DNA of 63,734 nt, the filler included, from Kipferlia bialata (lineage: Eukaryota), in the NCBI GenBank assembly GCA_003568945.1. It is 5 parts of 5 records of this genome, joined end to end, with 100 filler letters (N's around TTAATTAATTAA, not from the genome) between each part and the next. Parts side by side here need not be neighbours in the genome. Positions count along the whole stretch, not along the records: positions 1 to 14,391 come from BDIP01000823.1; positions 14,492 to 28,880 come from BDIP01000824.1; positions 28,981 to 43,362 come from BDIP01000825.1; positions 43,463 to 57,831 come from BDIP01000826.1; positions 57,932 to 63,734 come from BDIP01000846.1. One strand, 5' to 3'. The notes under the pieces were generated by a model that searched no databases, was not told the DNA's origin, and saw nothing but the letters and a program-made list of their open reading frames with translations. The number at the start of each line of letters is the position of its first letter. The stretch's first letter is position 1. Of the stretch, positions 1 through 63,734 are shown piece after piece. The translations under genes were made by a program, and so were the position numbers.

Positions 1-55
<55 letters not shown>

Positions 56-295
56 TACCGTGAGCACACTCCTCTGGTATCTGGCAATGTCCTCTGACCA
101 TATACTACACATGGAATTGCATATACACACTATGATATATATGTATGCATATATACATATACATATGTACGTACCGTCAGCACACTCCTCTGGTATCTGG
201 TAATGTAGATAAAAAATGTGTAAAATACACTCACATTTACTATATATAGCATATGCGAAATGTCACTAGAGAGAGAGTGAGAGAAGATTACGTAC

Positions 296-1761
296 CGTGA
301 GCACACTCCTCTGGTATCTGGCAATGTCATCCACAGTGTCCTTCCACCTAGGGTGAGACATTATCCATGCGTATATGAGTGGAAATGTACATGAAATATT
401 ACCTTTTGCCACTGATTTGAAGAGAAGATACAGATGTTGCATCAATTGCATATACATATGAGTAGTAGAGCTATTATCAGTATCCAATAAATGTATACAT
501 ACAATATTGATAACGTATTTTCTAATATAACATAGGTGAATGTATGCATTACCTTGGTAGCAGAGAGGGTGTCTCTGCATCTCCGTCGGCACCGGTGTAG
601 CGACGCACAACGTGGCCTGACGTTAGACCATCAATAGTAACACATGTGTACTAAAGAGTGGTTGCACTATGTACAAGGTACATATGTGTGTATGTGTGTA
701 CTCATACCAGTAAGTGGCAGCTCTGGTATCTCCCCCTCCACGGGCTGTACGGTGGCCAGCTCAATATAGGCACCCAGACAGCTACCCTGGAGACTAGGTG
801 TGAAGACTGGGTCGACGGGCACGTCAGACTCGACGAGAACGTCGTGCACAGCCGGCTCGACGGCCAGGGGCTCTGTGTGGGAGACGTCAGTCTCGACGTC
901 GACAGTTGTCGCGGTGTGGCTACCCTCCTCCTCCTCCTCCTCTCTCTCTCCCTCTCTCTCTCCCTCTATGGTGGATGTGGGTGCGTGGGATAGGAGAGAG
1001 GGGAGGACGGGCAGGAGGACCTTGCGAGCGTCGCCATACCTAGAGTTAAGGGTGTAGTAGAGAATGAGGGAGAGAGCTATAGTATACATTTAGTATGCTA
1101 CATATACACAAACACATACCTCTCCATCAGGAGTAGCAGATATGCCAGCCACAGACTGACAACGGGGGACAGGGTGTTGGGGGGGGCACAGGCCATGACA
1201 CGTAGGAGGGAACTAGAGTGAGTATATATATATCATAAATACATATACTAAGAGAGAGAGAGAGAGAGGGTGTTGGGGGGGGCACAGGCCATGACCCTTA
1301 AGAGAGCGCTAGAGTTAGACGTATGTATACATGTGTATATATATATGTGTATATATATATAGAGAGAGAGAGAGAGCGAGAGAGAGAGAAGGTGTTAGGA
1401 GGGGCACAGGCCATGACACGGAGGAGAGCGCTTAGAGTAAGAAGAGAGAGAGAGAGAGAGAGAGAGAGGGTGTGCGGAAAATGGCAAGGTGAGAAGAATT
1501 GAAATCTTTCCACATACCGGTAGTGACTGTCGAGCCTCTCATTGGGGATGCTCCTCTTGTTGCCCAGCTGGTACACCCTGGGTATTAGGATTCATATTCA
1601 TATTATATATATACATTCCATTGAATGAAGCTATAAACATACATGTAATGGTTACCCCCTTGTTACCGAGCGGGTACACCCGGAGGTTGGGGCCCGACAT
1701 GTGTATACATTTACTGTATAATACAATGAAACACACACTCTCTGTCAGCTGAAGACCAGCT

Positions 1762-1796
<35 letters not shown>

Positions 1797-3040
1797 CCCA
1801 TTTACAAGAGTATATACTTAATATATAATGTATATAATGTATGTACCTCTCTGTCAGCAGTGGTCTGAAGTCCAGGCTGAAGAGGCCCAATCTGTAGACT
1901 ACTCTCTCCCTCTATCTTCACTCTCTTGTTATAGTATTCATCCGTGCATTCATCATATATACAAATGGCCTATATAGGGCATACCTCTCTGTGAGGAGTG
2001 GCCTGAAGTCCAGGCTGAAGAGGCCCTTCTGCTCAGGGCCCTGGGGGGTTAGAGGTGTATATATATATAGAGAGAGAGAGAGAGAGACAGTAATTATACA
2101 TATATATGAGATACTATGGAAACTGAATGAGTAATGAAGAATGAAGAGACCCTTCTGCTCAGGGCCCTGGGGGGTCAGCAGGGGACAGATTCACCATTGA
2201 AATACCTATTATTCTCTAAATATAACATATATATTCTATATAGTATATTAATGTCTGGGGTCAGCACGGGACAGATACACTATATAATATAGACATTTAA
2301 TAGTAATTAATATGACTATTATATATAGTAATTACAATAGTATATTATTATGTTACATACTGACAGTCATCAGACAGCAGACGAATTGTATTATTCTAGT
2401 ACACACCTGCAGTGGTTACAGACAAGCAAGGTATACATGCTGTTACACTGACTGGGAATAATTATGAATCCATATTATTATTTATCCAAACTGTATATAT
2501 ACATAGAGACTGTATACCTGCAGGGGGTTACATAGCACTGGTCCCTTGTAGCTGGACAGACCTCCCAGGAGTCTGGTGCTGCCATACATCCTGAGGAATT
2601 AGGACAAATGAATATTATATATATATAGACATACACCCACACACACATATATTCATATGCTTATATATATAGACGGCTGGACAGACCACCCAGGAGTCTG
2701 GTGCTGCCATACATTCTGGTATTAGTATATATATACATATTATACACACATATATATATATATAATATACTACTTGGAGCTTGGTGCTGCCATACATCCT
2801 GAGGAATTAGGACACACTCACATATACACACTTGGTGAGGATAGATATGTAAGTACATTGGCAAAATTCACAATTGTCTGTATACTATATACTACTTGGA
2901 GCCTGGTGCTGCCATACATCCTGGGGGGTGAGTATAGTGTGCTGTATATATACACACTATATATGTGTATAACAGGTGATCATGAATATGAGTACGTACT
3001 TCTGCTTGGCCGACTCCTGTTGTCTGACGTGTGTCCTTAT

Positions 3041-3081
<41 letters not shown>

Positions 3082-4625
3082 CATATTATGTATTATACTC
3101 ACTTCTGCTTCTGTGACTCCTGTCTCACGTGTGTCCATATCAGTGGCCACACTATACATATATACAATGTATACTATACATATATATATACCACTATATA
3201 CTACTATACATACCTCTGCTTGGCCGACTCCTGTCTTACGTGTGTCCATATCAGTGGCCACACCCTGTGGTGGTAGGACACAGTGAGAAGACGGGTCTAT
3301 GGGTTAGTATATGTATATATACATATATACGAATATATATATGTATACATGTGTATCAGTGGCCACACCCTGTGGTGGTAGGACACCTTAAGGAGGGACG
3401 TCTGAGAGTAAGATAAAGAGTATTATATATATGTGTGTGTATATATGTATACAGATGTATGAGTGGCCACATCCTGTGGTGGAAGGCAACGGTCAGGAAG
3501 GTTAGGAATACGTGTATATGTATACATATAGCATACCTCTGTTGGCATCAGACCCCTCCTCTGCAGTCCATCCACCACGGCTAGGTACAGGTCCTTCTCG
3601 TGGTACAGCCTGTGGGGTAAGGTACAACATACTATATACACTATGCACACGCATATATACATACACAACTGTATTGATTATATACCCATATGTATATATA
3701 TATACTGGTACATATCCTTCTCGTGGTACAGACTGAGAGTAAGGTCATTTACCTGCCCACCCTATCCATGAACACTGTCCAATCTCTCTCTCCCCTTCCC
3801 CTCTCTCCCCCTCTCTCTCTATATATATATACACACTATATTACCTATCAGCCACCCTGTCCATGAACACTGTCCTCTGGCCTGTGATGCTAGGGGGGGA
3901 GGAATAGTCATCCTGAATGTAAGAAATCTATGTGTATAGCTGACAGTCTCTACATTTGAGAGACAAGAGGTAAATAACAATATCAGAGATAGTGAGTGCT
4001 AGGGGGAGTGGGGTAGTCATCCTGGGGGGTGAGAGGTGAAGAAAGTTACAATGAATATAACTATACAACAGTCCATGATTGCTGCGTATCAATACACATA
4101 CACTATACCTTCTTATGTATGCCGTCAACCAATTGATGCAGTGCTACATACTCTATGAACATAGACATCTATCTACATATATATATATATGTATGTCTAC
4201 TATAATATATACACATGTAATGTATGTATATAGGTACCTTCTTGTGAATCCCATCGAACAGCTGGTGCAGTGCTGCTCTATGAACACAATATACATACAC
4301 ACATATATATAGCTATATAGATATATATCCATATATGTATATATAAATATATATAGTAATACACACCTTCTTGTGGATGCCATCGAACAGTTGGTGCAGG
4401 GCCGCATACACACATGCATAAACATAAATACCAATATATATTAGTATCTATATACATATATATACATATGGTATTAATACAAATATACACTATACCTTCT
4501 TGTGGATGCCATCAAACAGCTGGTGCAGTGCGGCATGCTCTATGAACATGGATATCTCAGCCACACTGCCGTATCTGACTAGACCTAGGACATCACTACG
4601 GCTCATGTTTCTAGAGTAAGGGTCT

Positions 4626-4657
<32 letters not shown>

Positions 4658-6882
4658 CTCACAAGGCCAAGTACATCACTCCTGGACATGTTTCTGGGTA
4701 TGAGGGGGCAGAGAGAGAGAGAGAGAGACAGTAACTGGAATGCCTGACAATGGGTTGTAGTGAGTGCTTTATAAATTGACAAGTTATGTTGTACCTGACC
4801 CACTCTCCGATGTCAATCTCTGGTGTCTCTTCCTCCTCCTCCTCTTCCTGTACAGTCTCATCCACAGTGACCTGAGGTGTTAGAATATCTAAAATATACA
4901 TACATATATACGTTGTAGGCGCTCTCTTCATGGACAGTGACGTCCGCAGTCACCTGGCGTTATATACATACAAATATGTTCGACACAAATATGGTATATT
5001 TATATATATACTATACATATGTACATACCACTGTGTGTCTGACCAGTGGTCTTGATGTCACATATATAGAATATAGTATGTATACCCACAGTATCTCTCT
5101 ATATATATATCTCTCTCTCCATATACTAACACAGTATGCTCTCACCACGGTGTGTCTGACCAGGGGCCTTGATGTGACACGCATGGTCTGGAGGGGGGCA
5201 TCCATGCCTGATATATTAGTATGGTATAATATATATATACTTCTATATATATAGTGCAGATACAATGATTGTCTCCAGGTATATTTGGATATATATATAT
5301 ATATATATACACGCATGGTCTGGAGGGGGGGGTCCATGCCTAAGGGTCAGGGTATGTATAGAGTATGGACTAGACTAGCACATCAATATATACCAACCCT
5401 ATATGTATTATACTACTCTACACATATACCGTAGTATTTATACCTGGTAGGATAAACCCTCCTGCCAGTATGCATGTCTGGCCAAATATAAAACTACTCT
5501 ATACCAATATATATACTAATATATACAAATATATATATATACTATATACTATTGTTATGTTACCTGGCAGTATGAACCCTCCTGCCAGTATGCACGTCTG
5601 GCCATCTATACCACAACTCCATATCAATATATATACTAATATATACAAATCAATATATATATTATATATACTATTGTAATTATACCTGGTAAGATAAACC
5701 CCCCTGCCAGTATGCATGTCTGGCCATCGGTGGCAAGACTCTACTATAATATAGATACTTACAAACACATACACATACATATATATACATATATACAGAC
5801 TAACCGGGTAGGATGAACCCCCCTGCCAGTATGCATGTCTGGCCATCGGTGGCAAGGGCAGGGGGGATGCGGAACCTGAGGGTTACATAAGACATTGTAT
5901 AGTATATATATAAATATAACAAGGTATACATGTATATACACAAACATATATCCATATATGTATTGGTGACAAGGGCAGGGGGGATGCGGAACCTGGGGGA
6001 TATATGTATCATAACATCTATGTAGATATATACAATATACAGTTACACACATATGTGCATGTTACGTATATGCACTATACCTTCCCGTTTGTGGCCAGTA
6101 GAATGGGTAGCTGTACTCCACACTGCCACTGAAGGAGAGGGTCTCGGCAGCTGAGGCCGACCCTGCTCCTAGATATTAATATAGTTTGATTATACTATAT
6201 ACATATATATATATATACACTGCCAGAGAAGGAGAGGGTCTCGGCAGCTGATGCTGATCCGGCGCCTAGTAATTAGTATACTTTGATTATGCTATACATG
6301 TACATACATATACATATATATATATGTATATATACACTGCCAGAGAAGGAGAGGGTCTCGGCAGCTGAGGCAGAGCCAGCACCATATTGTGAGTTACATA
6401 TATACAGATAAGAAGAGAGAGGGATAAAGTCTCTCCCTACCGCAAAACCATATTGTGAGTTATGAGTATACTCATGGAGAGGAGAGAGTAGGATAGAGTC
6501 TCAGCAAACGCACATCCTCAAGATCCTACATATACACATAAGCATCCTCACAATGTGTACCTAGTGGCACCGAGCCAGCTGCTATCGTATCGTATCGTAT
6601 CGTATCGCATACCACATACATATATATACGATACTATAGGACAATATTCTACACATACCTAGTGGCACCGACCCAGCTGGCAGCTGCACCAGCATACCAT
6701 AGAAACGTGTTATATACTATGCACTACCTGTAGAATTACTATATATATATAACTGTATAGTACATATAGTACTACACCCATATCATACCTAGTGGCACTG
6801 ACCCCGCTGGCAGCTGCACCAGCAATCTCCAACCACTTCTGACAGGGGTGGCAGACAGGGACGTGACTGTGGGTTAGAGAGA

Positions 6883-6923
<41 letters not shown>

Positions 6924-8012
6924 GTAGTCTCCAGCCACTTCGGACAGGGGTGGCAGGATCATATATATATATATATATATGAGTACTCACCGTTGACATG
7001 TAGCTCGTACAGCTGCCCCGCCAGTGCACTCTGCACTGTGCCTGTCCGGCCCCTGTCCTTCTCCCTGACCTCCTGGGTGATGTACATCAGCTGCACAGGG
7101 GCACTTGATGCCTTATATCAGTAAATAGGTCTGGTTACAGTACATATACACTATTGGGTGATGTACATCAGTTGGACAGGAGCAGTGGAGGCCTAACGTG
7201 AGGTGGGTATATGGTAGATTAGTATATAAAGTATATAAAGATATGCTCATCATGGGTGATGTACATCAACTGCACAGGGGCTGAGGCAGGCTAAATGTCA
7301 GTATACATAGGAACAGTTATATATGTATTGTTATACGTATATGTGAGACTGGGTGATGTACATCAGTTGGACGGGGGCGGAGGCAGGCTGAGCAGTTGTA
7401 TCAGAAATAATGGCCTGTTGCCATGGACTAGTACACACTGTACATATGGCGTAAATGATATACACACTTACACCCACCTTAGCCTGCCCTGCATGCACAT
7501 GGATACACATCTCTATACATATACACTAATACCCACATAGGTCATCCAAATATTTGTCAGTATCTATATATATTTACCTTAGCCTGCCCTGCATGCACAT
7601 GGACGTACTTGCCAGACTCAGACCGGTCCTGGACATGAGAAGAGAGAGAATATATGTATCATACATACACACATACATAGCCTCTGTCATACCTCCTCTG
7701 TCTCCACCTCATGGACTGATCTGACCAGCAGCATATACTATAGCTTCTATATCGACTATACATACATATTTATATATACACACACACACACACACACATA
7801 TATATATGCTATATCTATCCACTCCTACCTCCTCTGTCTCCACCTCGTGGACTGATCTGACCAGCAGCATGGCAGAGCAGGAGGGGCTAGGAGTAAGGGG
7901 ATGAGTGTACATGTATATATGCATGGATAGAGAGAGAGAGAGAGGACTCATCTGACCAGCAGCATGGCAGAGCAGGAGGGGCTGATGGTAAGGGAGATAT
8001 CTATATACATAA

Positions 8013-8054
<42 letters not shown>

Positions 8055-8055
8055 C

Positions 8056-8091
<36 letters not shown>

Positions 8092-11000
8092 CATCTGACC
8101 AGAATCATAGCTAAGCAGGAGGGGCTGGGGGTAAGGTATATACATAATAGATAGAGACAGAAAGAGAGAGTAGAGATATAATGAGTGAGACAGATGTACA
8201 CACCTGCCAGCCTCGACCGAGAGGCATGGCACCCCTGCCTCCAGGTACCATACATACATATGATATACATATATTGATATGATTTACATATATAGATATG
8301 ATATATATACATATTGATGCCACTCTCTCACGTAGTATACATTAACGTACCTCCTAGACTCAATGCCTCCAGGTACCATACATAGATATGATATATATAT
8401 ATATATATATATTGATGCCATTCTCTCTTCTAGTATGCATTAAGGTACCTCCTAGACTCCACCGATAGGCATGGTACCCCTGCCTCCAGGTAGCGACGCA
8501 CAGAGACAGAGGTCTCGGGGGTCTAAGGGGTAAGAGAACGATAATTGTATTCAGATATTTCTGACCATTCACAATACACTACTATCCATACCTCTGGTAG
8601 TGCCGTGAGTGCCACTGCTGCCAGCAGAGATGTGCAGGAGTTCTTGGACCGGATGGCTGGGTGGTTAGAGACATAACAGAGTGGCAACTAGGACATCACA
8701 CAAAGGAACAAATTGACAGACGTATCCGTTCCTGACATAATCATAACTCTATCTCTAAATGTATAATCTATACATATATCTACATCACTGTATACTCACC
8801 CAGGTCCAAGAAGTGGGGTGTCACAAACACATTGTCCCTGCTTAAGGGTCCAGTGGCCATGTGCACAAGGGCATCCAGCCAGAAGGGGCACCAGGATGTA
8901 CTGTCAGAGTGGGTGCCTAGATATTAGTGGGTATGTACGTACGGACTTATATACATATATACACTATGGGTATATAACACAGGTATGTAGCCAGAAGGGG
9001 GACCAGGATGTACTGTCAGAGTGGGTGCCTAGTATAAGTATGTATATATACGTGGATAGATTATACATATACATATATATATACATATATATATACTATG
9101 TGTATATATATAGTATATGTATCCAGCCAGAAGGGGGACCAGGAGGTGGAGTCGGAGTGGGTGCCTGGTGTTAGTACTTTAGACTAAGACTATTTATCAG
9201 TACCCAAAAACACCCTACTGGACTAATACACGCCATCCTCACCTGTGACCCCGTACCATGTTGTCTCGGCATAGGTGCGTGTGGTGTCAAGGCCCTAGGG
9301 GGTTAGCGTTAGAACGAAGTGGTTCATACCCATACATGAATGTTACCCATTTGTTATGTCACTTATATATTTGATATAATATAAGTGTATGTGGCCCTGG
9401 GATGTCAGAAAGGAACCCTAAGTCTTATAGAAAGCATAGACATTTGGTGTGTTTGTTGCACATAGATGTATTGTATTGTCAAGGCCCTAGAGAGTTAGTG
9501 TTAGAGTTGATTCACACACCAATATACAATGTCACATGTATCATGGCATTGAGAAACTTCAATAACTATCTCAAGAAGTCTTTCTTAATGTACCTGGTAT
9601 CATACTGCCATTGCACTCTCCAGCCTAGACTCCTTGCCACACTCATTGATATATACATATATATGTATATTAACACATCCTAAGAGCCTTCTCTGAGTAT
9701 ACTATACCCACCTGGTATCTTACTGCCTGTGGCTTCTCAGCCATTGCACTCTCTCTCCTAGACTCCTTGGCCAGGGCACCCCCAAAGCCAAAGGACTGAG
9801 GGCCTGACCCTCCGTGCATGCGCCTACTATGAGGAAGAGTATACCATTATATACAGAGTTTAACCAGAGCCATGTACACACCTGGCATAAGAGGCAATAC
9901 TATGTACATACACAATGTATCTACCTGCTCTTCTTGGGCATGGCCAAGCCCACTCTCTCTCCATCAATAGATAAATACACTATCAGAGTATAATGAAATA
10001 TACTTTGGGAATACACATATTAATCTATACCTGCCCTTCTTTGCCTTGGGCATAGCCCCTCTCTCTCTCTCCATCCTTCTAGATCTAGGTGGAGCCATGG
10101 AGACCTCGTCCATAATGGGGGCTGGGGGTTAAATACAACAGAAAGGTCTAAATATGGTTACATTAGTATTTGAATATATGTGTTGTAGGGCATCCATACC
10201 TGCATTTCCAAGTGCCATGGCCATCATTGGTGGAGGGGGACCGCCTGACAGTTAGTATAGTATGAATACATAGATGTGAAAGTTAGTATAGTAAACATAT
10301 ATATACAAAAATATATGTGCATATACATATGTATATATACCTATCGGTACCAGTCAGAGAATGCAGTGGTAGCAATACACATACAGAAGTCAAAGAAAAT
10401 TGTGGGGAGCAAAGAATACTCAGAATTCAGGATTGGTAGGAGGACTTGAGGCAAATACAACACACTCCCTAGAATATGTATCACAATCATTAACATGCAC
10501 CACTAGCTATACAAATATATACATATATATACATATTATACATATACATATAATAGTATAACACCACTTAGTACATATAATACATACCCGCACCTGGTGG
10601 GGGACACTCACACATGCATATATAGGTATATACATATATATAATATATATACATATTATACATATACATATAATAGTACAACACCACTTAGTACATATAA
10701 TACATACCCGCACCTGGTGGGGGAGGGGGAGCCATGGACATACTGCTGCTGGGGGTGAGTCATGGAACAACCAGGAATAGAGTCTATAACAAAGGTAATA
10801 GATACATACCACAGCTACCTAGGTCATGGGACCACCAGGAATAGGGTATCTAACAGAATACAGGGAGAATTATGGGATCGGAACACCAGGAATAGAGTCT
10901 ATAACAATGGTAATAGAGTAAACATTGGGAACTAGTCAATATGCAACTGATACAGACCACAGATACCTAGGTGGGAGTGGGGGTGATGTCATTCCTGGCG

Positions 11001-14000
11001 AGAAATCCTCAGAGTCCTCGAAGGCGGCCTAGTATAAGGGAGTAAGGAATACATATACATTAAATGTATAATTATTCAGAACACATATATACATACATGT
11101 ATACAACATGCAGAGAAATCCTCAGAGTCCTCGAAGGGGGGCTGGGGTTAGTGAATGCAATACACTACATACTTATGAGCAAAAGGATAATTGTACAAAG
11201 TAAACGAAGGTGAATATGCAATAATATTGTATCATATCTTCAGAGTCCTCGAAGGGATGCTGGTATAGGGGAGTTAAGATTATACATACATACAATGAAT
11301 GTATAATTGTACAAATCACATATGCACATATGCCCACACTACTATTGAACACAACTATATACCTCGCTCTCCTCCTGGGGCTCCTCCCATACATTCAAAC
11401 ATATACATTCATGTCTAACCATCTATATGTGTGTACATCTATCCATACATATATGTATCTCCATACCTCGCCCTCCTCCTGGGGCTCCTCCTCTGCCTCC
11501 TCGGCATCAGTGACCTGGGGGTGAGAGAATAGTATTTAAACACACACACACATATATATATGATAATGAATTAATAGTTGAGTCTATCTTTTAATGATAT
11601 AACTAATCCATTAACTATATAATTCATTATGTCAATACCTCGTTGATCTGTAGGAATGACAGCACCATCACAATAACACCACTTACATACACAATATATA
11701 TATATATATATACATATAATGGATACAAGTATATATATATATACGGTATTACCTCGTTGATCTGTAGGAATGACAGCACTGCATCCTCCCTCATCGATGC
11801 CTCCCTGTCCCTGTTGGAACGGCCCTGGGTCTGAAGGTTAGTATACTAAANNNNNNNNNNNNNNNNNNNNNNNNNNNNNNNNNNNNNNNNNNNNNNNNNN
11901 NNNNNNNNNNNNNNNNNNNNNNNNNNTATATATATATAGTATGGGATGCCTCCCTGTCCCTGTTGGAACGGCCCTGGGTCTAGAGGTTAGATATGCATAC
12001 TTAATATACAAACATGGTATATATATGTATGTACAGTATATATATAGTACTCAGAGATGCCTCCCTGTCCCTGTTGGACCTGCCCTGGGTCTGGAGTTAG
12101 AGGTATAGACACAATATCATTATATAGATAGTGTATATAGTATCTGGGATGCCTCCCTGTCCCTGTTGGACCTGCCCTGGGTCTAAAGGTTAGAGAAAGA
12201 GAGGGGAAGATAATGAGTAAAGTCATATTGCATCTGTATGTGCCATATTTACCTCCAGTGACAATAGCTCCGACACATGTGACACCAGACTGGCACAGAC
12301 AGCGTCCATGCTCTGTCCCTCTCTGTCTCCCTCTGACAGAGAGAAGAGGGGCATGTACTGTCTGCACATGTCTGCAGAGAGCAGGGTCTCTAGCACACTG
12401 TGTGTAGTAATGAACCTAGAATATTAGGGGTGGAGAGAGAGAGAGAGAGAGATGTATGTCGGCACAGAGGATGGTCTCAAGGACAGAGTGTGTAGTAATG
12501 AACCTACGTGTAAGGAGTGTAGGGAGGGAGAGAGAGAGAGAAAGAGAGAGAGAGTGTAGGGCCTCTAGTATACTGTGGACGGTAAAAACTACACCACACT
12601 TGGTGTTGATAGCAGTATTGCCTATATATGTAAACATATTTGTATATACAAGCATTCTTATACATAACTGGGCTCTTCATCTGCTCCACTATTACTGTGA
12701 TGTCTGAGACATACATCACTCAGTATATACATATATAACAGTAGTGCCTATACATATATATATATATATATGTAATTATGTAGTATATATACCTTGCTGG
12801 GCTCTTCATCTGCTCCACTATCACAGTGATGTCTGAGACATACATCACACTATACAAATATATATACGAATATAGCAGTAGTGCTAATATGTATATGTAT
12901 TAATAGGTACTTATACCTAGCTGGGCTCTTCATCTGCTCCACTATCACAGTGATGTCTGAGCCATACATCACACTGTACATATACTAGTATACATACATA
13001 TACTAACTATATACATCTATAAGTGTATAGTATACATACCTAGCTGGGCTCTTCATCTGCTCCACTATTACTGTGATGTCTGAGAAATATATCACACTGT
13101 ATATATACTAGTAGTATACATACATATACAGACTATATACACCTTTACATATGCAGTATATATACCGAGCTGGGCTCTTCATCTGCTCCACTATCACTGT
13201 GATGTCTAAGACATACATCACACTGTATATATACTAGTAGTATACATACATATACTGACTGTATACACATATACATATGTAGTATGCATACCTAGCTGGG
13301 CTCTTCATCTGCTCCACTATCACTGTGATGTCTGAGTTGCAGTTGATGTACTCACGCAGGGCAGACTCTCTTTCAGCACCCTAGTGTTAGTGACAGTATG
13401 TGTATACATACATATATATATAGTAATTAATTATAAACTACTATTAATATATTGATTGATCAACTCGGCACCCTGGAGTGTCAGCCGTAGGGATCAATAG
13501 GGGAACAATACACACACACACATATATATAACTATATATATACACAGTTGATGTTATCACGCAGGGCAGACTCTCTCTCGCTACCCTGGAGTGTCAGATG
13601 TAGAATGTACACTGTATACCCTCTATACATGTATATGCAACATATACGTTTTATAGGGTTGTATGTATATATTATACTCATAACTACATGAATACCTCTG
13701 TTTCCAGCCCAATTGACGCCATGATGGCCCAGTGGTCCACAATGTCCAGCTGCATCTTGGACAGGACTGGAGTTAGTACTATTGAGATCATATATAGATA
13801 TATACATATATATTGTCAGAGTGCATTAACACATGTTTAGTCAGTGTATATATCATTCACATACGATGAGACGAAGTAACTCATCTCTTAACAATATGAA
13901 TGGACATATATATGGTCCACAAGGGAGAATATAGTTTATTGTATTCCACAATGTCCAGTTGCATCATAGACAGGACAGTTACGATTAGTAAATCATCACA

Positions 14001-14251
14001 AGTAAACATCCATATTCTTTTCATATCGATATGTTATATATATATGTTATATATAGCAGTACCTGTTGGCACCACATAGTCCCTGAAGAAGTCTCTGTCG
14101 AGACAGTACTAATGAATATACTAATACACATATACTAATATATACAACACATTATACCTGTAGGCACCACATATCCTGTGAAGAACTGTCTGTCCAGACA
14201 GTACATGGCAAAAGTGAACTCGTGAGAGACAAGGCGGGCATAGTGAGTGAT
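296..14251 (-). CDS. Partial multi-exon gene (both ends off-scaffold) for a very large conserved uncharacterised protein
   Basis: Manually spliced GT-AG exons read in frame: ITHYARLVSHEFTFAMYCLDRQFFTGYVVPT-VLSKMQLDIVDHW (14251-13697), RYQ-GLDTTRTYAETTWYG (9712-9244), PFWLDALVH..FVTPHFLDL-AIRSKNSCTSLLAAVALTALPE (8916-8592), LLVQLPAGSVPLG, YPFYWPQTG-RFRIPPA, LDFRPLL, LGNKRSIPNERLDSHY, LQGSCLGAYIEL, WKDTVDDIARY. From memory, the motif order matches a ~2000-aa hypothetical family seen in Planctomycetes and protists; unverified without a search. Confidence 0.8.
11851..11926. other. Intra-scaffold N gap
   Basis: Run of N without the linker motif, inside an array of exon-end copies. Similar gaps at 18655-18699, 38505-38542 and 48825-48866. 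Confidence 0.95.
12669..13336 (-). repeat. Six-unit tandem array (period about 125 bp) of an exon 3' end, most units with a GT donor
   Basis: CTGGGCTCTTCATCTGCTCCACTAT(C/T)AC(A/T)GTGATGTCT recurs near 12669, 12797, 12921, 13044, 13169 and 13296. It encodes DITVIVEQMKSP. Only the 13292-13381 unit is a complete exon. Confidence 0.95.
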
Positions 14252-14391
14252 CTTGGGTGAATGAGTCTTAAGCCGAAACAAATAGCTATTCAGATGGAAT
14301 AGTTTTACACCAACTCATATAGTGTGAACTACTTAAAATTCACGTTATATACAATTCCTAAATTGTTGTATGTATTCATAAGTATGTACCT

Positions 14392-14491
14392 NNNNNNNNN
14401 NNNNNNNNNNNNNNNNNNNNNNNNNNNNNNNNNNNTTAATTAATTAANNNNNNNNNNNNNNNNNNNNNNNNNNNNNNNNNNNNNNNNNNNN
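14392..14491. other. Artificial scaffold-joining linker
   Basis: 44 N + TTAATTAATTAA (stops in all six frames) + 44 N. Confidence 0.99.
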
Positions 14492-14505
14492 GGGGGGGGG
14501 GAGAG

Positions 14506-14549
<44 letters not shown>

Positions 14550-14552
14550 TAC

Positions 14553-17469
14553 CTTAGAAACCCAGTCATCTGGTTTGCCCACTTCACTGAGAGTGTTCCC
14601 ATTGGAGGCTACGACCCGGCTCATAGATTGCATCATCAGACTGGGACGTAAGAAGCATTTTGCAAGGGGGGGGGGGGGTACACATACAATACCAAACCAT
14701 CATCATCATGCTAGGATACACCCACCCACCTCTCAGCACTTGCCAGTGTGTCTTGGGAGAAGCACACACTTCTGACCGACACCTGTCCCTTGCCCTTGAG
14801 GGTCAGGGACTGGGGTTAGAGGGAGGTGACTCATGTAGCCCAAGGATACAGAAGGAGAGCAGACAGAGAGATGTACATACCTGAGAAGGAGAGAATGCAA
14901 GGCTGAACCCCTTTGGAGCGAATGGCACGTCGAATAGGCCACCCGCATTGTCAGGGTACACCCTCATAACGGACTGGGGTGAGGGGCATGATGTACATTA
15001 CAGTTCAACCCAGAACATTGATACACATCCACCCACCTGCGCCGTGAGCTCTGTCACAAGCACGTCCCACAGACCCGCATTCTGCATGAGCCTTGCGGCT
15101 GTGTTGACTGTGTCTCCGAAGATGTCATACATGAGCTCCTGGCTGCCTAGGACACCCCCTGTCACAGACCCGGAGCACACACCGGCACGGACACCTGGGG
15201 TGGGGGCAGGGTAGATGGGCGGGGGGGGGGGGGTAAGAAGAAACACAGATAGTGGAATATGGTGCTGACCTGCTATAGTGTCTAGAGCCACGCCTGCCCG
15301 TCTAAGAATGGACACGGACATCTGTGCATAGAGACACAGGTGGAATATGCACCTGGGTCAGGAGCGGACTGGAGGTGTATAGGGGAGGCGATGGGAGTAT
15401 GAGTCCAGCCACATACATGCATACCTGGCGTCGAATCCCTTCTTAGGGCAGAGCTGCCCCACAGGCACAGCGTCCTCGGCATCTGTCTCAATGTATCTGA
15501 TACGCAGGATGAGGGACTCCTGGGTGCCTGGGGGGTCAGGGACATGTATATAACATTGTAAATAGGAGCAGTGCATATGAATACCAAAACATATGATAAT
15601 GTCCTCACCCTTGATCTTCTCCAGCGATGACACGCCCTCCAGCACCCTACTGGCATCTAGCACAAGGACGTCAAAGAGACCCATCAGGATGGACAGGTCC
15701 TGAGTCAGTAGGAGACACTTGCAGGGGGGGGGGGGAGAGAGAGAGAGACAGAGAGAATAGAGATATGGAGCCGCACCCTTATGAACCCGGCCTCTGCCAC
15801 GTTGTCCCTGCTGGACACAGACACAAAGGCTATGATGGCATCCTCCTTCGTGATGTTCTTGACAGTGCCGGGTAGTGAGGAGTCCCTTCCCTGCCCCTCC
15901 CCAATAGAGGACAGAGCAGAGACGGTGGGGGCCACAGGGTCCTTCCCCTCTCTCTTGCACACTGGGAGGTGTGGGAGGGTGGTGCTGGAGGGGGAGGTGA
16001 CATAGCACCGTGTGCTCTTAGGCAGCGCAGAGAACAGAACCCGAATGGCAGCCTTGATGGACCTGGGGGTAAACCGAAGGAGAGAGAGAGAGAGAGAGGG
16101 ATGGAGAGGAAGGGGAACTCGTGAAGAGAATAGAGGGAGCAAGAGAGACAATGCTGTGCCCGTACTCGTTGCTCTTCCTAGCCTGTGCCTCAACCTTGGC
16201 CTCCTTGGCCACACTGGGGGTCAGAGAAGAACAACAACAACACATAGACAAAGACGGGGGGGGGGGTAGCGGGTGGAGAGGGCAGGAGAGGAAGAATCAA
16301 ATAAGTGTCCCGGTACCTGTGAGACCACATCTTGATGGTGAGTGTCTGTACTCCCACCCCTGCCAAGGTGCCCGCAATGGTCAGCTGAGGGTGAGGGCGG
16401 GAGAGAGAGGGGGGGAGGGGTACGGGGAGTGGTTGTGCCATGCAAGACATGGGGATATCAGTAGCTACGCACCTGCCACCCCTTGAGGTTGTGGAAGTCC
16501 TTCAGCGACACTATAGTGATGAACACTGCTCCAACCAGGGCCAGCCTCCGGTAGCCACTGGAGAGGTACGCACCTGGGGGGTGAGAACAGAAACATAATC
16601 AACTCACATAAGTCAATGGAGTGTGTAAAACATACCCCCTGCGGCCAGTAGGAAGTGGAGCAGACACAGGGAACAGATGATCTCAGAGAGAAAGAAGCTA
16701 GCGGTGACCCATACGTCAGTGGTCTTGGCCAGCATGATGCTGATGCAGCACACACATACAGAGAGGGTGCTGGGGTGAGGCAGGGAGAGAGAGATATGGA
16801 TAGGAGAAGACATGTCTATCGAATGTGATTACAAATATGCATGGGTAATGGTCAATGCAACTCAAGACCCACTCAAGATCTCCACCGTCTCTATCAGGCT
16901 ACATTGGCCATCGCACATGAAAGCAATAGAGACATACAGACATATAGTTATATAGACATGTCCTCAACACAGTGAACAATCTGATCTCGGAGACTCACCT
17001 CACAATCACCAGAGACGCAATGTGCCTATCTCTATGCCGGTTGAGCCAGAATATCAGCAGCCCACAGGCCACGCACACTGCGTCGCCAAAGACCATGGCG
17101 CCATCTGGGGTGAGGCATATCAGTATGGTTTGGCTTTTGGTCAAGGGATAATAATAGAACGACGTACGCGTGTGCCCTTCGTGGTCGTGGGGAGGGGTCA
17201 GTAAGGTACGGCACATCAGGATACCGACGAGAACCAGGATGTAAGATATAGTGGCATACTGTGTCCCTGGGCCGCACAGCAAATACGGTGTCTTGTGGCC
17301 AGTCCTCTCCTTCGTTTTCGTAAGTTGTGGGGTGTTCGTAGTACACTCCATGCATACTGTGGGAAGCAAAGGCCGCGATACCGCGGCCCTGCCAAGCGTA
17401 GGCATACTGAGCACAAGGAAGCAGTGCTGATGGGTCTTTGTAGATAAGATTGGATTCACTCACAGGCAT
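14553..17469 (-). CDS. Multi-TM class III nucleotidyl (adenylyl) cyclase, 3'-truncated by scaffold end; start approximate
   Basis: Hydrophobic exons at 16317-17270, followed by IIAFVSVS..., DLSILMGLFDVL...LEKIK-GTQE, GVRAGVCSGSVTGGVLGSQELMYDIFGDTVNTAARLMQ (15037-15193) and LTLKGKGQV (about 14780-14809). These are class III cyclase motifs. Confidence 0.9.
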
Positions 17470-17583
17470 CTGTTTGACCACAGGCCACAAAAAACAGTTC
17501 TTGTAGTGAGGGTGTAGTGCGATGCTTTACTTTGGGATGAGCTTACTAGTAGAGATCTAACATAACACACTCTATTGAAGAGT

Positions 17584-20263
17584 CTATTCCACATCTGCAA
17601 CGTCATCCTCCGCGTCTAGCCTCTCTCTCTCTGTGTCAACCTCAATAGAGTGCATCTGCGCACCTAGAGTTAATTAGTTGATTGACTCAGAGGAATGGTT
17701 ACATATATGAGTTATAGGGTGAATGTACCTGTGAGCATGTCTCCTATTGCCAGTAGACCACCCCTGGGGAAGAGGAGCGTGGAGGCAGGGGATCCATCAG
17801 CTGTCGAGTCGAGGGAGAGGGAGAGGGGATCCAGAGGAGGGCCCTGGGGGTTAGTAGTATTCACTAACAAGTACTGCATAGATGGAGACTGGTACACACA
17901 CACACACTGTGACACCCTGGTACCTGTACAGAAGACCCGTCCCCCAGTGTGTACACCCTGTGTGCCTGTACCATGCTGTCTCCTATCATGCCCCTCAGGG
18001 CAGAGAGCACAGTGGAGGGCACGCACACACGGGACCTGGGGTGAGTGGAGAGAGAAGGAGAGAAAGGCCTAAGATGTGGAACCCCTTCGTGCCTTGCGAC
18101 CACCTCTGCGAGGGGTATACCCGGCGTGGATGACACCATGGCGGCCAGGCCCTGCCTCACAAGCAGCATGGACCGGAGGTCAACGGAACCTAGGGGTGAG
18201 CGGATGTCCTTAATTTATGCCCTATCATGAATATAGTACACATGCCATACTACGGCACCTGTGTATGTCTCAGGTGCCACTGCACTGGGCACATCCTTGG
18301 GAGGCAGGGTGGATACCACAGGCTCTGGGGCGCTGGGCCTCATCCGGTGCATGTTGGGTAGCTGACTGGGGGGGATGCCAAGGGACACGGACCCAGGGGA
18401 GTCTGGGGTGGGGAGAGAGGCAGGGAATAGAGAAAACACTATCAAGTGAACTGTTACCTCTGAGAAGTCTGACAGTGCAACAGCTATACATACAATTAAC
18501 ATACAATATACAGACACTATACCATACTACATATATCGACATGTACCTCCGAGGCGTCTGACGAGTGCCACGGGTACCCTAGGGCCCAGACCCTTGTCCA
18601 GCTTGATCATCTGGGGGGAGGGGGAAGAAGGATAGAAGAGATACATACACTGATNNNNNNNNNNNNNNNNNNNNNNNNNNNNNNNNNNNNNNNNNNNNNA
18701 TACACTGATGATACACTGAGTCCCCATAGCCATAGCTTGATCATCTGGGGGGAGAGAAGAGATACATACACACAGACACAAGGGATGCATAATAGAGAGG
18801 TGGTACTAGCATAAAACAGTGTACCTTCTTAATCAGCTCCCATGCGCTAGAAATCTTGGCATTACGCTCAGTGTCGGCAACGGGCCTCTTCCTATTGCGT
18901 CTCTCCCTGTTATCAGAAGACTCTATATCCCGTCAGCTAACCAATGAGTATCTATCTAGGGTGGGACGCAGGTATCTCACATCTGCATACTATCCACGCA
19001 CCTGTCCTTCTGGGCCTGCCCCCCATGTCCATCCACCCAGTTGAGGTCGAGGGGGGGGAGAACAGGTAGGGGGAGAAGGGTGCCTGGGGTGGGGGGGGGG
19101 GGCGAATAGAGGGACAGAGAGAGAGAGATTGACCTATATCCACACTGCCGCACCCTGCATGGTCTCCTCTGCCAGGGAGACTGGGACGGCAGGGGGCATC
19201 GGGGTCTTGGACTGGGGTTAGGTCAAGGGGCAGGTAGCCACATACTATAATATATACAATCAATCTACGTATCACATGGTAACTCATACATAATACACGC
19301 ACCTTGTGGCATGCAATGACTGAGAAGGGCGAGTCCCTAGGCCCATCCTCCAGACAGAGCTCGGAGGGGGGCTTGGCACCTAGCCTGGCAGTGAGAGAGT
19401 GGTAAGCAATTAAAATATAGAGGGAGAGAGAGAGGTACTGACCTGCAGAGCTGGTTGAGAGGCCCTGGTAGCACTGGGTCACTGGGGTATCTCTCAGGGG
19501 GGTATACAGCGGCCAGGACAGAGAGAGCAGCAGGTACGTTGGGGGATAGAGCCGACCCAGCTGACTGGATGAGGGACAGGGGGTACTTGGCTGGGGGTCA
19601 GAGGGAGTGGGGGAGTTACGTAGAGAGAGATAACTGCGACAGATATACATATGGCATATACCCACCCGAGAACGATGGCTCCCTCGCGTCTGCCACCAAT
19701 GCATTGGCACCCAGTCTGCGCTGCATGAGGGATGTGAACACACCAAGGTCGGTGGAGGGAGAGGTCTCGGCAATGCCTGGGATGTGAGTGTATGCAAAGT
19801 AGAGTATCAGGTCCTCATTGGCTGAGTCATACATGAATGATACATGCGCCACACCCTGGAATGTCTGCTTGACTGCCTCTGAGGAGTATGCCTCGGAGTC
19901 TCTGTCTGGGAACAGGCACCCCCTGTACCTGGGGGGTGAGGGGAGGGGGAAAAGGTTATAGGGACACTTGTATTGTAGTCATAGGTTCATGGGCAGCTAT
20001 GGATCTATATATGTGTATGACACATCGTACCTGTGCCATGCTGTTTGGTCCATGCCTGCCTGTTGCAGTTCCTGGTCCAGATCTGGGAACCTGGGGTTAT
20101 AAGGAGGGTGGGTGATATATGATACATAGTCATATTACTCCTCACATACAATGGCGCATATACATGATACACACCTGTCAGGGGGGTTCATGATGGGGTG
20201 GTACTCCAGAGAGGCCATTACGGTCTGGTCACCTGGGGTGAGGGGGTAGGTGGGGTACAGAGC

Positions 20264-20296
<33 letters not shown>

Positions 20297-23200
20297 CATA
20301 CGGAAACATACCTGGCCAGAGGTGCTCTGGCAGCACCAGGTCCCCACCCCTTGCCTCTCTCTCCCTCTCCCCCATCCTGCTCTGCTGCTTAAGGAGAGCC
20401 AGTCTAGTAGAGGCATCCCTCAGAGACACCCGGGAGGTCTCCTTCCTACGCACCTGCAGTTAGGGTGCATATATACTTATATATATGAATATTACACTAC
20501 ACTATATATACAGTGCACCCATTACCTTCTGGTTGTGTGCGGCCACGGCCCATCTGTCAGACATGCCAACCCCAGCCAGTAAGGCGCCACTGGCCAGCAT
20601 AGACTCAGACAGAGACCCACCGGGGGGTAGGCCACGGGACACCTGGGGGTGAGGGGGGTGGGACAAACATCGTTGTATACATACAGTGATATAGTCTATA
20701 TACTGCTGGAGCGAATACTACACACTATACCTGCTTGCCCTCGTCCTGCTCCTCCTCCCCCTCTCCCTCTCTCTCCCTCTTCTTGCTCTGGGTCCTGCCA
20801 GACCCCTTCCTGGTCACCTTGGCTCCCTTGGGGTTCTTCTTCTGGGTATCAGCACACAGACACCACTTGACAAGTATATACAAGTATGACACATTGAAGT
20901 GTGACCAATACATATATATCCACCCACCTTTGCCTTCTGCTGCAGGACTACCAGGGTGTCACCAGAGGACAGTTCCACGGTGCTCTCCTCTATCCTGTCC
21001 GGGTGGTATGGGCCAAAGCGTTCATGTCTGGTGTGTTAGAGTACGTATAAGATAGTTAACTCTATATACTCACCCCTTCTAAATGTGTAAATGAATCATA
21101 CCACTTAGAGAGTGACTGTAGTACCACCCCACCCCACCTGTGCCTCGCCTTCTGCCACATCCTAGTACCTACACAGGCAAAGCCCTTGCACTGGGGATAT
21201 ACACCTGGGGGGTTAGAGGCCTAGACACTTCACTGTTCAATGAGTACTACACTATATTCATAAATATATATCTTGACGCCACCCACCTATCAGCCTGGCA
21301 GTCTTTCTGATGTATGACTTCATGCCCTCTCTCTCCTCCTCCGGGGGCTGGTCCAGGTGCTGGGTGCGGAACCTGGGGTCAGAGGAGAGGGGTGGGGGGT
21401 ACACTAACGCCAGTAATCAAAACCAATGCACCAAGTAGTGTTGACAGTCTACATGCAGCCCACCTAGATGTGTGGTCTCCGAGGGGGTCTAGGCTCGACA
21501 GGTGGATGCTGGGGTGAGACGAGGTAGGTCAGATGGCATCGCGTAAGACATACACCCCCCCACCTTCTCGACTGCCTAGTTGTGTTGAGTGAGCGTGTCC
21601 AGGCATCCCACACACTACCCTTCTCCGTTTTGACTATGGAGTCAACGTCGCCCTCAGCAATGTCCACATCGTCCTCGGGCTCCAGGTCATCATCCTCCTC
21701 CTCTCTCTCTGCACCCTTCCTCTTAGACCTCTTGCTAGGCGGCACTAGAGACCCCAGTACCCAGTTCGGCCTGATGTCAACATGACACTACAATGAATAC
21801 TATTCACAAAGTACATAATCGACAGCGTCCAGATTCAGATACACCCACCTCTTGTAGAGATTCTTCGTGAAGCTGTAGACTGCGTCTGGGACACCAGCTG
21901 CCATCATGTCTCCCGCGAGATAGGCAGCTGTGGGGGGGACTGGGGGTTAGAAGGATGGTGATATAGTCACCCTTGTCTGGGAGAGCCAGTACACATAATA
22001 CCGATATTGACCCACCCGAGTGTATGTGCTTGACCTCCACCGCTGCCCTCACACTCAGGGCAACGTGCTCCTCGGCAGTGGCCCATATCTCCTGGGGGGT
22101 GAGACACACACATACACACATCTATATATATGTGCATACTGTCCTACGCACCTTGAGCCCTGTGTCCGTGGCCTCGGGACTGGCCCTAGCAAAGTCACAT
22201 CTGTACCACAGGTCCTCGGACCCGTCTCCCTCCATGGCGGTCCCCTCTGCCTTCTCCCCACTGCCACTGGATCTGGTCCAGGAGGTCACAACGCTGGCAG
22301 CGGCCTGGGGGTCAGTATAAGACCCACTGCAACACTCACTACGCTCCTAATGCTCCTTACCTCGGTGACAAAGAGACGAGGCTCCAGGTAAGTGGTACCA
22401 ACACCCTCATACTGAGCCAGAACCTCCCTGGGGGTCAGATAGTATTGTCGAATATACATACTATCCACATACACACACTATATCCACACCAGAACTCCTC
22501 ATACTGTATACACACCCTCATACTGAGCCAGAACCTCCCTGGAGTCAGGTGGGATTGTCCGATTATGACACAATTCAACATACACTATTATCACACCGGA
22601 ACTCCTCCTGCTCCTCATACTAGATACACACTATGTTAGAGAGTGTTGCTAGTACAGTGTTCCACACATGCACCATACCTGAACTCCTCCTGCTCCTCAC
22701 ACAATACCTATACACACACTATACACTATCCTGCATATCCATACCTGAACTCCTCCTGCTCTTCACACTTAACACATATACTATATACTACTCTAAGTAT
22801 ACACACCTGAACTCCTCCTGCTCCTCCTCGGCCTCCTTGATCCACTCCTCCACAGCTGCAGGGACACGGGGGAGCCTGGGGTGAGAGGGTGTGTGATAGT
22901 GAGTGTGTTACAAACTGATGTTTCATATGGGGACCCATAGTCGTAGATACCAACTAACACCCACCTGAACGAGAATGTCAGCTCATAGGCGTCGTTCTGG
23001 GGTGGGGGCGACGTCAGGCTGACCCCGTGTGTATCTGCCCAGGTGGACAGGTCGGAGAGGTACGAGGGAGGGGCCTCTCTCTTGCCAGACAGAACAGCCC
23101 TGGTGATGAGGAAAGGCATACACAAGTAAATACGTTTATACTCATTCATAACTAGTCAATGAGACAAGAGAGAGTTACATATGTGTGCACCTGATCGGGT

Positions 23201-26200
23201 CTGCCAGTGGTCTGATGAGACCCATAGTGACTAGGGGCTCAAAGAGGTGCTTGCCCATGGAAGTAAGGGTCTGGTTGCCTACGGTTGGTACATATTCATA
23301 TATATATGCCACCCTATGCTCGTACCCAACTCTAATTTTACAAATGAAAATGGACTCAGTCACGCCCACCTGAGAAGTACTCGACCTTAGACAGGGGTAG
23401 CTGGGATAGGGTACCCCTCCTCTCCGAAGGTGTGAGGGCAGAGTACACAGAGCGGGGCATCTCCTGTTGTCAGTATCCATATAGTAGTATACGTATTGAA
23501 ACATGTACGTGACATGTATGCTGATAGTGACAGGGAGGTAGATCCAAATTGTATAGTGACACACACTCACCAGGATGCCTACATAGCGGATGAGAGCTCC
23601 CACAGTCATACGTGCCCTGAGGCCTAGGGGTTAGAGAGTGTTCAATAGTATCAACACACCACATGCCTTCCTATTATCACACATATACATACGCCCACCC
23701 ACCTCCCGCCGTGAATGTGCCGGGGGGCATGGGGGGGATGTGGGCACTGGTACCCGCACTATGGTGGACGGGGGTGATGGCGAGTCTGGGGTAAGGGCCA
23801 TGGAGATATACCTTGATAAGCTGCACCTCCACCCACCTGTAGAGCAAGAGACTGAACTCCCTGATCCTGGCATACATCAGAGGTTCCACCCCAGGGGGTC
23901 CTCTCCAGAGGGTCTCTCCCTCCCCCTTGAAGTCAGCCTCTGTCTCTCCCTCTGCCTCCCCCTCTGCGTGCATGGGTGTCATCTGGGACATGGAGGAGAG
24001 GGGCACACCTGGGGCATCCAGGCATGGGGTGCTGTCCATGAGGGGGAGGGGTGCTAGTAGGGTCGCAGCCTCGACACCGGCATCCGTCAGAGTGTACATG
24101 CCCAGGACCTGGGGGTTGAGAGAGAGAGAGACAGTATGTATATCATACAGTGGATGTACACTGACCTGCTGCATCGTGCCCTCCTCCACCTGGGTCTTGA
24201 TGATGCGGTCCAGGGTGCGTCTGTCCATGGTCGTCTTGGTCCCACTCATCTTGTCCTGGGCCTGGGGGTCAGAGGGGATATACAAGTATTGGTATGGTCA
24301 CTACGCTGTAGACAACCACTATATGTCTGCCCCACCCTAGCATACTTGACTATCTTGGACAGGGGTCGGGCAGAGGGGGCACACGCAGCTGGGGGTGGGG
24401 TCGGTAAAGGGCGGTTATCTAAGTGTCAAAGAACACATATACACTCACACCCGTACCTAGGTACTGCAGGATGTACCCTGTGAGAAGAACCTTCCTACTC
24501 TGCTTACGAGGGGTTGCTAGCGGTGTGCCACCTGAAATTAGAGAGGTCAGGGGGAAGTGACACAGAGACACACAGGCAATGAATGAATATGGAACACACA
24601 CACACTCATATCCACTCACCCATGCTGGGGGACCCTGGGTAGGACCGGCTGAGTGGTGATGCAGCGTACATCGAGGGAGTGGCTGACATGGCGGGTGAGG
24701 GGTGCATGTGAGCACTGGGAGTGGACAGGGTGGACACAGGCACCATGCCCATATCCATGTCTACATCCCCATGTGTCTGTCTCTGTCTGGCTGGGGTGCT
24801 AGGCACACTGTCAACCACAGCCCCAGGGGGAGGGGGTGGTAGCATTGCCTCGCCATCCATCTCACTCATACCCTCACCCATACCGGACGGGGGTGCAGGG
24901 GGGAGGGTCATGTCAGGCAGGCCCTGCACAGCGGCAGTCAGGTGGTCGGCAGCCACCTAGGGTAAATGGGGGCATTGACAAGAGGCCAACCCTTATTGGG
25001 AACTACAATACCAATAGGAAGAAATAACAGTGCAAATAGCAACTCCTTACCTGAGCCGGAGTCCTGGGCACTGGGATGGACACCGAAGGGTGGAGGGCAA
25101 CCTAGTGGTGAGCAAAGAGGGGTTTAGAGCCAAGATTGTCTAACACATAGAAGTACGATTATTCAACCCGTACCTGTGCCCCTGCAGCAGCTGTCTGGTG
25201 GAATATGGCCGAGTGCAGCCTGTTCATGCTGAGCCCCACCGCCCTGTCCGGCACCTCTAGGTCCCACATGTACTGGTGACGGGGGTGGGGGATGTCAATG
25301 TAGGGCTGGCTCTGGGGGTGAGAGTAGATATGGTGGGGTTGGGAGAAGTATGGGACAATCCCCTAAAGAGTGAGAGTACCTCCGCCAGGTCCCTCCTTGC
25401 CTCCTCCTGGTCGGGTTCCTCAGAGATGTACAGCTCGTGCACAGTCTCCTTGTTCCTAGGGTGTAAGAGAGGTAGATGTATACACATACATGTATATATA
25501 TGGGAGGGGTATATTTGACAAGGGTACGTAGAGTGGAAAGCGAGTATATACATGTGTCTAACCTCAGTTGTTTGTTTCTGATGAGCACCCCGTTCCTCTT
25601 GGAAATGTCATCTGCCACACCAGAGGTCACCTGGGATAAGACAGGGGGCGGGGGTTGTTAGAGCGTGGCAGAAAAGTCAAGAGTCACCAATTCTGAAACA
25701 TATATATAAATAGTACCGCCCTTACCTTCTGCCTCGTGCCCAGGAGTCTTGACACGTCAGATGTCACTATGCCTGGGTATCTGATGACACTGGACTGCAC
25801 AGCTGGGTGCAGGGGGACCCAGGGGGGTAGTCTGAGGGTGAGGGCGGGACAGGTACATTCGATCGGACCACAAGAATGAATATATATATAGAACTACCGT
25901 ACCTACTGACCGATGCGTATCGTATCTTGGAGAGGGGCGTCCACACCGTTTCGGTTCCCTCGTCCGATATGCCCTTCCCAGTCCACCTGGCATGAGAGGG
26001 GGAGTAGATGACTATCTAATGCATATGTAGTGCTGATGCAGGGCTGTACCTCAGGTAGAGTTCCTGGACCCCAGTGCTAGCTGTCACTCCCTGTGATACA
26101 ACGTTCTGGGTCTCCCTCCTCCGAGACTCTCCTGACACGGCACCAAACTGGCAGTGAGGGGGGTAATCTATGTAGAGGGAAGAGAGTGGAGTAACTGAAC

Positions 26201-27725
26201 CCATTGATTCGCGATATATGGTTGGGTAGAGAGTGAAGTGATACCTTGTCCAGCTGCTTCATGAGACCGACCACATAGGACTTCCTCCGCTTGATGATCT
26301 GGGGTCAGCAACCATTGGAGGGGGATCGTGATACATGGCAGTACTACTAGCACTGGTACAAATACCAATGCCACTACGGAAGAGACCTCTCCTAACCTTG
26401 TGATCAGGCCCAGGCACCACTCCATGCCACTTGCCTAGGGGTGAGGAAGGGAGGTAGGGGGTGACTTCATACAAAACAACAACCCAGAGTGTTCAATCAG
26501 TACATACCATTCTGCATGGCACATAGACTGTCCAGGGGAACCCAGCCTGTGCTCTCACCCTGGGGTCATATATGTATGTGATTAATGCCAAGCAATAGCG
26601 CTGTGATAACTATGGTGTCATCCATAACTCTAAGCGAATGGGAGTAGTATATAAATATTACCTTCAGAGCCAGTCTGGCGTGGCTCTTCAGTGTCTCGAT
26701 ACAGGCAGTGTCCACATGGGGGAGGTTGGGGACAGCTCTGCGGTTGGAGACGGGGTTATGGAAGAAGCTTCTCAATACAATATATATAAAGTTCATATAT
26801 ATCTCCCCTACCTAGTGTCTGTCCGTCTCCACCTCATGAGTATCTGCATGTCAGACATCCCCTCCACAGTCGATGCCAGACACACTAGGGTGGTGGCTAC
26901 ACTAGTCGGCTTGGAACCCTGGCAGTTAGAGACACAGTGGAGTATACTATAGATAGACGCTGATACATACTAAAACTGTCGTCTTCCCCCACCTTCGCTG
27001 TCTTCTTGTTTGGCCCCTTGGCCACCACTCTCACACACCGCACACACCCAGTCTTCTCCAGCTGCTTGACCTGTTCTGTTAGATCAAAGGTAAGGAGAGA
27101 AACCCTGTATCATTCTGCATCTGATAACAACAATGACACACGCCCTCCTCACCTGGTAGAACACTGCCTTTGCGTCTGTGGACATCCTCTTGGTCTTGGG
27201 GTCGGGGGAGGCAGCCACGATGGCCTGGTGTGGGAGGAGGAGGGGATGTATTACGATGGAACTATTATTGATAACAGAATCATTAGTATGTCGATATATA
27301 CACCAGCAACCCACCTTGAGCTTTGCTATGAGGTCCATCTGCACTGCACCCATTGTGCCATAGCCTGCTATGACCTCCAGTAGCTGCAGCCCCACTGGTG
27401 TGCCAGAGGTCTCGGACAGACCAAGGGCCCTGGCGTGAGGTAAAAAACTATCACACTAATAATATTATATGCATCATAATTGTGATAGAGGTATCTGACC
27501 ATGTTACATACCTTGTCCTGACGTCTGTCCTGATTGAGAGTGATGGGTCCCACCCCTCCTGGGTCTGGGACACGTCAAGGTTAGTCTGACCGTCTATTAG
27601 GAGGGAGCGGTGACGCTGCCTTACGGTTAGGAGAGACGCCTCAGCGGAGAGAAAGAAGTATACACCTCAATTAGTAGACAGAGAAGAAGAAGGGGAGGGG
27701 GGGGGGGTACACTGTATGTCTCCAC
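17584..27725 (-). CDS. GTF3C1: General transcription factor IIIC subunit 1 (B-block-binding subunit, Tfc3/Sfc3-like); 5' end uncertain
   Basis: B-block-like winged helix RALGL..LQLLEVIAGYGTMGAVQMDLIAKL..DAKAVFYQVKQLEKTG (27430-27040), MDRRTLDRIIKTQVEEG (24228-24180), YARIREFSLLLY, LFEPLVTMGLIRP, PRLFVTE..SW, and C-terminal LAAMVSSTPGIPLAEV (about 18100-18150). Last exon ends DVADVE* at 17584. Confidence 0.75.
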
Positions 27726-27833
27726 TAGGGGTATGAAAGGAAGTGGAGGCTAGCAACCGAAAAATTACGACAATTGTAGCCGAGAGAGAGAGAGAGAGAG
27801 TATATACAAAATATGAAAGGAAACATGTGTATA

Positions 27834-27879
27834 GGGGGGGGGGGGGGGGGGGGGAGGGGGGCCGGGGGGGGGGGGGGGT

Positions 27880-27912
<33 letters not shown>

Positions 27913-27913
27913 C
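27834..27913. repeat. Poly-G tract of about 80 nt (possible assembly junction)
   Basis: Almost pure G run. Similar G or C runs end scaffolds at 14492, 43463 and 63734. Confidence 0.9.
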
Positions 27914-27973
27914 TGGTACTAAGGGTATGTTGTATTAGTGCTACACATAATGGTGAAGGACACTACCCCCCAC

Positions 27974-28230
27974 CTGTCACAACTATCATATCCACCTTGG
28001 CCTCTCTGGATATTGCATCTTCGTACAGTCTCTCTCTAGCCACACTCTCAGGGTTGCTAGCGGTGGGGATATGATATATGATGTGATACTGACAGGCAGG
28101 CACTGTATACACTATCCAATACTCAGACCCACCCAGCCTCCAGATGCATGTCACTCAGTTGCACAATCACATAGGTGTCCGCGGCTCCCCCGTCCCGTCC
28201 ATCGGTCACGCCCTCTGGTGGTGTGTCCAT
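27974..28230 (-). CDS. N-terminal fragment of a calcineurin-like metallophosphoesterase
   Basis: Two exons give MDTPPEG..TYVIVQLSDMHLEAG-NPESVARERLYEDAISREAKVDMIVVTG, with motif I (SDxH) and the approach to motif II (D.IVVTG-D). Later motifs (GNH etc.) not found. Confidence 0.65.
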
Positions 28231-28645
28231 ATTGGTACAGTACACCCTGTGAGAGAGGGGTATCAGTCTGAGTGAGACTCTGACCAGATTCCCACTCCGA
28301 ATCTCAATGTTTTGAGGCCATCGAGTCAAGTCATGACTTTGCCAATGAAGCAATAGAAGTCTAATACCATTCCACTCAACTTCTCAAGCTTTGTGTATTA
28401 CTAGCAACTCAAAACATGGATCGTCTACGACCATTTACTATCTTATAAAAACACTCTCCTATACTGAGGTACAAACACAAAACCATTCCTAATAACACGA
28501 CAAAAGAAGTCAAGGCAAACAGAGCCCTAACTTATACACAGAGAACCTGCCATCCTGTCTCTCAAACAACCATTGCACCCTGCATTGCATACTGAACTGT
28601 ATGCCAGAATGACATGCAAACAGCCTATAGCTATACTGCGAGGCT

Positions 28646-28828
28646 TCACTCCTGGGCGACACCAGCCTCAGCCTCAGCCTCAGCCTCAGCCTCAGCCTCA
28701 GCCTCAACCTCCTTGGACTCTACCTCAGCGACAGGGGCCTCGGCCTCGGCCTCTACCTTTCTGGCCTTCTTGGCCTTCTTGGCCTTGCGGGTCTTGGGCT
28801 TGGCCCCCCACACAGACTGGGACTTGCC
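28646..28828 (-). CDS. Terminal exon of an unknown gene (Lys-rich, then EA-repeat tail)
   Basis: CTCACCCCCAG acceptor, then GKSQSVWGAKPKTRKAKKAKKARKVEAEAEA...VAQE*. Confidence 0.65.
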   Translation of the reverse strand, partial: GKSQSVWGAKPKTRKAKKAKKARKVEAEAEAPVAEVESKEVEAEAEAEAEAEAEAGVAQE

Positions 28829-28880
28829 CTGGGGGTGAGGAGGGGAGGGGGGGGGGGGGGGAGGGAATATACGCACCCCA

Positions 28881-28980
28881 NNNNNNNNNNNNNNNNNNNN
28901 NNNNNNNNNNNNNNNNNNNNNNNNTTAATTAATTAANNNNNNNNNNNNNNNNNNNNNNNNNNNNNNNNNNNNNNNNNNNN
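28881..28980. other. Artificial scaffold-joining linker
   Basis: 44 N + TTAATTAATTAA + 44 N. Confidence 0.99.
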
Positions 28981-28982
28981 AC

Positions 28983-29036
<54 letters not shown>

Positions 29037-29043
29037 TGTGTGC

Positions 29044-31116
29044 ATCGGCCCTGGCCTCAGAGGCAAGGGCCACGCTGATACTAGGGGTAAGGGATACATA
29101 TATAGAAACATATACTGAGGCATAGAGAGAGAGATAGAGAGAGCACACATACCCAGCTAGGCTATCCACGCTCTTCCCCATCCTCTCCAGGCCCTCTGTG
29201 AACCTGGTCCTATCCTTTTCGACCTCTCTCTCTCTCTCCCTCTCTCTCTTCCTCTCTCTCTCCCTCTCCGCCTCAGCAAGTGCCAGTCTCTCGGCATAGA
29301 CCCTCTTAACGGCCTAGGTGTCAGTACAACTCACTTCTACAAACAATATATACGTAATATAGTATAAGACCCTCTTGACAGCCCGATAGTAAGACAGTTG
29401 CATATAATGAATTGTATATAGAGTACAATGAAGCTATATACGAGTGCACCATACCTCTCTCTCCACCTCCCAGCTCCCTTCCCGCTGTGCCTCTCTCTCC
29501 CTGGACCTCTCCCGTTCCTAGGGGTGAGATACATACACTAATACAAAAGATGTATTCACATATACATGATATATATATGAATACTATACTGTGTTCCTCT
29601 CTCTCCCTGGACCTCTCCCCTTCCTAGGGGTGAGAATACACTTCATAACCACATAATAGTACATTACTTAATAATACATAGTAAATAAATCAATAATACA
29701 TGTAATAATGCCTAAATATACTTGAAATAGAATGTAGAACACACGTGACCTCTCTCCCTGGACCTCTCCCTTTCCTAGGGGTGAGAATACACTTCATAAA
29801 CTTATAGTTATATATTTATTATAGATATACAATATATATAACTATTTATACTCATAGAGAGTTGGTAGTACCCTACATGAATATACTAACAGATGAATAT
29901 ATATATCCATGTCAATATATATACCTTATGCATCTCTTCCAATTCAGTGACTACCCTCCTCACGGCAGGTGGGAGTGCCCTGCACAGGTCAAGGGTAGAG
30001 GACGGGATATCCCTCATGCTTGAAAGACTCTCTCTCTCTCTCTCTCCTTCACTACTCAACTCAGCACCACCATGGATAGATGGGTGAAGGAATGAGTGCC
30101 CTGAGAGCTCCCTCTCCCTCTCCCTCTTAGCAATACTAATGGCTGTTCTGACACAGGCTCTAGCCTCTCGCCACTGCTCAACAGACTCCATGGACAGATC
30201 AAACGCTCCAGACGCTCCAGATGCTTCAGACGTCCCATACCCCTCTCTTTCTGATGTCTGAGTGGCCACTGGTACATGAACCACACGTTGACTGGGAGGT
30301 GGCAGTGTCTGGGCACCTGTAGACATCATTACCACAGGGGGTAGGGCAGCACGGATAGGAGGCGTGTAAGTCTGTTTGCCAGTGGTAGACGCTCCAGACG
30401 CTCCAGACGTTTCAGACGTCCCATACCCCTCTCTTTCTGATGTCTGTGTGCCAGTGGTAGATAGTGTCTTAGATCCCTGGGGCTTAGGGACAGCAGGTAC
30501 CGGAGGCACTGGAGGGACTGGCAACATCACACGGCCCTTGAGTCTAGGTGTCAGGGGGTCACATACAATACACATTCACAACACTAGCAGGAGTATTCAT
30601 GGAATATGCTATTAACGGGTGCCAAATGTTCAAATAGTAAAGGGGGGGGGGGGGGCACAATACACATACGTTACATCATACATACGAGTGCGTGAGAGGG
30701 GGGGGAGGGGGTTGCAGCTCAATACATAATCACACACCACATACCTTATGTACCGTTGACAGACCGGTTCGGGCAGAGACTGGGGGTGAGAGAGGGCAAC
30801 ACTCAATTGGACTACTCTCATACTTTGCCCTGTATATCCTATATATATGTATATATATATATATGTATCTATATATATGAATAGACTATATACTACGTAT
30901 ATCCTATTCATACTCTGCCCTGTATATCCTATCGATACCTGCAGCATAGTCTCTGCCACCCCGAGTAGGAACCAGTAACACTCAGAGTATATATAACTCT
31001 AGTGTATCTATACACTATATATATATACTATGTACCTGCAGCATAGTCTCTGCCACCCCGAGTAGGAACCGGTACTTATCCAGCAGTGGGGCATCACCCC
31101 TCGGGATATCTCCCAT
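29044..31116 (-). CDS. Unknown protein with repeated TQT-type motifs and an E/R-rich coiled coil, 3'-truncated
   Basis: ATG at 31116. Exons read MGDIPRGDAPLLDKYRFLLGVAETMLQ-SLPEPVCQRYIR-LKGRV...STTGTQT..STGAQT..VATQT...ELEEMHK-EREVQ..-AVKRVYAERLALAEAERERE. Confidence 0.75.
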
Positions 31117-31319
31117 GGACAGGGGTGCGCTAGACACTCTAGACACTAGCTATAGAGAGGAGAGAGCCAGCGTGTTCCAAAATCAGAACATCGCAAAACG
31201 CGCAGCAAAAGGGTGTAGCAGATTACAAACCAAAAACCAGTTGCCCAGTCCTTGGCGTATAAGTAACCACATCAGCACTCCTTAGTGGTACCCCGGGTGC
31301 TCTAGAGGTTCCCAGGGTC

Positions 31320-31356
<37 letters not shown>
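31117..31356. promoter_or_regulatory. Short divergent (bidirectional) promoter region
   Basis: 240 bp between head-to-head ATGs (31116 minus, 31357 plus). Lacks TA repeats; has CpG and A-tracts and a (GA)n run before the plus ATG. Confidence 0.55.
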
Positions 31357-31357
<1 letters not shown>

Positions 31358-32038
31358 TGACTGAGACTGTGCCTGTGGAGGGTCAGCCCACCCTGACTCC
31401 AGGTACATATATATATATGCATGTTAATAGAGTTTAGTCTGTTCTGACCTCAGTCTCTGCCCTCACTCCATCCACAGATATATATATGCTATATGTATAT
31501 GCTCTATATATATGCTATATATATACATATATACATGTAATTAGAGTTTAGTCTGTTCTGACCTCAGTCTCTGCCCTCACCCCCCTCACTCCATCCACAG
31601 GGGCAGAGATCACACCTGTGCCCCTGCATGAGGAGAGTGTGAGGGATGGTCTAAAGCAAGATGAGGAGGGAGGAGAGACAGTAATTGAGGGGACTGAGAG
31701 CAAGGCAGAGTCTACCACTACTACTCCAGAGATAGAGGGGGAGGGGGAGGGAGCAAGTGATGCAGGACCTAAGGAGAAGAAGGGCAAGGAGGGAGAGAGA
31801 GAGACGAAGGGCAAGGGCAAGGGCAAGGCTAAGCCCAAGGCGAGGCCAGAGCCTGAGCCATACAATGGTAAGTCTTCCCCAATCTTTCTCTCTCTCTCTA
31901 TTCCAGGTATATACGTCTCTCGAAGTTAGTTCCTTTTGTTCTCTCTCTCTCTCTGTTTGTCCTCGCATAGATATCTTACTATCTCGTTCGCCTTCTCTCT
32001 ATACATATGCATCTGTCTGTGTCTACTCCCCTACTTAG

Positions 32039-32076
<38 letters not shown>

Positions 32077-32407
32077 ACGTACACATACCATGTTAAAGCA
32101 TTATATGTCTCAATGTATATGTACTAATGGCTTGCTATATGTATATGTATTTGTGGTAACTGGAGTACAAGAGTGTTGATACTTCATCTCTACCTCTGAC
32201 TCAAGGGGTATCTCTCTCTCTCTTTATCTCTCGCTCGCTCGCTCGCTCGCTCTCTCTCTCTATATATATTCACATACACTCACTCTTGCTGTCTGTCTCT
32301 CCCTTTATGAACCTTTCTCTCTCTACATATACATGTGTTCTCACTCTAGGTGTCTGTCTCTCCCTGTATGACAAGGGAGTCTCTCTCTCCCCCCCCCCCT
32401 CTCTCCC

Positions 32408-32440
<33 letters not shown>

Positions 32441-33367
32441 ATCTCCATTTATGTCTCTTACTTCCAGGTGTCTGTCTCTCCCTGTATGACAAGGGTGTGT
32501 CACTCCCTCTCCCTCCCTCTCCCTCCCTCTCTCTCTCTCTCTATATATATATATCTTACCCTAGGTGTGTGTCTCTCCCTGTATGACAAGGGTGTATCAC
32601 TGCGTAAGAAGAGAGAGGCTGAGGCTGCGGAGAAGAGAGCAAAGGCCCTAAAGGAGGAGCTAGAGGTAAATATGTATCGGGGGAGAGAGATAAAGCGAGA
32701 GCAAAGGTCCTGAAGGAGCTAGTGGCATCCTCCCTCCTTATTATTATATCATTATTATATAATTATTATATTACTATAGTATTACTATTATTGTCTTTCA
32801 CTATTCACTATTCACTATTCACTGACCACAGGCCATCACCAGGCACCCAGACATCTATATCTGCATCCATATTCCACCATGTTTAGGATATATATATATG
32901 AATGTGGTATATATATTGTATATATACTAGATCTAACCACAGGCCATCACCAGACGTCCTGACATCTCAGTCTCGTCTAGAACAGTGCCCCCAATGCCAA
33001 GGGAGGCAGGGGTGGAATTCAGTACGCGAAATAGTGTATATATATATACGCGAATTAGTGTATAATGCCATATATATGTACCCCCAATGCCAAGGGAGGC
33101 AGGAGTGGAATTCAGTACGCGAATTAGTGTATTTACACTTCTATTCATTTCATCTGATGTTATGTATAATAGCCAATTACACTTACCCTAGGTGACTACT
33201 GCTATGCCTGGCGGGAGGAGGCAGACCACAAGATGGAGGCAGCTAGAGTGGAGAGGTATGTATGTATATATATTTATATATATATATGGAGAGAGAGAGA
33301 GAGAGAGAGAGAGGCAGACCACAAGATGGAGGCAGCTAGGGTGGAATAGAGAGACAGTATATATATA

Positions 33368-33400
<33 letters not shown>

Positions 33401-34121
33401 GCAGACCACAAGATGGAGGTAGCTAGGGTGGAGAGGTATGCGTTGGATATGTGATACATGTTCACAACTCAATACGTGTAATAACACCCATATTCAATAG
33501 TGTATACCTCCCTCTTCAGTGTTACCTCTGGATCTGTCTCTCTCTCTCTCTCCCTACACACTCACTCTATACCTATGAGTCCATATCTCCCTCTGCACCC
33601 TTAACTCTCTCTCTCTCTCCCCCTCTACACCCTTATTGCCAGGGACAGAGAGGCCGAGGTCCAGGACATGAAGGCCATGAAGAAGGTATATATACAAATT
33701 CATTTGTTTCTTTCCGTAGTATATTCAGTCTCCTTGGATCCACCTCCCTTTTGGTATATATATCCATTTATATATTTATATGTATATATATATATGTGTG
33801 TGTGTGTATATATTATCCATTATGTATATATGTGTATTCTCTACATGACTGTATTGTGTACACCCTTCTCCTCTCTCATATCCCAGGGTGGTAAGTTTGT
33901 GAGTGGCCGCTCAGCACGCATCCTGAAGGTATGGTACTGTATGATGATAGTATATATGTGGAGTACGAGTTATACTATATGTCTATATTTATATGCCTAA
34001 CCATAGGAGATGAAGGCCGAGGGCCGCCAGAGGGCACCCTTATACAAGGCACCCAAGGAGAAGGGGGAGGAGGGACTGGGGACATCTAGGATAGGTGTGT
34101 ATATACATATATGTATATACT

Positions 34122-34179
<58 letters not shown>

Positions 34180-34258
34180 TACTAGTTACAAGGCACCCAA
34201 GGAGAAGGCAGGGGAGGGGATTGGTACTACTAGGATACATATATATATATATTTGTAA

Positions 34259-34290
<32 letters not shown>

Positions 34291-35222
34291 TGGAGACTGG
34301 TACAAGCCACCCACGCAGAGAGGGGGTCTTTCAACGGTATATATGGAGACACATATATATTATTGTATATATTCGTGTGTGTGCGTGTGTGTTTGGAATT
34401 ACAAGCATAAATTAGATAGTATTGTGTTCTTAGAATGTGCCCCTTACACCCAGGCCAAGAAGGTAGATTGTCTATATATATATATATATATACAGTACCA
34501 GAAGTGTATATATGTTTATTATTCCTATGTTAACACCCAGGCACTCCCAAGGTCAAGAAGACACCCAAGAAGGGAATCACTTAGTATATACACAGTTTCT
34601 GTATTATATATATAGATTATCTATATACAGATTCATATACTCATATTAGGCCCCCCCAAGGCCAAGAAGACACCCAAGAAGGCAGAGGCTGACAAGGGCA
34701 GGAAGAGTGGCCTAGAGGTGCATGACAGACTGTACAGACTGGGCATGGCAAAGTGAGTCACATTCACATATGGACAGCATATACAGTGCCGCCAAGGAGC
34801 ATCAGGTATGGATAAACATATATATTTCTATTTATTATTTTTTTATACATACATATTATTTTCCACATATTCACATATTCACACCAGGTAGACAGTAGCA
34901 TATACATGAATATATATGAATGTATATGAATGTAACTACCCCCTTATTGTCAGGACAGGCAGAGAGAGAGGGCTGCCCAGCTGGATGCCCAGTGCACATT
35001 CAGTCCCACCATCAACTCAAACAGTGCGGAACTGGCTCAGGTACTATGGTATATACATATATGTACATTTGTTTGTATATATACATTTGTTTACGTATAT
35101 TTAAAAATATAGACATATTTTTTATATACACATTGTATATATATGTACACATTCAGTCCCACCATCAACTCAAACAGTGCGGAGTTAGCACAGGTATTGA
35201 GTAGAGTATATATACACGTCGG

Positions 35223-35269
<47 letters not shown>

Positions 35270-35300
35270 TTCTCACCCCCAGCGCAGTGCTGCCCGTCGG

Positions 35301-35333
<33 letters not shown>

Positions 35334-35632
35334 TACCCCAAGCGCAGTGCTGCACGTCGGTCTCTGCTACAGACCGAGGGGGAGAGGCGGAGGCTGCTGA
35401 GAGAGGTAGGTGTTATATATTTTCAGTGTATAAATATTGTATTATAGTATAGTAGTATTACTATGTTACTGAGGGAGGTAGGTGTCGTATATATATATAG
35501 ACTTGGCAAATATTCATGTTTTGTGGCTTTGTGTTTACCAGAGATTCACATACATATATATATGTGTGTGTAATTGTATCTAACCTTTCAGCAGAGTCTG
35601 CAGGCCTCCCCCTCTGCTGACAGTACCTAGTG

Positions 35633-35674
<42 letters not shown>

Positions 35675-36852
35675 TATTCCCTTGCATATATATTATATAT
35701 ACCATATAGGCATCTAATTTTTCAGCAGAGCCTCCAGGCCTCCCCCTCCGCTGAGAGTGAGCCTCAGGACAATGGGTCAGAGACAGAGACACAGAGGGAG
35801 AGAGGGAGAGAGAGACGGTCAGAGACAGAGTCACACAGAGAGAGAGACTCTGTGAGAGAGGTACCCAACACCGTTAGCAAATATATACGTTTATAGTGTT
35901 ATGTCTATGTATAGCATATATATATATGTCCCTTACCACTAGGGCATGTCCTCCAAGGCCTCCTTCGACCAGTTCATGTATCCCAAATATGGACATATAT
36001 GTATATATGTGTAGTATTCCTCATATATTTGTATATACTCACCCCTCAGGGCATGAGTAGCAAGGCCTCCTTTGACCAGTTCATGTCAAGGAACAGAAGG
36101 CACATACAGAAGCAGGTATATATAGTATATATAGTATGCTGTATCGATAATTAATATTGTTATTATTCGTATATATGTCGTCTGTTTTACAGGAACAGAC
36201 CAATATCAGTATCATTAGTAGTGAAGTTCAATACACACTATTACAAGTAGTTTGCGAGTGAATGTACATATGTCTAAATTATAGGAATGGACCCGCAAGT
36301 TCAACCAGCACCAGAAGGAACAGGAGGAGGAGAGGACATGCACCTTTACCCCTATGCTGGTGGCCAGGTATATATGTACATGTAGTTAGTATATATATAT
36401 ATATATACATATATATGATATATTAGTATGTTAGTGGAACAGGAGGAGGAGAGGACATGCACATTCACACCGATGCTGGTGACTAAGTTAGACACTATGT
36501 ATAATTATAGTACGTATCAAATATAGTATTTTACCTCACACTAGGGACCCCTCCACCTCCCAGCCATCCAGTGCCAGGGGCAGGACAAGAGACAGGGAGA
36601 TGTCACCACGGACCACACCCAACACATCAAGGTATGTATATATATATATATATATATACTCTATTATGTCATATACGTGTCACCACGGACCACCCCCAAC
36701 ACCTCTGGGTCATCTAGGGGGACACCCAACACATCAAGGTATATAGTTATAGTTATGTGTATATACTTGTGAATACTAATATATACTGGCATATACTAGT
36801 ATATGCGTATGTACTTGTATCTCTCGCCCCTTACACCTCCAGGGTCACAGTC

Positions 36853-36883
<31 letters not shown>

Positions 36884-38130
36884 GTTACTCATTTAGATTT
36901 CTATTTACACGCATATCCAAGTATATGTATACAATATATCATTCCCTACTAATGTATAGGGGCACCCCCACCAGTGCCAGAGGTAGTGCTAGGAGTAGTA
37001 TATATGTATGTACTTATATGTATACGCATTATTATATATATATATATATATCATTCCCTACTTATATACAGGGGCACCCCCACCAGTGCCAGAGGTAGTG
37101 CTAGGAGGACCCCTGTCTCTAGCAGAGACCACCTAGCCTCATCGGGCAGGACAACAGGTGAGGATTTGAGTCACTCTATTTCCCAATCACATTTTCTACT
37201 CCCATATGTGCTTATATATATATATATATAATATTATATATGCTTATATTATTATTATAATATTATATATATATATATTATATTATATATATATACATGT
37301 AAGTATACATCTCTAATACCAGATCAGCTCCCCACCACCCAGCATGGAAGGCCTCTCTCTCTCTCTCTCTCTCTCTCCATATATATATGTATGAATATAT
37401 ATATATGTATGTATATATATCTGTGAACTCTCACCCCAGACCAGCTACCCACTACGCAGCACGGCAGTCCTAGAACCACTCAGTCAGAGAGGGAGAGAGA
37501 GAGGAGGAGAGAGAGGGAGAGAGAGAGGGGCTCTCCTCGCAGTATGGCACTGTCAGGTATATACTATAGTATATGTTATATAGTATATACTTCTACTATT
37601 TACTGAGTAGCCTCGCAGCGTGGCACAGACAGGTAAATACTATATAGTGTATTTAATGTAGTGTATTTAATACTATTTGCTAATCATGTACTGAATAGTT
37701 TACTCTCTTCTCCTGGACCCCTATATGAAAGTATGTGTTTGACCCCAGGGAGAGAGAGTGAGAAGAAGAAGAGGGCTGCTGCGCTGAAGGCTCAGGTATC
37801 CAGACAACTGTTATATACATGGTCAACTACTATATTGAATGATTCTACGCAAGCCCATGCTAGGGTCCCCCCGCCCCCTACCCCGCTCTCTCTCTTAGAT
37901 ATATTTATATACATATATAAATATGGTCCTGTGATATGCTGCACTGAAGGCCCAGGTATATATATATATATATCCAAGCGGCGGTCATTGTTATACACTA
38001 CATTGAATATGTATGTTCCCTTTTCCATTTACAAACGCCCTATAGCTAACCGTAGTGCTCTATATATCCTACTCACTCTCTCTCTCCCCCACTCTCTCTA
38101 ACACCAGCGTCTCTATTAGCAGGGCCTGGC

Positions 38131-38164
<34 letters not shown>

Positions 38165-38229
38165 GTGTGTATATATACATACAGTAGTGTCAGATACTCA
38201 TACCAGCGTCTCTATGAGCAGGGTCTTGC

Positions 38230-38271
<42 letters not shown>

Positions 38272-39950
38272 GTGTGTGTATATATACATACAGTAGTGTC
38301 AGATACTGATATCAGCGCCTCTATGAGCAGGGTCTTGCCTCTCTCTCTCTCTCTCTATATATATATGTGTGTAACTAACCGTAGCGCCTCTATGAGCAGG
38401 GCCTGGCCTCTCTGTCCAAGAGGGACTCTCTCTCTCTCTCTGTCTCTCAATATATATTCTTATATATATAACTAATACCAGCGTCTCTATGAGCAGGGCC
38501 TGGCNNNNNNNNNNNNNNNNNNNNNNNNNNNNNNNNNNNNNNTATGAGCAGGGCCTGGCCTCTCTGTCCAAGAGGGACTCTCTCTCTCTCTCTCTCTGTC
38601 TCTATATATATATGTGTGTATAACTAACCCTTAGCGCCTCTATGAGCAGGGCCTGGCCTCTCTGTCCAAGAGGGACGAACTATCTAGACGGAGGGAGATG
38701 GAGAGGTATGTATATATATTTCTTTATGTATGTATGTATAAATAGAGAGAGAGAGATAGAGAGACAGTAGACTAGCTCTCCAGACGGAGGGAGATGGAGA
38801 GGTATGGTTACACATGTATATATATATAGATGTATAGAGAGAGAGAGGGAGAGAGATATGAGCTGTCCAGACGGAGGGAGATGGAGAGGTATGTATACAC
38901 ATATGTATTTACATAGATATGTTCTTGTATGTTATTGAGAGCGAGAGATCAGTGGTGGACGCACTCTCTAGACGGAGGGAGATGGAGAGGTATGATGATG
39001 TGTTTGGGTTTAAGTATATGCGTATATATCAATACACAAGATATATGTATGTGTATATACATCTAGATTACTCTATATCATTCAAAGATTCTTCGATGTA
39101 TCTAACCCCCATCTATCTATATAAATAGTTGTTAAATAGTTGTTAAATAGTTATAAATAGTTGTCTGACTCTCAGGAGTGCACATGTATGTATTCACTCT
39201 CTATATTAATATGCTATTGTATGTATCTAACTCTTAGGGAGATGCAGCTGCAGGAGTGCACATTCACTATATATATATATATATATGTATATATATACAT
39301 ATTATAGTATGTATATATATATGTTCTATGTATGTATCTAACTCCCAGGGAGATGCAGCTGCAGGAGTGCACATTCACACCAGACACACAGCGGTCGAGG
39401 AGGAGGTATATATACACATATTATGTATACGCATCTATGTATATACTGGATATATATGTGTCCATATGTGTATACATTCACACCAGACACACGGCGGTCT
39501 CGGAGGAGTACTAATGTATATGTGGTGTATGTATATTGTATAATTGTATTTATTCATACATTTTTATATTCCCAGAAGGAGGTATGACGGAGAACTGTCA
39601 GTACCGATGTATCTTTGGATAGTCATACATATGTATATATATATTCCTTATTATTGTATAACCTCTTATCCTAGCCTGGCCTCCCTCCGCAGTCCAGTCT
39701 CTAGTGGCCATAGAGACCTATATACATTAGTATATGCTATATGCACTATATATACTATGATATATGGTCTTACCACAGTATGGCTTCTCTCCGCAGTCCA
39801 GTCTCTGGTGGCCACAGAGACAGAGAGAGAGAGAGAGACAGAGATATGGACTACAGTCAGTCCATGTCCCCCAGACCCATGTCACTGGCACAGCAGTTCA
39901 GAGACAGTAGGTATATATAATGTATATATATATAGTACATAGTATATATG

Positions 39951-39981
<31 letters not shown>

Positions 39982-40304
39982 TCCATGTCCCCCAGACCAA
40001 TGTCACTGGCACAGCAGTTCAGAGATAGTAGGTATATACACACTTTATGTATAGTATATTTGTATAGAGAGAGAGAGAGAGAAAGAGAAAGAGCTAATGT
40101 CCCCCCTGGCACAGCAGTTCAGAGATAGTAGGTTTGTAGAGATAGCGTAGTTCATATAGTGTATTATCTGCATATCTCACGACAGGTTCTCTCTCTCCCC
40201 CTCTCTCTACAACGTAGTATCTCTCTCTCTCTCTATACATCTCTGTCTCTTACTCCAGGTTCTCCCCCTCCATGCTGCAGACAGGCCCTGCCTACATAGT
40301 CAGG

Positions 40305-40347
<43 letters not shown>

Positions 40348-41426
40348 ACACACACTTGTACTGTTTGCTAATAGCCAGCCCCGGAGAGAGGGACAGGGAG
40401 AGAGAGAGAGACAGGGAGAGAGACGTGGAGAGAGAGAGAGAGAGACAGTGGCAGCTCCAGGCTGCTCTTGAGTACCCTTCCCCTCTCCAAGGTTTGAAAG
40501 ACCCTTATTCACCCTCTCTACACCCTTATACCCCCCCTCTATTAATACCCAGCCTCCCAGCTAGGCCCTCGGTCCCCGCTGTCATACTCCACTGGACCAG
40601 CAGGTATAGAGTAGTATCATTACCTACACTATTAGAATATTTAATAATTTCTATATACTATGCTATTGTGAATACTGTACCCTCTCATACTCCACTGGAC
40701 CAGGAGGTATAGAGATATATGAGTGTGTATATATAGTATTTCTGATACCCAGGCTCCGGAGTTGGCAGTCCCTATGGCAGCACCTATGGGAGGGAGAGAG
40801 AGGCAGAGAGGGAGAGGGAGAGGGAGAGGGAGACTGACCCGGACAGTATAGAGGGCCTGTGCTCACTGGTGTCCAGCCTCAGTGGCACATTGGTACCCAG
40901 CAGGTATGTATATATATACATGTATGTAATAGGACATATACTGGATATTCCCTCTGAGAATATTCTGAGAGTATTATTCAGATGCTTGTTCTTGTTTGCT
41001 GCCCCCTTATGCCTCAGGAGCAGAAGCATGCAGGGATCCCCCAGCTATGCCACAGACAGCCACATGGAGTACTCTCCTCACACCCTACGCTCTCCCCCCT
41101 CTAGCGCCGCCTTTGGGTTCTCGTACAGTAAGGGTGTAGAGGGAGAGAGAGAGAGAGTGTGTGTGGACAGGCCAGAGTCTGCTGAGAGGGTGAGACCAGT
41201 CCCCTCTCCCGCTGTAGTGCCTTTAGTTAAGGGTGTAGAGGGAGAGAGAGAGAGAGAGTCTGCTAATTCCCCCCTTGAAGGCATAGCCCTAGAGCCAGTG
41301 GCTGAGATTGAGGGTGTAGAGTGTGGAAAGGTAGACCCAGAGACAGAGAGAGAGAGAGAGAGGATGGAGACCCTTAAGGCCAATCTGGAGAGGGAGAGAG
41401 AGCTCGAGAGAGAGCTGGGCCTCTAG
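31357..41426 (+). CDS. Large low-complexity protein with CTFxP and RLY repeats (putative cytoskeletal/microtubule-associated)
   Basis: Starts MTETVPVEGQPTLTP. Exons encode SLYDKGVSLRKKRE (32575), VHDRLYRLG (34718), QCTFSPTIN (34990), TCTFTPML (36335), RLYEQG (38635) and QECTFTPDT (39360). Last exon 41018-41426 ends ERELGL*. Confidence 0.75.
38107..38990 (+). repeat. Array of exon-start copies (acceptor + RLYEQGLA) and exon-end copies (LSRRREMER + GT) around exon 38635-38705
   Basis: AG-CG(C/T)CTCTATGAGCAGGG near 38107, 38206, 38315, 38385, 38481 and 38543. AGACGGAGGGAGATGGAGAG-GT ends near 38705, 38801, 38888 and 38989. Confidence 0.92.
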
Positions 41427-41981
41427 AGACTTGGAGATACTATACTATGAGGCCTTCGTCTTAGTGCCTCTATAGTATAGGGCAGAGGGAGGGAGAGAGA
41501 GAGAGAGAGAGTCAGAGGGAGTGGATGCGGCCACTATGTCCTACTAGTCCCAGTGCCTATATAGTGTATGACTTAAGAATATGGGTCTAGTGGTTGCAGG
41601 GTAGTTTGGAGAACGTTCAGTCGGACAGGGATCTTTTTAGGGGGTCCCCATATATGTATTCATAGATTTTCAGTGTGAGTGCTGCAGGTTACATGCCAAT
41701 ATTCATGTGTCTAACGTAACGTTAGTAACGTTGAATGTGAGCAAGATTCGGATTTTCCCTGAAACCTCACCGGATTCTCGGAGAGACCATTCTCGCTGAA
41801 TACTTGCCCTTCAAGCAGTCCGCCACGCTCACCTGACACCTAATAGCCTGTCACCCACCTGCTTTTGGTGTCTGTGTTGCTAATTACTGCATCTGGGCTG
41901 GCTTTTACGTCAGATACCGTGCTGACCACTCCAATCCGATCTCTACCTGCTCCTACTGCCTCTCCTGGCTGTTTGTAAAGT

Positions 41982-42338
41982 ATGGGAGACGCTGTGTCTA
42001 ACGAGGCTGGTGTGGGAATGCATCCCCACGGGGATATGGGCACGCACGTGCCCCAGGAGCTGTCTGGACTTGACGTCACACCTGTGACTGCCTCTCTGGC
42101 CTCCTCTGAGAGAGAGAGAGAGAGAGAGAGCTATCTGGGTGACATGGGTGAGGAGGGTGTGTGTGGGGTGGATGGGTTAGATGCCCTGGAGGGACTGGGG
42201 GGACTGGAGGGTGACTCCCTTGCCCTGAGCCCCAGTCAGTCCCCAACCCCTCTCTCCCCATCCAGTCTCGCATATGAGGAGGAGGGGTATCTGGAGAGAC
42301 CAGCTGAGGCAGACGCTGAGGTATGTATGTATGTTGTA

Positions 42339-42424
<86 letters not shown>

Positions 42425-43237
42425 CTGAGGCAGACGCTGAGGTACGAGGATATGGATCCATGGCAGTATTATGTATCTCCCTTCTTCTGCCCCCCCCCCC
42501 TTCCTCTTAAGTAATATAGTAAACTAGGATGAGAAGAACTCGGACTTATATACTGTCCAACCCCCAGTACCCAGATGAGGACGAGAGAGATAGAGAGAGG
42601 GATGCTGTGGATGATGCCTATGCAGGTGCCCAGGCCGTGGCTGGGTTCTTTGGGGAACCATCAGATAGAGTACGATATTATTGTATCTAAATTGCTCTCT
42701 CTATATGTATATCTCACAGCCGTGGCTGGGTTCTTTGGGGAGCCAAGTGATAAGGTATGGATAGTATAGTATATGAATCACCCCCCTCTATCTCTCTCTC
42801 TCTCTCTCTCCCACTCAGACTAAGCTGATGCCAAAGTCCTTACACTCAACTCGCTCTCTCGCTCTCCCCCCTCTATATAGATATATGTATATATAGCTTG
42901 TCCTATAGGCCGACGCCGAAGAGTTATCGGCCCCTTGCCACTGTGTATGAGACTCTCTCTCTCTCTCTCTCTCTCTCCCCCCCCCCCTCTCTGTATAGAT
43001 ATACGTATACACATCTTACCCCAGGCCGATGCAGAGGTGCTGCGTTCCCTAGCCACTGTGTATGAGGATCTCTCTCTCTATCTCTCTCCCCCTCTCTAAT
43101 ACTAGGCTGATGCTGAGGTCCTTAGGTCCCTGGCCACTGTGTATGAGGGCATAGTCAGCACAGTCACAGAGGGCGGGGAGGGGGAGGGGGAGAGAGAGAG
43201 AGACGTGCTGGACAGGGTGGACCAGCTCTGTGTGCAG
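41982..43237 (+). CDS. Unknown acidic protein, 3'-truncated
   Basis: ATG at 41982. Exon 41982-42320, then DEDERDRERDAVDDAYAG..GFFGEPSD and ADAEVLRSLATVYEG...DRVDQLCVQ (43106-43237). Confidence 0.65.
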
Positions 43238-43362
43238 GTATACATACTATATATCCACTATGTTAATTTACTGATATATACTAAGTGCACCAGATATATG
43301 TATTATTTATATATGTGTATTATTTATATATGTGTATTATTTATATATATGTATTATTTATA

Positions 43363-43462
43363 NNNNNNNNNNNNNNNNNNNNNNNNNNNNNNNNNNNNNN
43401 NNNNNNTTAATTAATTAANNNNNNNNNNNNNNNNNNNNNNNNNNNNNNNNNNNNNNNNNNNN
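43363..43462. other. Artificial scaffold-joining linker
   Basis: 44 N + TTAATTAATTAA + 44 N. Confidence 0.99.
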
Positions 43463-43512
<50 letters not shown>

Positions 43513-43575
43513 GTTACCCTTTGAGAGACGGAACATATATCTACCCTCCCGCTCATCAATCCACTGATATCCCGT

Positions 43576-43732
43576 CTATTGGATCTTGAGGACCTCAATC
43601 TCGAACACCAGGGCTGCCTTGGGGGGGATGCTGAACCCGGGGTGGCCGGCAGCACCGTAGGCAGCCTGAGGGTGAGAGGGGTTCATCAAGGTAACAAGTA
43701 TATTATCCACTCCACAGTTATGGTGAGCTTGA

Positions 43733-43765
<33 letters not shown>

Positions 43766-44297
43766 ATGATACCTGCCAGGGGATGGCCAGCCTGGCCCTC
43801 TCCCCGAGCTGCATGGTGGCCACTCCCTCGTCCCACCCCTTGATGACACCACCCACACCGGCCTGGTAGGTGAAGGGCTGGGGGCCGTTCTCGGCTGAGA
43901 AGAGGAACCCACTGGGCTTGTGAGTGGACCAGATTGCCTGCTTGTCAGTATCATCAGTGCCAAAACATACCATCACTATCAGTATATAGATATATCCCAT
44001 AAATGCATATACCTCTAAATATACATTATCTGTGGATCAGCTAGCAGTGTTATCAGAGGATAACAATCAGTGTCAGCATCAGCACACAATATATACAGAA
44101 TAATAGTATATAATAGGTATTTAATAGGTATATATGTATTTGGATATGAATATGTATATGTATCTGAATATGTATCAGAATATGTATACCTTGTTGTTCT
44201 CGGCAAGGTAGAGGTCCGCGGCCACAGTCACGGTGCTGCCCCTGGAGGGACAGGCGCCGGAGCCAGCCTTGAGGACAGTCTTGGTGAAGGAGGCCAT
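43576..44297 (-). CDS. FKBP12: FKBP-type peptidyl-prolyl cis-trans isomerase (FKBP12-like), 3 exons, 120 aa
   Basis: Exons 44297-44190, 43937-43773 and 43665-43576, all phase 0: MASFTKTVLKAGSGACPSRGSTVTV...AIWSTH...QPFTYQAGVGGVIKGWDEGVATMQLGERARLAIPWQAAYGAAGHPGFSIPPKAALVFEIEVLKIQ*. Confidence 0.95.
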
Positions 44298-44585
44298 TGG
44301 GTAGTCAAGAGAGAGGGGAGATGCGTCAGAGACAAGGTAATTGAAACAGTAAATTAGACCTAGAAGAACTTAGTTAAGTTTGAACGCAGACCGTTTTACG
44401 ATTTCATCGTTATCGCGTAGACTGTCTACATATATACTGCCAAGTTGAGATTACTAACCATGTAGTAGCAATTAATAGTGATAAGGAAGCGAGGAGAAAG
44501 TAACTCAGACACAGACGGAATCTATTACGTATTGTGTGAAAGCTTTGCACTCGAACAAAATTGAGACTACAGCACTGCCTCTCCC

Positions 44586-47500
44586 TCAGAGGTATGGGTT
44601 GCGGAGCGATGTGATGTACCCCCTCTCTGTCCTGGGCCAGGTGTACATGACGGGCATATCACTCCTGACTATGCACACATTGGGGTCACCCACTACACTG
44701 TGCAGGGAGAGGTGGGGGAGCACAAAGTCAGGCTCCAGCATGGTCTGGGGTGAGATATATGGGAATTGACAATATATAGTATACTTGTGGTATGTAATGG
44801 GTACCTGAGCGATGTGTGATCTGAACACTCCTCTGTACAGTACATTGGTAGTCTCTAATGGTCCCAGGCCACTGTCCTTGGAGGCAGTGGGGGTGGAGGG
44901 GGGCTGGTCCTCAGCCTCAGGGGGTGGGACACGCTGAGACCTAGATATCAGTTGAAGTAAAAGATACATAATACTTACATCTATAAATGTAGACACCTGA
45001 CTGCTGATATGAGCACGTTGACCCCCTTGAGCAGTGCCAGTCCTATGGGGTCTGGGGGGATGGAGAAGGGCCTCCCCTGGTATGCGTCCAGTCCACCCTG
45101 GGCATGGACAGGGTCAGAGGGCAGCATGGGGACAGCACTCGTGATGCACAGGGGACCCAGACCGGTCTGGCAGCCCTCACCTACAAGCATGGACCCTGAC
45201 ATGAGGAATATGAACGGTCACTAGTAAGAGTATCATGAGATTGTGTACCTAGCGGGTATGGGTTGAGATCCCCTGTCTGTGTCTGCCTGATGTCAAACAG
45301 ACACACACGCCCATCGGAGCCACCTGAGGGTGTGAGGGGATATGTATATACACAAACAGGAAGAAAATAACCCCATTAGCGAGGCTCATGGACATGGATA
45401 GGTGAGAGAGTACCTGTGATGAATGAGCCGCTCTGACTGGGCACCCCATGGCAGCATGTGGCCACACCCTTATGGGCACCGAAGTACAGGACAGGGCCAG
45501 AAGTGACTCTGGGGGGTGAGAGGAGAAGGAGACAACCACACAGATACTAACACCGTGCTTATGAGACTGTATCCACCCACCGTCTGTCCAGTACTGCCAG
45601 CACTGCCACCAACGCTGAACATATATATATGTGTACCACCCACCTTCTGTCTAGCACTGCCACCCCCCCATTTCTGAGTGTGGCCACTGTGCAGTGAGGG
45701 AGGGTGTCACCCAGGGGACAGAGGGCAGTGGCTGCATCGGGGAGGGGTGTCTTGCCGGACAGTGCTGTCTGCATCGGGGTGGATGCCTCACTGCCATCTG
45801 CACCGAAGGAGAGGTAGGACACACCACAGGATACGGTGCTGCTCACTGTGCCCTGGCCCCTGCCCTGCCGGGGGTGTCTGTCCCTGGGGTAAGAAAGGCG
45901 TCATTGTATACGCGAAATATATGTACTCATATACAATCAGAAACACCAAACACTAGTAAACACTTACACAAATTGCCCCCCATATATGAATATAACTGTT
46001 GAATACCTGCGATTGGAGCCCCTGCCCCTGCCGGACTTAACAACCTGACAGTCAGAGAGAGAGATTGACAGAACGACAGCCAGAGATATACACCCCCTTA
46101 CCCGTGTCCTCTGTATCCCTCCTGCCACTGCGTACACCATGCCCTCCCCCTGTATCCCACTGGGAGATAGGGGTGCCACCGCTGTCAGGGCCTGTGTGTC
46201 CGGCATGATGTGCTGGCCCAGCACATCCATCCCAGGTGGGGTGGACCCCGCTGCCCCAGTGGTGTCAGAGGGGGGTGTATCAGACCCAGAGTGGGACTGG
46301 TACACAACCAGGCCGCACCGGGAGGATGAACCCCCGTGCCCCTTCCCCTTCTCCCTCAGGGGACCACCCACCACACTGTACATACTAGTAGTGCCTGTGC
46401 CATAGGGCATGGCCTTGCCACTCGGGTGGGGGAGAGGGGGGTGGGTGACGACATGCCCTGACAGGACAGAGGGCGTCATGGAAGAGAGGGGGGTGGGGAG
46501 GCGGGAGAGCCTGGGGGCGGGAAGGGTACCCGGGGTACTGTTTTGGGTGGGAAGGGCGGCCTTCTGGTGGAAGACAGTGCCACTGGGGTTAGGGTCAGTA
46601 TATATGATGTGGTACTGAGGTCTATGTACACCTCCATACCCTGATATGCATATGGCGCTGCTTGTACTGGGTGCCACCAGCCACGACTGCTGGGCTGCCC
46701 CTGCACCCCCGATCAAGGCTGGGTGGAAGGGGGTGTCGCGGAACAGAACGTGCTCAGACCTAGGAGTGAGAGTATTTACATACCAAAGAACACTAGCTAA
46801 ACAATAGGATATGCATATATATGGATCTAGTATGAGAGGGCACTCACATGATGGTCTTGAGGGGTGCCCTTGGTGGCTGGCACACCGGGGTACGTGCCGA
46901 GGGTGTGCCTGCTGAGGACTGGCCCTGGTTGGACCAGGCCCACTCCTCCCTCCTGGGCGCCCTGCCCCTCCCACTCCCTCTCTCCCTGCCTACATTAGTC
47001 TCCGCCTGCTTCTTCAGTGCCTGGTGCAGCCTCCGTGTCCTGTACTGCATGTCTGACTCATGCACTATCGACAGGTCCGTGGCTGAGAGGGGTGTGGTTG
47101 TGACAGGTGTGCATGTGGAGCCTGGTCCCATGTGGGTGCTGCGTCTGATGGGTATGGACTCAAGAGCAGTGTCCTGGAGGGCAGCCCTGGCGTTCTCCAG
47201 CAGCTCCTCCTCATCGTCTGATGCAACGCAGGGCAGGTCGAGGAGGGAATCATCTGTGTACTGGTCACCCATCTCATCACTCACAGCCTCAGGGCCAGAG
47301 GGGCACATGGTGGCTATAGGTGATGTATCTGTGGAAGGGGTGGTCTCTGCCTGCACTGGGATGGTCTCTGCACCTTGAGTGCCAGGCACAGACCCAGCCT
47401 CAGTCCCAGCATGGGTGGGTAGGGATGGTACAGCAGTCTCTACACCCTCAGTGATTGGTGCAGTCTCCCTGACTGCCTCAGTCTCAGTAGAGCACACTGT

Positions 47501-50260
47501 CTCTGGCTCAACCTTCTCAGTCTCCCCCACCTCACCACTGACGCCACCCTCAGCCACATCACACACATCAGGGGAAGATGATGTGTCCATACCTGCACTC
47601 TCAGTCAGAAGGGCAGCAGGCTCTGCATCTGCCGCCTTATTATCCTCTCTCTCCCTCTCAGTGAGTGCATCGGCATCTGACACGACACCAGTGGAGAGGG
47701 GGGTAGGGACAGGAGCTGAGACGGCCTCAGTGCTAACACCCAGTCCAGGGGGCACATCTGCCTCAGCCTCTCCATCTGCATCTACCTCTCCTACTGTCTC
47801 TGTGGGTGATACCACTGCCTGTCCCAGACCAGGGGGCACATCGGCATCATCGGCACCCCCAGTCACCGGAGGAGCAGCTGGAGTGGCAGTGACCTCTGTA
47901 GTGGTAGTGGCCACGTCAGGTGTCTCCCCCCATGCCCAAGTGTCTCCATCCTTGGCCACCCTCTCAGCTGGCACTCCCTTGGCCATGCCCTCAGCCGCTA
48001 TCTCTGCAATCTTCTTGGGTGCATTACACATGGGTCTGCTTCCCTTCATCACGGCTGTCGGCATTGTCAGACCACCACTCTCATCCTCACTGGTATCAGC
48101 GACCATCCCGTAGTACTTGGCCCTCGCCCTCTCCCGCCCACTCAGCTGCTTGGACCGTATGCTGTGAATGCTGGGGTTCAGGGTGAAGCCCCGCTCGGCT
48201 ATCAGTCTGAGACGGGTGGTGAGGGAGGACGTGGCTGCAGGGTCTGTGCCAGAGGCAGAGGGTGCAGGGGAGGGTGGGACAGTGGGTGAGGGGGTGGACA
48301 TGGGGGCAGAGGGGGGAGACTCAGAGGCAGGGCACAGCTCCACACCCTCACTGCTAGGAGTGACGGTAACCTCAGTGCTCTCAGTGCTAAAACTGGGGCT
48401 GTCTGAGGAGTCCACGTCCGGAGAGGGATCCTCTGTCTCCACTGCTACCTTCTCTCCCTCCCCCTCCCTATCTGCAAAGACTGAGGCAGAGGGAGGTGGG
48501 GCTGCCACCCCCCGCTCCACACCCAGGCTCTGGTACAGCCACTCGATGACACAGGGGTCTAGGACAACCCCCGTCCACACATCATTCACCCTCTCCACCC
48601 TCTCTCCCTCTGTAGGTACTGGCTCTACCCTGCCTGCAGTGTCAACAGCACCATACCTGGGGTGGGGGGGGGGGGGGTTATAGACAGAGAGAATACATAG
48701 GTAGAAGATATCCTGTCAAATAGAGGATGAGAGCAACAATACTAGGCCTATACATAAAAACACTGATGCACTATACCTGCACTGTGCGGCCTCTGCTGCC
48801 TGGCACAGCTCCCTCTCATATATANNNNNNNNNNNNNNNNNNNNNNNNNNNNNNNNNNNNNNNNNNCCTCTCATATATAACAGTGTTCACATTCATATAT
48901 GCATGTATGTATACTATACTAACCTGCACTGTGCGGCCTCTGCTGCCTGGCACAGCTCTCTCTCATATATATCAGCGTTCATATATATACACATACGTAT
49001 ATTATATACAAAACTATACCTGCACTGTGCTGCCTCAGCTGCCTGGCACAGCTCTCTCTCGTCAAAGTGCTGGGACGGGGAGAGAGACCGGATGTACTGG
49101 GTATTCAGATCAGGCCCTACTCCTAGGGTCAGAGGGATTATGGCTTATAGTAGCACTGAAGTATCTCAATCAATACTAATTGATGTATATATATATCCCC
49201 CCGTACCTGTGTCATACATTGCCCTGAGCAGTATGAGCCCTGCCCTCTCATGACTGACACTGGAGAGCAGGTTGTACACGACTAGCAGGAGGAGGGTGGG
49301 GGAGAGAGAGGCATTGCCAATCACGTGGGTGGGGGGGTCCGCCATGACCTGGGGATGAGTGGAGTATATAGGGTAGAGTATACATGTATGCATGTACATA
49401 CCCTGACTATCCCACACAGCACTGCACTGGTCCCTGCTGTCCTGAGTATGCCAGCTGTGTCCCAGGCAGTGGGGGTCACAGAGGTGAACATGTCCCTGGG
49501 AGGTGAGAGGGTAGGGGGGAGAGAGAGAGAGAGAGAGAGATAGTATCACAGAGGGGAGGGAGGGAGGGGGTGGGCACTGACCTGAGCGCATGGCTGAACA
49601 ATGAGTGGGACATGTTGATCCTGAGCATGTGGGCCAGGGTGTCCATGAACACAGACAGGGGGGCCTGGGGGTGAGTGACAATGCAAGGGTCAGAATACAC
49701 CAAAAGATACAACAGGATAGAAATATGCGGTGAAGGGGGGGGGGGGGTTGGTGTGTACATCAAGCACCAAATCTGTGACTCAATTCAGAGCCACCCTCTC
49801 CATAAGTGCATATATAACCATACACCCATGCATGGGACCATACCTCTGTGGCCAGTGACACCAGGAATGGCAGTGCCGCCCTTGCAGCCTGGGGACACTC
49901 GTCAGAGGGGGAGGAGTGCGTGGTGGCTCTGAAGAGTCCATCGTACAGCACAGCACGTGTGGCACCAGTCGCTCTAACACCAGTCTCACCCTCACCCGCC
50001 CTCTCTCTCTCCCTCCCAACCTCCTCCACAAGAGTATGAGTATCACCCCCCATGGGGCTGTCCCTCTGCTCCACCTCAGCAGTGCCACTCTCCCTAGCCC
50101 CTAGAGACACCCCCTCCAGCCCCTCTAGATGTCTCTCCAGATGCGGAATGGGAGATGAGGCAACACCACCTGCCCCACTGGGTACGTCTCTGTCTCTGTC
50201 TGTGTCTGAGGGACTACAACCTTCCCTCTTCTCCTTCCCCCCTTGCTGCTCACCCTTCAT
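44586..50260 (-). CDS. Large unknown protein: helical N-terminal part, long disordered middle, possible degenerate beta-propeller C-terminus
   Basis: ATG at 50260, spliceable exons including a 1.8-kb exon (46848-48656), stop at 44586 (SLRNPYL*). C-terminal beta-rich blocks such as LTAVAPL..VYAVAGG and ATALCPL..VATLRNGGVAVLDRR look WD40-like (weak). Confidence 0.65.
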
Positions 50261-50631
50261 CGAGAGCAGCCCCTAGTCAGTCGCCTCGGCCTTTCGAAGC
50301 TGCACTACTAATGCCGCAAAGTATGGAGTGTGCTGCAACCTCAGTCTGATAGGGTCAAAGTGCAGTGTGTGTGTTGTTAAGTTACAGACGGTCTTCTTGG
50401 TGCTCTGACTCTCTTGCAATGTGCACTGCTCACTCTGCTCCGCTTGAGGCACACGAAGAAGGGCCGGTGGGAATGGTCTGGGAGAATGAAGATCCGAGTG
50501 GGAATCGAACCCATGTCAACAGGTTTTTGAATCTGCTCCTTCTCACAACACAATACACTAGAATATGATTCCCCACTATAAACACGGTATTTCCGAGTCT
50601 ATTGAACTAGCGTCACATTGTCTTCTCCTTC

Positions 50632-51992
50632 TCATGTGTGTGGAGTTTCCTAGTAGCTAAGAGCACGCCAATTAGCCTAAGATGAGAGAACATAGAAATA
50701 ATTGATATGTACACTTCTAACACTGGGACTTACGTAACCTACCCTATACCCATAACTGCCATAAGGACGTAACCCCCATGGGCAGCACTGTCTATACGCT
50801 TCATAGTGAGGCGGAACTCCTTGTCGAGGACTCCGGCCTGGGGTGAGAGAGAGGTGACAGTGGGGACAAAGTGTTTGAAGTCATATGTTGTCTCTCTTTC
50901 TTACCTGTGATATAAACACCTCCATGGACTGGTCCATGCCGTCCATCCGCCTGGGGTCAGAGATATGGAATATAGATACACACAAGAGAGTTAGACACTA
51001 CTATATGTCCTGGTACCTCTTCAGCTGTGACAGGTCCGATGGGGGTGGATAGGAGGGGTCCACACTCTGCATCCTGGGGGGTGAGGGGATGAGTGTATTA
51101 TTGTATATATACACATATCATGACATATACGAATATATAATACCTATCATTCAATGTGTCCATTGTGCTCTGGTACTGTCTCTTCAATGCCAGTATGGAC
51201 TGCAGCAGAGATGCGTCTGCCTCAGCTGTGTCCATGCCCTCCATGTCACTGAGTGTGCTGTCCATGTCTGACAGTGCTAGAGAGGCATCCCAGATGCGGT
51301 TGTCAAGGGAGAGGGCTAGGTCGGATAGGTCTCTGAAGGTGAGATGTACAAGGGTGGATAGTATTGAGTACACTCAATACTATACTATGTTACAAGAATA
51401 ATGAATATGCTCTGCACCAATCGAGAATGACTGGTCCCTCGTAATTAAGAGAGAGACAGCCAGAGGAAGGGGAGATCGATGTCACAATATCATATATTTT
51501 TTTGCACACGTATATGTATGAGTGATTGAGTACTGATAAGGAACAACACTGAGGAGCAAGGTGAGGGGTGGGGGTCAGAAAGTGAGGGACACTCTAAATA
51601 CACTAGACACAAGAGACAATCAGAGAGACCTTGCCAGAGGAGATAGAAAGCATGTCACAGGAATACGATCAACTATTGATATCAAGAGACGTATCACAGA
51701 GCCACAGTACCCATACCAATGACAAGAGACATGGTGACTCCATCCTTAATACTTCGACATCACTGCGCTATACACATGGGCACACAAATGCGGAGACACA
51801 TATAACACCTACGTTATACATACGCGGCTACCATAGAGAGTCCATATATATATATGTATACATATATATACAGCACGGACACCCACCATGACAAGCACTG
51901 CCTCACCTGATATCAGCCGTCTCTGCCGCAGCCCCAACCACCAGGCCCAGCACACATAGACCCAGTAAGATAGACCCTAGGGTACACCGCAT
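50632..51992 (-). CDS. Small type I membrane protein (signal peptide, luminal coiled coil, C-terminal TM, short basic tail)
   Basis: Exons splice to MRCTLGSILLGLCVLGLVVGAAAETADIR-DLSDLALSLDNRIWDASLAL...-RMDGMDQSMEVFISQ-AGVLDKEFRLTMKRIDSAAHGGYVLMAVMGIG-LIGVLLATRKLHT*. Confidence 0.75.
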
Positions 51993-52165
51993 TATAGTGC
52001 ACTCCTGGTCCCAGAAATAGGTGGTGGGTATATAGTGTGCCGCGTGACTGGCAACACCGATCCTGCAGATCTAGACCCTCGATGTTTTTGATGCTTGTTC
52101 TGGTCGACACGTCCACTCTTCTTCAGACGTGAATACCCGCTAGCTGACTGTACCGTTGTGCTCAT
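51993..52165. promoter_or_regulatory. Short divergent promoter region
   Basis: 173 bp between head-to-head predicted ATGs at 51992 (minus) and 52166 (plus). Confidence 0.45.
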
Positions 52166-55100
52166 ATGCCCCCCAGCAGCGTGCACCGTGTGCTACTGCG
52201 GGAGGAGGATGGGTTGGAGGTGCGAGAGTATATTCACCGTTTCAATATCTTGCACTGATGGTGACCTGCTCGAGATTGGGTATCCTCATGTGTTTCTCTC
52301 TCACCCCCCCCCCCTTACTCCTATCATACTCCACTACCCCTCACCCCCAGGTGGACTGTGACACTGTGCAGTCCCTGACCCAGACAGAGGACCCAAGGTG
52401 AGTGGTGCATAGGATCTCACTGACTATCGTCTTTGTCACATTTCATAGTATTCTCCCGAATACGTTCTCTTTATCAGTTAGTAAGGGGATTGATCATATA
52501 TTCGGGTGTTAGCTGCTGCGCCATATACCATCACATATTGATAACTCTTCTGCCTTCTATGACCCGCTCCTCCCATCTCTATCCTCACCTCTAGGACAAG
52601 TCGCCTGATTGTAACCTGTGTGGCCACCCCTGATGCCCCAGCCGCATTTGAGGGTACGATTCTAATATATCCGTATATATGTATATACTCTCCCCCTCCT
52701 GATGCATATCCCCAGCATGCCCCTCCCATTTCATATATTATATCTATACTCCTCCGTGCATAACCCCAGGCATGCCCCTCCCCTTCCCCCTGGCCCTGCC
52801 TGAGACTGGTCCTGTGCCCACACTGTCGGTGGGGGTGTCGAAGGTATGTATGTATGTACACAATATATATATATATATATTTATGCGTGTGTGCGTGTGT
52901 GTGTTGGATGTCAAAGGTATGTATACTCTCCTGACATAAGGAGGGCTGTCTGATAGTCTGGTGTCCTCTTTACTCACCCCCAGACCCACCCCGCCCTCCT
53001 TAGCCTTGCTGCCAGCCCCCGCTTCTACCATTCTGCCCTGGTGCGGTGTGGGTGTGTAGTCATCATGGCAGGTGGGGATCGATGTATGCATGTATATATG
53101 TATATATATATTTATATATACACTGAGTGTGTAGTCATCATGGCAGGTGGGGATGTTTATATATCTGTGGTTGATTCTCTAGACTCCATTTATTCTCATG
53201 CACACCTTATTCCCCTACCACTCCCCCTCACCCCAGGCTGCAAGGAGAGTGCCGTCCTTACTCTGATGGACATAGCAGACAGACTGGCAGAGCTGGTGGA
53301 CCCGGCATACCCAGTCGTAAACAGGTGGGGACTCTCCCTCTCTCTCTCTCTCTCCATATATATATATACCACACACACTCAAATAATTGTTCAGTTTAGT
53401 ATACACCCTTACCCCCAGGCCGTGTGCCCTTGTTGTGCTACCCATATATATACATATATATATATATATACATAATAATAATACACATACATATAGTGTA
53501 GTAGACATCCCTCACTCCCAGGCCGTGTGCCCTTGTTGTGCTGCCCCACCCCAGACTGAGGAGTGGGGACACACCCTCCCTGGTCACAGTCAGCCCAGAG
53601 GTCGGGAGGGCGTTCAGGTAGGCGTTAGTAGTGTATGAGTGTTAGTATTTTGTACCCCCCCCCCCCTCACCCCCCAGCTCCATCTTCACCGAGTACCCCA
53701 CCCCCTCTGCCATCCAGGGAGTGCTGAGGGGGGTGCCAGCTGATGCAGTTGATGCATCAGGTCTCACCCCCTCTAACGATGATGGTTCTACCCCCTCCAG
53801 TCCCTCTAGACCCTGGCCCACTTCTCTCTCTGCCTGTCTGCAGGGCATGGAGGTGGTCCTGGCTACACCCCTATTCAGTCCAGCGGTGGAGGGGGCAGAC
53901 GCATACAGCGTGTTCCTGCCGCCCCATGCCATCTCAGACCTGCCACCCACCCTGCCCCCTGCACTGGCACTCAGTGTGCTGTCACCAGCTGCAGACAAGG
54001 TATGATTAGTGATCTATATCAGGTGCCGATATATGTACATTATAAATACTAACACCTAGGCCATGCTGGCAAGGTTAAGTGGTATATACAATGAACTCTC
54101 CATTTACTCTGTATATACCCCCCCTGACTCCAGGCCATTACCGACTACAAGGAGGCCCTTCTCTCCATCCCTCTACCAACTGGGGTGGCCAGTCTCATGG
54201 CCATACACCAGGTACAGTACTCCATATTCTATATGCAATGTGTATTTACATTCCATATTAGTGTATATATATATTCTATACCTTTGTGATGGGGTGGCCA
54301 GTCTCATGGCAAGACACCAGGTATAGGATATGGCACAATCACTAATTGCAATGCTTGCGATTATCTAGATACATGTGTTTTCGAAACTATTATCCCTCAC
54401 CCCAGGAGGCCCTGCACTCCATGCTGGACGGTCTCCCCTTCTCTGAGTGTGCCGAGTGCATGCCCTACGAGGAGGGGGGGGAGGGGTCAGAGTATGTGCT
54501 GTTCCACATCAGGTATGAATATATATATATATATAGTAATATATATGTATGTGTGTGTGTGTGTATGAATGCATTTGTACTACTGTGTATCTTGTATATA
54601 TACACCCTCTCACCTCTCAGGGGCATCGTAGAGCGTGCCCTGCGTGAGGTTGCCTGTGCGGACTCCCCCATCACTGCACCCTTCTGGTGTGCCAGGGAGG
54701 GGGACATGAGTGGGAGGCCACAGGTATGGTATAGTGTATATATATACATTGTGTATATTTATATATACAATGTAACATATATACGTTTGTATATATATAT
54801 GTGTCACTGCACCCTTCTGGTGTGCCAGGGAGGGGGACATGAGTGGCAGGCCACAGGTGTGTATATGTGTGAAAGCTTCATAGTAGTAGGTGTAGAATAT
54901 AGTAGTGCAGCAGTTGTATATCGTAGTGTGTATGTCTCTAGTTATAGCTTCTACACATTGAATTACCCGAGCCATTACCCCCTTCCCAACCATCACCACT
55001 TGATAGATATATATCTCATACATATACTTGTTTGTATTTCTTTGCACGTCTTATACCCCAGACCCCCTTCCTGGCCATCACCGCTGGTATATTGTACATT

Positions 55101-57476
55101 ATATTGTAAATACGTTTATGTATACGTATATGTATACCTATGTATGCTAACCCCAGACCCCCTTCCTGGCCATCACCACTGGCCGCCGGTCCATCCTGCA
55201 CCAGACCGTCAAGCCAAGTAGGGGAGGGGGGGCGGCATCCCTGTCCAGCCTGGTGCACATAGCAGCCAGTGTGCCTGCACCCAACACCTTATTGGGACAG
55301 TGCCTGGAGGCCAACCTCCAGAAGAGCAAGGAGGTGGGTAACATGTGTATGTGATTATTTCCTGTATTCATTGATAAACATGTACGCACTCTCCCCCCAG
55401 GTGTGTGAGAGTGCGTACAAGGACGGTGCCGAGGTTCTGGTCTCCACCAGTCAGAGTGCAGCCAGCCTAGATGACCTGTATGCAGTGGGGAACAGGTACA
55501 GTCACATCGTTAACATATTATTAACTTTATTATTAACATATATGTGTGTGTCCGTCTTCCCCTCCTCACCACAGGGTCACGAGTAGGTTCAGTGCCCGTG
55601 CCTCGGGTCCAGCCTGTGGCACATACGAGACTAGGCTGAAGCAGGTGGGTGACAGTTAAATATACTAAGCCTAGTGGTTACTTGCCACACATAGGGTTCC
55701 TATTGAGGCTTCCACTGACCCAGGCCTACCTCCGTGCCGAGAGGGACGTCATGGCCAGACTGCTGCAACAGGCACAGGAGGACAGGTATATAGTATATAT
55801 CTATATACGTATGTGTGTGTGTATATTACTCTATACCCCACTGACCCCCAGGGAGGGCCTGTCCTCCCTTGTGCAGCGTCTATATACAATCATATGAATT
55901 CACACATATATATATGTATCACTGTCCACTCCTCTTACTCCAGGGAGGGTCTGTCCTCCCTTGTGCAGCGTGTGGCAGCTGAGGTTGCCACCCTGAGGGC
56001 CAGGGAGGAGGAGAGAGAGGAGGAGCAGGTCAAGCTGCGGCGGAGACTGTCCGAGGTGGAGGGCACACTGTCTGTGGCAGGGGGTGGGGGAGGGGGAGGG
56101 GGTGGGGGGGATGAGTCCTTCGAACCATACGTCAATGGGTACGTATTATATTCTATATATATTTAACATACATAGGTATATATTATGTATCCCACTTTCT
56201 TCCTCACCCCCCAGTGCCCTGGCTGAGTTGAGGCAGTGTGTGCTGGAGCTGGCCAGGACAGTCCAGGACCAGGGGCAGGTATGGGATACACACACAATGA
56301 TACATTAGCATACATACTCCAATACCCCCCCTCACCCTCCAGCGCAGTGCCACCGATGCCCAGACCATATCGTCCCAATTCGACTCAATCAGGTGTGGTA
56401 TCATTATTACTGTGTACCTATATTACAAAGGTGTGAGTTTGAATACTACATTTCGTTCTCACTGTCAGGACCGCCCTGTCCTCCCTGGACAACACCGTGC
56501 ATGACCCCGTTGAGATGCAGATGCTGGCGTCACCCACACTCACACAGACCGTGGAGGAGGACCCGGTGCTGAGGTAGGGGTTATGTATACACAGACGGTC
56601 GAGGAGGACCCAGTGCTGAGGTATACTTCTTAATATGTATAGGGTATATATATACATATGTATAGGGGGATGTATATATGAATATGATATGTGTTCATTG
56701 AAGTGTTTCGCCCCCCTACCCCTCAGGTCTGAGATGAGTGCCGTGGTGCATGACCTCAGAGACATGGCAGAGAGGCAGACACAGGTACATGGATATATAT
56801 AGATGTATATATATAGGTGTATAAGTATGTGGGTCTATATACCTAGGGAATATGCATGCTTCAGAGACATGGCAGAGAGGCAGACACAGGTACTAGTAGT
56901 GCATTGTGCACACACGCATTTAGATTTGTATGTCATACACTTTGGCTATGGCCACTCTCTCACCCCCAGAGTGAGGCCAGTGCCCGTGAGAGGCGTGACA
57001 AGATAGAGTCACTGAGGGCACATGTGCTGAGGGTGGCCGGGATGCTGAGCAGGTGGGTACTTATTCTGCCTGTGATAGACTGTATCTACTCAGGATATGT
57101 CTCTCTCCCTCACCCCCAGGATGACCAAACAGACTGGTCCTAATATATCTATACTTATTTACAATTACAATTAACTACATGTATCCATTCCTCTTACCCC
57201 AGGATGACCAAGCAGACTGTGTTGATACCCGAGGAGAGGCGGCACCAGGGTGGTGTAGTTGTGTGGGATGGGCACAACTGGACCATGCACAGCCCAGAGA
57301 TGGTGGAGAGGGAGAGAGAGAGGGTGCGGCGTGAGCAGAGAGAGAGACGGAACAGCACCGGCAGAAGGCACCCCGAGGACATATCCAGGACCCAGTCCAG
57401 CATGGGTATAGAGAGTGTGCCAGTGTGTGTGGTGTCCACGCCCAGGACAGCACCCAAGCACAGGGCAAAGCACTGA
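52166..57476 (+). CDS. Unknown protein with globular N-terminal half and coiled-coil C-terminal half (possibly a degenerate kinesin-like protein)
   Basis: In-frame spliced exons from MPPSSVHRVLLREEDGLE-VDCDTVQ through VACADSPITAPFW..TPFLAITT to coiled coil LVQRVAAEVATLRAREEEREEEQVKLRRRLSEVE; ends KHRAKH* at 57476. Confidence 0.65.
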
Positions 57477-57831
57477 TACCCTCGCCATCGCCATGAATGA
57501 GAGAGAATCTATGTTCGCCATGAATACCGTTACCCCACACCAATGTGACATTGAGGGTTGTGGTACATTGTACAATTCTGTTATATACCTCACTTCGAGG
57601 TTCTATTTTGTTGTTTAGTCTGTGCGTTTTGTGAATAGACGATGTGTACCAGTTAGTGGGATTGAGACCTGTTGGAGGCTGTTTTGTAGTTAGTGGTGGC
57701 ACCACTAAGCCTTACCTGTTTTCTACACCCTTTGTTTCCCAAAAAGAGGACAAAGGGAGTATCTGCCGCAGGACCAGCGTGACAAGCAGGCTAACCCCTC
57801 TCCTCAGACTTGAGGAGCTGGGGTGGTTGTT

Positions 57832-57931
57832 NNNNNNNNNNNNNNNNNNNNNNNNNNNNNNNNNNNNNNNNNNNNTTAATTAATTAANNNNNNNNNNNNN
57901 NNNNNNNNNNNNNNNNNNNNNNNNNNNNNNN
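57832..57931. other. Artificial scaffold-joining linker
   Basis: 44 N + TTAATTAATTAA + 44 N. Confidence 0.99.
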
Positions 57932-58158
57932 CCCCCCCCTCAACCCCTACCTCTCTCTCCCGCTCTCTGACCCCGAACTCCCTCCCGCTCCCTCACTCTT
58001 TGTCTACCCTCTCTCCTTGTCTTTCTCTCTCTCTATGCATATATATACCTCCTTACTTCAGGTTGCCAAGTGCAGCACCTGTGGGTCTATATCTCTCTCT
58101 CTCTATCTATCTCTCTCTCTCTCTCTCACTCTCTCTATATATATACCCTCACCCTCAG

Positions 58159-59139
58159 GCTGCGAAGTGCAGCACATGTGGTACCAGTGGCACTGAGTGT
58201 GACCTGTATGTGTGTCTCAACTGTGGCACCATGCTGTGTCAGGTACATAATATAGTGTATATACTAGTATATAGTATGTATGCATATAAACTATATGTAT
58301 GTGATCTGTATGTGTGTCTCAACTGTGGCCCTCTGCTGTGTCAGGTATGTGTATGCCATATATTTATACATATGAAGTGCTTAGTATGTACTCACATCCA
58401 GGGTGACTTCAGCAGAGGCAAGATGGGGGAGGGGCATGCAGCCATGCACGCCAGGTATGGGGCACACTTAGGCACTGATATATATACTCCCTATACTCTC
58501 ACTAGCTCACCCTCTCTCTCTCTCTCCCTGCACATCCCTCACCCCCAGAGCCAAGCACCACCCAGTGCACATGAGCATGGCAACAGGTATGAGTAGATTA
58601 GTATATAGTATATGTAGATTATGTAGTATAGTATATAATTATTGCCCAGTGCACATGAGCATGGCCACAGGTATGGATAGTATGTATATGTATATATAGT
58701 GATACGGGTAAACATAATACATTACTATTAGAGAGTAACAGGTATGTGTTTGTTGATAACATGATAATAGCTCACAAATTGTGGACTCTGCTCTCATCTA
58801 TATGAACCATGTAACACCAGGTGACCTGTTCTGCTATGAGTGCAAGGGAGTGGTGGACTCTGAGGAACTCAAGATGTGCATATCAGAGGACATGACGCCA
58901 CAGCTCACAGAACTCAGGTATATAGATAGACAGCTTGTATGTTGAACAATACAACCTTCATTTCTCTCTCTCCCCTCCCTAACCATCTCATCCCTTGGAG
59001 TAACTCAATTTCTCTCTCTGTCTCTCACTTATCCCTAGGAGTAAGGCCATGGGTCTGCTCTATACTCTCTCGTTCTCTCTCTCTCTGTCTCTCTCACTTA
59101 TTCCTAGGAGTAAGGCCATGGGACTGCTCTTTGGCTCTG

Positions 59140-59173
<34 letters not shown>

Positions 59174-60373
59174 CCTAGGAGTAAGGCCATGGGTCTCCTC
59201 TATGGCGCTGGCTCCACCACGGCACAGGCAGAGGAGGAGAGAGAGAGAGAAGATGAGGAGAGCAGCGAGGACTGGGAGAGAGAGAGAGACAGGGGCAAGA
59301 GGGGAGCCATATATGGTCAGAGCTACAACATTGGTATGTACTACATAATGTGTAGGGGTAATTGTCTCTGTAAAGAGGCCCTGTCTCTATCCGTGTGCAA
59401 ATCTTCTTTCCTTGCCACCACTGCGTCTGCCAAGATGCAGAGTGAGAACTCTCTGTCCCTCTCAGTATATATTATATAATATAATATATATATATAATAT
59501 ATATAATATATATATTAGTGGCAAAATTCCTCCTCACCCCCCTGCGTCTGTTAAGATGCTCTCTCTCTCTCTCTATCTTATATCTCCTTACATCTAGGCA
59601 CCACTGCCTCTGTCAAGATGCCGTCCACCAACAGTGGCAGGGCAAGGCCCAGTGCCAAGGGGGAAGGTGTGTTTGTATATAGAATTCATTTTAAGTCCTA
59701 CAGAGGACATGATTATCCCATTAGGGTCCAGTGGACGATACTATGATGCATATTGTGCCCCTTGCTTCACCTAGTATCGACACCCTGACCCCAGACTCCT
59801 CCCTCTACCCCTCCATCCCCAGGGCAAGGGCAGGTCATATATATATATATGTCTCTCTCTCTGTATATATATATATATATGTATGTATGTATATGTATGC
59901 TAACCCTCAGACTCCCCCCTCTACCCCTCCATCCCCAGGGCAAGGGCAGGGTCATATATATATGCCTCTCTGTAGATATATATATATATATATATAAGTA
60001 TATATATGCTAACATCAGACTCCTCTCTCTACCCCTCCATCCCCAGGGCCAGGGCAGGGTCCTTCTCATCACCCGATGCCATGGGACTGCCAGAGACCTC
60101 GGGGATCAAGGCTACAAGGTACATATATAATGTATACTATATAGTATATAACAGGTATATGTGCGTGTATATATGTCACCTGATGCCATGGGACTGCCAG
60201 AGACATCGGGGATCAAGGCAACTAGGTACAAGTATTCTATATATTATATGGTATGTGAATTATTTTATACTATGTATTATATATATAATAGGCATATGTG
60301 TATATGTCACCTGACGCCATGGGACTGCCAGAGGCAAGTGGTATCAAGGCTACTAGGTATGCTTGTGAGTATA

Positions 60374-60414
<41 letters not shown>

Positions 60415-62410
60415 CTCTCTCCCTCTCACACCCCAGCTCTGAGAAGAGGCGCACCCGTGTGTCGAGACCACACACCAAGAATGCCAGTCCTGTCACAAGC
60501 ACCACTACTACCACTACCACCTCCCGTCACACCCTGTCTGTCGTGTCCCCTATAGACCTAGAGGCTGAGCTAGCCTGTGCATCCCTAGATGGGGGTAGCA
60601 CTGCAGTGGAGACAGTTGTGGTAGCCCCAGTGTCTCCACAGACAGTGGCTAATGGCGGTGTAGAGGAGGAGAGAGAGGACGAGGAGAGCAGCGAGGACTG
60701 GGAGAGAGAGAGAGACAGGGGCAAGAGGGGACCTGCTCTGTATGGACAGATGTACAACATAGGTGAGTCTCTCTCTCTATATATATCCGTACATATATAT
60801 AGGTATGTTTGTTCATATCTCACCCCCAGGCTCCACTGTCAATGCCAAGGTCCCATCCAGGGAGACATCAGTCACAGGTGGATACAAATCAATATGTGTA
60901 CTCACCTGTCTTTCTCTCTCTATACGTATACATGTCTAACCCCAGGCCAGACCTACCGTGCCATCAGTCTCTCTCTATCTCCCTCTCTCTCCCTCTCTCT
61001 GTCTATGTATATTTAGGTGTGTGTGTGTCTAACCCCCAGGCCAGACCTACCGTGACATCGGCCTACCCGAGACATCGGCCATATCGGCAAAGCCAAGGTA
61101 TATATTTCATGTATGTTTATGTATAACTATATAGTGTATGTGTATATATACATTAATGTGTGTGGGTGTAGTTACCCATATCTGACCCCAGTGAGGCCGA
61201 GAGAGAGACCGACACCAGGGACATGGTGCCTGTCCTGAGGGCATCACCTGCATCGGCATCGGTCTACACAACACCCCCAGGTACATAGATACCATACTGG
61301 TTGTATGCGCAAATATATGTATACATATCAAACAATTTTCTCTCTCCTTATCTCTCTCTCTGTATATCTATATTCCTCACCCCCAGGTGGAGACAAGCTG
61401 ACCCTCACCCCCTCCCCTGAGAGCCCCTCGGCCACCCTACACTCTGAGGGCAAGGACAGCAGGTATGAGTAATATACATTTGTATGCACACATATATGTA
61501 TAGAGAGAGAGAGAGGTTACTCGGCCTCGGCCACTCTGCACTCTGAGGGCAAGGACAGCAGGTACAGGGCTCTATATATATACTAGAGATATATACGTGC
61601 TATATACATATCTTATATAGTAGTAACTCTCTCTCTGCCACCCTTCACTCTGAGGACAAGGACAGCAGGTATAGGGTTACAGATATAGATTTATGCATGT
61701 CATATATAGTTGCAATAATCCTATATACAGCCCCAATACATGTATATCTATGTATGCATATATACACGCATGTCTAGCCCTCTTACTCCCAGGTTCTCCC
61801 TCTCCCACTCCCTCAAGGGGAGTATATCCAAATATACATATATATACTTATAGTGTATCTACCCCCCTCCCCCCAGGTTCTCTCTGACCCACTCCCCCAG
61901 GGTACAGGAGAAGAAGAGGAGGAACAGCATCCTGGACATGTTCACAGGTGAGGGGCATCTCTCTCTGTCTGTGTGTGTCCCCCTATATATATATATATTT
62001 GTGGATGCGTACAGCAACAACTGGATCCATCTCTCTCTGTCTCTCTTCCTATATACATCTAATTCAGGCAAGTCCCCCTCTGGCCCTGTCCTGGGTACCA
62101 TGAGTGCACAGGAGCCAAGGCCCATACCCAAGGAGTGTACGTGTGCACATGTTCACTCATACGACTGTATACCGATATATTATAAATCTATATATGAATA
62201 TATAGAGATGTGTGTGTGTGTCTAACCCCTAGCGCTGCATACTACCACCTTGTCATCCCGACTAGGGCTGAGACAGCATCCTTCTCTCCCTCTCTCCCCT
62301 CTATGTATATCTACCATACTCACCCTAGCCTATGGATACATAAATCTATATGTCTCACCCTAGCCCTGTACATCTCCCACCCTGTCATCCCGACCAGGGC
62401 AGAGGCAGCA

Positions 62411-62444
<34 letters not shown>

Positions 62445-62845
62445 TACTCACTCTAGCACTGTACATCTCCCACCCTGTCATCCCGACTAGGGCAGAGGCA
62501 GCAGCTGGGACAGCATTCTGTCTGCCAGACAAGACAGGCATATCGATCAGGGACTTGAGGTATGGGTGGTGTATATGTGTTATAAATGAATATTTGTATA
62601 TGTATATATAGTATATATAATTGTTTTGATAGATAGATATAGATACTATTAGGTACTGTATGACTGGCATATCAATGAGGGGCCTAGAATTTGCTACCTA
62701 TTTTGCATATATATATATATATACTATACATATTCACTGTGTACAGTTTATGTGTAGAATACTCACCCCCAGGGATAGTGACTCCCGGAAGGCTAAGCCA
62801 AAGGCCAAGGCAGGGTGTGCAGTGATCAGACCGAAGCCTAAGGTA

Positions 62846-62882
<37 letters not shown>

Positions 62883-63526
62883 CCGAAGCCTGAGGTACAG
62901 TTTATATAGGCACTATACGTACACTGTATTACTACTAATGCTATTTGTGAGTAAATATCGTAAAGACACAAAGTACATCACTATCCTTGCTCTGTCTCTC
63001 TCTCTCTCTCTCTCTCCCCTTCCCTCTCTTACCCCCTAGGCCACCTCTGAGGACTTTGGCCTTCCCGAGACAACCGGAATATCAGTGGCAGACCTCAGGT
63101 ATGGTATTCCATGTTTATATATATATATGTGTGTGTGTACCCTCGTCTCTCTATATATATATCTATCTATCCATCTATCTCACCCTAGGGATGAGTGTGA
63201 CTCCCCCTCCTCTGTCAGATCAAGGGCATCATCGGTGTCAGGCACAGGGTGTGCAGTGAAGAAGATATCCAAGGTATATACAGTACACCGTATATGTATA
63301 GAGAGAGAGAGAGATATAGGGCATCGTCTGTCTCTGGCACTGGGTGTGCTGTGAAGAGGGTCAATAGGGTATGTGGAGTGCATAGTATATGTGTTCAGAT
63401 ATGTATTGGTCAATAAGGTTGTCGCCATGTATTTGTATATATATGTCTATTCATTCATACTCTCCCACCCCAGCCCACCGAGGACATTGGTCTGCCTGAG
63501 AGCACAGCCATAGCGGCAAAGCCTAG
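58159..63526 (+). CDS. Partial gene with N-terminal zf-UBP (ubiquitin-binding zinc finger) followed by a repetitive low-complexity region
   Basis: Exons give KCSTCG...LYVCLNCGTMLCQ-GDFSRGKMGEGHAAMHAR-AKHHPVHMSMAT-GDLFCYECK, the zf-UBP Cys/His pattern. No USP Cys-box seen in the window. Confidence 0.85.
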
Positions 63527-63695
63527 GTATTGTATATCAAAAAATATATATATAGATGTAGCAGTCCTGCTATTGTGTATACTTCATATAGCAGCAAAGC
63601 CCGTCTCTGCGTGTGGTTCTACTAAATAGATTCTCCCACAAAAGCGTGCTACTTCATTACACTTACCCCAGCCCCTGAGCCGGAAGAGTACTCTC

Positions 63696-63734
<39 letters not shown>

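Follow-up and report, generated by a model that had tools for sequence, protein, structure and literature searches.

Internal gene duplication and intron gain by tandem duplication are known to produce short tandem duplicates within a gene, with a splice site inside them, and copies of this origin are expected to decay neutrally. Introns of the free-living protist Kipferlia bialata hold copies of the ends of their flanking exons that do not show this pattern. How did these copies arise, and from which sequences were they taken? An earlier note on this DNA had proposed (a) that they were captured from diverged alleles by illegitimate crossover, (b) that they are translated, or (c) that selection drives the real exons away from them. 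We know of no sexual cycle described in the lineage of K. bialata. Here we argue, with a probability that we put at about 0.6, that the copies derive from further functional alleles of the gene in which they lie, out-of-register recombination between homologues having placed them in tandem.

Window, gene models and screen

All counts refer to the window, that is, the whole stretch of 63,734 nt on five scaffolds. Gene models were curated by hand and replaced those of an automatic gene finder, which took copies for exons in copy-rich regions; two exons at 27974-28214 were left out because they broke the phase, as were a few fragments of genes at the ends of scaffolds. The 184 modelled introns were screened for matches to the ends of their own flanking exons, with 1,840 trials against foreign introns as a control. 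Comparison with DNA contigs (run X1) and RNA contigs (run X2) covers positions 60-3295, over which runs X3 and X4 gave no cover; this is not read as absence. X2 was taken as RNA on the ground that GT-AG introns are spliced out of its contigs.

Exon-end copies are frequent and anchored at splice sites

The screen gave 138 exon-end copies (72 acceptor-type, 66 donor-type) in 68 of the 184 introns (37%), against 2 matches in the control; wrong-side matches amounted to 1 in 203. Median copy length is 35 nt (5-95% range 20-50), and the maximum of 66 nt holds even beside exons of at least 100 nt. Each copy has one anchored splice site: raw alignments start within 1 nt of the exon border in 104 of the 138 copies and within 3 nt in 119, and AG or GT is retained at the correct offset in 118. 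Donor-type copies always precede acceptor-type ones (23/23 introns, 62/62 pairs), so that no AG-to-GT unit arises between them. Single copies make up 58 of the 91 families, arrays have 1-6 copies, and TRF finds arrays of 60-130 nt with 2-5 units (76-95% match) in some introns. Likeness between the intron flank of a copy and the flank of the exon itself exceeds the 95th percentile of foreign comparisons in only 22 of 118 cases. Copy-bearing introns have a median of 62% A+T, and GC3 does not separate copy-bearing from copy-free genes among the modelled genes of the window. The main genes and groups of copies found by the screen are:

296..14251, minus strand: gene S1m, 34 modelled exons with 959 codons open and RNA joints; 61 copies in 26 of 33 introns
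22512..22764, minus strand: four copies in one intron, the only ones found on scaffold 2
29153..31116, minus strand: gene S3m, 5 exons; 3 copies in 2 of 4 introns
31357..41426, plus strand: gene S3p1, 26 exons, 877 codons; 36 copies in 17 of 25 introns
38108..38989, plus strand: exon 38635-38705, surrounded by six copies of acceptor type and three of donor type
42416..43067, plus strand: gene S3p2; four copies, among them 43025-43067 with its 7 silent nt differences
48777..48964, minus strand: two donor-type copies of exon 49122-49020
52351..57476, plus strand: gene S4p, 21 exons; 10 copies in 8 of 20 introns
58159..63526, plus strand: gene S5p (KIPB_004100, Pfam PF02148); 18 copies in 11 of 18 introns

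The S5p model agrees with protein P0002 at 550 of 567 modelled amino acids. Scaffolds 1, 3 and 5 bear copies in 58 of 82 introns. The earlier note placed copies on all five scaffolds, which is true of each, but nominally so for scaffold 2 (1 of 63 introns) and for the minus-strand genes of scaffold 4 (2 copies in 1 of 19 introns). We count the near absence of copies from scaffold 2 against exchange between alleles.

Differences between copies and exons are mostly silent

Among 483 nucleotide differences between the 138 copies and their exons, 287 are silent and 196 non-synonymous, and an amino acid is altered in 149 of the 400 differing codons. The earlier description of these differences as almost only synonymous was therefore overstated, although the silent bias is strong: pooled pS is 0.256, pN 0.055 and dN/dS 0.18 (family bootstrap 0.14-0.24), and 53 copies lack any non-synonymous change. 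Copies compared with each other (70 pairs, 33 families) give a dN/dS of 0.11 at pS 0.29. Stop codons occur in 4 copies, only one of them away from a break-off edge, and indels in 9. Per-copy pS is barely overdispersed (chi2 167, 137 df, p 0.04); non-synonymous differences are overdispersed among copies. The individual examples put forward earlier all hold:

5029..5062, minus strand: donor-type copy of exon 5207-5146; 4 of 4 differences (5029 vs 5146) silent
6217..6380, minus strand: two acceptor-type copies of exon 6168-6081; in 6217 vs 6122 five whole codons differ silently, and the split first codon is silent by eye
35943..35979, plus strand: acceptor-type copy of exon 36050-36115; two Ser codon-family switches (AGT AGC to TCC TCC), plus TTT to TTC
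43025 vs 43106, in S3p2: six codons, 7 nt differences, all silent

To these can be added three donor-type copies of exon 5875-5805 (5444..5737, minus strand), with 11 differences, all silent, in a four-gamete combination. Exon 6168-6081 and its two copies have three synonymous states at three consecutive codons.

Simulated dead duplicates passed through the same detector gave a dN/dS of 0.55 and a pN of 0.14, and a simulated allele model gave pS 0.26 and pN 0.05. These simulations reject detection bias as the source of the silent excess. In 400 runs of a dead-duplicate simulation, dN/dS never fell below 0.35. The pooled ratio, which the earlier note had proposed to set against neutral decay, lies below these simulated values. 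Mutation bias was rejected as well: a kappa of up to 4 gives 0.28, and fourfold sites show no transition bias (57 transitions vs 98 transversions); they show no AT drift either (54 GC>AT vs 47 AT>GC).

Ser TCN/AGY switches, at 9 of 86 codons, exceed our expectation at such divergence and count against an origin from other alleles. They also speak for selection pushing real exons away from their copies. We nevertheless regard this, option (c), as very improbable, since the differences among copies, silent ones included, are as large as those between copy and exon, and divergence between alleles is equally high in the long exon 708-1039, which has no copy.

RNA contigs skip copies that carry strong splice signals

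Copy acceptors differ from the real ones at 6.4 of 12 positions, and their score is 14.5, against 13.6 for real and 0.7 for randomly changed sites (59 copies); only 1 of 59 copy acceptors and 8 of 59 copy donors are identical to the real site. The strong signals speak for translation of the copies by unusual or alternative splicing, as in option (b). An opposite dinucleotide lies near the break-off in 42 of 118 copies, a count of bare dinucleotides made with no control, and copy 42719-42754, with an upstream AG, a GT and a compatible frame, could from its sequence be an alternative exon. Within 60-3295, however, RNA contigs, which drop rare splice forms, splice with GT-AG ends over all nine testable copies, and no joint enters a copy:

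1264-1308 and 1386-1430, minus strand: two acceptor-type copies of exon 1212-1120; RNA joint 1212>1518 skips both
1656-1680 and 1847-1888 (within 1656..1888), minus strand: two copies; RNA joint 1576>1984 skips both
2676-2715, 2776-2798, 2898-2920, 3000-3042 and 3103-3152 (2676..3152), minus strand: five copies; RNA joint 2589>3213 skips all

Stops, indels and the lack of an AG-to-GT unit between donor- and acceptor-type copies also count against translation, which we hold to be improbable. We take the copies to be untranslated exon-end pieces, those tested being skipped in mRNA. If this holds genome-wide, the spliceosome must ignore full-strength decoy sites on both sides of an exon, which implies cross-exon or scanning site choice. 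The K. bialata spliceosome is described as reduced, with 87 of 174 proteins found (PMC6679479).

Copies carry the states of two haplotypes

DNA contigs over 60-3295 resolve into exactly two haplotypes, A and B, at 1:1 and about 420x each. They are some 5-8% apart in exons (pieces differ at 8/114, 7/96, 7/85 and 8/81 nt), and 21 of 22 listed SNPs are silent. Introns are haplotype-specific at 85% likeness in this region, and allelic introns mostly do not align. Allele B is known as a partial table over 60-3295 and as one 220-aa protein (P0001), collinear with S1m over its 220 aa.

These contigs bear on the suspicion that the copies are an assembly artefact, or ordinary dead duplicates known from hand-picked examples. 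The assembly is built from short reads of a heterozygous genome, X1 may be its source, and X1 contigs are k-mer paths, not single molecules. Yet contigs without mismatch span copy and exon at single-haplotype depth in four stretches (1804-2032, 3088-3278, 1535-1754, 2099-2603), and copies 1656-1680 and 1847-1888 lie on such contigs at depth 422-437. With the simulated dead duplicates and the fourfold sites also against it, we consider this explanation very improbable.

Copy-exon and copy-copy differences resemble allelic ones in size and silent bias: allele proteins differ at 17 of 220 aa and trimmed copies from their exons at 112 of 1,276 codons, a match that rests on one gene because allele B is known for so little. 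At 17 copy-by-SNP positions the copies have the state of A 11 times, of B 5 times and of neither once; with a 13-nt block added by eye, the counts are 16, 11 and 2 of 29. That copies agree with A somewhat oftener than with B is a point against an allelic source. The two copies at 1264-1308 and 1386-1430 are mosaics of A and B states and form a four-gamete set together with A and B. Three amino acids of allele B are present in S1m copies:

11113..11259, minus strand: acceptor-type copies of exon 11028-10967; copy 11113-11141 has allele B's Pro at its first codon
12456..12503, minus strand: the acceptor-type copy of exon 12415-12253 here encodes Cys, as allele B does
14063..14109, minus strand: the donor-type copy of exon 14251-14158 here encodes Asp, as allele B does

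The heterozygous diploid state, the allele-like divergence and the other allele's states in copies thus support the part of option (a) that concerns capture from diverged alleles. A search for a second allele of S3p1 found none, the long S1 exon, used in a profile search, had a single weak and repeat-like match, and the P0001 and P0002 protein clusters had no further members.

Break-off points are shared and more than two states occur

Sibling copies have a common break-off point in 36 of 70 pairs (14% at random), as in the five donor-type copies of exon 13380-13292 (12664..13210, minus strand; period about 126). This speaks against a fresh illegitimate crossover for each copy, the mechanism proposed in option (a); a single seeding event followed by out-of-register exchange between homologous sequences is therefore the likely source of most copies. 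Near the break-off (within 27 nt) pS is about 0.21, farther out about 0.4, a gradient that the detector does not produce in simulation.

Each copy could instead be the scar of a separate break, in which one-sided invasion of the homologue is finished by polymerase theta at microhomology. Clear microsatellite microhomology is enriched at break-offs (17 of 138, against 2% simulated), and the 66-nt ceiling fits such scars. Gene models of Dmc1, Spo11 and PolQ are listed for K. bialata, and fornicates are given as lacking Ku and Rad51A (PMC8516963). Homologous recombination finished by end joining is described as yielding tandem duplications in worm and plant; these come from repair mutants and have both units from the same homologue, whereas the units of K. 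bialata look heteroallelic (PMC13031629). Moreover, the half of sibling pairs that share the break-off and the sequence beyond it are unexpected from independent events. We judge separate breaks improbable as a general explanation, if slightly less so than translation. Break repair with polymerase theta may account for the seeding step, and the duplications of PMC13031629 are a plausible route to a first microhomology-joined copy.

Four-gamete violations occur in 4 of 9 families. Of 56 variable fourfold codons, 9 show three states, as against 0 of 27 variable second positions. In 40 copy pairs in which both copies differ from the exon, the base is the same in 28 and different in 12. At pS near 0.3, homoplasy can account for part of the four-gamete patterns and third states. 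A hybrid or long-asexual diploid might have undergone the same exchange by mitotic recombination, with its two haplotypes as the only partners and with no outcrossing. That exactly two haplotypes are found over 60-3295, that copies are A/B mosaics and that 28 of the 40 pairs agree would suit this, but the 12 disagreeing pairs and the third states would not. Captures staggered in time would moreover leave the older copies decayed, yet copy-copy dN/dS is low. We find this limited form of exchange unlikely, though less so than any other rival. The third states suggest more than two alleles.

Proposed origin of the copies

Because copies differ from exons mostly silently, as do the cell's alleles, they are likely to be remnants of other alleles in working use. 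The first copy would be seeded by a rare event in which slippage, or microhomology joining at TA/GA repeats, duplicates a short stretch across a splice site in tandem; it would be tolerated because splicing presumably uses the exon-proximal site only. That clear microsatellite microhomology marks no more than 17 of the 138 break-offs counts against this reading. The working exon end of one allele would then pair with a copy carried by the other allele; allelic introns are so diverged that this end of 20-60 nt is probably the main local homology. Such an exchange would retain the old break-off junction and import splice site and codons from the foreign allele; arrays would grow and shrink. Copy turnover would be fast relative to allelic divergence, and copies would therefore show little neutral decay. 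Third synonymous states would need more than two functional alleles and therefore outcrossing in a very diverse population. We infer hidden outcrossing, or cryptic sex.

Copies might also be spare parts under ongoing purifying selection, restored to the working position by array contraction or conversion while damaged ones are purged. Copy splice signals as strong as real ones and the single stop codon away from a break-off edge favour this, and the very high diversity would imply a large population in which weak selection works. By a rough calculation, however, return rates of a few times the mutation rate are needed while silent divergence stands near 0.3, and overdispersed non-synonymous differences are expected where some copies decay. 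Since it works only with other alleles as donors, it supplements exchange between alleles and does not replace it; as an explanation by itself we rate it unlikely, a little below exchange between two haplotypes. Tentatively, the two can be combined: K. bialata introns might be a genome-wide, self-renewing archive of many working alleles, in which out-of-register exon-end recombination is routine (Dmc1-only, non-alignable introns), copies cycle back and are kept functional by selection, and one diploid genome records an outcrossing, hyperdiverse population.

Relation to known systems

The earlier note knew of no description of such copies. The structure itself is known, from avian exon stuttering and from a human VNTR; the synonymous, allelic signature and an occurrence in protists were not found described in our literature searches. 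Exon stuttering on avian dot chromosomes, reported in 2026 only in birds and gerbils, consists of partial copies of the adjacent exon with a donor or acceptor in the neighbouring intron; its mechanism is given as unknown, with inaccurate meiotic strand invasion offered as speculation (PMC12954441). As in K. bialata, the source lies at the exon border and includes the splice site, and the median length is close (36 bp in birds, 35 nt here). The avian repeats are imperfect local tandems in introns very different between alleles (PMC12954441), which the TRF arrays of some K. bialata introns and the haplotype-specific introns of 60-3295 may match in part. The two differ in setting (GC-rich chromosomes in birds, AT-rich introns in the protist), in density (3.4% of dot-chromosome introns, 37% of modelled introns here) and in array size (avian median 4, up to 44; fewer, 1-6, here) (PMC12954441). 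The words 'synonymous' and 'selection' are absent from the main text of PMC12954441; the allelic signature was therefore not examined there.

In human F7, the first unit of the 37-bp VNTR of intron 7 spans the exon-intron border, and the downstream donors are described as functional but silent, the most upstream one being used (PMC1557585), much as the RNA contigs of K. bialata skip the nine testable copies. That VNTR is one locus, on the donor side, with identical pseudo-sites, unlike the scores of loci on both sides in K. bialata, whose units are about as diverged as alleles (PMC1557585). Tandem duplicated or mutually exclusive exons differ from the copies, which have one anchored site each and, in the nine testable cases, are skipped in RNA contigs.

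Exon stuttering, as a structure, thus extends to a distant eukaryote, where it is about ten times as dense. The copies are traceable because the alleles of K. bialata are so diverged, and the codon pattern points to working alleles as the donors, which favours exchange between homologues over simple slippage. If the pattern is genome-wide, the mechanism of exon stuttering becomes testable, and a single genome offers many alleles at once on which cryptic sex in free-living fornicates can be tested. Both haplotypes may be included in the genome size and gene count published for K. bialata.

Gene models

Curated models across the window, whose five scaffold pieces are separated by N spacers, comprise 12 genes or gene parts with 196 exons and 184 introns, every frame being open. 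A scaffold 1 exon matches Kipferlia bialata KIPB_009163 at 93% and a scaffold 5 exon matches KIPB_004100 at 100%. Outside checks covered the models of scaffolds 1 and 5: six introns in 60-3295 are confirmed by RNA contig joints, the scaffold 1 model is collinear with the allele B protein P0001 along 220 aa, and the scaffold 5 model agrees with P0002, the KIPB_004100 protein, at 550 of 567 aa. A branch point (CTCAC, CTAAC, CTTAC or CTGAC) lies 3-5 nt upstream of the AG at 179 of the 184 acceptors, a distinct pyrimidine tract being absent, and resembles the fused signal of Giardia and Trichomonas. A reduced spliceosome has been described (PMC6679479). The published K. bialata genome is a short-read assembly of extracted DNA with 124,912 introns, for which two k-mer peaks suggested diploidy; the terms 'heterozyg' and 'duplicat' are absent from that paper's main text (PMC5874029).

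Intronic copies of exon ends

Alignment of every exon end to its adjacent intron yielded 138 copies in 68 of the 184 introns. Foreign introns gave 2 matches in 1,840 trials and wrong-side tests 1 in 203, AG or GT is retained at the correct offset in 118 of the 138, and the four examples cited in the earlier note proved accurate. The copies are a real feature, patchily spread: copy-bearing introns number 58 of 82 on scaffolds 1, 3 and 5, 8 of 20 in S4p (plus-strand gene, 52351..57476), 1 of 19 in the minus-strand genes of scaffold 4 and 1 of 63 on scaffold 2. Introns of scaffold 2 (14492-28880) are short (median about 80 nt) and only 8 of 63 contain (TA)4; copies themselves lengthen introns, so that shortness may be either a cause or a consequence of their scarcity, and this scaffold perhaps represents a tract that is homozygous or recombines little.

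The copies are very probably no assembly artefact in 60-3295, where contigs of the DNA run X1, possibly the assembly's own source and not single molecules, span copy and exon with zero mismatches at a depth of 365-437, the single-haplotype level. Translation through unusual splicing, one proposal of the earlier note, was not borne out: joints in X2, a run treated as RNA (1212>1518, 1576>1984 and 2589>3213, all with GT-AG ends), pass over 9 of 9 copies, rare splice forms being invisible in contigs. All 23 introns holding both kinds have donor-type before acceptor-type copies (62 of 62 pairs), which would fit removal of arrangements creating pseudo-exons. The donor-type copy at 42719-42754 also has an upstream AG in compatible frame, and could act as an alternative exon.

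Codon bias of the copies

Over 1,551 codons, copies and exons differ by 287 synonymous and 196 non-synonymous changes (pS 0.256, pN 0.055), with a dN/dS of 0.18 (0.14-0.24 over 91 families), or 0.16-0.17 after trimming of the edges where copies break off. The silent bias is real; the claim that divergence is almost only synonymous was overstated, 149 of 400 differing codons altering the residue. Pooled dN/dS is not near neutral decay, a simulated dead duplicate beside a constrained exon giving 0.44-0.48, never under 0.35, and 0.55 when run through the full detector. A+T drift is absent at fourfold sites. Comparison between copies gave pS 0.29 and dN/dS 0.11 (0.065-0.20), predicted neither by neutral decay nor by selection driving exons away from their copies, an alternative thus left unsupported.

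Copies and alleles

Exons in 60-3295 exist as two alleles, A and B, at about 420x each, both contained in X2. Four exon pieces totalling 376 nt show 30 differences between them, and a tally of known differences gave about 44 over 813 exon nt; this 5-8% would correspond to pS of about 0.2-0.3, with isolated SNPs liable to be merged in contigs. Of the 22 listed SNPs 21 are silent, and 17 of 220 aa separate the two proteins. Copy-exon differences thus resemble those between alleles, the allele B data covering one gene. Introns in 60-3295 mostly fail to align between haplotypes; the second has its own assembly and annotation entry (KIPB_009163), so that both haplotypes may in part be counted in the published genome size of 51 Mb and total of 17,389 genes. 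Within exon 10967-11028, 9 of 14 consecutive residues are not those of its allele, neighbouring exons being almost identical.

Where A and B are known to differ, copies carry the A state 11 times, the B state 5 times and neither once (16, 11 and 2 including a 13-nt block read by eye). In exon 1212-1120, an Arg codon and a Pro-Pro pair occur in each of their four possible combinations across A, B and two copies. Amino-acid differences in the copies at 14063, 12456 and 11113 are residues of the allele B protein, although residues common to copies and B alone could be ancestral. Ungapped comparison, whose figure is inflated by spacing shifts, puts copy and real acceptors 6.4 positions apart out of 12, yet copy acceptors score 14.5 against 13.6 for real sites and 0.7 after random change; donors score 5.7, 6.0 and 3.7, respectively. 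Judged by these scores, copy sites have, like working sites, shifted from one sequence fitting the consensus to another. Of the variable fourfold codons, 9 of 56 show three states, as against 0 of 27 variable second positions, and 4 of 9 families violate the four-gamete rule; both results suggest more than two alleles, although homoplasy may contribute.

The best explanation, to which we assign a probability of about 0.6, is exon stuttering in which the copies are renewed from further functional alleles. Capture from diverged alleles, as first proposed, is supported by the allelic-type divergence and the B residues; outcrossing, or cryptic sex, we can only infer, as homoplasy may account for some of the third states. 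Counting against renewal from alleles are the scarcity of copies on scaffold 2, switching of Ser between TCN and AGY at 9 of 86 codons (scaffolds 1, 3 and 5; mostly AGY in exon, TCN in copy) and multi-base changes in 43 of 112 amino-acid differences, both kinds of change exceeding what we expected at such divergence. Frequent multi-nucleotide mutation, or deep lineages, may lie behind the Ser switches and the two-base Arg switches seen in 4 codons.

Possible mechanism

Break-offs coincide within 2 nt in 36 of 70 sibling pairs, copies of one exon end (14% by chance), and the sequence beyond is related between siblings. pS is about 0.21 close to the break-off and climbs to about 0.4 beyond 27 nt; a uniform simulation was flat save for the first bin. 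Shared break-offs and gradient fit exchange inside exon-end homology: a working exon end would recombine with a copy carried by the other homologue, and the product would keep the old junction but have a foreign splice-site side. The first copy might be seeded by microhomology, with modest support (17 of 138 break-offs, 2% simulated). Dmc1 prefers homologues and tolerates mismatches. Metamonads are described as lacking Ku and fornicates as lacking Rad51A, with two Dmc1 paralogues; K. bialata gene models include Dmc1, Spo11, Msh2 and PolQ (PMC8516963). The nearest repair mechanism reported involves same-homologue units (PMC13031629).

Known systems

The structure, of which the earlier note knew no description, is already known as exon stuttering. 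The avian form shares border anchoring and copy length, but is reported for birds and gerbils only, K. bialata being a protist, and affects 3.4% of dot-chromosome introns against 68 of 184 modelled introns here; its mechanism is presented as speculative and codon analysis does not feature in the account (PMC12954441). Human F7 intron 7 is the classic case, at one locus only (PMC1557585). The open-licence literature searched yielded no account of the allelic signature or of exon-end copies in Kipferlia.

Other features

Two different exons of KIPB_004100 (59179-59333 and 60660-60762) share the coding stretch EEERE.DEESSEDWERERDRGKRG..YGQ.YNIG, and additional internal repeats, with a GLPET motif, lie beyond them; from their sequence, these are probably whole-exon duplications still coding. 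Further features are:

43580-44297, minus strand: presumably an FKBP-type prolyl isomerase-like gene, by motifs; GC3 0.86, zero copies
14553-17104, minus strand: what we take to be a membrane adenylate or guanylate cyclase-like gene, by its YDIFGDTVNTAARL motif
18093: GC-AG intron in S2m2, a scaffold 2 gene
50500-50530: short putative tRNA-like 3' half, intergenic, scaffold 4

Follow-up and report, generated by a model that had tools for sequence, protein, structure and literature searches.

Duplicated exon–intron borders have been described in several systems. In human F7, a 37-bp VNTR is reported to span the border between exon 7 and intron 7 (PMC1557585), and in potato RdRp a tandem genomic duplication is reported across an intron–exon boundary (PMC4974935). 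Junction-crossing duplication has been reviewed as a route to intron gain (PMC3443670, and Gao and Lynch 2009 as cited there), and tandem exon duplication is also known with mutually exclusive splicing (PMC9013439). For the species studied here, Kipferlia bialata, the genome paper reports a short-read SPAdes assembly with 124,912 GU-AG introns and a k-mer profile that suggests diploidy (PMC5874029); its spliceosome is reduced, with 87 of 174 proteins detected (PMC6679479).

Here we describe intronic copies of exon ends, which we call echoes, whose differences from the live exons are mostly silent. Kipferlia is an intron-rich, free-living relative of Giardia. In the window, the whole 63,734-nucleotide stretch of K. 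bialata DNA that was analysed, echoes occur in all 8 of the unrelated genes or gene parts that we modelled, always adjoining the copied exon.

Two such copies, 49 nt each, sit in the intron upstream of exon 6168-6081 and differ from its head by silent changes only (Table 1). On the minus strand the live head (6169-6122) reads GGA GCA GGG TCG GCC TCA GCT GCC GAG ACC CTC TCC TTC AGT GGC AGT, copy 1 (6266-6219) GGC GCC GGA TCA GCA ... TTC TCT GGC AGT and copy 2 (6383-6336) GGT GCT GGC TCT GCC ... TTC TCT GGC AGT, with codon 1 taking its initial G from the end of the acceptor or of the preceding exon. All three translate as GAGSASAAETLSFSGS. Copy 1 departs from the live head at 7 positions (5 third positions and a 2-base AGT/TCT Ser switch), copy 2 at 6 (4 third positions and 2 from the Ser switch), and the copies from each other at 5, exclusively third positions (~0.004 under random positions). 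The third base is distinct in all three versions at codons 1-4, copy 1 deviates at codon 5, codons 6-13 are invariant, and codon 14 is TCT in both copies and AGT in the live exon. A triplet with one peptide, silent differences and a Ser codon-family switch is what the preliminary description had claimed, and codon comparison on the minus strand confirmed it.

The three head versions are spaced 97 and 117 nt apart. Copies 1 and 2 share one breakpoint, at which they run into (TA)n. Copy 1 retains CTAAT...TAG; the acceptor region of copy 2 reads CTCACAATATG, without AG. Spacer 0 is homologous to spacer 1, with 26 of 31 matches in an alignment over the 3' 31 nt.

Read contigs, rather than raw reads, were compared with the window over 6066-6872 only (807 bases; 13 of the 26 pieces are listed), with run X2 as probable RNA and run X1 as probable DNA, both types being guesses, and X1 possibly the assembly's own sample. 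Because positions 6190-6340 were left out of this comparison as repeat, a lack of depth over copy 1 is uninformative and only a skipping junction counts. A 344-nt X1 contig spans 6342-6685 at depth 406 with 0 other letters, linking copy 2, its dead acceptor, the whole of tail echo B with its flanks and the donor side of tail echo A; the dead acceptor is therefore no consensus slip. The lack of AG claimed earlier for copy 2 thus holds in this DNA contig as in the window, where TG is found in its place. Among three X2 contigs here, two of 131 nt each (depths 82 and 77) skip exactly 620 nt, and the depth-82 contig is identical to the window, the 620-nt intron with all four of its echoes being spliced out. 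The opposite outcome named in the preliminary description, a copy 2 with intact AG in use as an alternative exon, did not appear: the acceptor is dead and the spliced junction omits both copies, rare echo inclusion lying below what contigs can show. Within the host gene model, contigs support just two features: the 6789/6168 junction, through joints, and the exon end at 6081, through a loose end that matches the following exon.

Table 1. Coordinates of gene models and of the features around the triplet, counted along the window.
Feature	Position	Strand	Details
G1 host gene model	296..14260	-	34 exons, 962 aa stop-free, 5' end lost in gap; 64 echoes
G5 gene model	31357..41426	+	27 predicted exons, 35 echoes
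G10 gene model	52351..57405	+	21 predicted exons, 10 echoes
G11 gene model	58159..63526	+	19 predicted exons, 19 echoes
Live exon	6081..6168	-	88 nt, phase 1, AGSASAAETLSFSGSVEYSYPFYWPQTG; in 962-aa stop-free chain; covered by X2 contigs
Spacer 0	6169..6216	-	(TA)n, branch-like motif, live exon's AG acceptor
Head echo, copy 1	6217..6265	-	AG intact at 6267-6266; ends into (TA)n; weak A|GTGTAT donor-like site only
Spacer 1	6266..6333	-	(TA)n, CTAAT branch motif, AG
Head echo, copy 2	6334..6382	-	breakpoint as in copy 1; 6342-6382 confirmed by X1 contig
Dead acceptor of copy 2	6383..6393	-	CTCAC branch motif, TG in place of AG; within X1 contig
Tail echo B of upstream exon	6561..6581	-	GT donor retained; X1 344-nt contig includes both flanks
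Tail echo A of upstream exon	6659..6694	-	GT donor retained, 2 silent differences
GT-AG intron	6169..6788	-	620 nt; contains 2 head and 2 tail echoes; omitted by two X2 contigs
Upstream live exon	6789..6866	-	78 nt; X2 contigs join its 6789 end to 6168
Decayed head echo of exon 6866-6789	6927..6956	-	C at 6934 and 6927

The other skipping X2 contig (depth 77, against 82) represents a second spliced form. Its joint is shifted and it departs from the window by 4 + 4 letters, giving at least 8 differences in 131 nt, all inside 71 nt around the junction, with 30 nt per side identical. The shift hints that the junction codon is GGT, the version found in copy 2. Judged from the contig ends, this form also appears to differ at 6142, and since that is a first codon position it is probably not purely silent; its changes at 6832 and 6825 are silent in the modelled frame. 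Its four differences in 6112-6166 might be accounted for by the three silent changes of copy 2 together with 6142. A 70-nt X1 genomic contig over 6786-6855 carries four differences and matches the second form, and in another X1 contig the live exon's end is followed by an intron unlike the window's. The 6832 variant is found in 8 X1 contigs against one such echo in the window, which another haplotype or a collapsed array might explain; the listed contigs of this kind have differing intron flanks, with a branch-and-AG flank of their own or a run into (CT)n. Echo 6956-6927 has the second form's C bases (6934 and 6927, equivalent to 6832 and 6825) and the adjacent live exon is without them, an agreement that could reflect later change of the live exon. 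A second form stitched from echo pieces was rejected, as a contiguous 70-nt genomic contig has an equal difference count and the echo's 6840 change is absent from the second form. We treat the second form as a putative allele, although it may be a paralogue.

Our models comprise 116 exons from 8 genes or parts of genes, picked where local repeats had appeared; echo-free genes at ~14.5-22 kb and 23-28.6 kb lie outside the models, so echo rates hold for the modelled genes only. Frames were taken from stop-free chains of canonical splice sites, and echoes were detected by nucleotides only. When every exon was searched against the introns on its two sides, 154 matches appeared, and a control scan against other genes' introns gave 17 matches in 696 comparisons, or ~6 expected in the real 232. 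Removal of 12 matches scoring <15 and 1 in a 3' flank left 141 echoes. Nearly every match scoring >=15 (141 of 142) is a head upstream or a tail downstream of its exon. Echoes stand at 92 exon ends, of which the triplet is one and not exceptional, and 89 of the 216 internal exon ends of the modelled genes bear one.

Each unit consists of an exon end, its splice site and ~70 nt of intron (medians: 34 nt for an echo, 106 nt for a unit). Median intron length is 92 nt without an echo and 197, 320, 437 and 590 nt with 1, 2, 3 and 4 echoes, a gain of ~105-120 nt per echo. The splice dinucleotide (AG or GT) is kept in 121 of 141 echoes, and some 'lost' sites may be indels. A naive exon predictor absorbed copy 1 and several other echoes. 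AAG instead of YAG acceptors are needed by two modelled exons (7111 and 35343). Candidate micro-exons of ~9-19 nt with AG and GT were located by eye at 34452-34460 (+), 34787-34805 (+) and 403-411 (-), and only 34787-34805 entered a gene model.

Some arrays are long. Five tail echoes at 12665-13210 (-) have spacers 75-89% alike, the farthest echo being degenerate, and at least 6 head echoes at 38108-38587 (+) run into an N gap. At 7155-7391 (-), where there are three head echoes, the first residues ASSA, ASTA, PASA and PASA stand on a heavily silent-diverged background, and protein-level variation gathers beside the splice site. The duplications at 10523-10724 (-), 31404-31583 (+) and 10759-10970 (-) are mostly intronic; one such duplication, 99% identical over 82 nt at 120-nt spacing, is a rare case of a fresh copy from the same allele, useful as a neutral control.

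The window appears to consist of five joined scaffolds, with N-TTAATTAATTAA-N linkers at 14430-14490, 28880-28980, 43360-43460 and 57830-57930, about every 14.4 kb. Segments 14490-28880 and 43460-57830 have a GC content of 52-53% and are TA-poor and echo-poor; the other three are TA-rich and echo-rich at 40-46% GC. Echo counts are 64, 42 and 19 in the TA-rich segments against 4 and 12 in the GC-rich pair, classes that may reflect recombination rate or heterozygosity. The region 14600-20000 (-) carries an adenylate/guanylate cyclase gene (PF00211) with no echoes seen, one of at least 11 Kipferlia relatives; its exon 15034-15192 is a 100% match to a named Kipferlia bialata protein, and all 11 protein matches come from that species. 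The segment with the triplet has introns in the same style, which suggests the same species for it. A small gene at 43500-44300 (-) is presumably an FKBP-type prolyl isomerase, judging by motif, and the N terminus of G11 has what we take to be a ZnF-UBP finger. G11 also contains internal multi-exon protein repeats (EEEREDEESSEDWERERDRGKRG twice, a GLPET-like motif four times), which are true coding duplications and not echoes. A weak protein search returned no allele or paralogue protein for the G5 exon. A metagenome scan with a G10 exon gave one locus (L001), which was set down to chance, having 68% GC, no TA runs and a stop in the matched frame (20 of 64 parts scanned).

Window-wide, 247 of the 372 codons that differ between echoes and live exons are silent (66%), or 68% once 4 nt are trimmed from each echo end. 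As a null we simulated a neutral copy beside a live exon accepting only silent change, with 200 runs per setting; it gives 34% silent (39% with kappa 4; maximum 47%). Because the observed share exceeds this null, both lineages must have been coding-constrained for most of their divergence. Echoes differ from live exons by pS 0.247 and pN 0.047 (pN/pS 0.19) and neighbouring echoes from each other by pS 0.294 and pN 0.055, with 87 of 136 differing codons silent between echoes. Mismatches fall 87/67/280 on codon positions 1/2/3. Replacements account for 125 of the 372 differing codons and stops for 4 of 1520 codons, and 60 of 141 echoes have no replacement at all. The echo pattern is real, general in the window and unexplained by ordinary decay.

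The preliminary description had proposed that the silent divergence of the triplet arose while the sequence was coding elsewhere, before capture, and had named as a check whether dN/dS stays low genome-wide in copies with broken splice sites. In the window, the 20 dead-site echoes have the same pS as the 121 that keep their site (0.247) and a pN of 0.090 against 0.041, as expected if silent differences came first and decay later. The window-wide silent excess and the dead-site echoes together support that proposal, with other alleles of the same locus as the most likely 'elsewhere'.

Differences cluster along echoes (109 adjacent pairs versus 79 +/- 5.5, p=0.0005), and third-position mismatch is 0.22 near the splice site and 0.14-0.18 farther in, with the same direction in the second spliced form. 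The proximal echo is nearer the live exon in 20 versus 9 families (p=0.06). Replacements were not significantly conservative (mean BLOSUM62 -0.31 versus -0.48, p=0.11), three-state fourfold sites were not in excess (11 versus 7.5, p=0.13), and no ageing was clear by rank from the live exon (pN 0.046, 0.060 and 0.027 for ranks 1, 2 and 3+). Flank identity was uncorrelated with pS or pN across echoes.

We favour, with a probability of roughly 0.55, the reading that echoes are formerly working exon ends of very divergent alleles, which misregistered recombination between homologues has demoted to the intron. Seeding would start from a break within an exon that is repaired from the homologue. Repair synthesis would copy the homologue's exon end and continue into its unlike intron, and rejoining to the old end would occur at a microhomology of a few bases, often a dinucleotide repeat; the incoming end would go live and the old end would remain as an echo. 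If homologues share exon and not intron sequence, as we infer, repair of an exon break can copy an exon end plus part of an intron. During turnover, the live end and the echo would mispair between alleles, so that an array gains or loses units with a common breakpoint, and conversion tracts would produce stretches in which identical codons are mixed with deeply diverged ones. A demoted end would be silent-divergent from birth because it was under coding selection until demotion, and replacements, stops and dead splice sites would accumulate only afterwards. Echoes require no function; having a single splice site each, they are likely passed over by the spliceosome. Metamonads are reported to be without Ku and DNA-PKcs, with Ku-dependent end joining missing, recombination as the main repair route and alternative end joining in some (PMC8516963).

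Turnover as outlined predicts that differences shared by sibling echoes lie close to the breakpoint and private differences close to the splice site. The triplet fits this gradient, but it is absent window-wide (p=0.10 in two unanchored tests) and reversed in two anchored tests, and ageing by rank is weak; both speak against turnover. Repeated patchy conversion might conceivably have erased the expected gradients.

Breakpoints adjoin a dinucleotide repeat in 53 of 139 cases against an 18% background, and their overlap is 2.2 nt against 0.34 expected; the adjoining repeats could have grown after duplication. Neighbours have a common breakpoint in 25 of 49 echo pairs, and homologous spacers are clear in 11 of 38 sibling pairs, which differ 5/5/23 at codon positions 1/2/3. 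Because siblings with homologous spacers still differ chiefly at third positions, capture looks repeated and not a single event. Introner-type mobile introns would have one intron sequence family recurring in many unrelated genes; those spacers of different genes that were compared match only at a low-complexity baseline (mean 0.56).

The same observations are what an unlikely but substantial competitor would draw on, in which echoes are same-chromatid tandem duplicates under indirect selection in place, conversion or collapse rewriting the live exon and damaging changes being purged. Common breakpoints, homologous spacers between siblings that differ by codon position, the splice dinucleotide kept in 121 of 141 echoes and the patchiness of the differences would all suit it. 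Selection acting through rare conversion should be weak, however, and pN/pS is 0.19. Over 30 nt of flanking intron, echo and live exon have an identity of 0.68 against 0.66 for unrelated flanks, with only 2 of 118 at >=0.9, so few units look like fresh same-chromatid copies; one echo, moreover, resembles the other expressed form and not its neighbour. In-place selection and capture can work together.

It is improbable that the donors were paralogues or belonged to a second subgenome of allopolyploid or hybrid origin, with the mechanism otherwise equal. Deep divergence would agree with such donors: there are 9 Ser codon-family switches, more than one base is changed in 38 of 125 replacements, and fourfold sites show 64 transitions and 115 transversions, a near-random ratio. 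The second form's intron, unlike the window's, would agree as well. Yet the pattern recurs in all 8 modelled, unrelated genes, each time beside the copied exon, and two fixed subgenomes are too few for a triplet that needs three head versions, the second form being maybe a fourth; the k-mer profile, too, is reported as diploid (PMC5874029).

We consider it very unlikely that echoes are minor alternative or mutually exclusive exons in use and under coding selection. In favour of such use, copy 1 has an intact acceptor and a weak in-frame GT 45 nt past it, and one splice site is kept by most echoes (121 of 141). Near the broken end, however, a strong donor is present in just 2 of 60 head echoes and an acceptor in 4 of 61 tail echoes. 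All four echoes of the intron are also absent from the two spliced contigs, and copy 2 is without an acceptor. A slighter chance still attaches to an assembly artefact, in which a short-read assembler strung divergent haplotype pieces in tandem through microsatellites. The published assembly is a short-read SPAdes assembly of a diploid (PMC5874029), N gaps lie within three echo arrays, and no contig spans the whole stretch, X1 being maybe the same reads; against this, the separately assembled 344-nt X1 contig runs from copy 2 to echo A's donor side without a single difference. The reads themselves contain broken half-exons, as exon heads that pass directly into (CT)n are present in other X1 contigs, although copy number and order in long arrays could be wrong. 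Least credible is ordinary decay, with neutral copies seeming silent-biased since the live exon alone is protected: replacements in 125 of 372 differing codons and stops in 4 of 1520 codons are in its favour, but its simulated 34-39% silent (maximum 47%) falls short of the observed 66%, or 68% trimmed, and the silent excess is also present in echo-echo pairs.

Taking the demotion of allele ends one step further, we suggest, tentatively and at rather less than even odds, that Kipferlia homologues with unalignable introns routinely trade exon ends, the displaced ends staying behind as a dated allele archive at thousands of borders, in intron quanta of ~100 nt, with one-sided decoys skipped. If true, introns would have a general way of growing longer that involves neither transposon insertion nor slippage, seen here in a group for which classical end joining is reported to be missing (PMC8516963). 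Allele history and repair mechanism would be readable from one genome, and the echoes would allow a natural test, at many loci, of the way in which a reduced spliceosome selects the outermost sites among intact decoys. They also carry a warning, as K. bialata gene models can take in echoes as false exons. Junction-spanning duplications are already known; for the echo density and the silent excess in dead half-exons, our literature search found no report in Kipferlia, subscription journals being poorly covered and supplements outside the search, and the string 'duplicat' is absent from the main text of the K. bialata genome paper (PMC5874029).

Compared with described systems, the F7 VNTR, as its source presents it, is alike in that tandem repeats start in the exon, take the donor into the intron and leave silent pseudo-donors, with the most upstream donor used, as with the two tail echoes here. 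In Kipferlia, too, the first unit spans the exon-intron border and the pseudo splice sites are silent. The F7 repeat differs in being a single locus, on the donor side only, with pseudo-sites identical in sequence, whereas Kipferlia echoes occur at both exon ends, at 89 of 216 internal ends, in ~106-nt units and as silent-diverged copies. Near-identical units diverging without codon bias are not what we find, pN/pS being 0.19 and flanks mostly at control level.

Duplications described in connection with intron gain are similar in doubling an intron's 3' end and the exon head, with branch site and acceptor inherited. Direct tandem copies crossing the exon-intron border are likewise found here, 141 of 142 in the expected order, with spacers 0 and 1 homologous. 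In the described cases, however, the duplicate acquires a donor and a new intron forms; among echoes almost none has a second splice site, introns merely lengthen and divergence is of the coding type. A duplication providing both splice sites (AGGT or a latent donor) was not seen, and there is no new intron at the locus.

Mutually exclusive exons, as reported, share with echoes the presence of neighbouring exon-like copies within an intron, but they are included one at a time, and the Kipferlia half-exons are skipped in the spliced forms seen. Echoes are not whole exons with an acceptor and a donor per copy, having a median of 34 nt and a single splice site; nor was inclusion in mRNA observed, two X2 contigs skipping the entire intron (rare inclusion is invisible in contigs). 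Silent donor cassettes for gene conversion are found in Neisseria pilS, Borrelia vls and chicken Ig pseudogenes. Like echoes, these are promoterless partial copies beside a live gene with which they may exchange sequence; unlike echoes, they diversify a protein at dedicated loci, whereas the Kipferlia copies conserve protein, in unrelated genes. Such protein-conserving differences argue against programmed gene-conversion cassettes.

Follow-up and report, generated by a model that had tools for sequence, protein, structure and literature searches.

How is an intron spliced correctly when it contains several near-identical copies of the exon edges that border it, and where do such copies come from? 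These questions are raised by a minus-strand intron of the unicellular fornicate Kipferlia bialata, located in a stretch of 63,734 nucleotides of assembly GCA_003568945.1, filler included (henceforth termed the window). From sequence alone, the original prediction described donor copies followed by acceptor copies between the real donor and the real acceptor, and held that any inner pair would form a well-formed intron. It concluded that the outermost pair has to win over near-identical decoys, either by strict exon definition or by inside-out nested splicing.

Several known arrangements resemble parts of this locus. In nested or twin introns, a signal of the outer intron is split by an inner one, or else all inner sites form complete pairs. 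Recursive splicing uses an acceptor that is directly followed by a regenerated donor. Silent conversion cassettes, such as the pseudogenes of antigenic variation, are partial gene copies with codon structure that are unexpressed in place. Mirage minisatellites have been described from amphioxus in Adh3, the globins BflGb6 and BflGb9, troponin C and PGBD5 (PMC3087553, PMC3902484, accessible text). They occur at both boundaries, with splicing reported as undisturbed in RT-PCR and an origin that the accessible text of PMC3087553 calls unclear. In human F7, a 37-bp VNTR in intron 7 creates 5' pseudo-sites downstream of the real donor, and the first donor alone is reported as used in the accessible text of PMC1557585. 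The spliceosome of K. bialata is reduced: 87 out of 174 proteins were identified, and no candidate snRNAs (PMC6679479). Here, we analyze the copies in five gene models of the window, their splice sites and their codons.

Gene models in the window

The window consists of five pieces of about 14.4, 14.4, 14.4, 14.4 and 5.8 kb, joined by N spacers. These spacers (14392-14491, 28881-28980, 43363-43462 and 57832-57931) are 100 nt long each, with N runs around a short linker that carries stops in all frames; features stop at all four, the pieces being separate contigs of falling length. Genes in the window are intron-dense; their exons are short, their introns rich in TA, and the branch motif lies near the AG. 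Five gene models (g1, g3, g3b, g4 and g5) were built by hand with a self-trained gene finder as an aid; the curated set leaves out the minus-strand genes at 43.6-52 kb. Since the modelled genes were chosen from repeat-rich parts, the copy counts below are not a genome estimate. When the outer sites alone are spliced, g1, g4 and g5 are open frames; the g3 model has three phase gaps, which are probably missed small exons. The gene that hosts the focal intron is:

296..14251, minus strand: gene model g1, 34 exons and 959 residues, cut by both contig ends

The g1 protein shares 203 of 220 residues with K. bialata record P0001 (160 of 166 over the first six exons) and is also related to the C-terminal part of P0002 (2,537 residues; 289 identities). 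Together with these two records it belongs to a small Kipferlia family. Queried with P0001, a collection of 1.84 billion representatives gave 2 matches and no relative beyond this family. Neither P0001 nor P0002 matched a Pfam family at cut-off, P0002 having one sub-threshold match.

Structure of the focal intron

The focal intron runs from the GT at 13291 to the AG at 12416 on the minus strand (876 nt). It and its surroundings contain the following features, in which bits refer to the splice model described further below:

13292..13380, minus strand: real exon upstream (89 nt), GAERES...KSPA; frame open in g1, peptide shared with P0001
13290..13291, minus strand: real donor GT, 9.7 bits
13164..13210, minus strand: donor copy 1, the final 45 exon nt followed by the GT at 13165, 4.0 bits
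13038..13084, minus strand: donor copy 2, GT at 13039, 10.6 bits
12915..12961, minus strand: donor copy 3, GT at 12916, 6.7 bits
12791..12837, minus strand: donor copy 4, GT at 12792, 9.3 bits
12662..12708, minus strand: donor copy 5, decayed, GT at 12663, 2.5 bits
12551..12590, minus strand: old acceptor-side copy, no AG in register
12456..12505, minus strand: acceptor copy, intact; its AG ends at 12504 and is followed by the first 48 nt of the exon; 11.0 bits
12416..12417, minus strand: real acceptor AG, 9.8 bits
12253..12415, minus strand: real downstream exon, 163 nt, FITTHS...LSLE; 93% identical to P0001, open frame
13545..13587, minus strand: acceptor copy belonging to the upstream exon, located one intron earlier (anchored scan)

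Tandem Repeats Finder delimits an array of 5.4 copies of a 126-nt unit at 12660-13336, each unit comprising the last 41-45 nt of the upstream exon, the GT and about 80 nt of intron. The intron parts of these units are 68-89% alike, and the four intact donor copies show five differences in the 41-nt exon part, all of them silent. Within 13380-12253 the longest exact repeat is 42 nt, and all six units are different. The exon part of the intact acceptor copy, 12503-12456, reads FITTHSVLETILCAD.

The coordinates predicted for the real donor, the four donor copies (13165, 13039, 12916 and 12792) and the real acceptor proved exact. All four copies are indeed intact, but a fifth, decayed one at 12663 had been overlooked. 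Two acceptor copies had been proposed, at about 12600 and 12505. The latter is intact, but the former is broken: it has no AG in register and its nearest AG scores -9 bits or worse, against 9.8 bits for the real acceptor, so that it is not a usable acceptor. The claim that inner pairs recreate the peptide junction KSPAR-FITT stands for all four intact donors joined to 12504, but as a local match, since the pairings fail in the wider frame. Among 12 pairings, outer-to-outer alone keeps the 959-residue frame of g1; each of the 11 others, taken as a single splicing event, runs into a stop at residue 104 or 114. The decayed donor 12663 joined to the acceptor copy gives KSPVM-FITT. P0001 has the KSPAR-FITT junction without repeats, and this equals the outer junction of the focal intron.

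Copies of exon edges across the gene models

An anchored scan found 134 copies, 63 of donor and 71 of acceptor edges, in the 94 introns of the five models. At a stricter cut (score 14, 20 nt), 59 of the 94 introns carry at least one copy. By gene, copies are found as follows:

296..14251, minus strand: g1, 59 copies in 24 of 33 introns
31568..43237, plus strand: g3 and g3b, 36 copies in 18 of 25 introns
52770..57476, plus strand: g4, 9 copies in 7 of 18 introns; no difference from record P0003 over 728 residues
58159..63526, plus strand: g5, 17 copies in 10 of 18 introns; start presumably UBP-type zinc-finger-like

As a chance control, 453 pairings of exons with foreign introns yielded no match. 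All 134 copies sit on the tandem side. Five matches to the wrong exon end were inspected and none was true, two being donor copies of short exons and three low-complexity sequence. Both kinds of copy occur in 22 of the 94 introns, and the donor copy precedes the acceptor copy in 62 of 62 pairs; the polarity that had been noted in other introns therefore recurs without an exception.

The median spacing of units is 105 nt, of which 37 nt are exon (about 70 nt intron). Cut ends adjoin a dinucleotide repeat in 49 of 121 cases, against 19% elsewhere, and truncation points are shared in 17 of 32 neighbouring copies. Unit lengths lean slightly towards multiples of three (31/70, p 0.04; 42/104, p 0.08). 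Across the five models they also drop off sharply below about 75 nt (5th percentile 75; median about 108), a limit that is roughly one exon edge plus a normal intron minus the far splice site. The splice signal is intact in 49 of 54 donor copies and 55 of 67 acceptor copies. GT or AG is retained in 104 of the 120 copies analysed, which hold 4 stops; about 11% of intact-site dinucleotides have been lost in copies.

Tandem units across the exon-intron boundary, duplication of either boundary and retention of many GT/AG signals are the marks of mirages, and the structure is of this known kind. When a tandem duplication spans one splice site, the copy that is continuous with the exon stays real, which produces nesting; the duplicates are pushed to the intron side, so that donor copies gather at the 5' end of the intron and acceptor copies at its 3' end. 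The nesting is thus likely a by-product of duplication and not of stepwise splicing.

The second piece (14492-28880) gave 9 copy matches in 71 predicted introns, all at 22.4-22.8 kb. Its introns are shorter and GC-richer (median 78 nt; 45% GC, against 36-39% in the copy-rich genes). The self-trained gene finder called many copies as exons; because copies mislead gene prediction in this way, annotations of such genomes may overstate intron numbers and contain inflated protein models.

Strength and choice of splice sites

Splice-site scores come from a model for which 63 predicted, not RNA-verified introns of the second piece served as training set. Donor copies average 8.4 bits and their real sites 8.8 (49 pairs, p=0.74), and acceptor copies average 13.3 bits, their real sites 12.3 (55 pairs, p=0.26). 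In 18 of 34 introns for donors and 24 of 38 for acceptors, the best copy is at least as strong as the real site. The focal intron follows suit, with donor 13039 (10.6 bits) above the real donor (9.7) and acceptor 12504 (11.0) above the real acceptor (9.8). The decoys are therefore genuine rivals of the real sites, as the original prediction had it; clearly weaker scores at the inner sites, which it had named as evidence to the contrary, were not obtained from the trained model.

Since copy sites score like real ones, the outer pair must be picked by position, which is likely to mean exon definition or scanning. Choice of the first donor and the last acceptor fits cross-exon recognition, because only real exons have both ends. 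The outer-only model of g4 agrees fully with record P0003 over 728 residues and 18 introns, and this record passes over all 10 copies there; exon 53679-53999 matches it at 100%. P0001 and P0003 are gene predictions, and the published K. bialata annotation is described as consisting of transcript-hinted AUGUSTUS models (PMC5874029, accessible text). The proposal of strict exon definition thus fits in its outer, positional choice, but it would also predict depletion of cryptic donors behind acceptor copies. No significant depletion of these donors was found (p 0.44 and 0.11), a null result that counts against the strict form. It also weighs against exon definition that short-intron protists are generally assigned intron definition, as stated in the accessible text of PMC2397502.

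Inside-out nested splicing, in which inner donor-acceptor pairs are removed first and thereby resolve the outer intron, draws support from inner pairs that are well formed, have normal scores and, in two-sided introns, lie 75-124 nt apart at the innermost donor and acceptor in 9 of 16 cases (plain introns have a median of 78 nt). The copy numbers speak against it. Among the 57 introns with intact copies, 5 have equal donor and acceptor numbers and 42 have one kind, and the focal intron holds five donor copies against one acceptor copy; with 42 of 57 introns one-sided, inside-out splicing cannot be a required route. No unit interrupts the outer GT, branch or AG, and the outer intron therefore has no need of an earlier excision; intact outer signals with 5 of 57 introns balanced are not what an obligatory nested (twin) intron displays. 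Nested splicing would also leave unexplained the codon-level constraint described below, which the original prediction had overlooked. As the route to mRNA it did not hold up, and we regard it as quite improbable; harmless occasional inner splicing would be compatible with the data.

Other uses of the copies were considered and rejected. For recursive splicing, exon starts in which AG is directly followed by GT are not enriched (5 of 43 copied exons, 9 of 51 others). For mutually exclusive or cassette exons, a usable donor follows 0 of 67 acceptor copies and a usable acceptor lies near 0 of 54 donor copies. For read-through translation of in-frame units, fillers are open in 11 of 31 cases, against 25 of 62 in other frames.

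Codon-level constraint in the copies

The codon test took 120 of the 134 copies; those dropped had a weak score, were under 20 nt or contained N. A copy that is dead from birth changes at all sites, so that dN/dS against the real exon should not fall under about 0.5. Over 1,387 codons, copies and real exons differ by a dS of 0.31 and a dN of 0.068, a ratio of 0.22 (P 1e-13 against the 0.5 floor) that stays within 0.19-0.25 across three transition ratios. Nearest copies alone (n=80) give 0.23 (P 2e-8), and comparison of copy against copy gives 0.24 (P 6e-20). Differences at codon positions 1, 2 and 3 number 104, 81 and 296, and wrong reading frames give dN/dS values of 2.0 and 2.7. Second codon positions show 55 differences, against 161 expected from half the fourfold rate, and base-specific rates do not rescue neutral decay. 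At 11 serine codons the copy and the real exon belong to different codon families, TCN versus AGY. Replacing changes are slightly more conservative than neutral (BLOSUM P 0.03-0.07), and the direction of silent changes, G/C versus A/T, is near even (75 versus 60). By gene, the ratio is significant for g1 (0.25), g3 (0.13, P 6e-9) and g5 (0.25) and not significant for g4 and g3b individually; the focal intron by itself gives a non-significant 0.33 (P 0.25). A frame test of indels counted 7 of 21 as multiples of three, from a list that contained duplicates and edge artefacts.

Changes private to one copy were extracted from 20 triplets. Those private to the nearer copy comprise 16 silent and 8 replacing ones (P 5e-5), and those private to the farther copy 31 and 15 (P 1e-8), whereas 73% replacing changes are expected under neutrality. 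A real exon running away from a frozen copy is ruled out by this silent bias of the copy-private changes, and since the bias affects both copies, a single lineage with dead copies cannot yield it. As an estimate, dS minus twice dN puts the silent divergence that predates the copy at about 0.17-0.2.

Individual exon edges illustrate the types of change. At 6120-6383 (minus strand), one exon start occurs in three versions, the real one and two copies, which differ at nearly every silent position in the first five codons and agree beyond. Copies at 4571-4693 (minus strand), 43025-43148 (plus strand) and 35943-36086 (plus strand) have 7, 6 and 3 changed codons with zero amino-acid changes, switches of serine and arginine codon family included.

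Outside the codons, the branch motif before the nearest acceptor copies (n=35) is the same as at the real site in 10 cases, different yet consensus in 23 and lost in 2; as background, 58 of 1,085 random intronic AGs are preceded by one. Among 68 nearest copies, 15 have an intron half with detectable homology. The divergence of intron halves exceeds what silent sites predict and shows no correlation with that of the exon part (rho 0.03).

Origin of the copies

The dN/dS of 0.22, together with branch motifs that changed and stayed consensus, implies that the copies were functioning exon edges while they diverged, most probably in other alleles. We therefore lean, with some reserve, towards tandem mirage-type edge copies that are likely skipped by the spliceosome and that probably once worked as exon edges in other, strongly diverged alleles. 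Units would be made when recombination misaligns or homologous repair aborts, with ends at (TA)n/(CT)n tracts. The other allele may have served as the template, or a local duplicate may later have been recombined onto another allele; the exon edge and half intron of one allele would in this manner be joined to those of another. Codons and splice signals of the copies would have diverged under selection to work and then decayed a little, and the difference between real edge and copy would be the sum of allelic divergence (about 0.2 per silent site) and about 0.05-0.07 of decay. An acceptor copy ahead of a donor copy would constitute a false exon and be removed by selection, and the mRNA would take the first donor and the last acceptor via cross-exon recognition or scanning. 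Young identical units may be absent through collapse by short-read assembly. According to the accessible text of PMC8516963, metamonads lack Ku-type end joining and fornicates lack Rad51A; fornicates keep Dmc1 paralogs and meiotic genes, and sex is unobserved in metamonads.

An allelic origin needs silent diversity near 0.2 and recombination between lineages, and against it stands that a diverged partner was found for neither g4 nor g3. The strong divergence of the intron halves, the non-significant ratios of g4, g3b and the focal intron taken singly, and the mixed agreement of g1 copies with P0001 weigh on the same side. The g4 search for a paralog or diverged partner matched the identical record P0003 alone, and the search for a relative of g3, a weak one, returned no match, not even its own protein. 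If the copies are the edges of other alleles, a single genome would record both this diversity and recombination, in a group where sex is unobserved, and the origin of mirages would gain a testable mechanism.

Other origins account for parts of the data. That the copies are still in coding use, an RNA- or DNA-level step swapping edges into the expressed gene from silent cassettes under selection, would cover with one step the low dN/dS, the consensus-keeping branch turnover and the old, barely alignable intron halves, and the slight lean of unit lengths to multiples of three agrees with it. Partner sites are, however, absent (0/67 and 0/54), so ordinary splicing cannot insert the copies. In-frame fillers show no excess of open frames (11/31 against 25/62), the losses of intact-site dinucleotides (about 11%) and the 4 stops speak against it, and conversion frequent enough for selection would erase the silent differences; we judge this origin unlikely. 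A genome-wide version, in which Kipferlia renews its splice sites by exon-anchored exchange, the resident edge giving way to a diverged one with its half intron, and displaced edges stay as selected, reusable cassettes to be swapped back, is if anything a shade more doubtful. Were it true, introns would be stacks of interchangeable exon ends in an organism whose reduced spliceosome relies on exon definition alone. Templates could instead have been paralogous genes or internal repeats of the same genome. g1 has a close relative in P0001. At the 13 rows that distinguish the two, the copy sides with P0001 in 4 and with the real exon in 6, and departs from both in 3, which makes paralog templates conceivable in g1; the g5 protein carries internal peptide repeats. 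This reading is likewise rather doubtful, since the signal is strongest in g3 (0.13), for which the weak search found no relative, and g4 has copies and no paralog match.

The remaining explanations fare worse. Ordinary slippage, with local duplicates dead from birth and decaying neutrally, would explain the tandem geometry, the microsatellite-bound ends, the shared truncation points (17/32) and the 68-89% likeness of intron parts in the focal intron; it is highly improbable in view of a dN/dS of 0.22 under the 0.5 floor, 0.24 between copies and private changes biased to silent sites. Whole exons that were duplicated, long mutually exclusive and later cut to one edge would yield a translated history and working splice sites, but they predict either edge on either side of the intron. 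With all 134 copies on the tandem side and 0 of 5 wrong-end matches true, we give this history a very slender chance. The slightest chance of all falls to an artefact in which a short-read assembler laid alleles in tandem. The assembly is a fragmented short-read one, N gaps lie inside two other arrays (11851 and 38505) and unit length is near read length; against this, the longest exact repeat is 42 nt, no two of the six units are identical, the junctions consist of unique sequence, and a diploid could not account for as many as six versions.

Relation to known systems

Like the Kipferlia copies, amphioxus mirages consist of tandem units of about 100-160 nt across a 5' or 3' exon-intron boundary, with AG/GT signals. 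The accessible descriptions present them as single loci with 81-100% unit identity and make no mention of a silent-site bias. In Kipferlia, by contrast, the copies occur in a unicellular fornicate, in 59 of 94 introns of five genes and at both ends in 22 of 94, with codon-level constraint and with intron halves that are mostly not alignable. Mirages are also expected to have units that resemble each other over their full length, evolve in concert and vary in number between haplotypes or cells; full-length likeness is seen in the focal array (intron parts 68-89%), but across the window detectable homology is confined to 15 of 68 intron halves. Human F7 shares functional donor copies downstream of the real donor; as described in the accessible text, its units are identical and short and involve donors at one locus, whereas the Kipferlia copies are diverged, acceptor copies are predicted to be skipped as well and the last acceptor to win. 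With nested and recursive introns the focal intron shares an intron-like unit inside an intron and an AG directly followed by GT at the 12504 copy; it differs in that outer signals are whole, copies are unbalanced and AG followed by GT is not enriched. Unlike silent cassettes, the copies lie within introns of unrelated genes and carry splice sites, and their exchange is hypothetical.

The literature surveyed, which included few subscription papers, contained no report of such repeats in Kipferlia and no silent-site or codon-level test of mirages. Judged from sequence, what appears to be new is how densely copies occur in this unicellular fornicate, that decoys match the real sites in strength, and that the copies have a coding past. 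The copies would provide natural competition between equally strong splice sites, in hundreds of pairs, within a short-intron protist whose spliceosome is reduced, and exon versus intron definition would be directly testable there.

Other features of the window

At 34753-34805 (plus strand), continuity of the frame requires an intron of 25 nt or, alternatively, an unusual donor that lies earlier and precedes an exon of 28 nt. The minus-strand gene at 14584-17104 encodes what we take to be a membrane protein with a C-terminal adenylate/guanylate cyclase-like motif, and the one at 43576-44453 (minus strand) is presumably FKBP-like.

Follow-up and report, generated by a model that had tools for sequence, protein, structure and literature searches.

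Kipferlia bialata is a free-living protist and a relative of Giardia. We examined a window of 63.7 kb of its genome, composed of five contigs of at most ~14.4 kb each joined by N spacers, and every count given below is for this window only. The N runs, which carry a 12-nt TA spacer, are at 14392-14491, 28881-28980, 43363-43462, and 57832-57931, and a feature reading across these spacers is invalid. The genes discussed here are listed below, where a copy is a piece of an exon end that is repeated in the adjoining intron.

31357-41426, plus strand: host gene of the two focal copy-exon pairs; ~26 exons, 38 intronic copies; charged low-complexity protein with repeated CTFxP motifs
296-14251, minus strand: another copy-rich gene; a single open frame over 34 exons, 61 copies
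52351-57476, plus strand: copy-bearing gene, 11 copies
58159-63526, plus strand: copy-bearing gene, 20 copies; N-terminal zinc finger with a weak zf-UBP hit under the curated cut-off
14553-17104, minus strand: adenylate/guanylate cyclase gene KIPB_004024, one of at least 11 Kipferlia paralogues
43576-44279, minus strand: FKBP-type prolyl isomerase gene (Pfam PF00254, E 2e-9)

The K. bialata genome was reported as 51 Mb with 124,912 GT-AG introns, from a short-read assembly with a k-mer signal of diploidy (PMC5874029), and the string 'duplicat' is absent from the main text of that paper. Parts of PMC6679479 describe a reduced spliceosome in K. bialata and an absence of snRNA candidates. Open papers yielded no account of the copies described here in Kipferlia.

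We defined 201 exons across eight regions and aligned each to its own flanking introns. Because the automatic gene finder swallowed copy fragments, we manually assembled the exons of six genes into open chains, while exons in 14492-28880 and 43512-51450 came from the automatic finder with score and length cut-offs. Exon 15037-15192 was 100% identical to KIPB_004024, and the exon calls agreed with the public protein for 13/13 exons. Within the host gene, in-frame closure of the junction near 34752-34954 needs a ~25-nt intron or an earlier donor. Pfam gave zero hits for all five host gene exon pieces scanned, and protein searches with exons 35726-35860 and 709-1020 had zero matches, returning neither a paralogue nor an annotated host-gene product, which is weak evidence. 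The last gene (58159-63526) encodes a peptide repeat, EEEREDEESSEDWERERDRGKRG..YGQ.YNIG, twice on separate exons (60709-60762 and 59250-59333). A tRNA-like 3' half was seen by eye at 50490-50545 on the minus strand; ARAGORN made zero tRNA calls in the window.

The two focal pairs lie in the middle of the host gene, with these neighbours:

35726-35860, plus strand: upstream exon of the host gene, with its own acceptor-type copy at 35592-35624
35930-35979, plus strand: acceptor-type copy; branch-like motif and AG (35930-35942), then 37 nt matching the start of the next exon, carrying TCC TCC
36050-36115, plus strand: exon GMSSKASFDQFMSRNRRHIQKQ with AGT AGC, predicted to be the used exon from the open AG/GT chain
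36285-36367, plus strand: exon EWTRKFNQHQKEQEEERTCTFTPMLVA, likewise the predicted used exon from the open AG/GT chain
36436-36488, plus strand: donor-type copy; last 51 nt of exon 36285-36367 plus GT, with four silent and two amino-acid changes
36545-36631, plus strand: downstream exon of the host gene, with donor-type copies at 36678-36705 and 36722-36738

Re-alignment placed both pairs, and the two adjacent TCC/AGY switches of the first, where the first-pass annotation had described them. Copy 35943-35979 sits 107 nt upstream of exon 36050-36115 behind its own branch-like motif and AG, and differs from exon positions 36050-36086 at 6/37 nt. All six differences are silent, five in Ser-Ser (TCC TCC vs AGT AGC) and one in Phe (TTC vs TTT), and both sequences encode GMSSKASFDQFM. 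Copy 36436-36488, with its own terminal GT, lies 119 nt 3' of the segment of exon 36285-36367 that it matches and differs from 36317-36369 at 7/53 nt. Four of these differences are silent and fall in TFTP as first described, although the copy also carries Ala>Thr (2 nt) and a change of the last exon base (Arg>Lys) that had been left unmentioned. Five exons across 35343-36631 form one open AG/GT chain when the copies are skipped, so the reading frame is set independently of the pairs, and this chain points to the exon rather than the copy as the member that would be spliced in. Separately built contigs from a DNA run, which may be the assembly's own source, matched the window with 0 differences at 35863-36378, spanning copy 35943-35979 and both exons, and at 36425-36624, covering copy 36436-36488. 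A run presumed to be RNA gave no match at 35690-37190, a result that carries no information on expression.

Two further pieces flank these pairs. The donor-side copy at 36678-36738 reads SPRTTPNTSGSSRGTPNTS and exceeds the used exon end in length, as would follow if the used exon had lost one of two TPNTS repeats. A degenerate acceptor-type piece 5' of exon 36285 (36193-36250; GAA CAG ACC start, containing AAG TTC AAT) fell under the alignment cut-off and is possibly an older copy.

Six of six silent differences would arise with a probability of ~7e-5 beside a purified exon if the copy were neutral (60,000 simulations), a value for a pair chosen post hoc. The window-wide test therefore carries more weight; the switch had been presented as the strongest single case against neutral decay, a place that belongs instead to the window-wide count and the array patterns described below.

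At an alignment score of at least 26, we found 143 intronic exon-end copies around the 201 exons, a density of 2.2 per kb, and 0/1206 shuffles reached a score of 26. A copy comprises 20-50 nt of exon end, and the whole unit of exon end, splice site, and intron DNA has a median length of 107 nt. As tandem duplication over a splice site demands, 142/143 copies hold either 5' exon sequence upstream of the exon or 3' exon sequence downstream of it, and AG or GT is in register in 115 of the 137 ungapped, splice-proximal copies. These 115 ungapped in-register pairs (59 acceptor, 56 donor) were retained; the 28 removed had no AG (16), had no GT (6), were gapped (5), or lay far from the splice site (1). 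Stops occur in 4/115 copies. Single copies make up 55/79 arrays, intron flanks are alignable above background in 19/78 pairs, and breakpoints run into TA/CT repeats. A 38-nt piece common to another pair had ~2x the depth of its neighbours in the DNA run. The observation holds, lies far outside chance, and belongs to a broad anomaly.

Copies were unevenly spread. They occur at 37/68 exon ends in the gene of the first contig and 24/52 in the host gene, compared with 3/140 in the second contig. The regions 14492-28880 and 43512-51450 are near copy-free (4/188 exon ends); compared with the copy-rich genes, their introns are shorter (median 82-88 nt) and more GC-rich at the ends. Recombination or constraint may differ between regions. 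Near-exact duplications that include whole intron parts were seen at 31415-31480/31530-31600 and at 10500-10740, and thus fresh units can be exact.

Copy-exon differences followed the codon structure of the exons. Reading frames were derived from the exon chains, independently of the pairs. Across 115 pairs and 1251 codons there were 209 silent and 91 amino-acid differences, and mismatches at codon positions 1, 2, and 3 numbered 76/1331, 51/1328, and 245/1315 sites. The full set of 143 copies without extension gave 238 silent vs 101 amino-acid differences, and the 28 dropped copies alone 40 vs 29. For an independent set of one nearest pair per exon end (n = 79), pS was 0.241, pN 0.045, dS 0.29, and dN/dS 0.16 (95% CI 0.12-0.21), whereas a dead copy next to an exon under purifying selection should give ~0.5. 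The silent share was 0.68 (138/204 differing codons) against a null mean of 0.37 and maximum of 0.48 in 1000 runs with a purified exon and a neutral copy. The earlier claim that neutral decay of a dead copy fails is thus borne out, and the copies bear a history of protein-level constraint. Third-position differences had no direction and no AT bias. Silent differences increased with distance from the breakpoint (p = 0.005), and amino-acid changes were no rarer near the splice site; the trend is mild, and does not amount to a sharp gradient in which every difference adjoins the splice site. The farthest copy was often the most diverged.

TCN/AGY switches occurred at 5/81 Ser codons common to copy and exon, between copies otherwise ~89% identical. 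Models in which two functional lineages (dN/dS 0.15) diverge by single steps gave a mean of at most 0.05 switches, even when a quarter of the patches were set to d = 2, and runs of adjacent silent changes numbered 40 against 19-27 in two-lineage models. The count therefore stands far above those models, and long divergence alone, which the first-pass annotation had taken as the source of the switches, falls well short of producing them. The earlier claim that a switch has to go through a non-Ser intermediate likewise lacks support as stated: parts of PMC7954308 argue for instant multi-base change as a route for serine codon-set switches, and slippage between Ser-Ser codons would be another. 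Two-step Thr/Cys paths in a huge population, multi-base events, and Ser-Ser slippage could each contribute. Raw switches ran from TCN to AGY in 8/9 cases, which suggests a codon drift in that direction, but these cases are non-independent and third positions show no direction.

Arrays with several copies allowed copies to be compared with one another:

38108-38989, plus strand: array at exon 38635-38705; six acceptor-type and three donor-type copies, with all four combinations of two silent variants
12665-13380, minus strand: five donor-type copies repeating every ~126 nt; mismatches at 11-26% in the intron parts and at 1-3 of 45 nt in the exon parts
5446-5875, minus strand: three donor-type copies; every codon difference silent, four-gamete pattern
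6991-7387, minus strand: three acceptor-type copies; silent variants alternate, and one codon is TCN, ACT (Thr), or AGT by copy, with the alignment shifted there

Between a copy and the next copy there were 65 silent and 24 amino-acid codon differences. Changes private to copies other than the farthest were silent in 15 cases vs 5 not (12 vs 5 minus one doubtful array; 7 vs 4 with the most conservative outgroup), which argues against decayed snapshots of the exon, since these predict mostly amino-acid changes. Along 23 arrays, 28/101 silent steps reverted to an earlier state, against a null of 9.1 and a maximum of 20 in 3000 runs. Variants common to at least two copies were silent in 11/11 cases. 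Four gametes were seen in 3/6 site pairs among copies, a pattern that copy-copy exchange or repeated mutation could also yield, and the recurrence of silent variants could alternatively come from few free or mutable silent sites. The copies behave like draws from one recombining pool of variants that had been filtered at the protein level beforehand. Three versions of ADAEVLRSLATVYE were also observed at 42909-43067, the farthest having a one-base insertion and two amino-acid changes beyond the silent ones.

The splice signals of the copies were as strong as the used ones, and 56/59 acceptor copies had a branch-like motif. A good partner site nearby was missing for 49/59 acceptor and 47/56 donor copies, in-frame inclusion was feasible for 4 acceptor and 5 donor copies (9/115), and a common AG|GT switch point was found in 7/115 pairs. 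Acceptors without copies scored 11.9 bits; in 12 arrays the farthest copy scored 10.1, inner copies 6.4, and the used site 5.8. Acceptor AT content climbed in the same order (no copies, farthest, inner, used), and donor scores had no comparable trend. The direction at acceptors favours extra change in newly added units.

We propose, with a probability of about 0.5, that the copies are partial tandem duplications whose sequence was drawn by recombination from the pool of working alleles in a very diverse population. A unit would be born by slippage or end-joining at TA/CT repeats, either from the sister chromatid or directly from the homologue. The spliceosome would pick the site nearest the exon body, leaving the copy untranslated and tolerated. 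While the duplication was polymorphic, crossover and conversion with single-copy alleles would refresh the copy with recently translated sequence, so that copy and exon would differ as two alleles do, and copies would be lost before they decayed far. Silent divergence near 0.3 among alleles or hybridising lineages would be required. According to parts of PMC8516963, all examined fornicates are without Rad51A and keep two Dmc1 paralogues, metamonads are without NHEJ, and mismatch repair is present; Dmc1 stabilises mismatched joints (PMC6719624, in part). Loss of Rad51A and NHEJ with retention of a mismatch-tolerant Dmc1 would favour such exchanges.

A toy forward simulation (N = 200, one run per setting, clean copy loss assumed) with theta 0.5, r/mu 3-15, and no cost gave pS 0.27-0.33 and pN/pS 0.19-0.25, compared with the observed 0.24 and 0.19. 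With theta 0.05 or zero recombination, pS was <0.10 and pN/pS near 0.6. Adding a fitness cost gave a ratio of 0.34, and without clean loss copies fixed and then decayed. The simulation produced no gradient. In this toy model, drawing copies from an allele pool is sufficient to give the observed ratios.

Several observations sit poorly with an allele pool. The required diversity of ~0.3 tops the cited eukaryote record of silent diversity, ~0.2 (PMC9305300), and intron flanks alignable in just 19/78 pairs also count against it. Excess Ser switches and excess adjacent changes are misfits, and weaker, AT-rich used acceptors are unpredicted by a symmetric pool. At a 90% cut-off, the DNA run had no alternative letters across 1.5 kb that would indicate a second allele, and no exon-anchored end among the six loose ends listed of nine. 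Only 6/75 complete BUSCOs were duplicated, and 11/11 cyclase proteins fell in single-member clusters, with no near-identical twin among the output examined. The strain must therefore be largely homozygous under the allele-pool reading. Two metagenome scans did not find environmental Kipferlia sequence.

It is possible, though doubtful, that Kipferlia continually swaps exon ends for silently recoded ones by mismatch-tolerant or error-prone template switching, the old end passing into the intron; each intron would then keep past exon ends in dated order, multi-base silent jumps like that from TCC TCC to AGT AGC would be commonplace, and plain extrapolation would give, to an order of magnitude, ~100,000 relics genome-wide. 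As a burst, in which a new unit made by very error-prone or template-switching synthesis becomes the used end through its position, persists only with a functional protein and splice site, and leaves the copy as the frozen former end, we regard recoding as unlikely. The polarity of the acceptor series keeps this explanation alive, with the farthest copy near normal and inner and used sites weak and AT-rich; the clustered multi-base changes, the excess of Ser switches, the mostly unrelated intron flanks, and breakpoints that enter TA/CT repeats also speak for it. Random errors, however, should neither revert (28 vs 9.1) nor show four gametes; inner copies have private silent changes, and third positions have no AT bias. 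At ~25% error per site, we estimate that well under 1% of events would be viable.

Direct selection on copies that are still used, through unusual splicing or frequent DNA rearrangement in some cells, we consider decidedly unlikely. The strength of their splice signals, the scarcity of stops (4/115), and the ~4x greater conservation of exon parts over intron parts in the five-copy array are all as expected of sequence in use, but 96/115 copies are without a good partner site, few could be included in frame, and the common AG|GT point is rare. The joined form of the DNA was not seen in DNA-run contigs, which drop rare forms, and short tandem peptide repeats were found in 0/11 annotated cyclase proteins, which are products of other genes and so weigh little.

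Selection might instead act indirectly in a clonal lineage, where the copy is exposed, whenever it collapses into or converts with the exon, often enough for damage to be purged with no need for other alleles. This account would explain the intact splice sites and the variants common among copies, and would read identical stretches as exchange points. We nevertheless think it improbable: exchange of sufficient speed would wipe out the differences or the array, conversion alone would spread amino-acid changes among dead copies, yet the common variants are silent in 11/11 cases, and amino-acid changes are no rarer by the splice site. It would probably also require a very large population.

Plain duplication followed by neutral decay, in which the exon itself evolves the silent differences and copies are snapshots of it, is simple and fits the alignable introns of some recent arrays and the frequent divergence of the farthest copy, but we hold it very improbable given the silent share of 0.68 where the null peaks at 0.48, the mostly silent copy-copy differences, and the pN/pS of 0.6 in the recombination-free simulation. 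Tandem joining of haplotypes or paralogues in assembly is barely credible, even though the genome is repeat-rich, was described as diploid and was assembled from short reads (PMC5874029), and the DNA run may be the source of that assembly: the upstream/downstream placement rule fails in only one of 143 copies, the 38-nt piece has about doubled depth, and the separately built contig across copy 35943-35979 and its exon speaks against the misplaced paralogue exon that had been named as a way out.

Untranslated intronic DNA is expected not to evolve like a gene, yet more than 100 intronic pieces in 64 kb do. If they are relics of an allele pool, silent diversity near 0.3, which equals or exceeds the cited eukaryote record, is preserved in a single genome from a lineage reported to be without Rad51A and NHEJ. 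This would bear on Lewontin's paradox (the diversity ceiling) and on sex among the free-living relatives of Giardia. Should the copies be in use, or have been made by recoding bursts, the mechanism would be new. The units are a candidate cause of long, repeat-rich introns in some genes, and the copy-exon pairs are a large ready sample for how serine codon sets switch. Existing data types suffice to distinguish all of these readings.

Mutually exclusive duplicated exons are whole exons with both splice sites and dN/dS well below 1. The Kipferlia copies resemble them as tandem exon-like copies with low dN/dS, but consist of exon ends, carry a single splice site, and for the most part have no way into mRNA in frame; with 96/115 copies lacking a partner site and 9/115 includable in frame, this class was ruled out. 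Intron gain by tandem AG|GT duplication (PMC3265369, in part) is likewise a local duplication hidden from the protein by splicing. In Kipferlia an existing intron grows and none is created, and intron gain was ruled out with a new donor and acceptor in only 7/115 pairs. The TCN/AGY exchanges at retained Ser are like known serine codon-set switches (Averof 2000; Rogozin 2016; both as cited in PMC7954308), unlike which they occur at 5/81 Ser codons between ~89% identical copies. As in hyperdiverse eukaryotes such as Schizophyllum commune (~0.2; PMC9305300, in part), where allelic differences are many, mostly silent, and finely recombined, silent divergence is high (dS 0.29), but here it is read from tandem copies in one genome and not from a population.

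Minisatellites whose first monomer spans an exon-intron boundary are known from human F7 IVS7 (37 bp), LMNB2 (100 bp), PDGF (81 bp), and CBS (PMC1557585, in part), and there too the unit carries an exon end and splice site into the intron. In these minisatellites the exon-nearest site is used while the spare sites, although competent, mostly stay silent, as would be the case in Kipferlia. As described in that source, they comprise a few loci with near-identical monomers and donor sites, whereas the Kipferlia copies are of acceptor and donor types, at 2.2 per kb, mostly in 1-3 copies, their intron parts unrelated and their divergence codon-aware. A splice-spanning tandem unit is present in Kipferlia, with 115/143 copies ungapped and AG/GT in register. 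Near-identical monomers are not the rule, as 55/79 arrays have a single copy and intron parts align in 19/78 pairs, but a few arrays do fit that description, e.g., 12665-13380. Together with the added protein-level constraint, this sets the Kipferlia copies apart from known boundary-spanning minisatellites.
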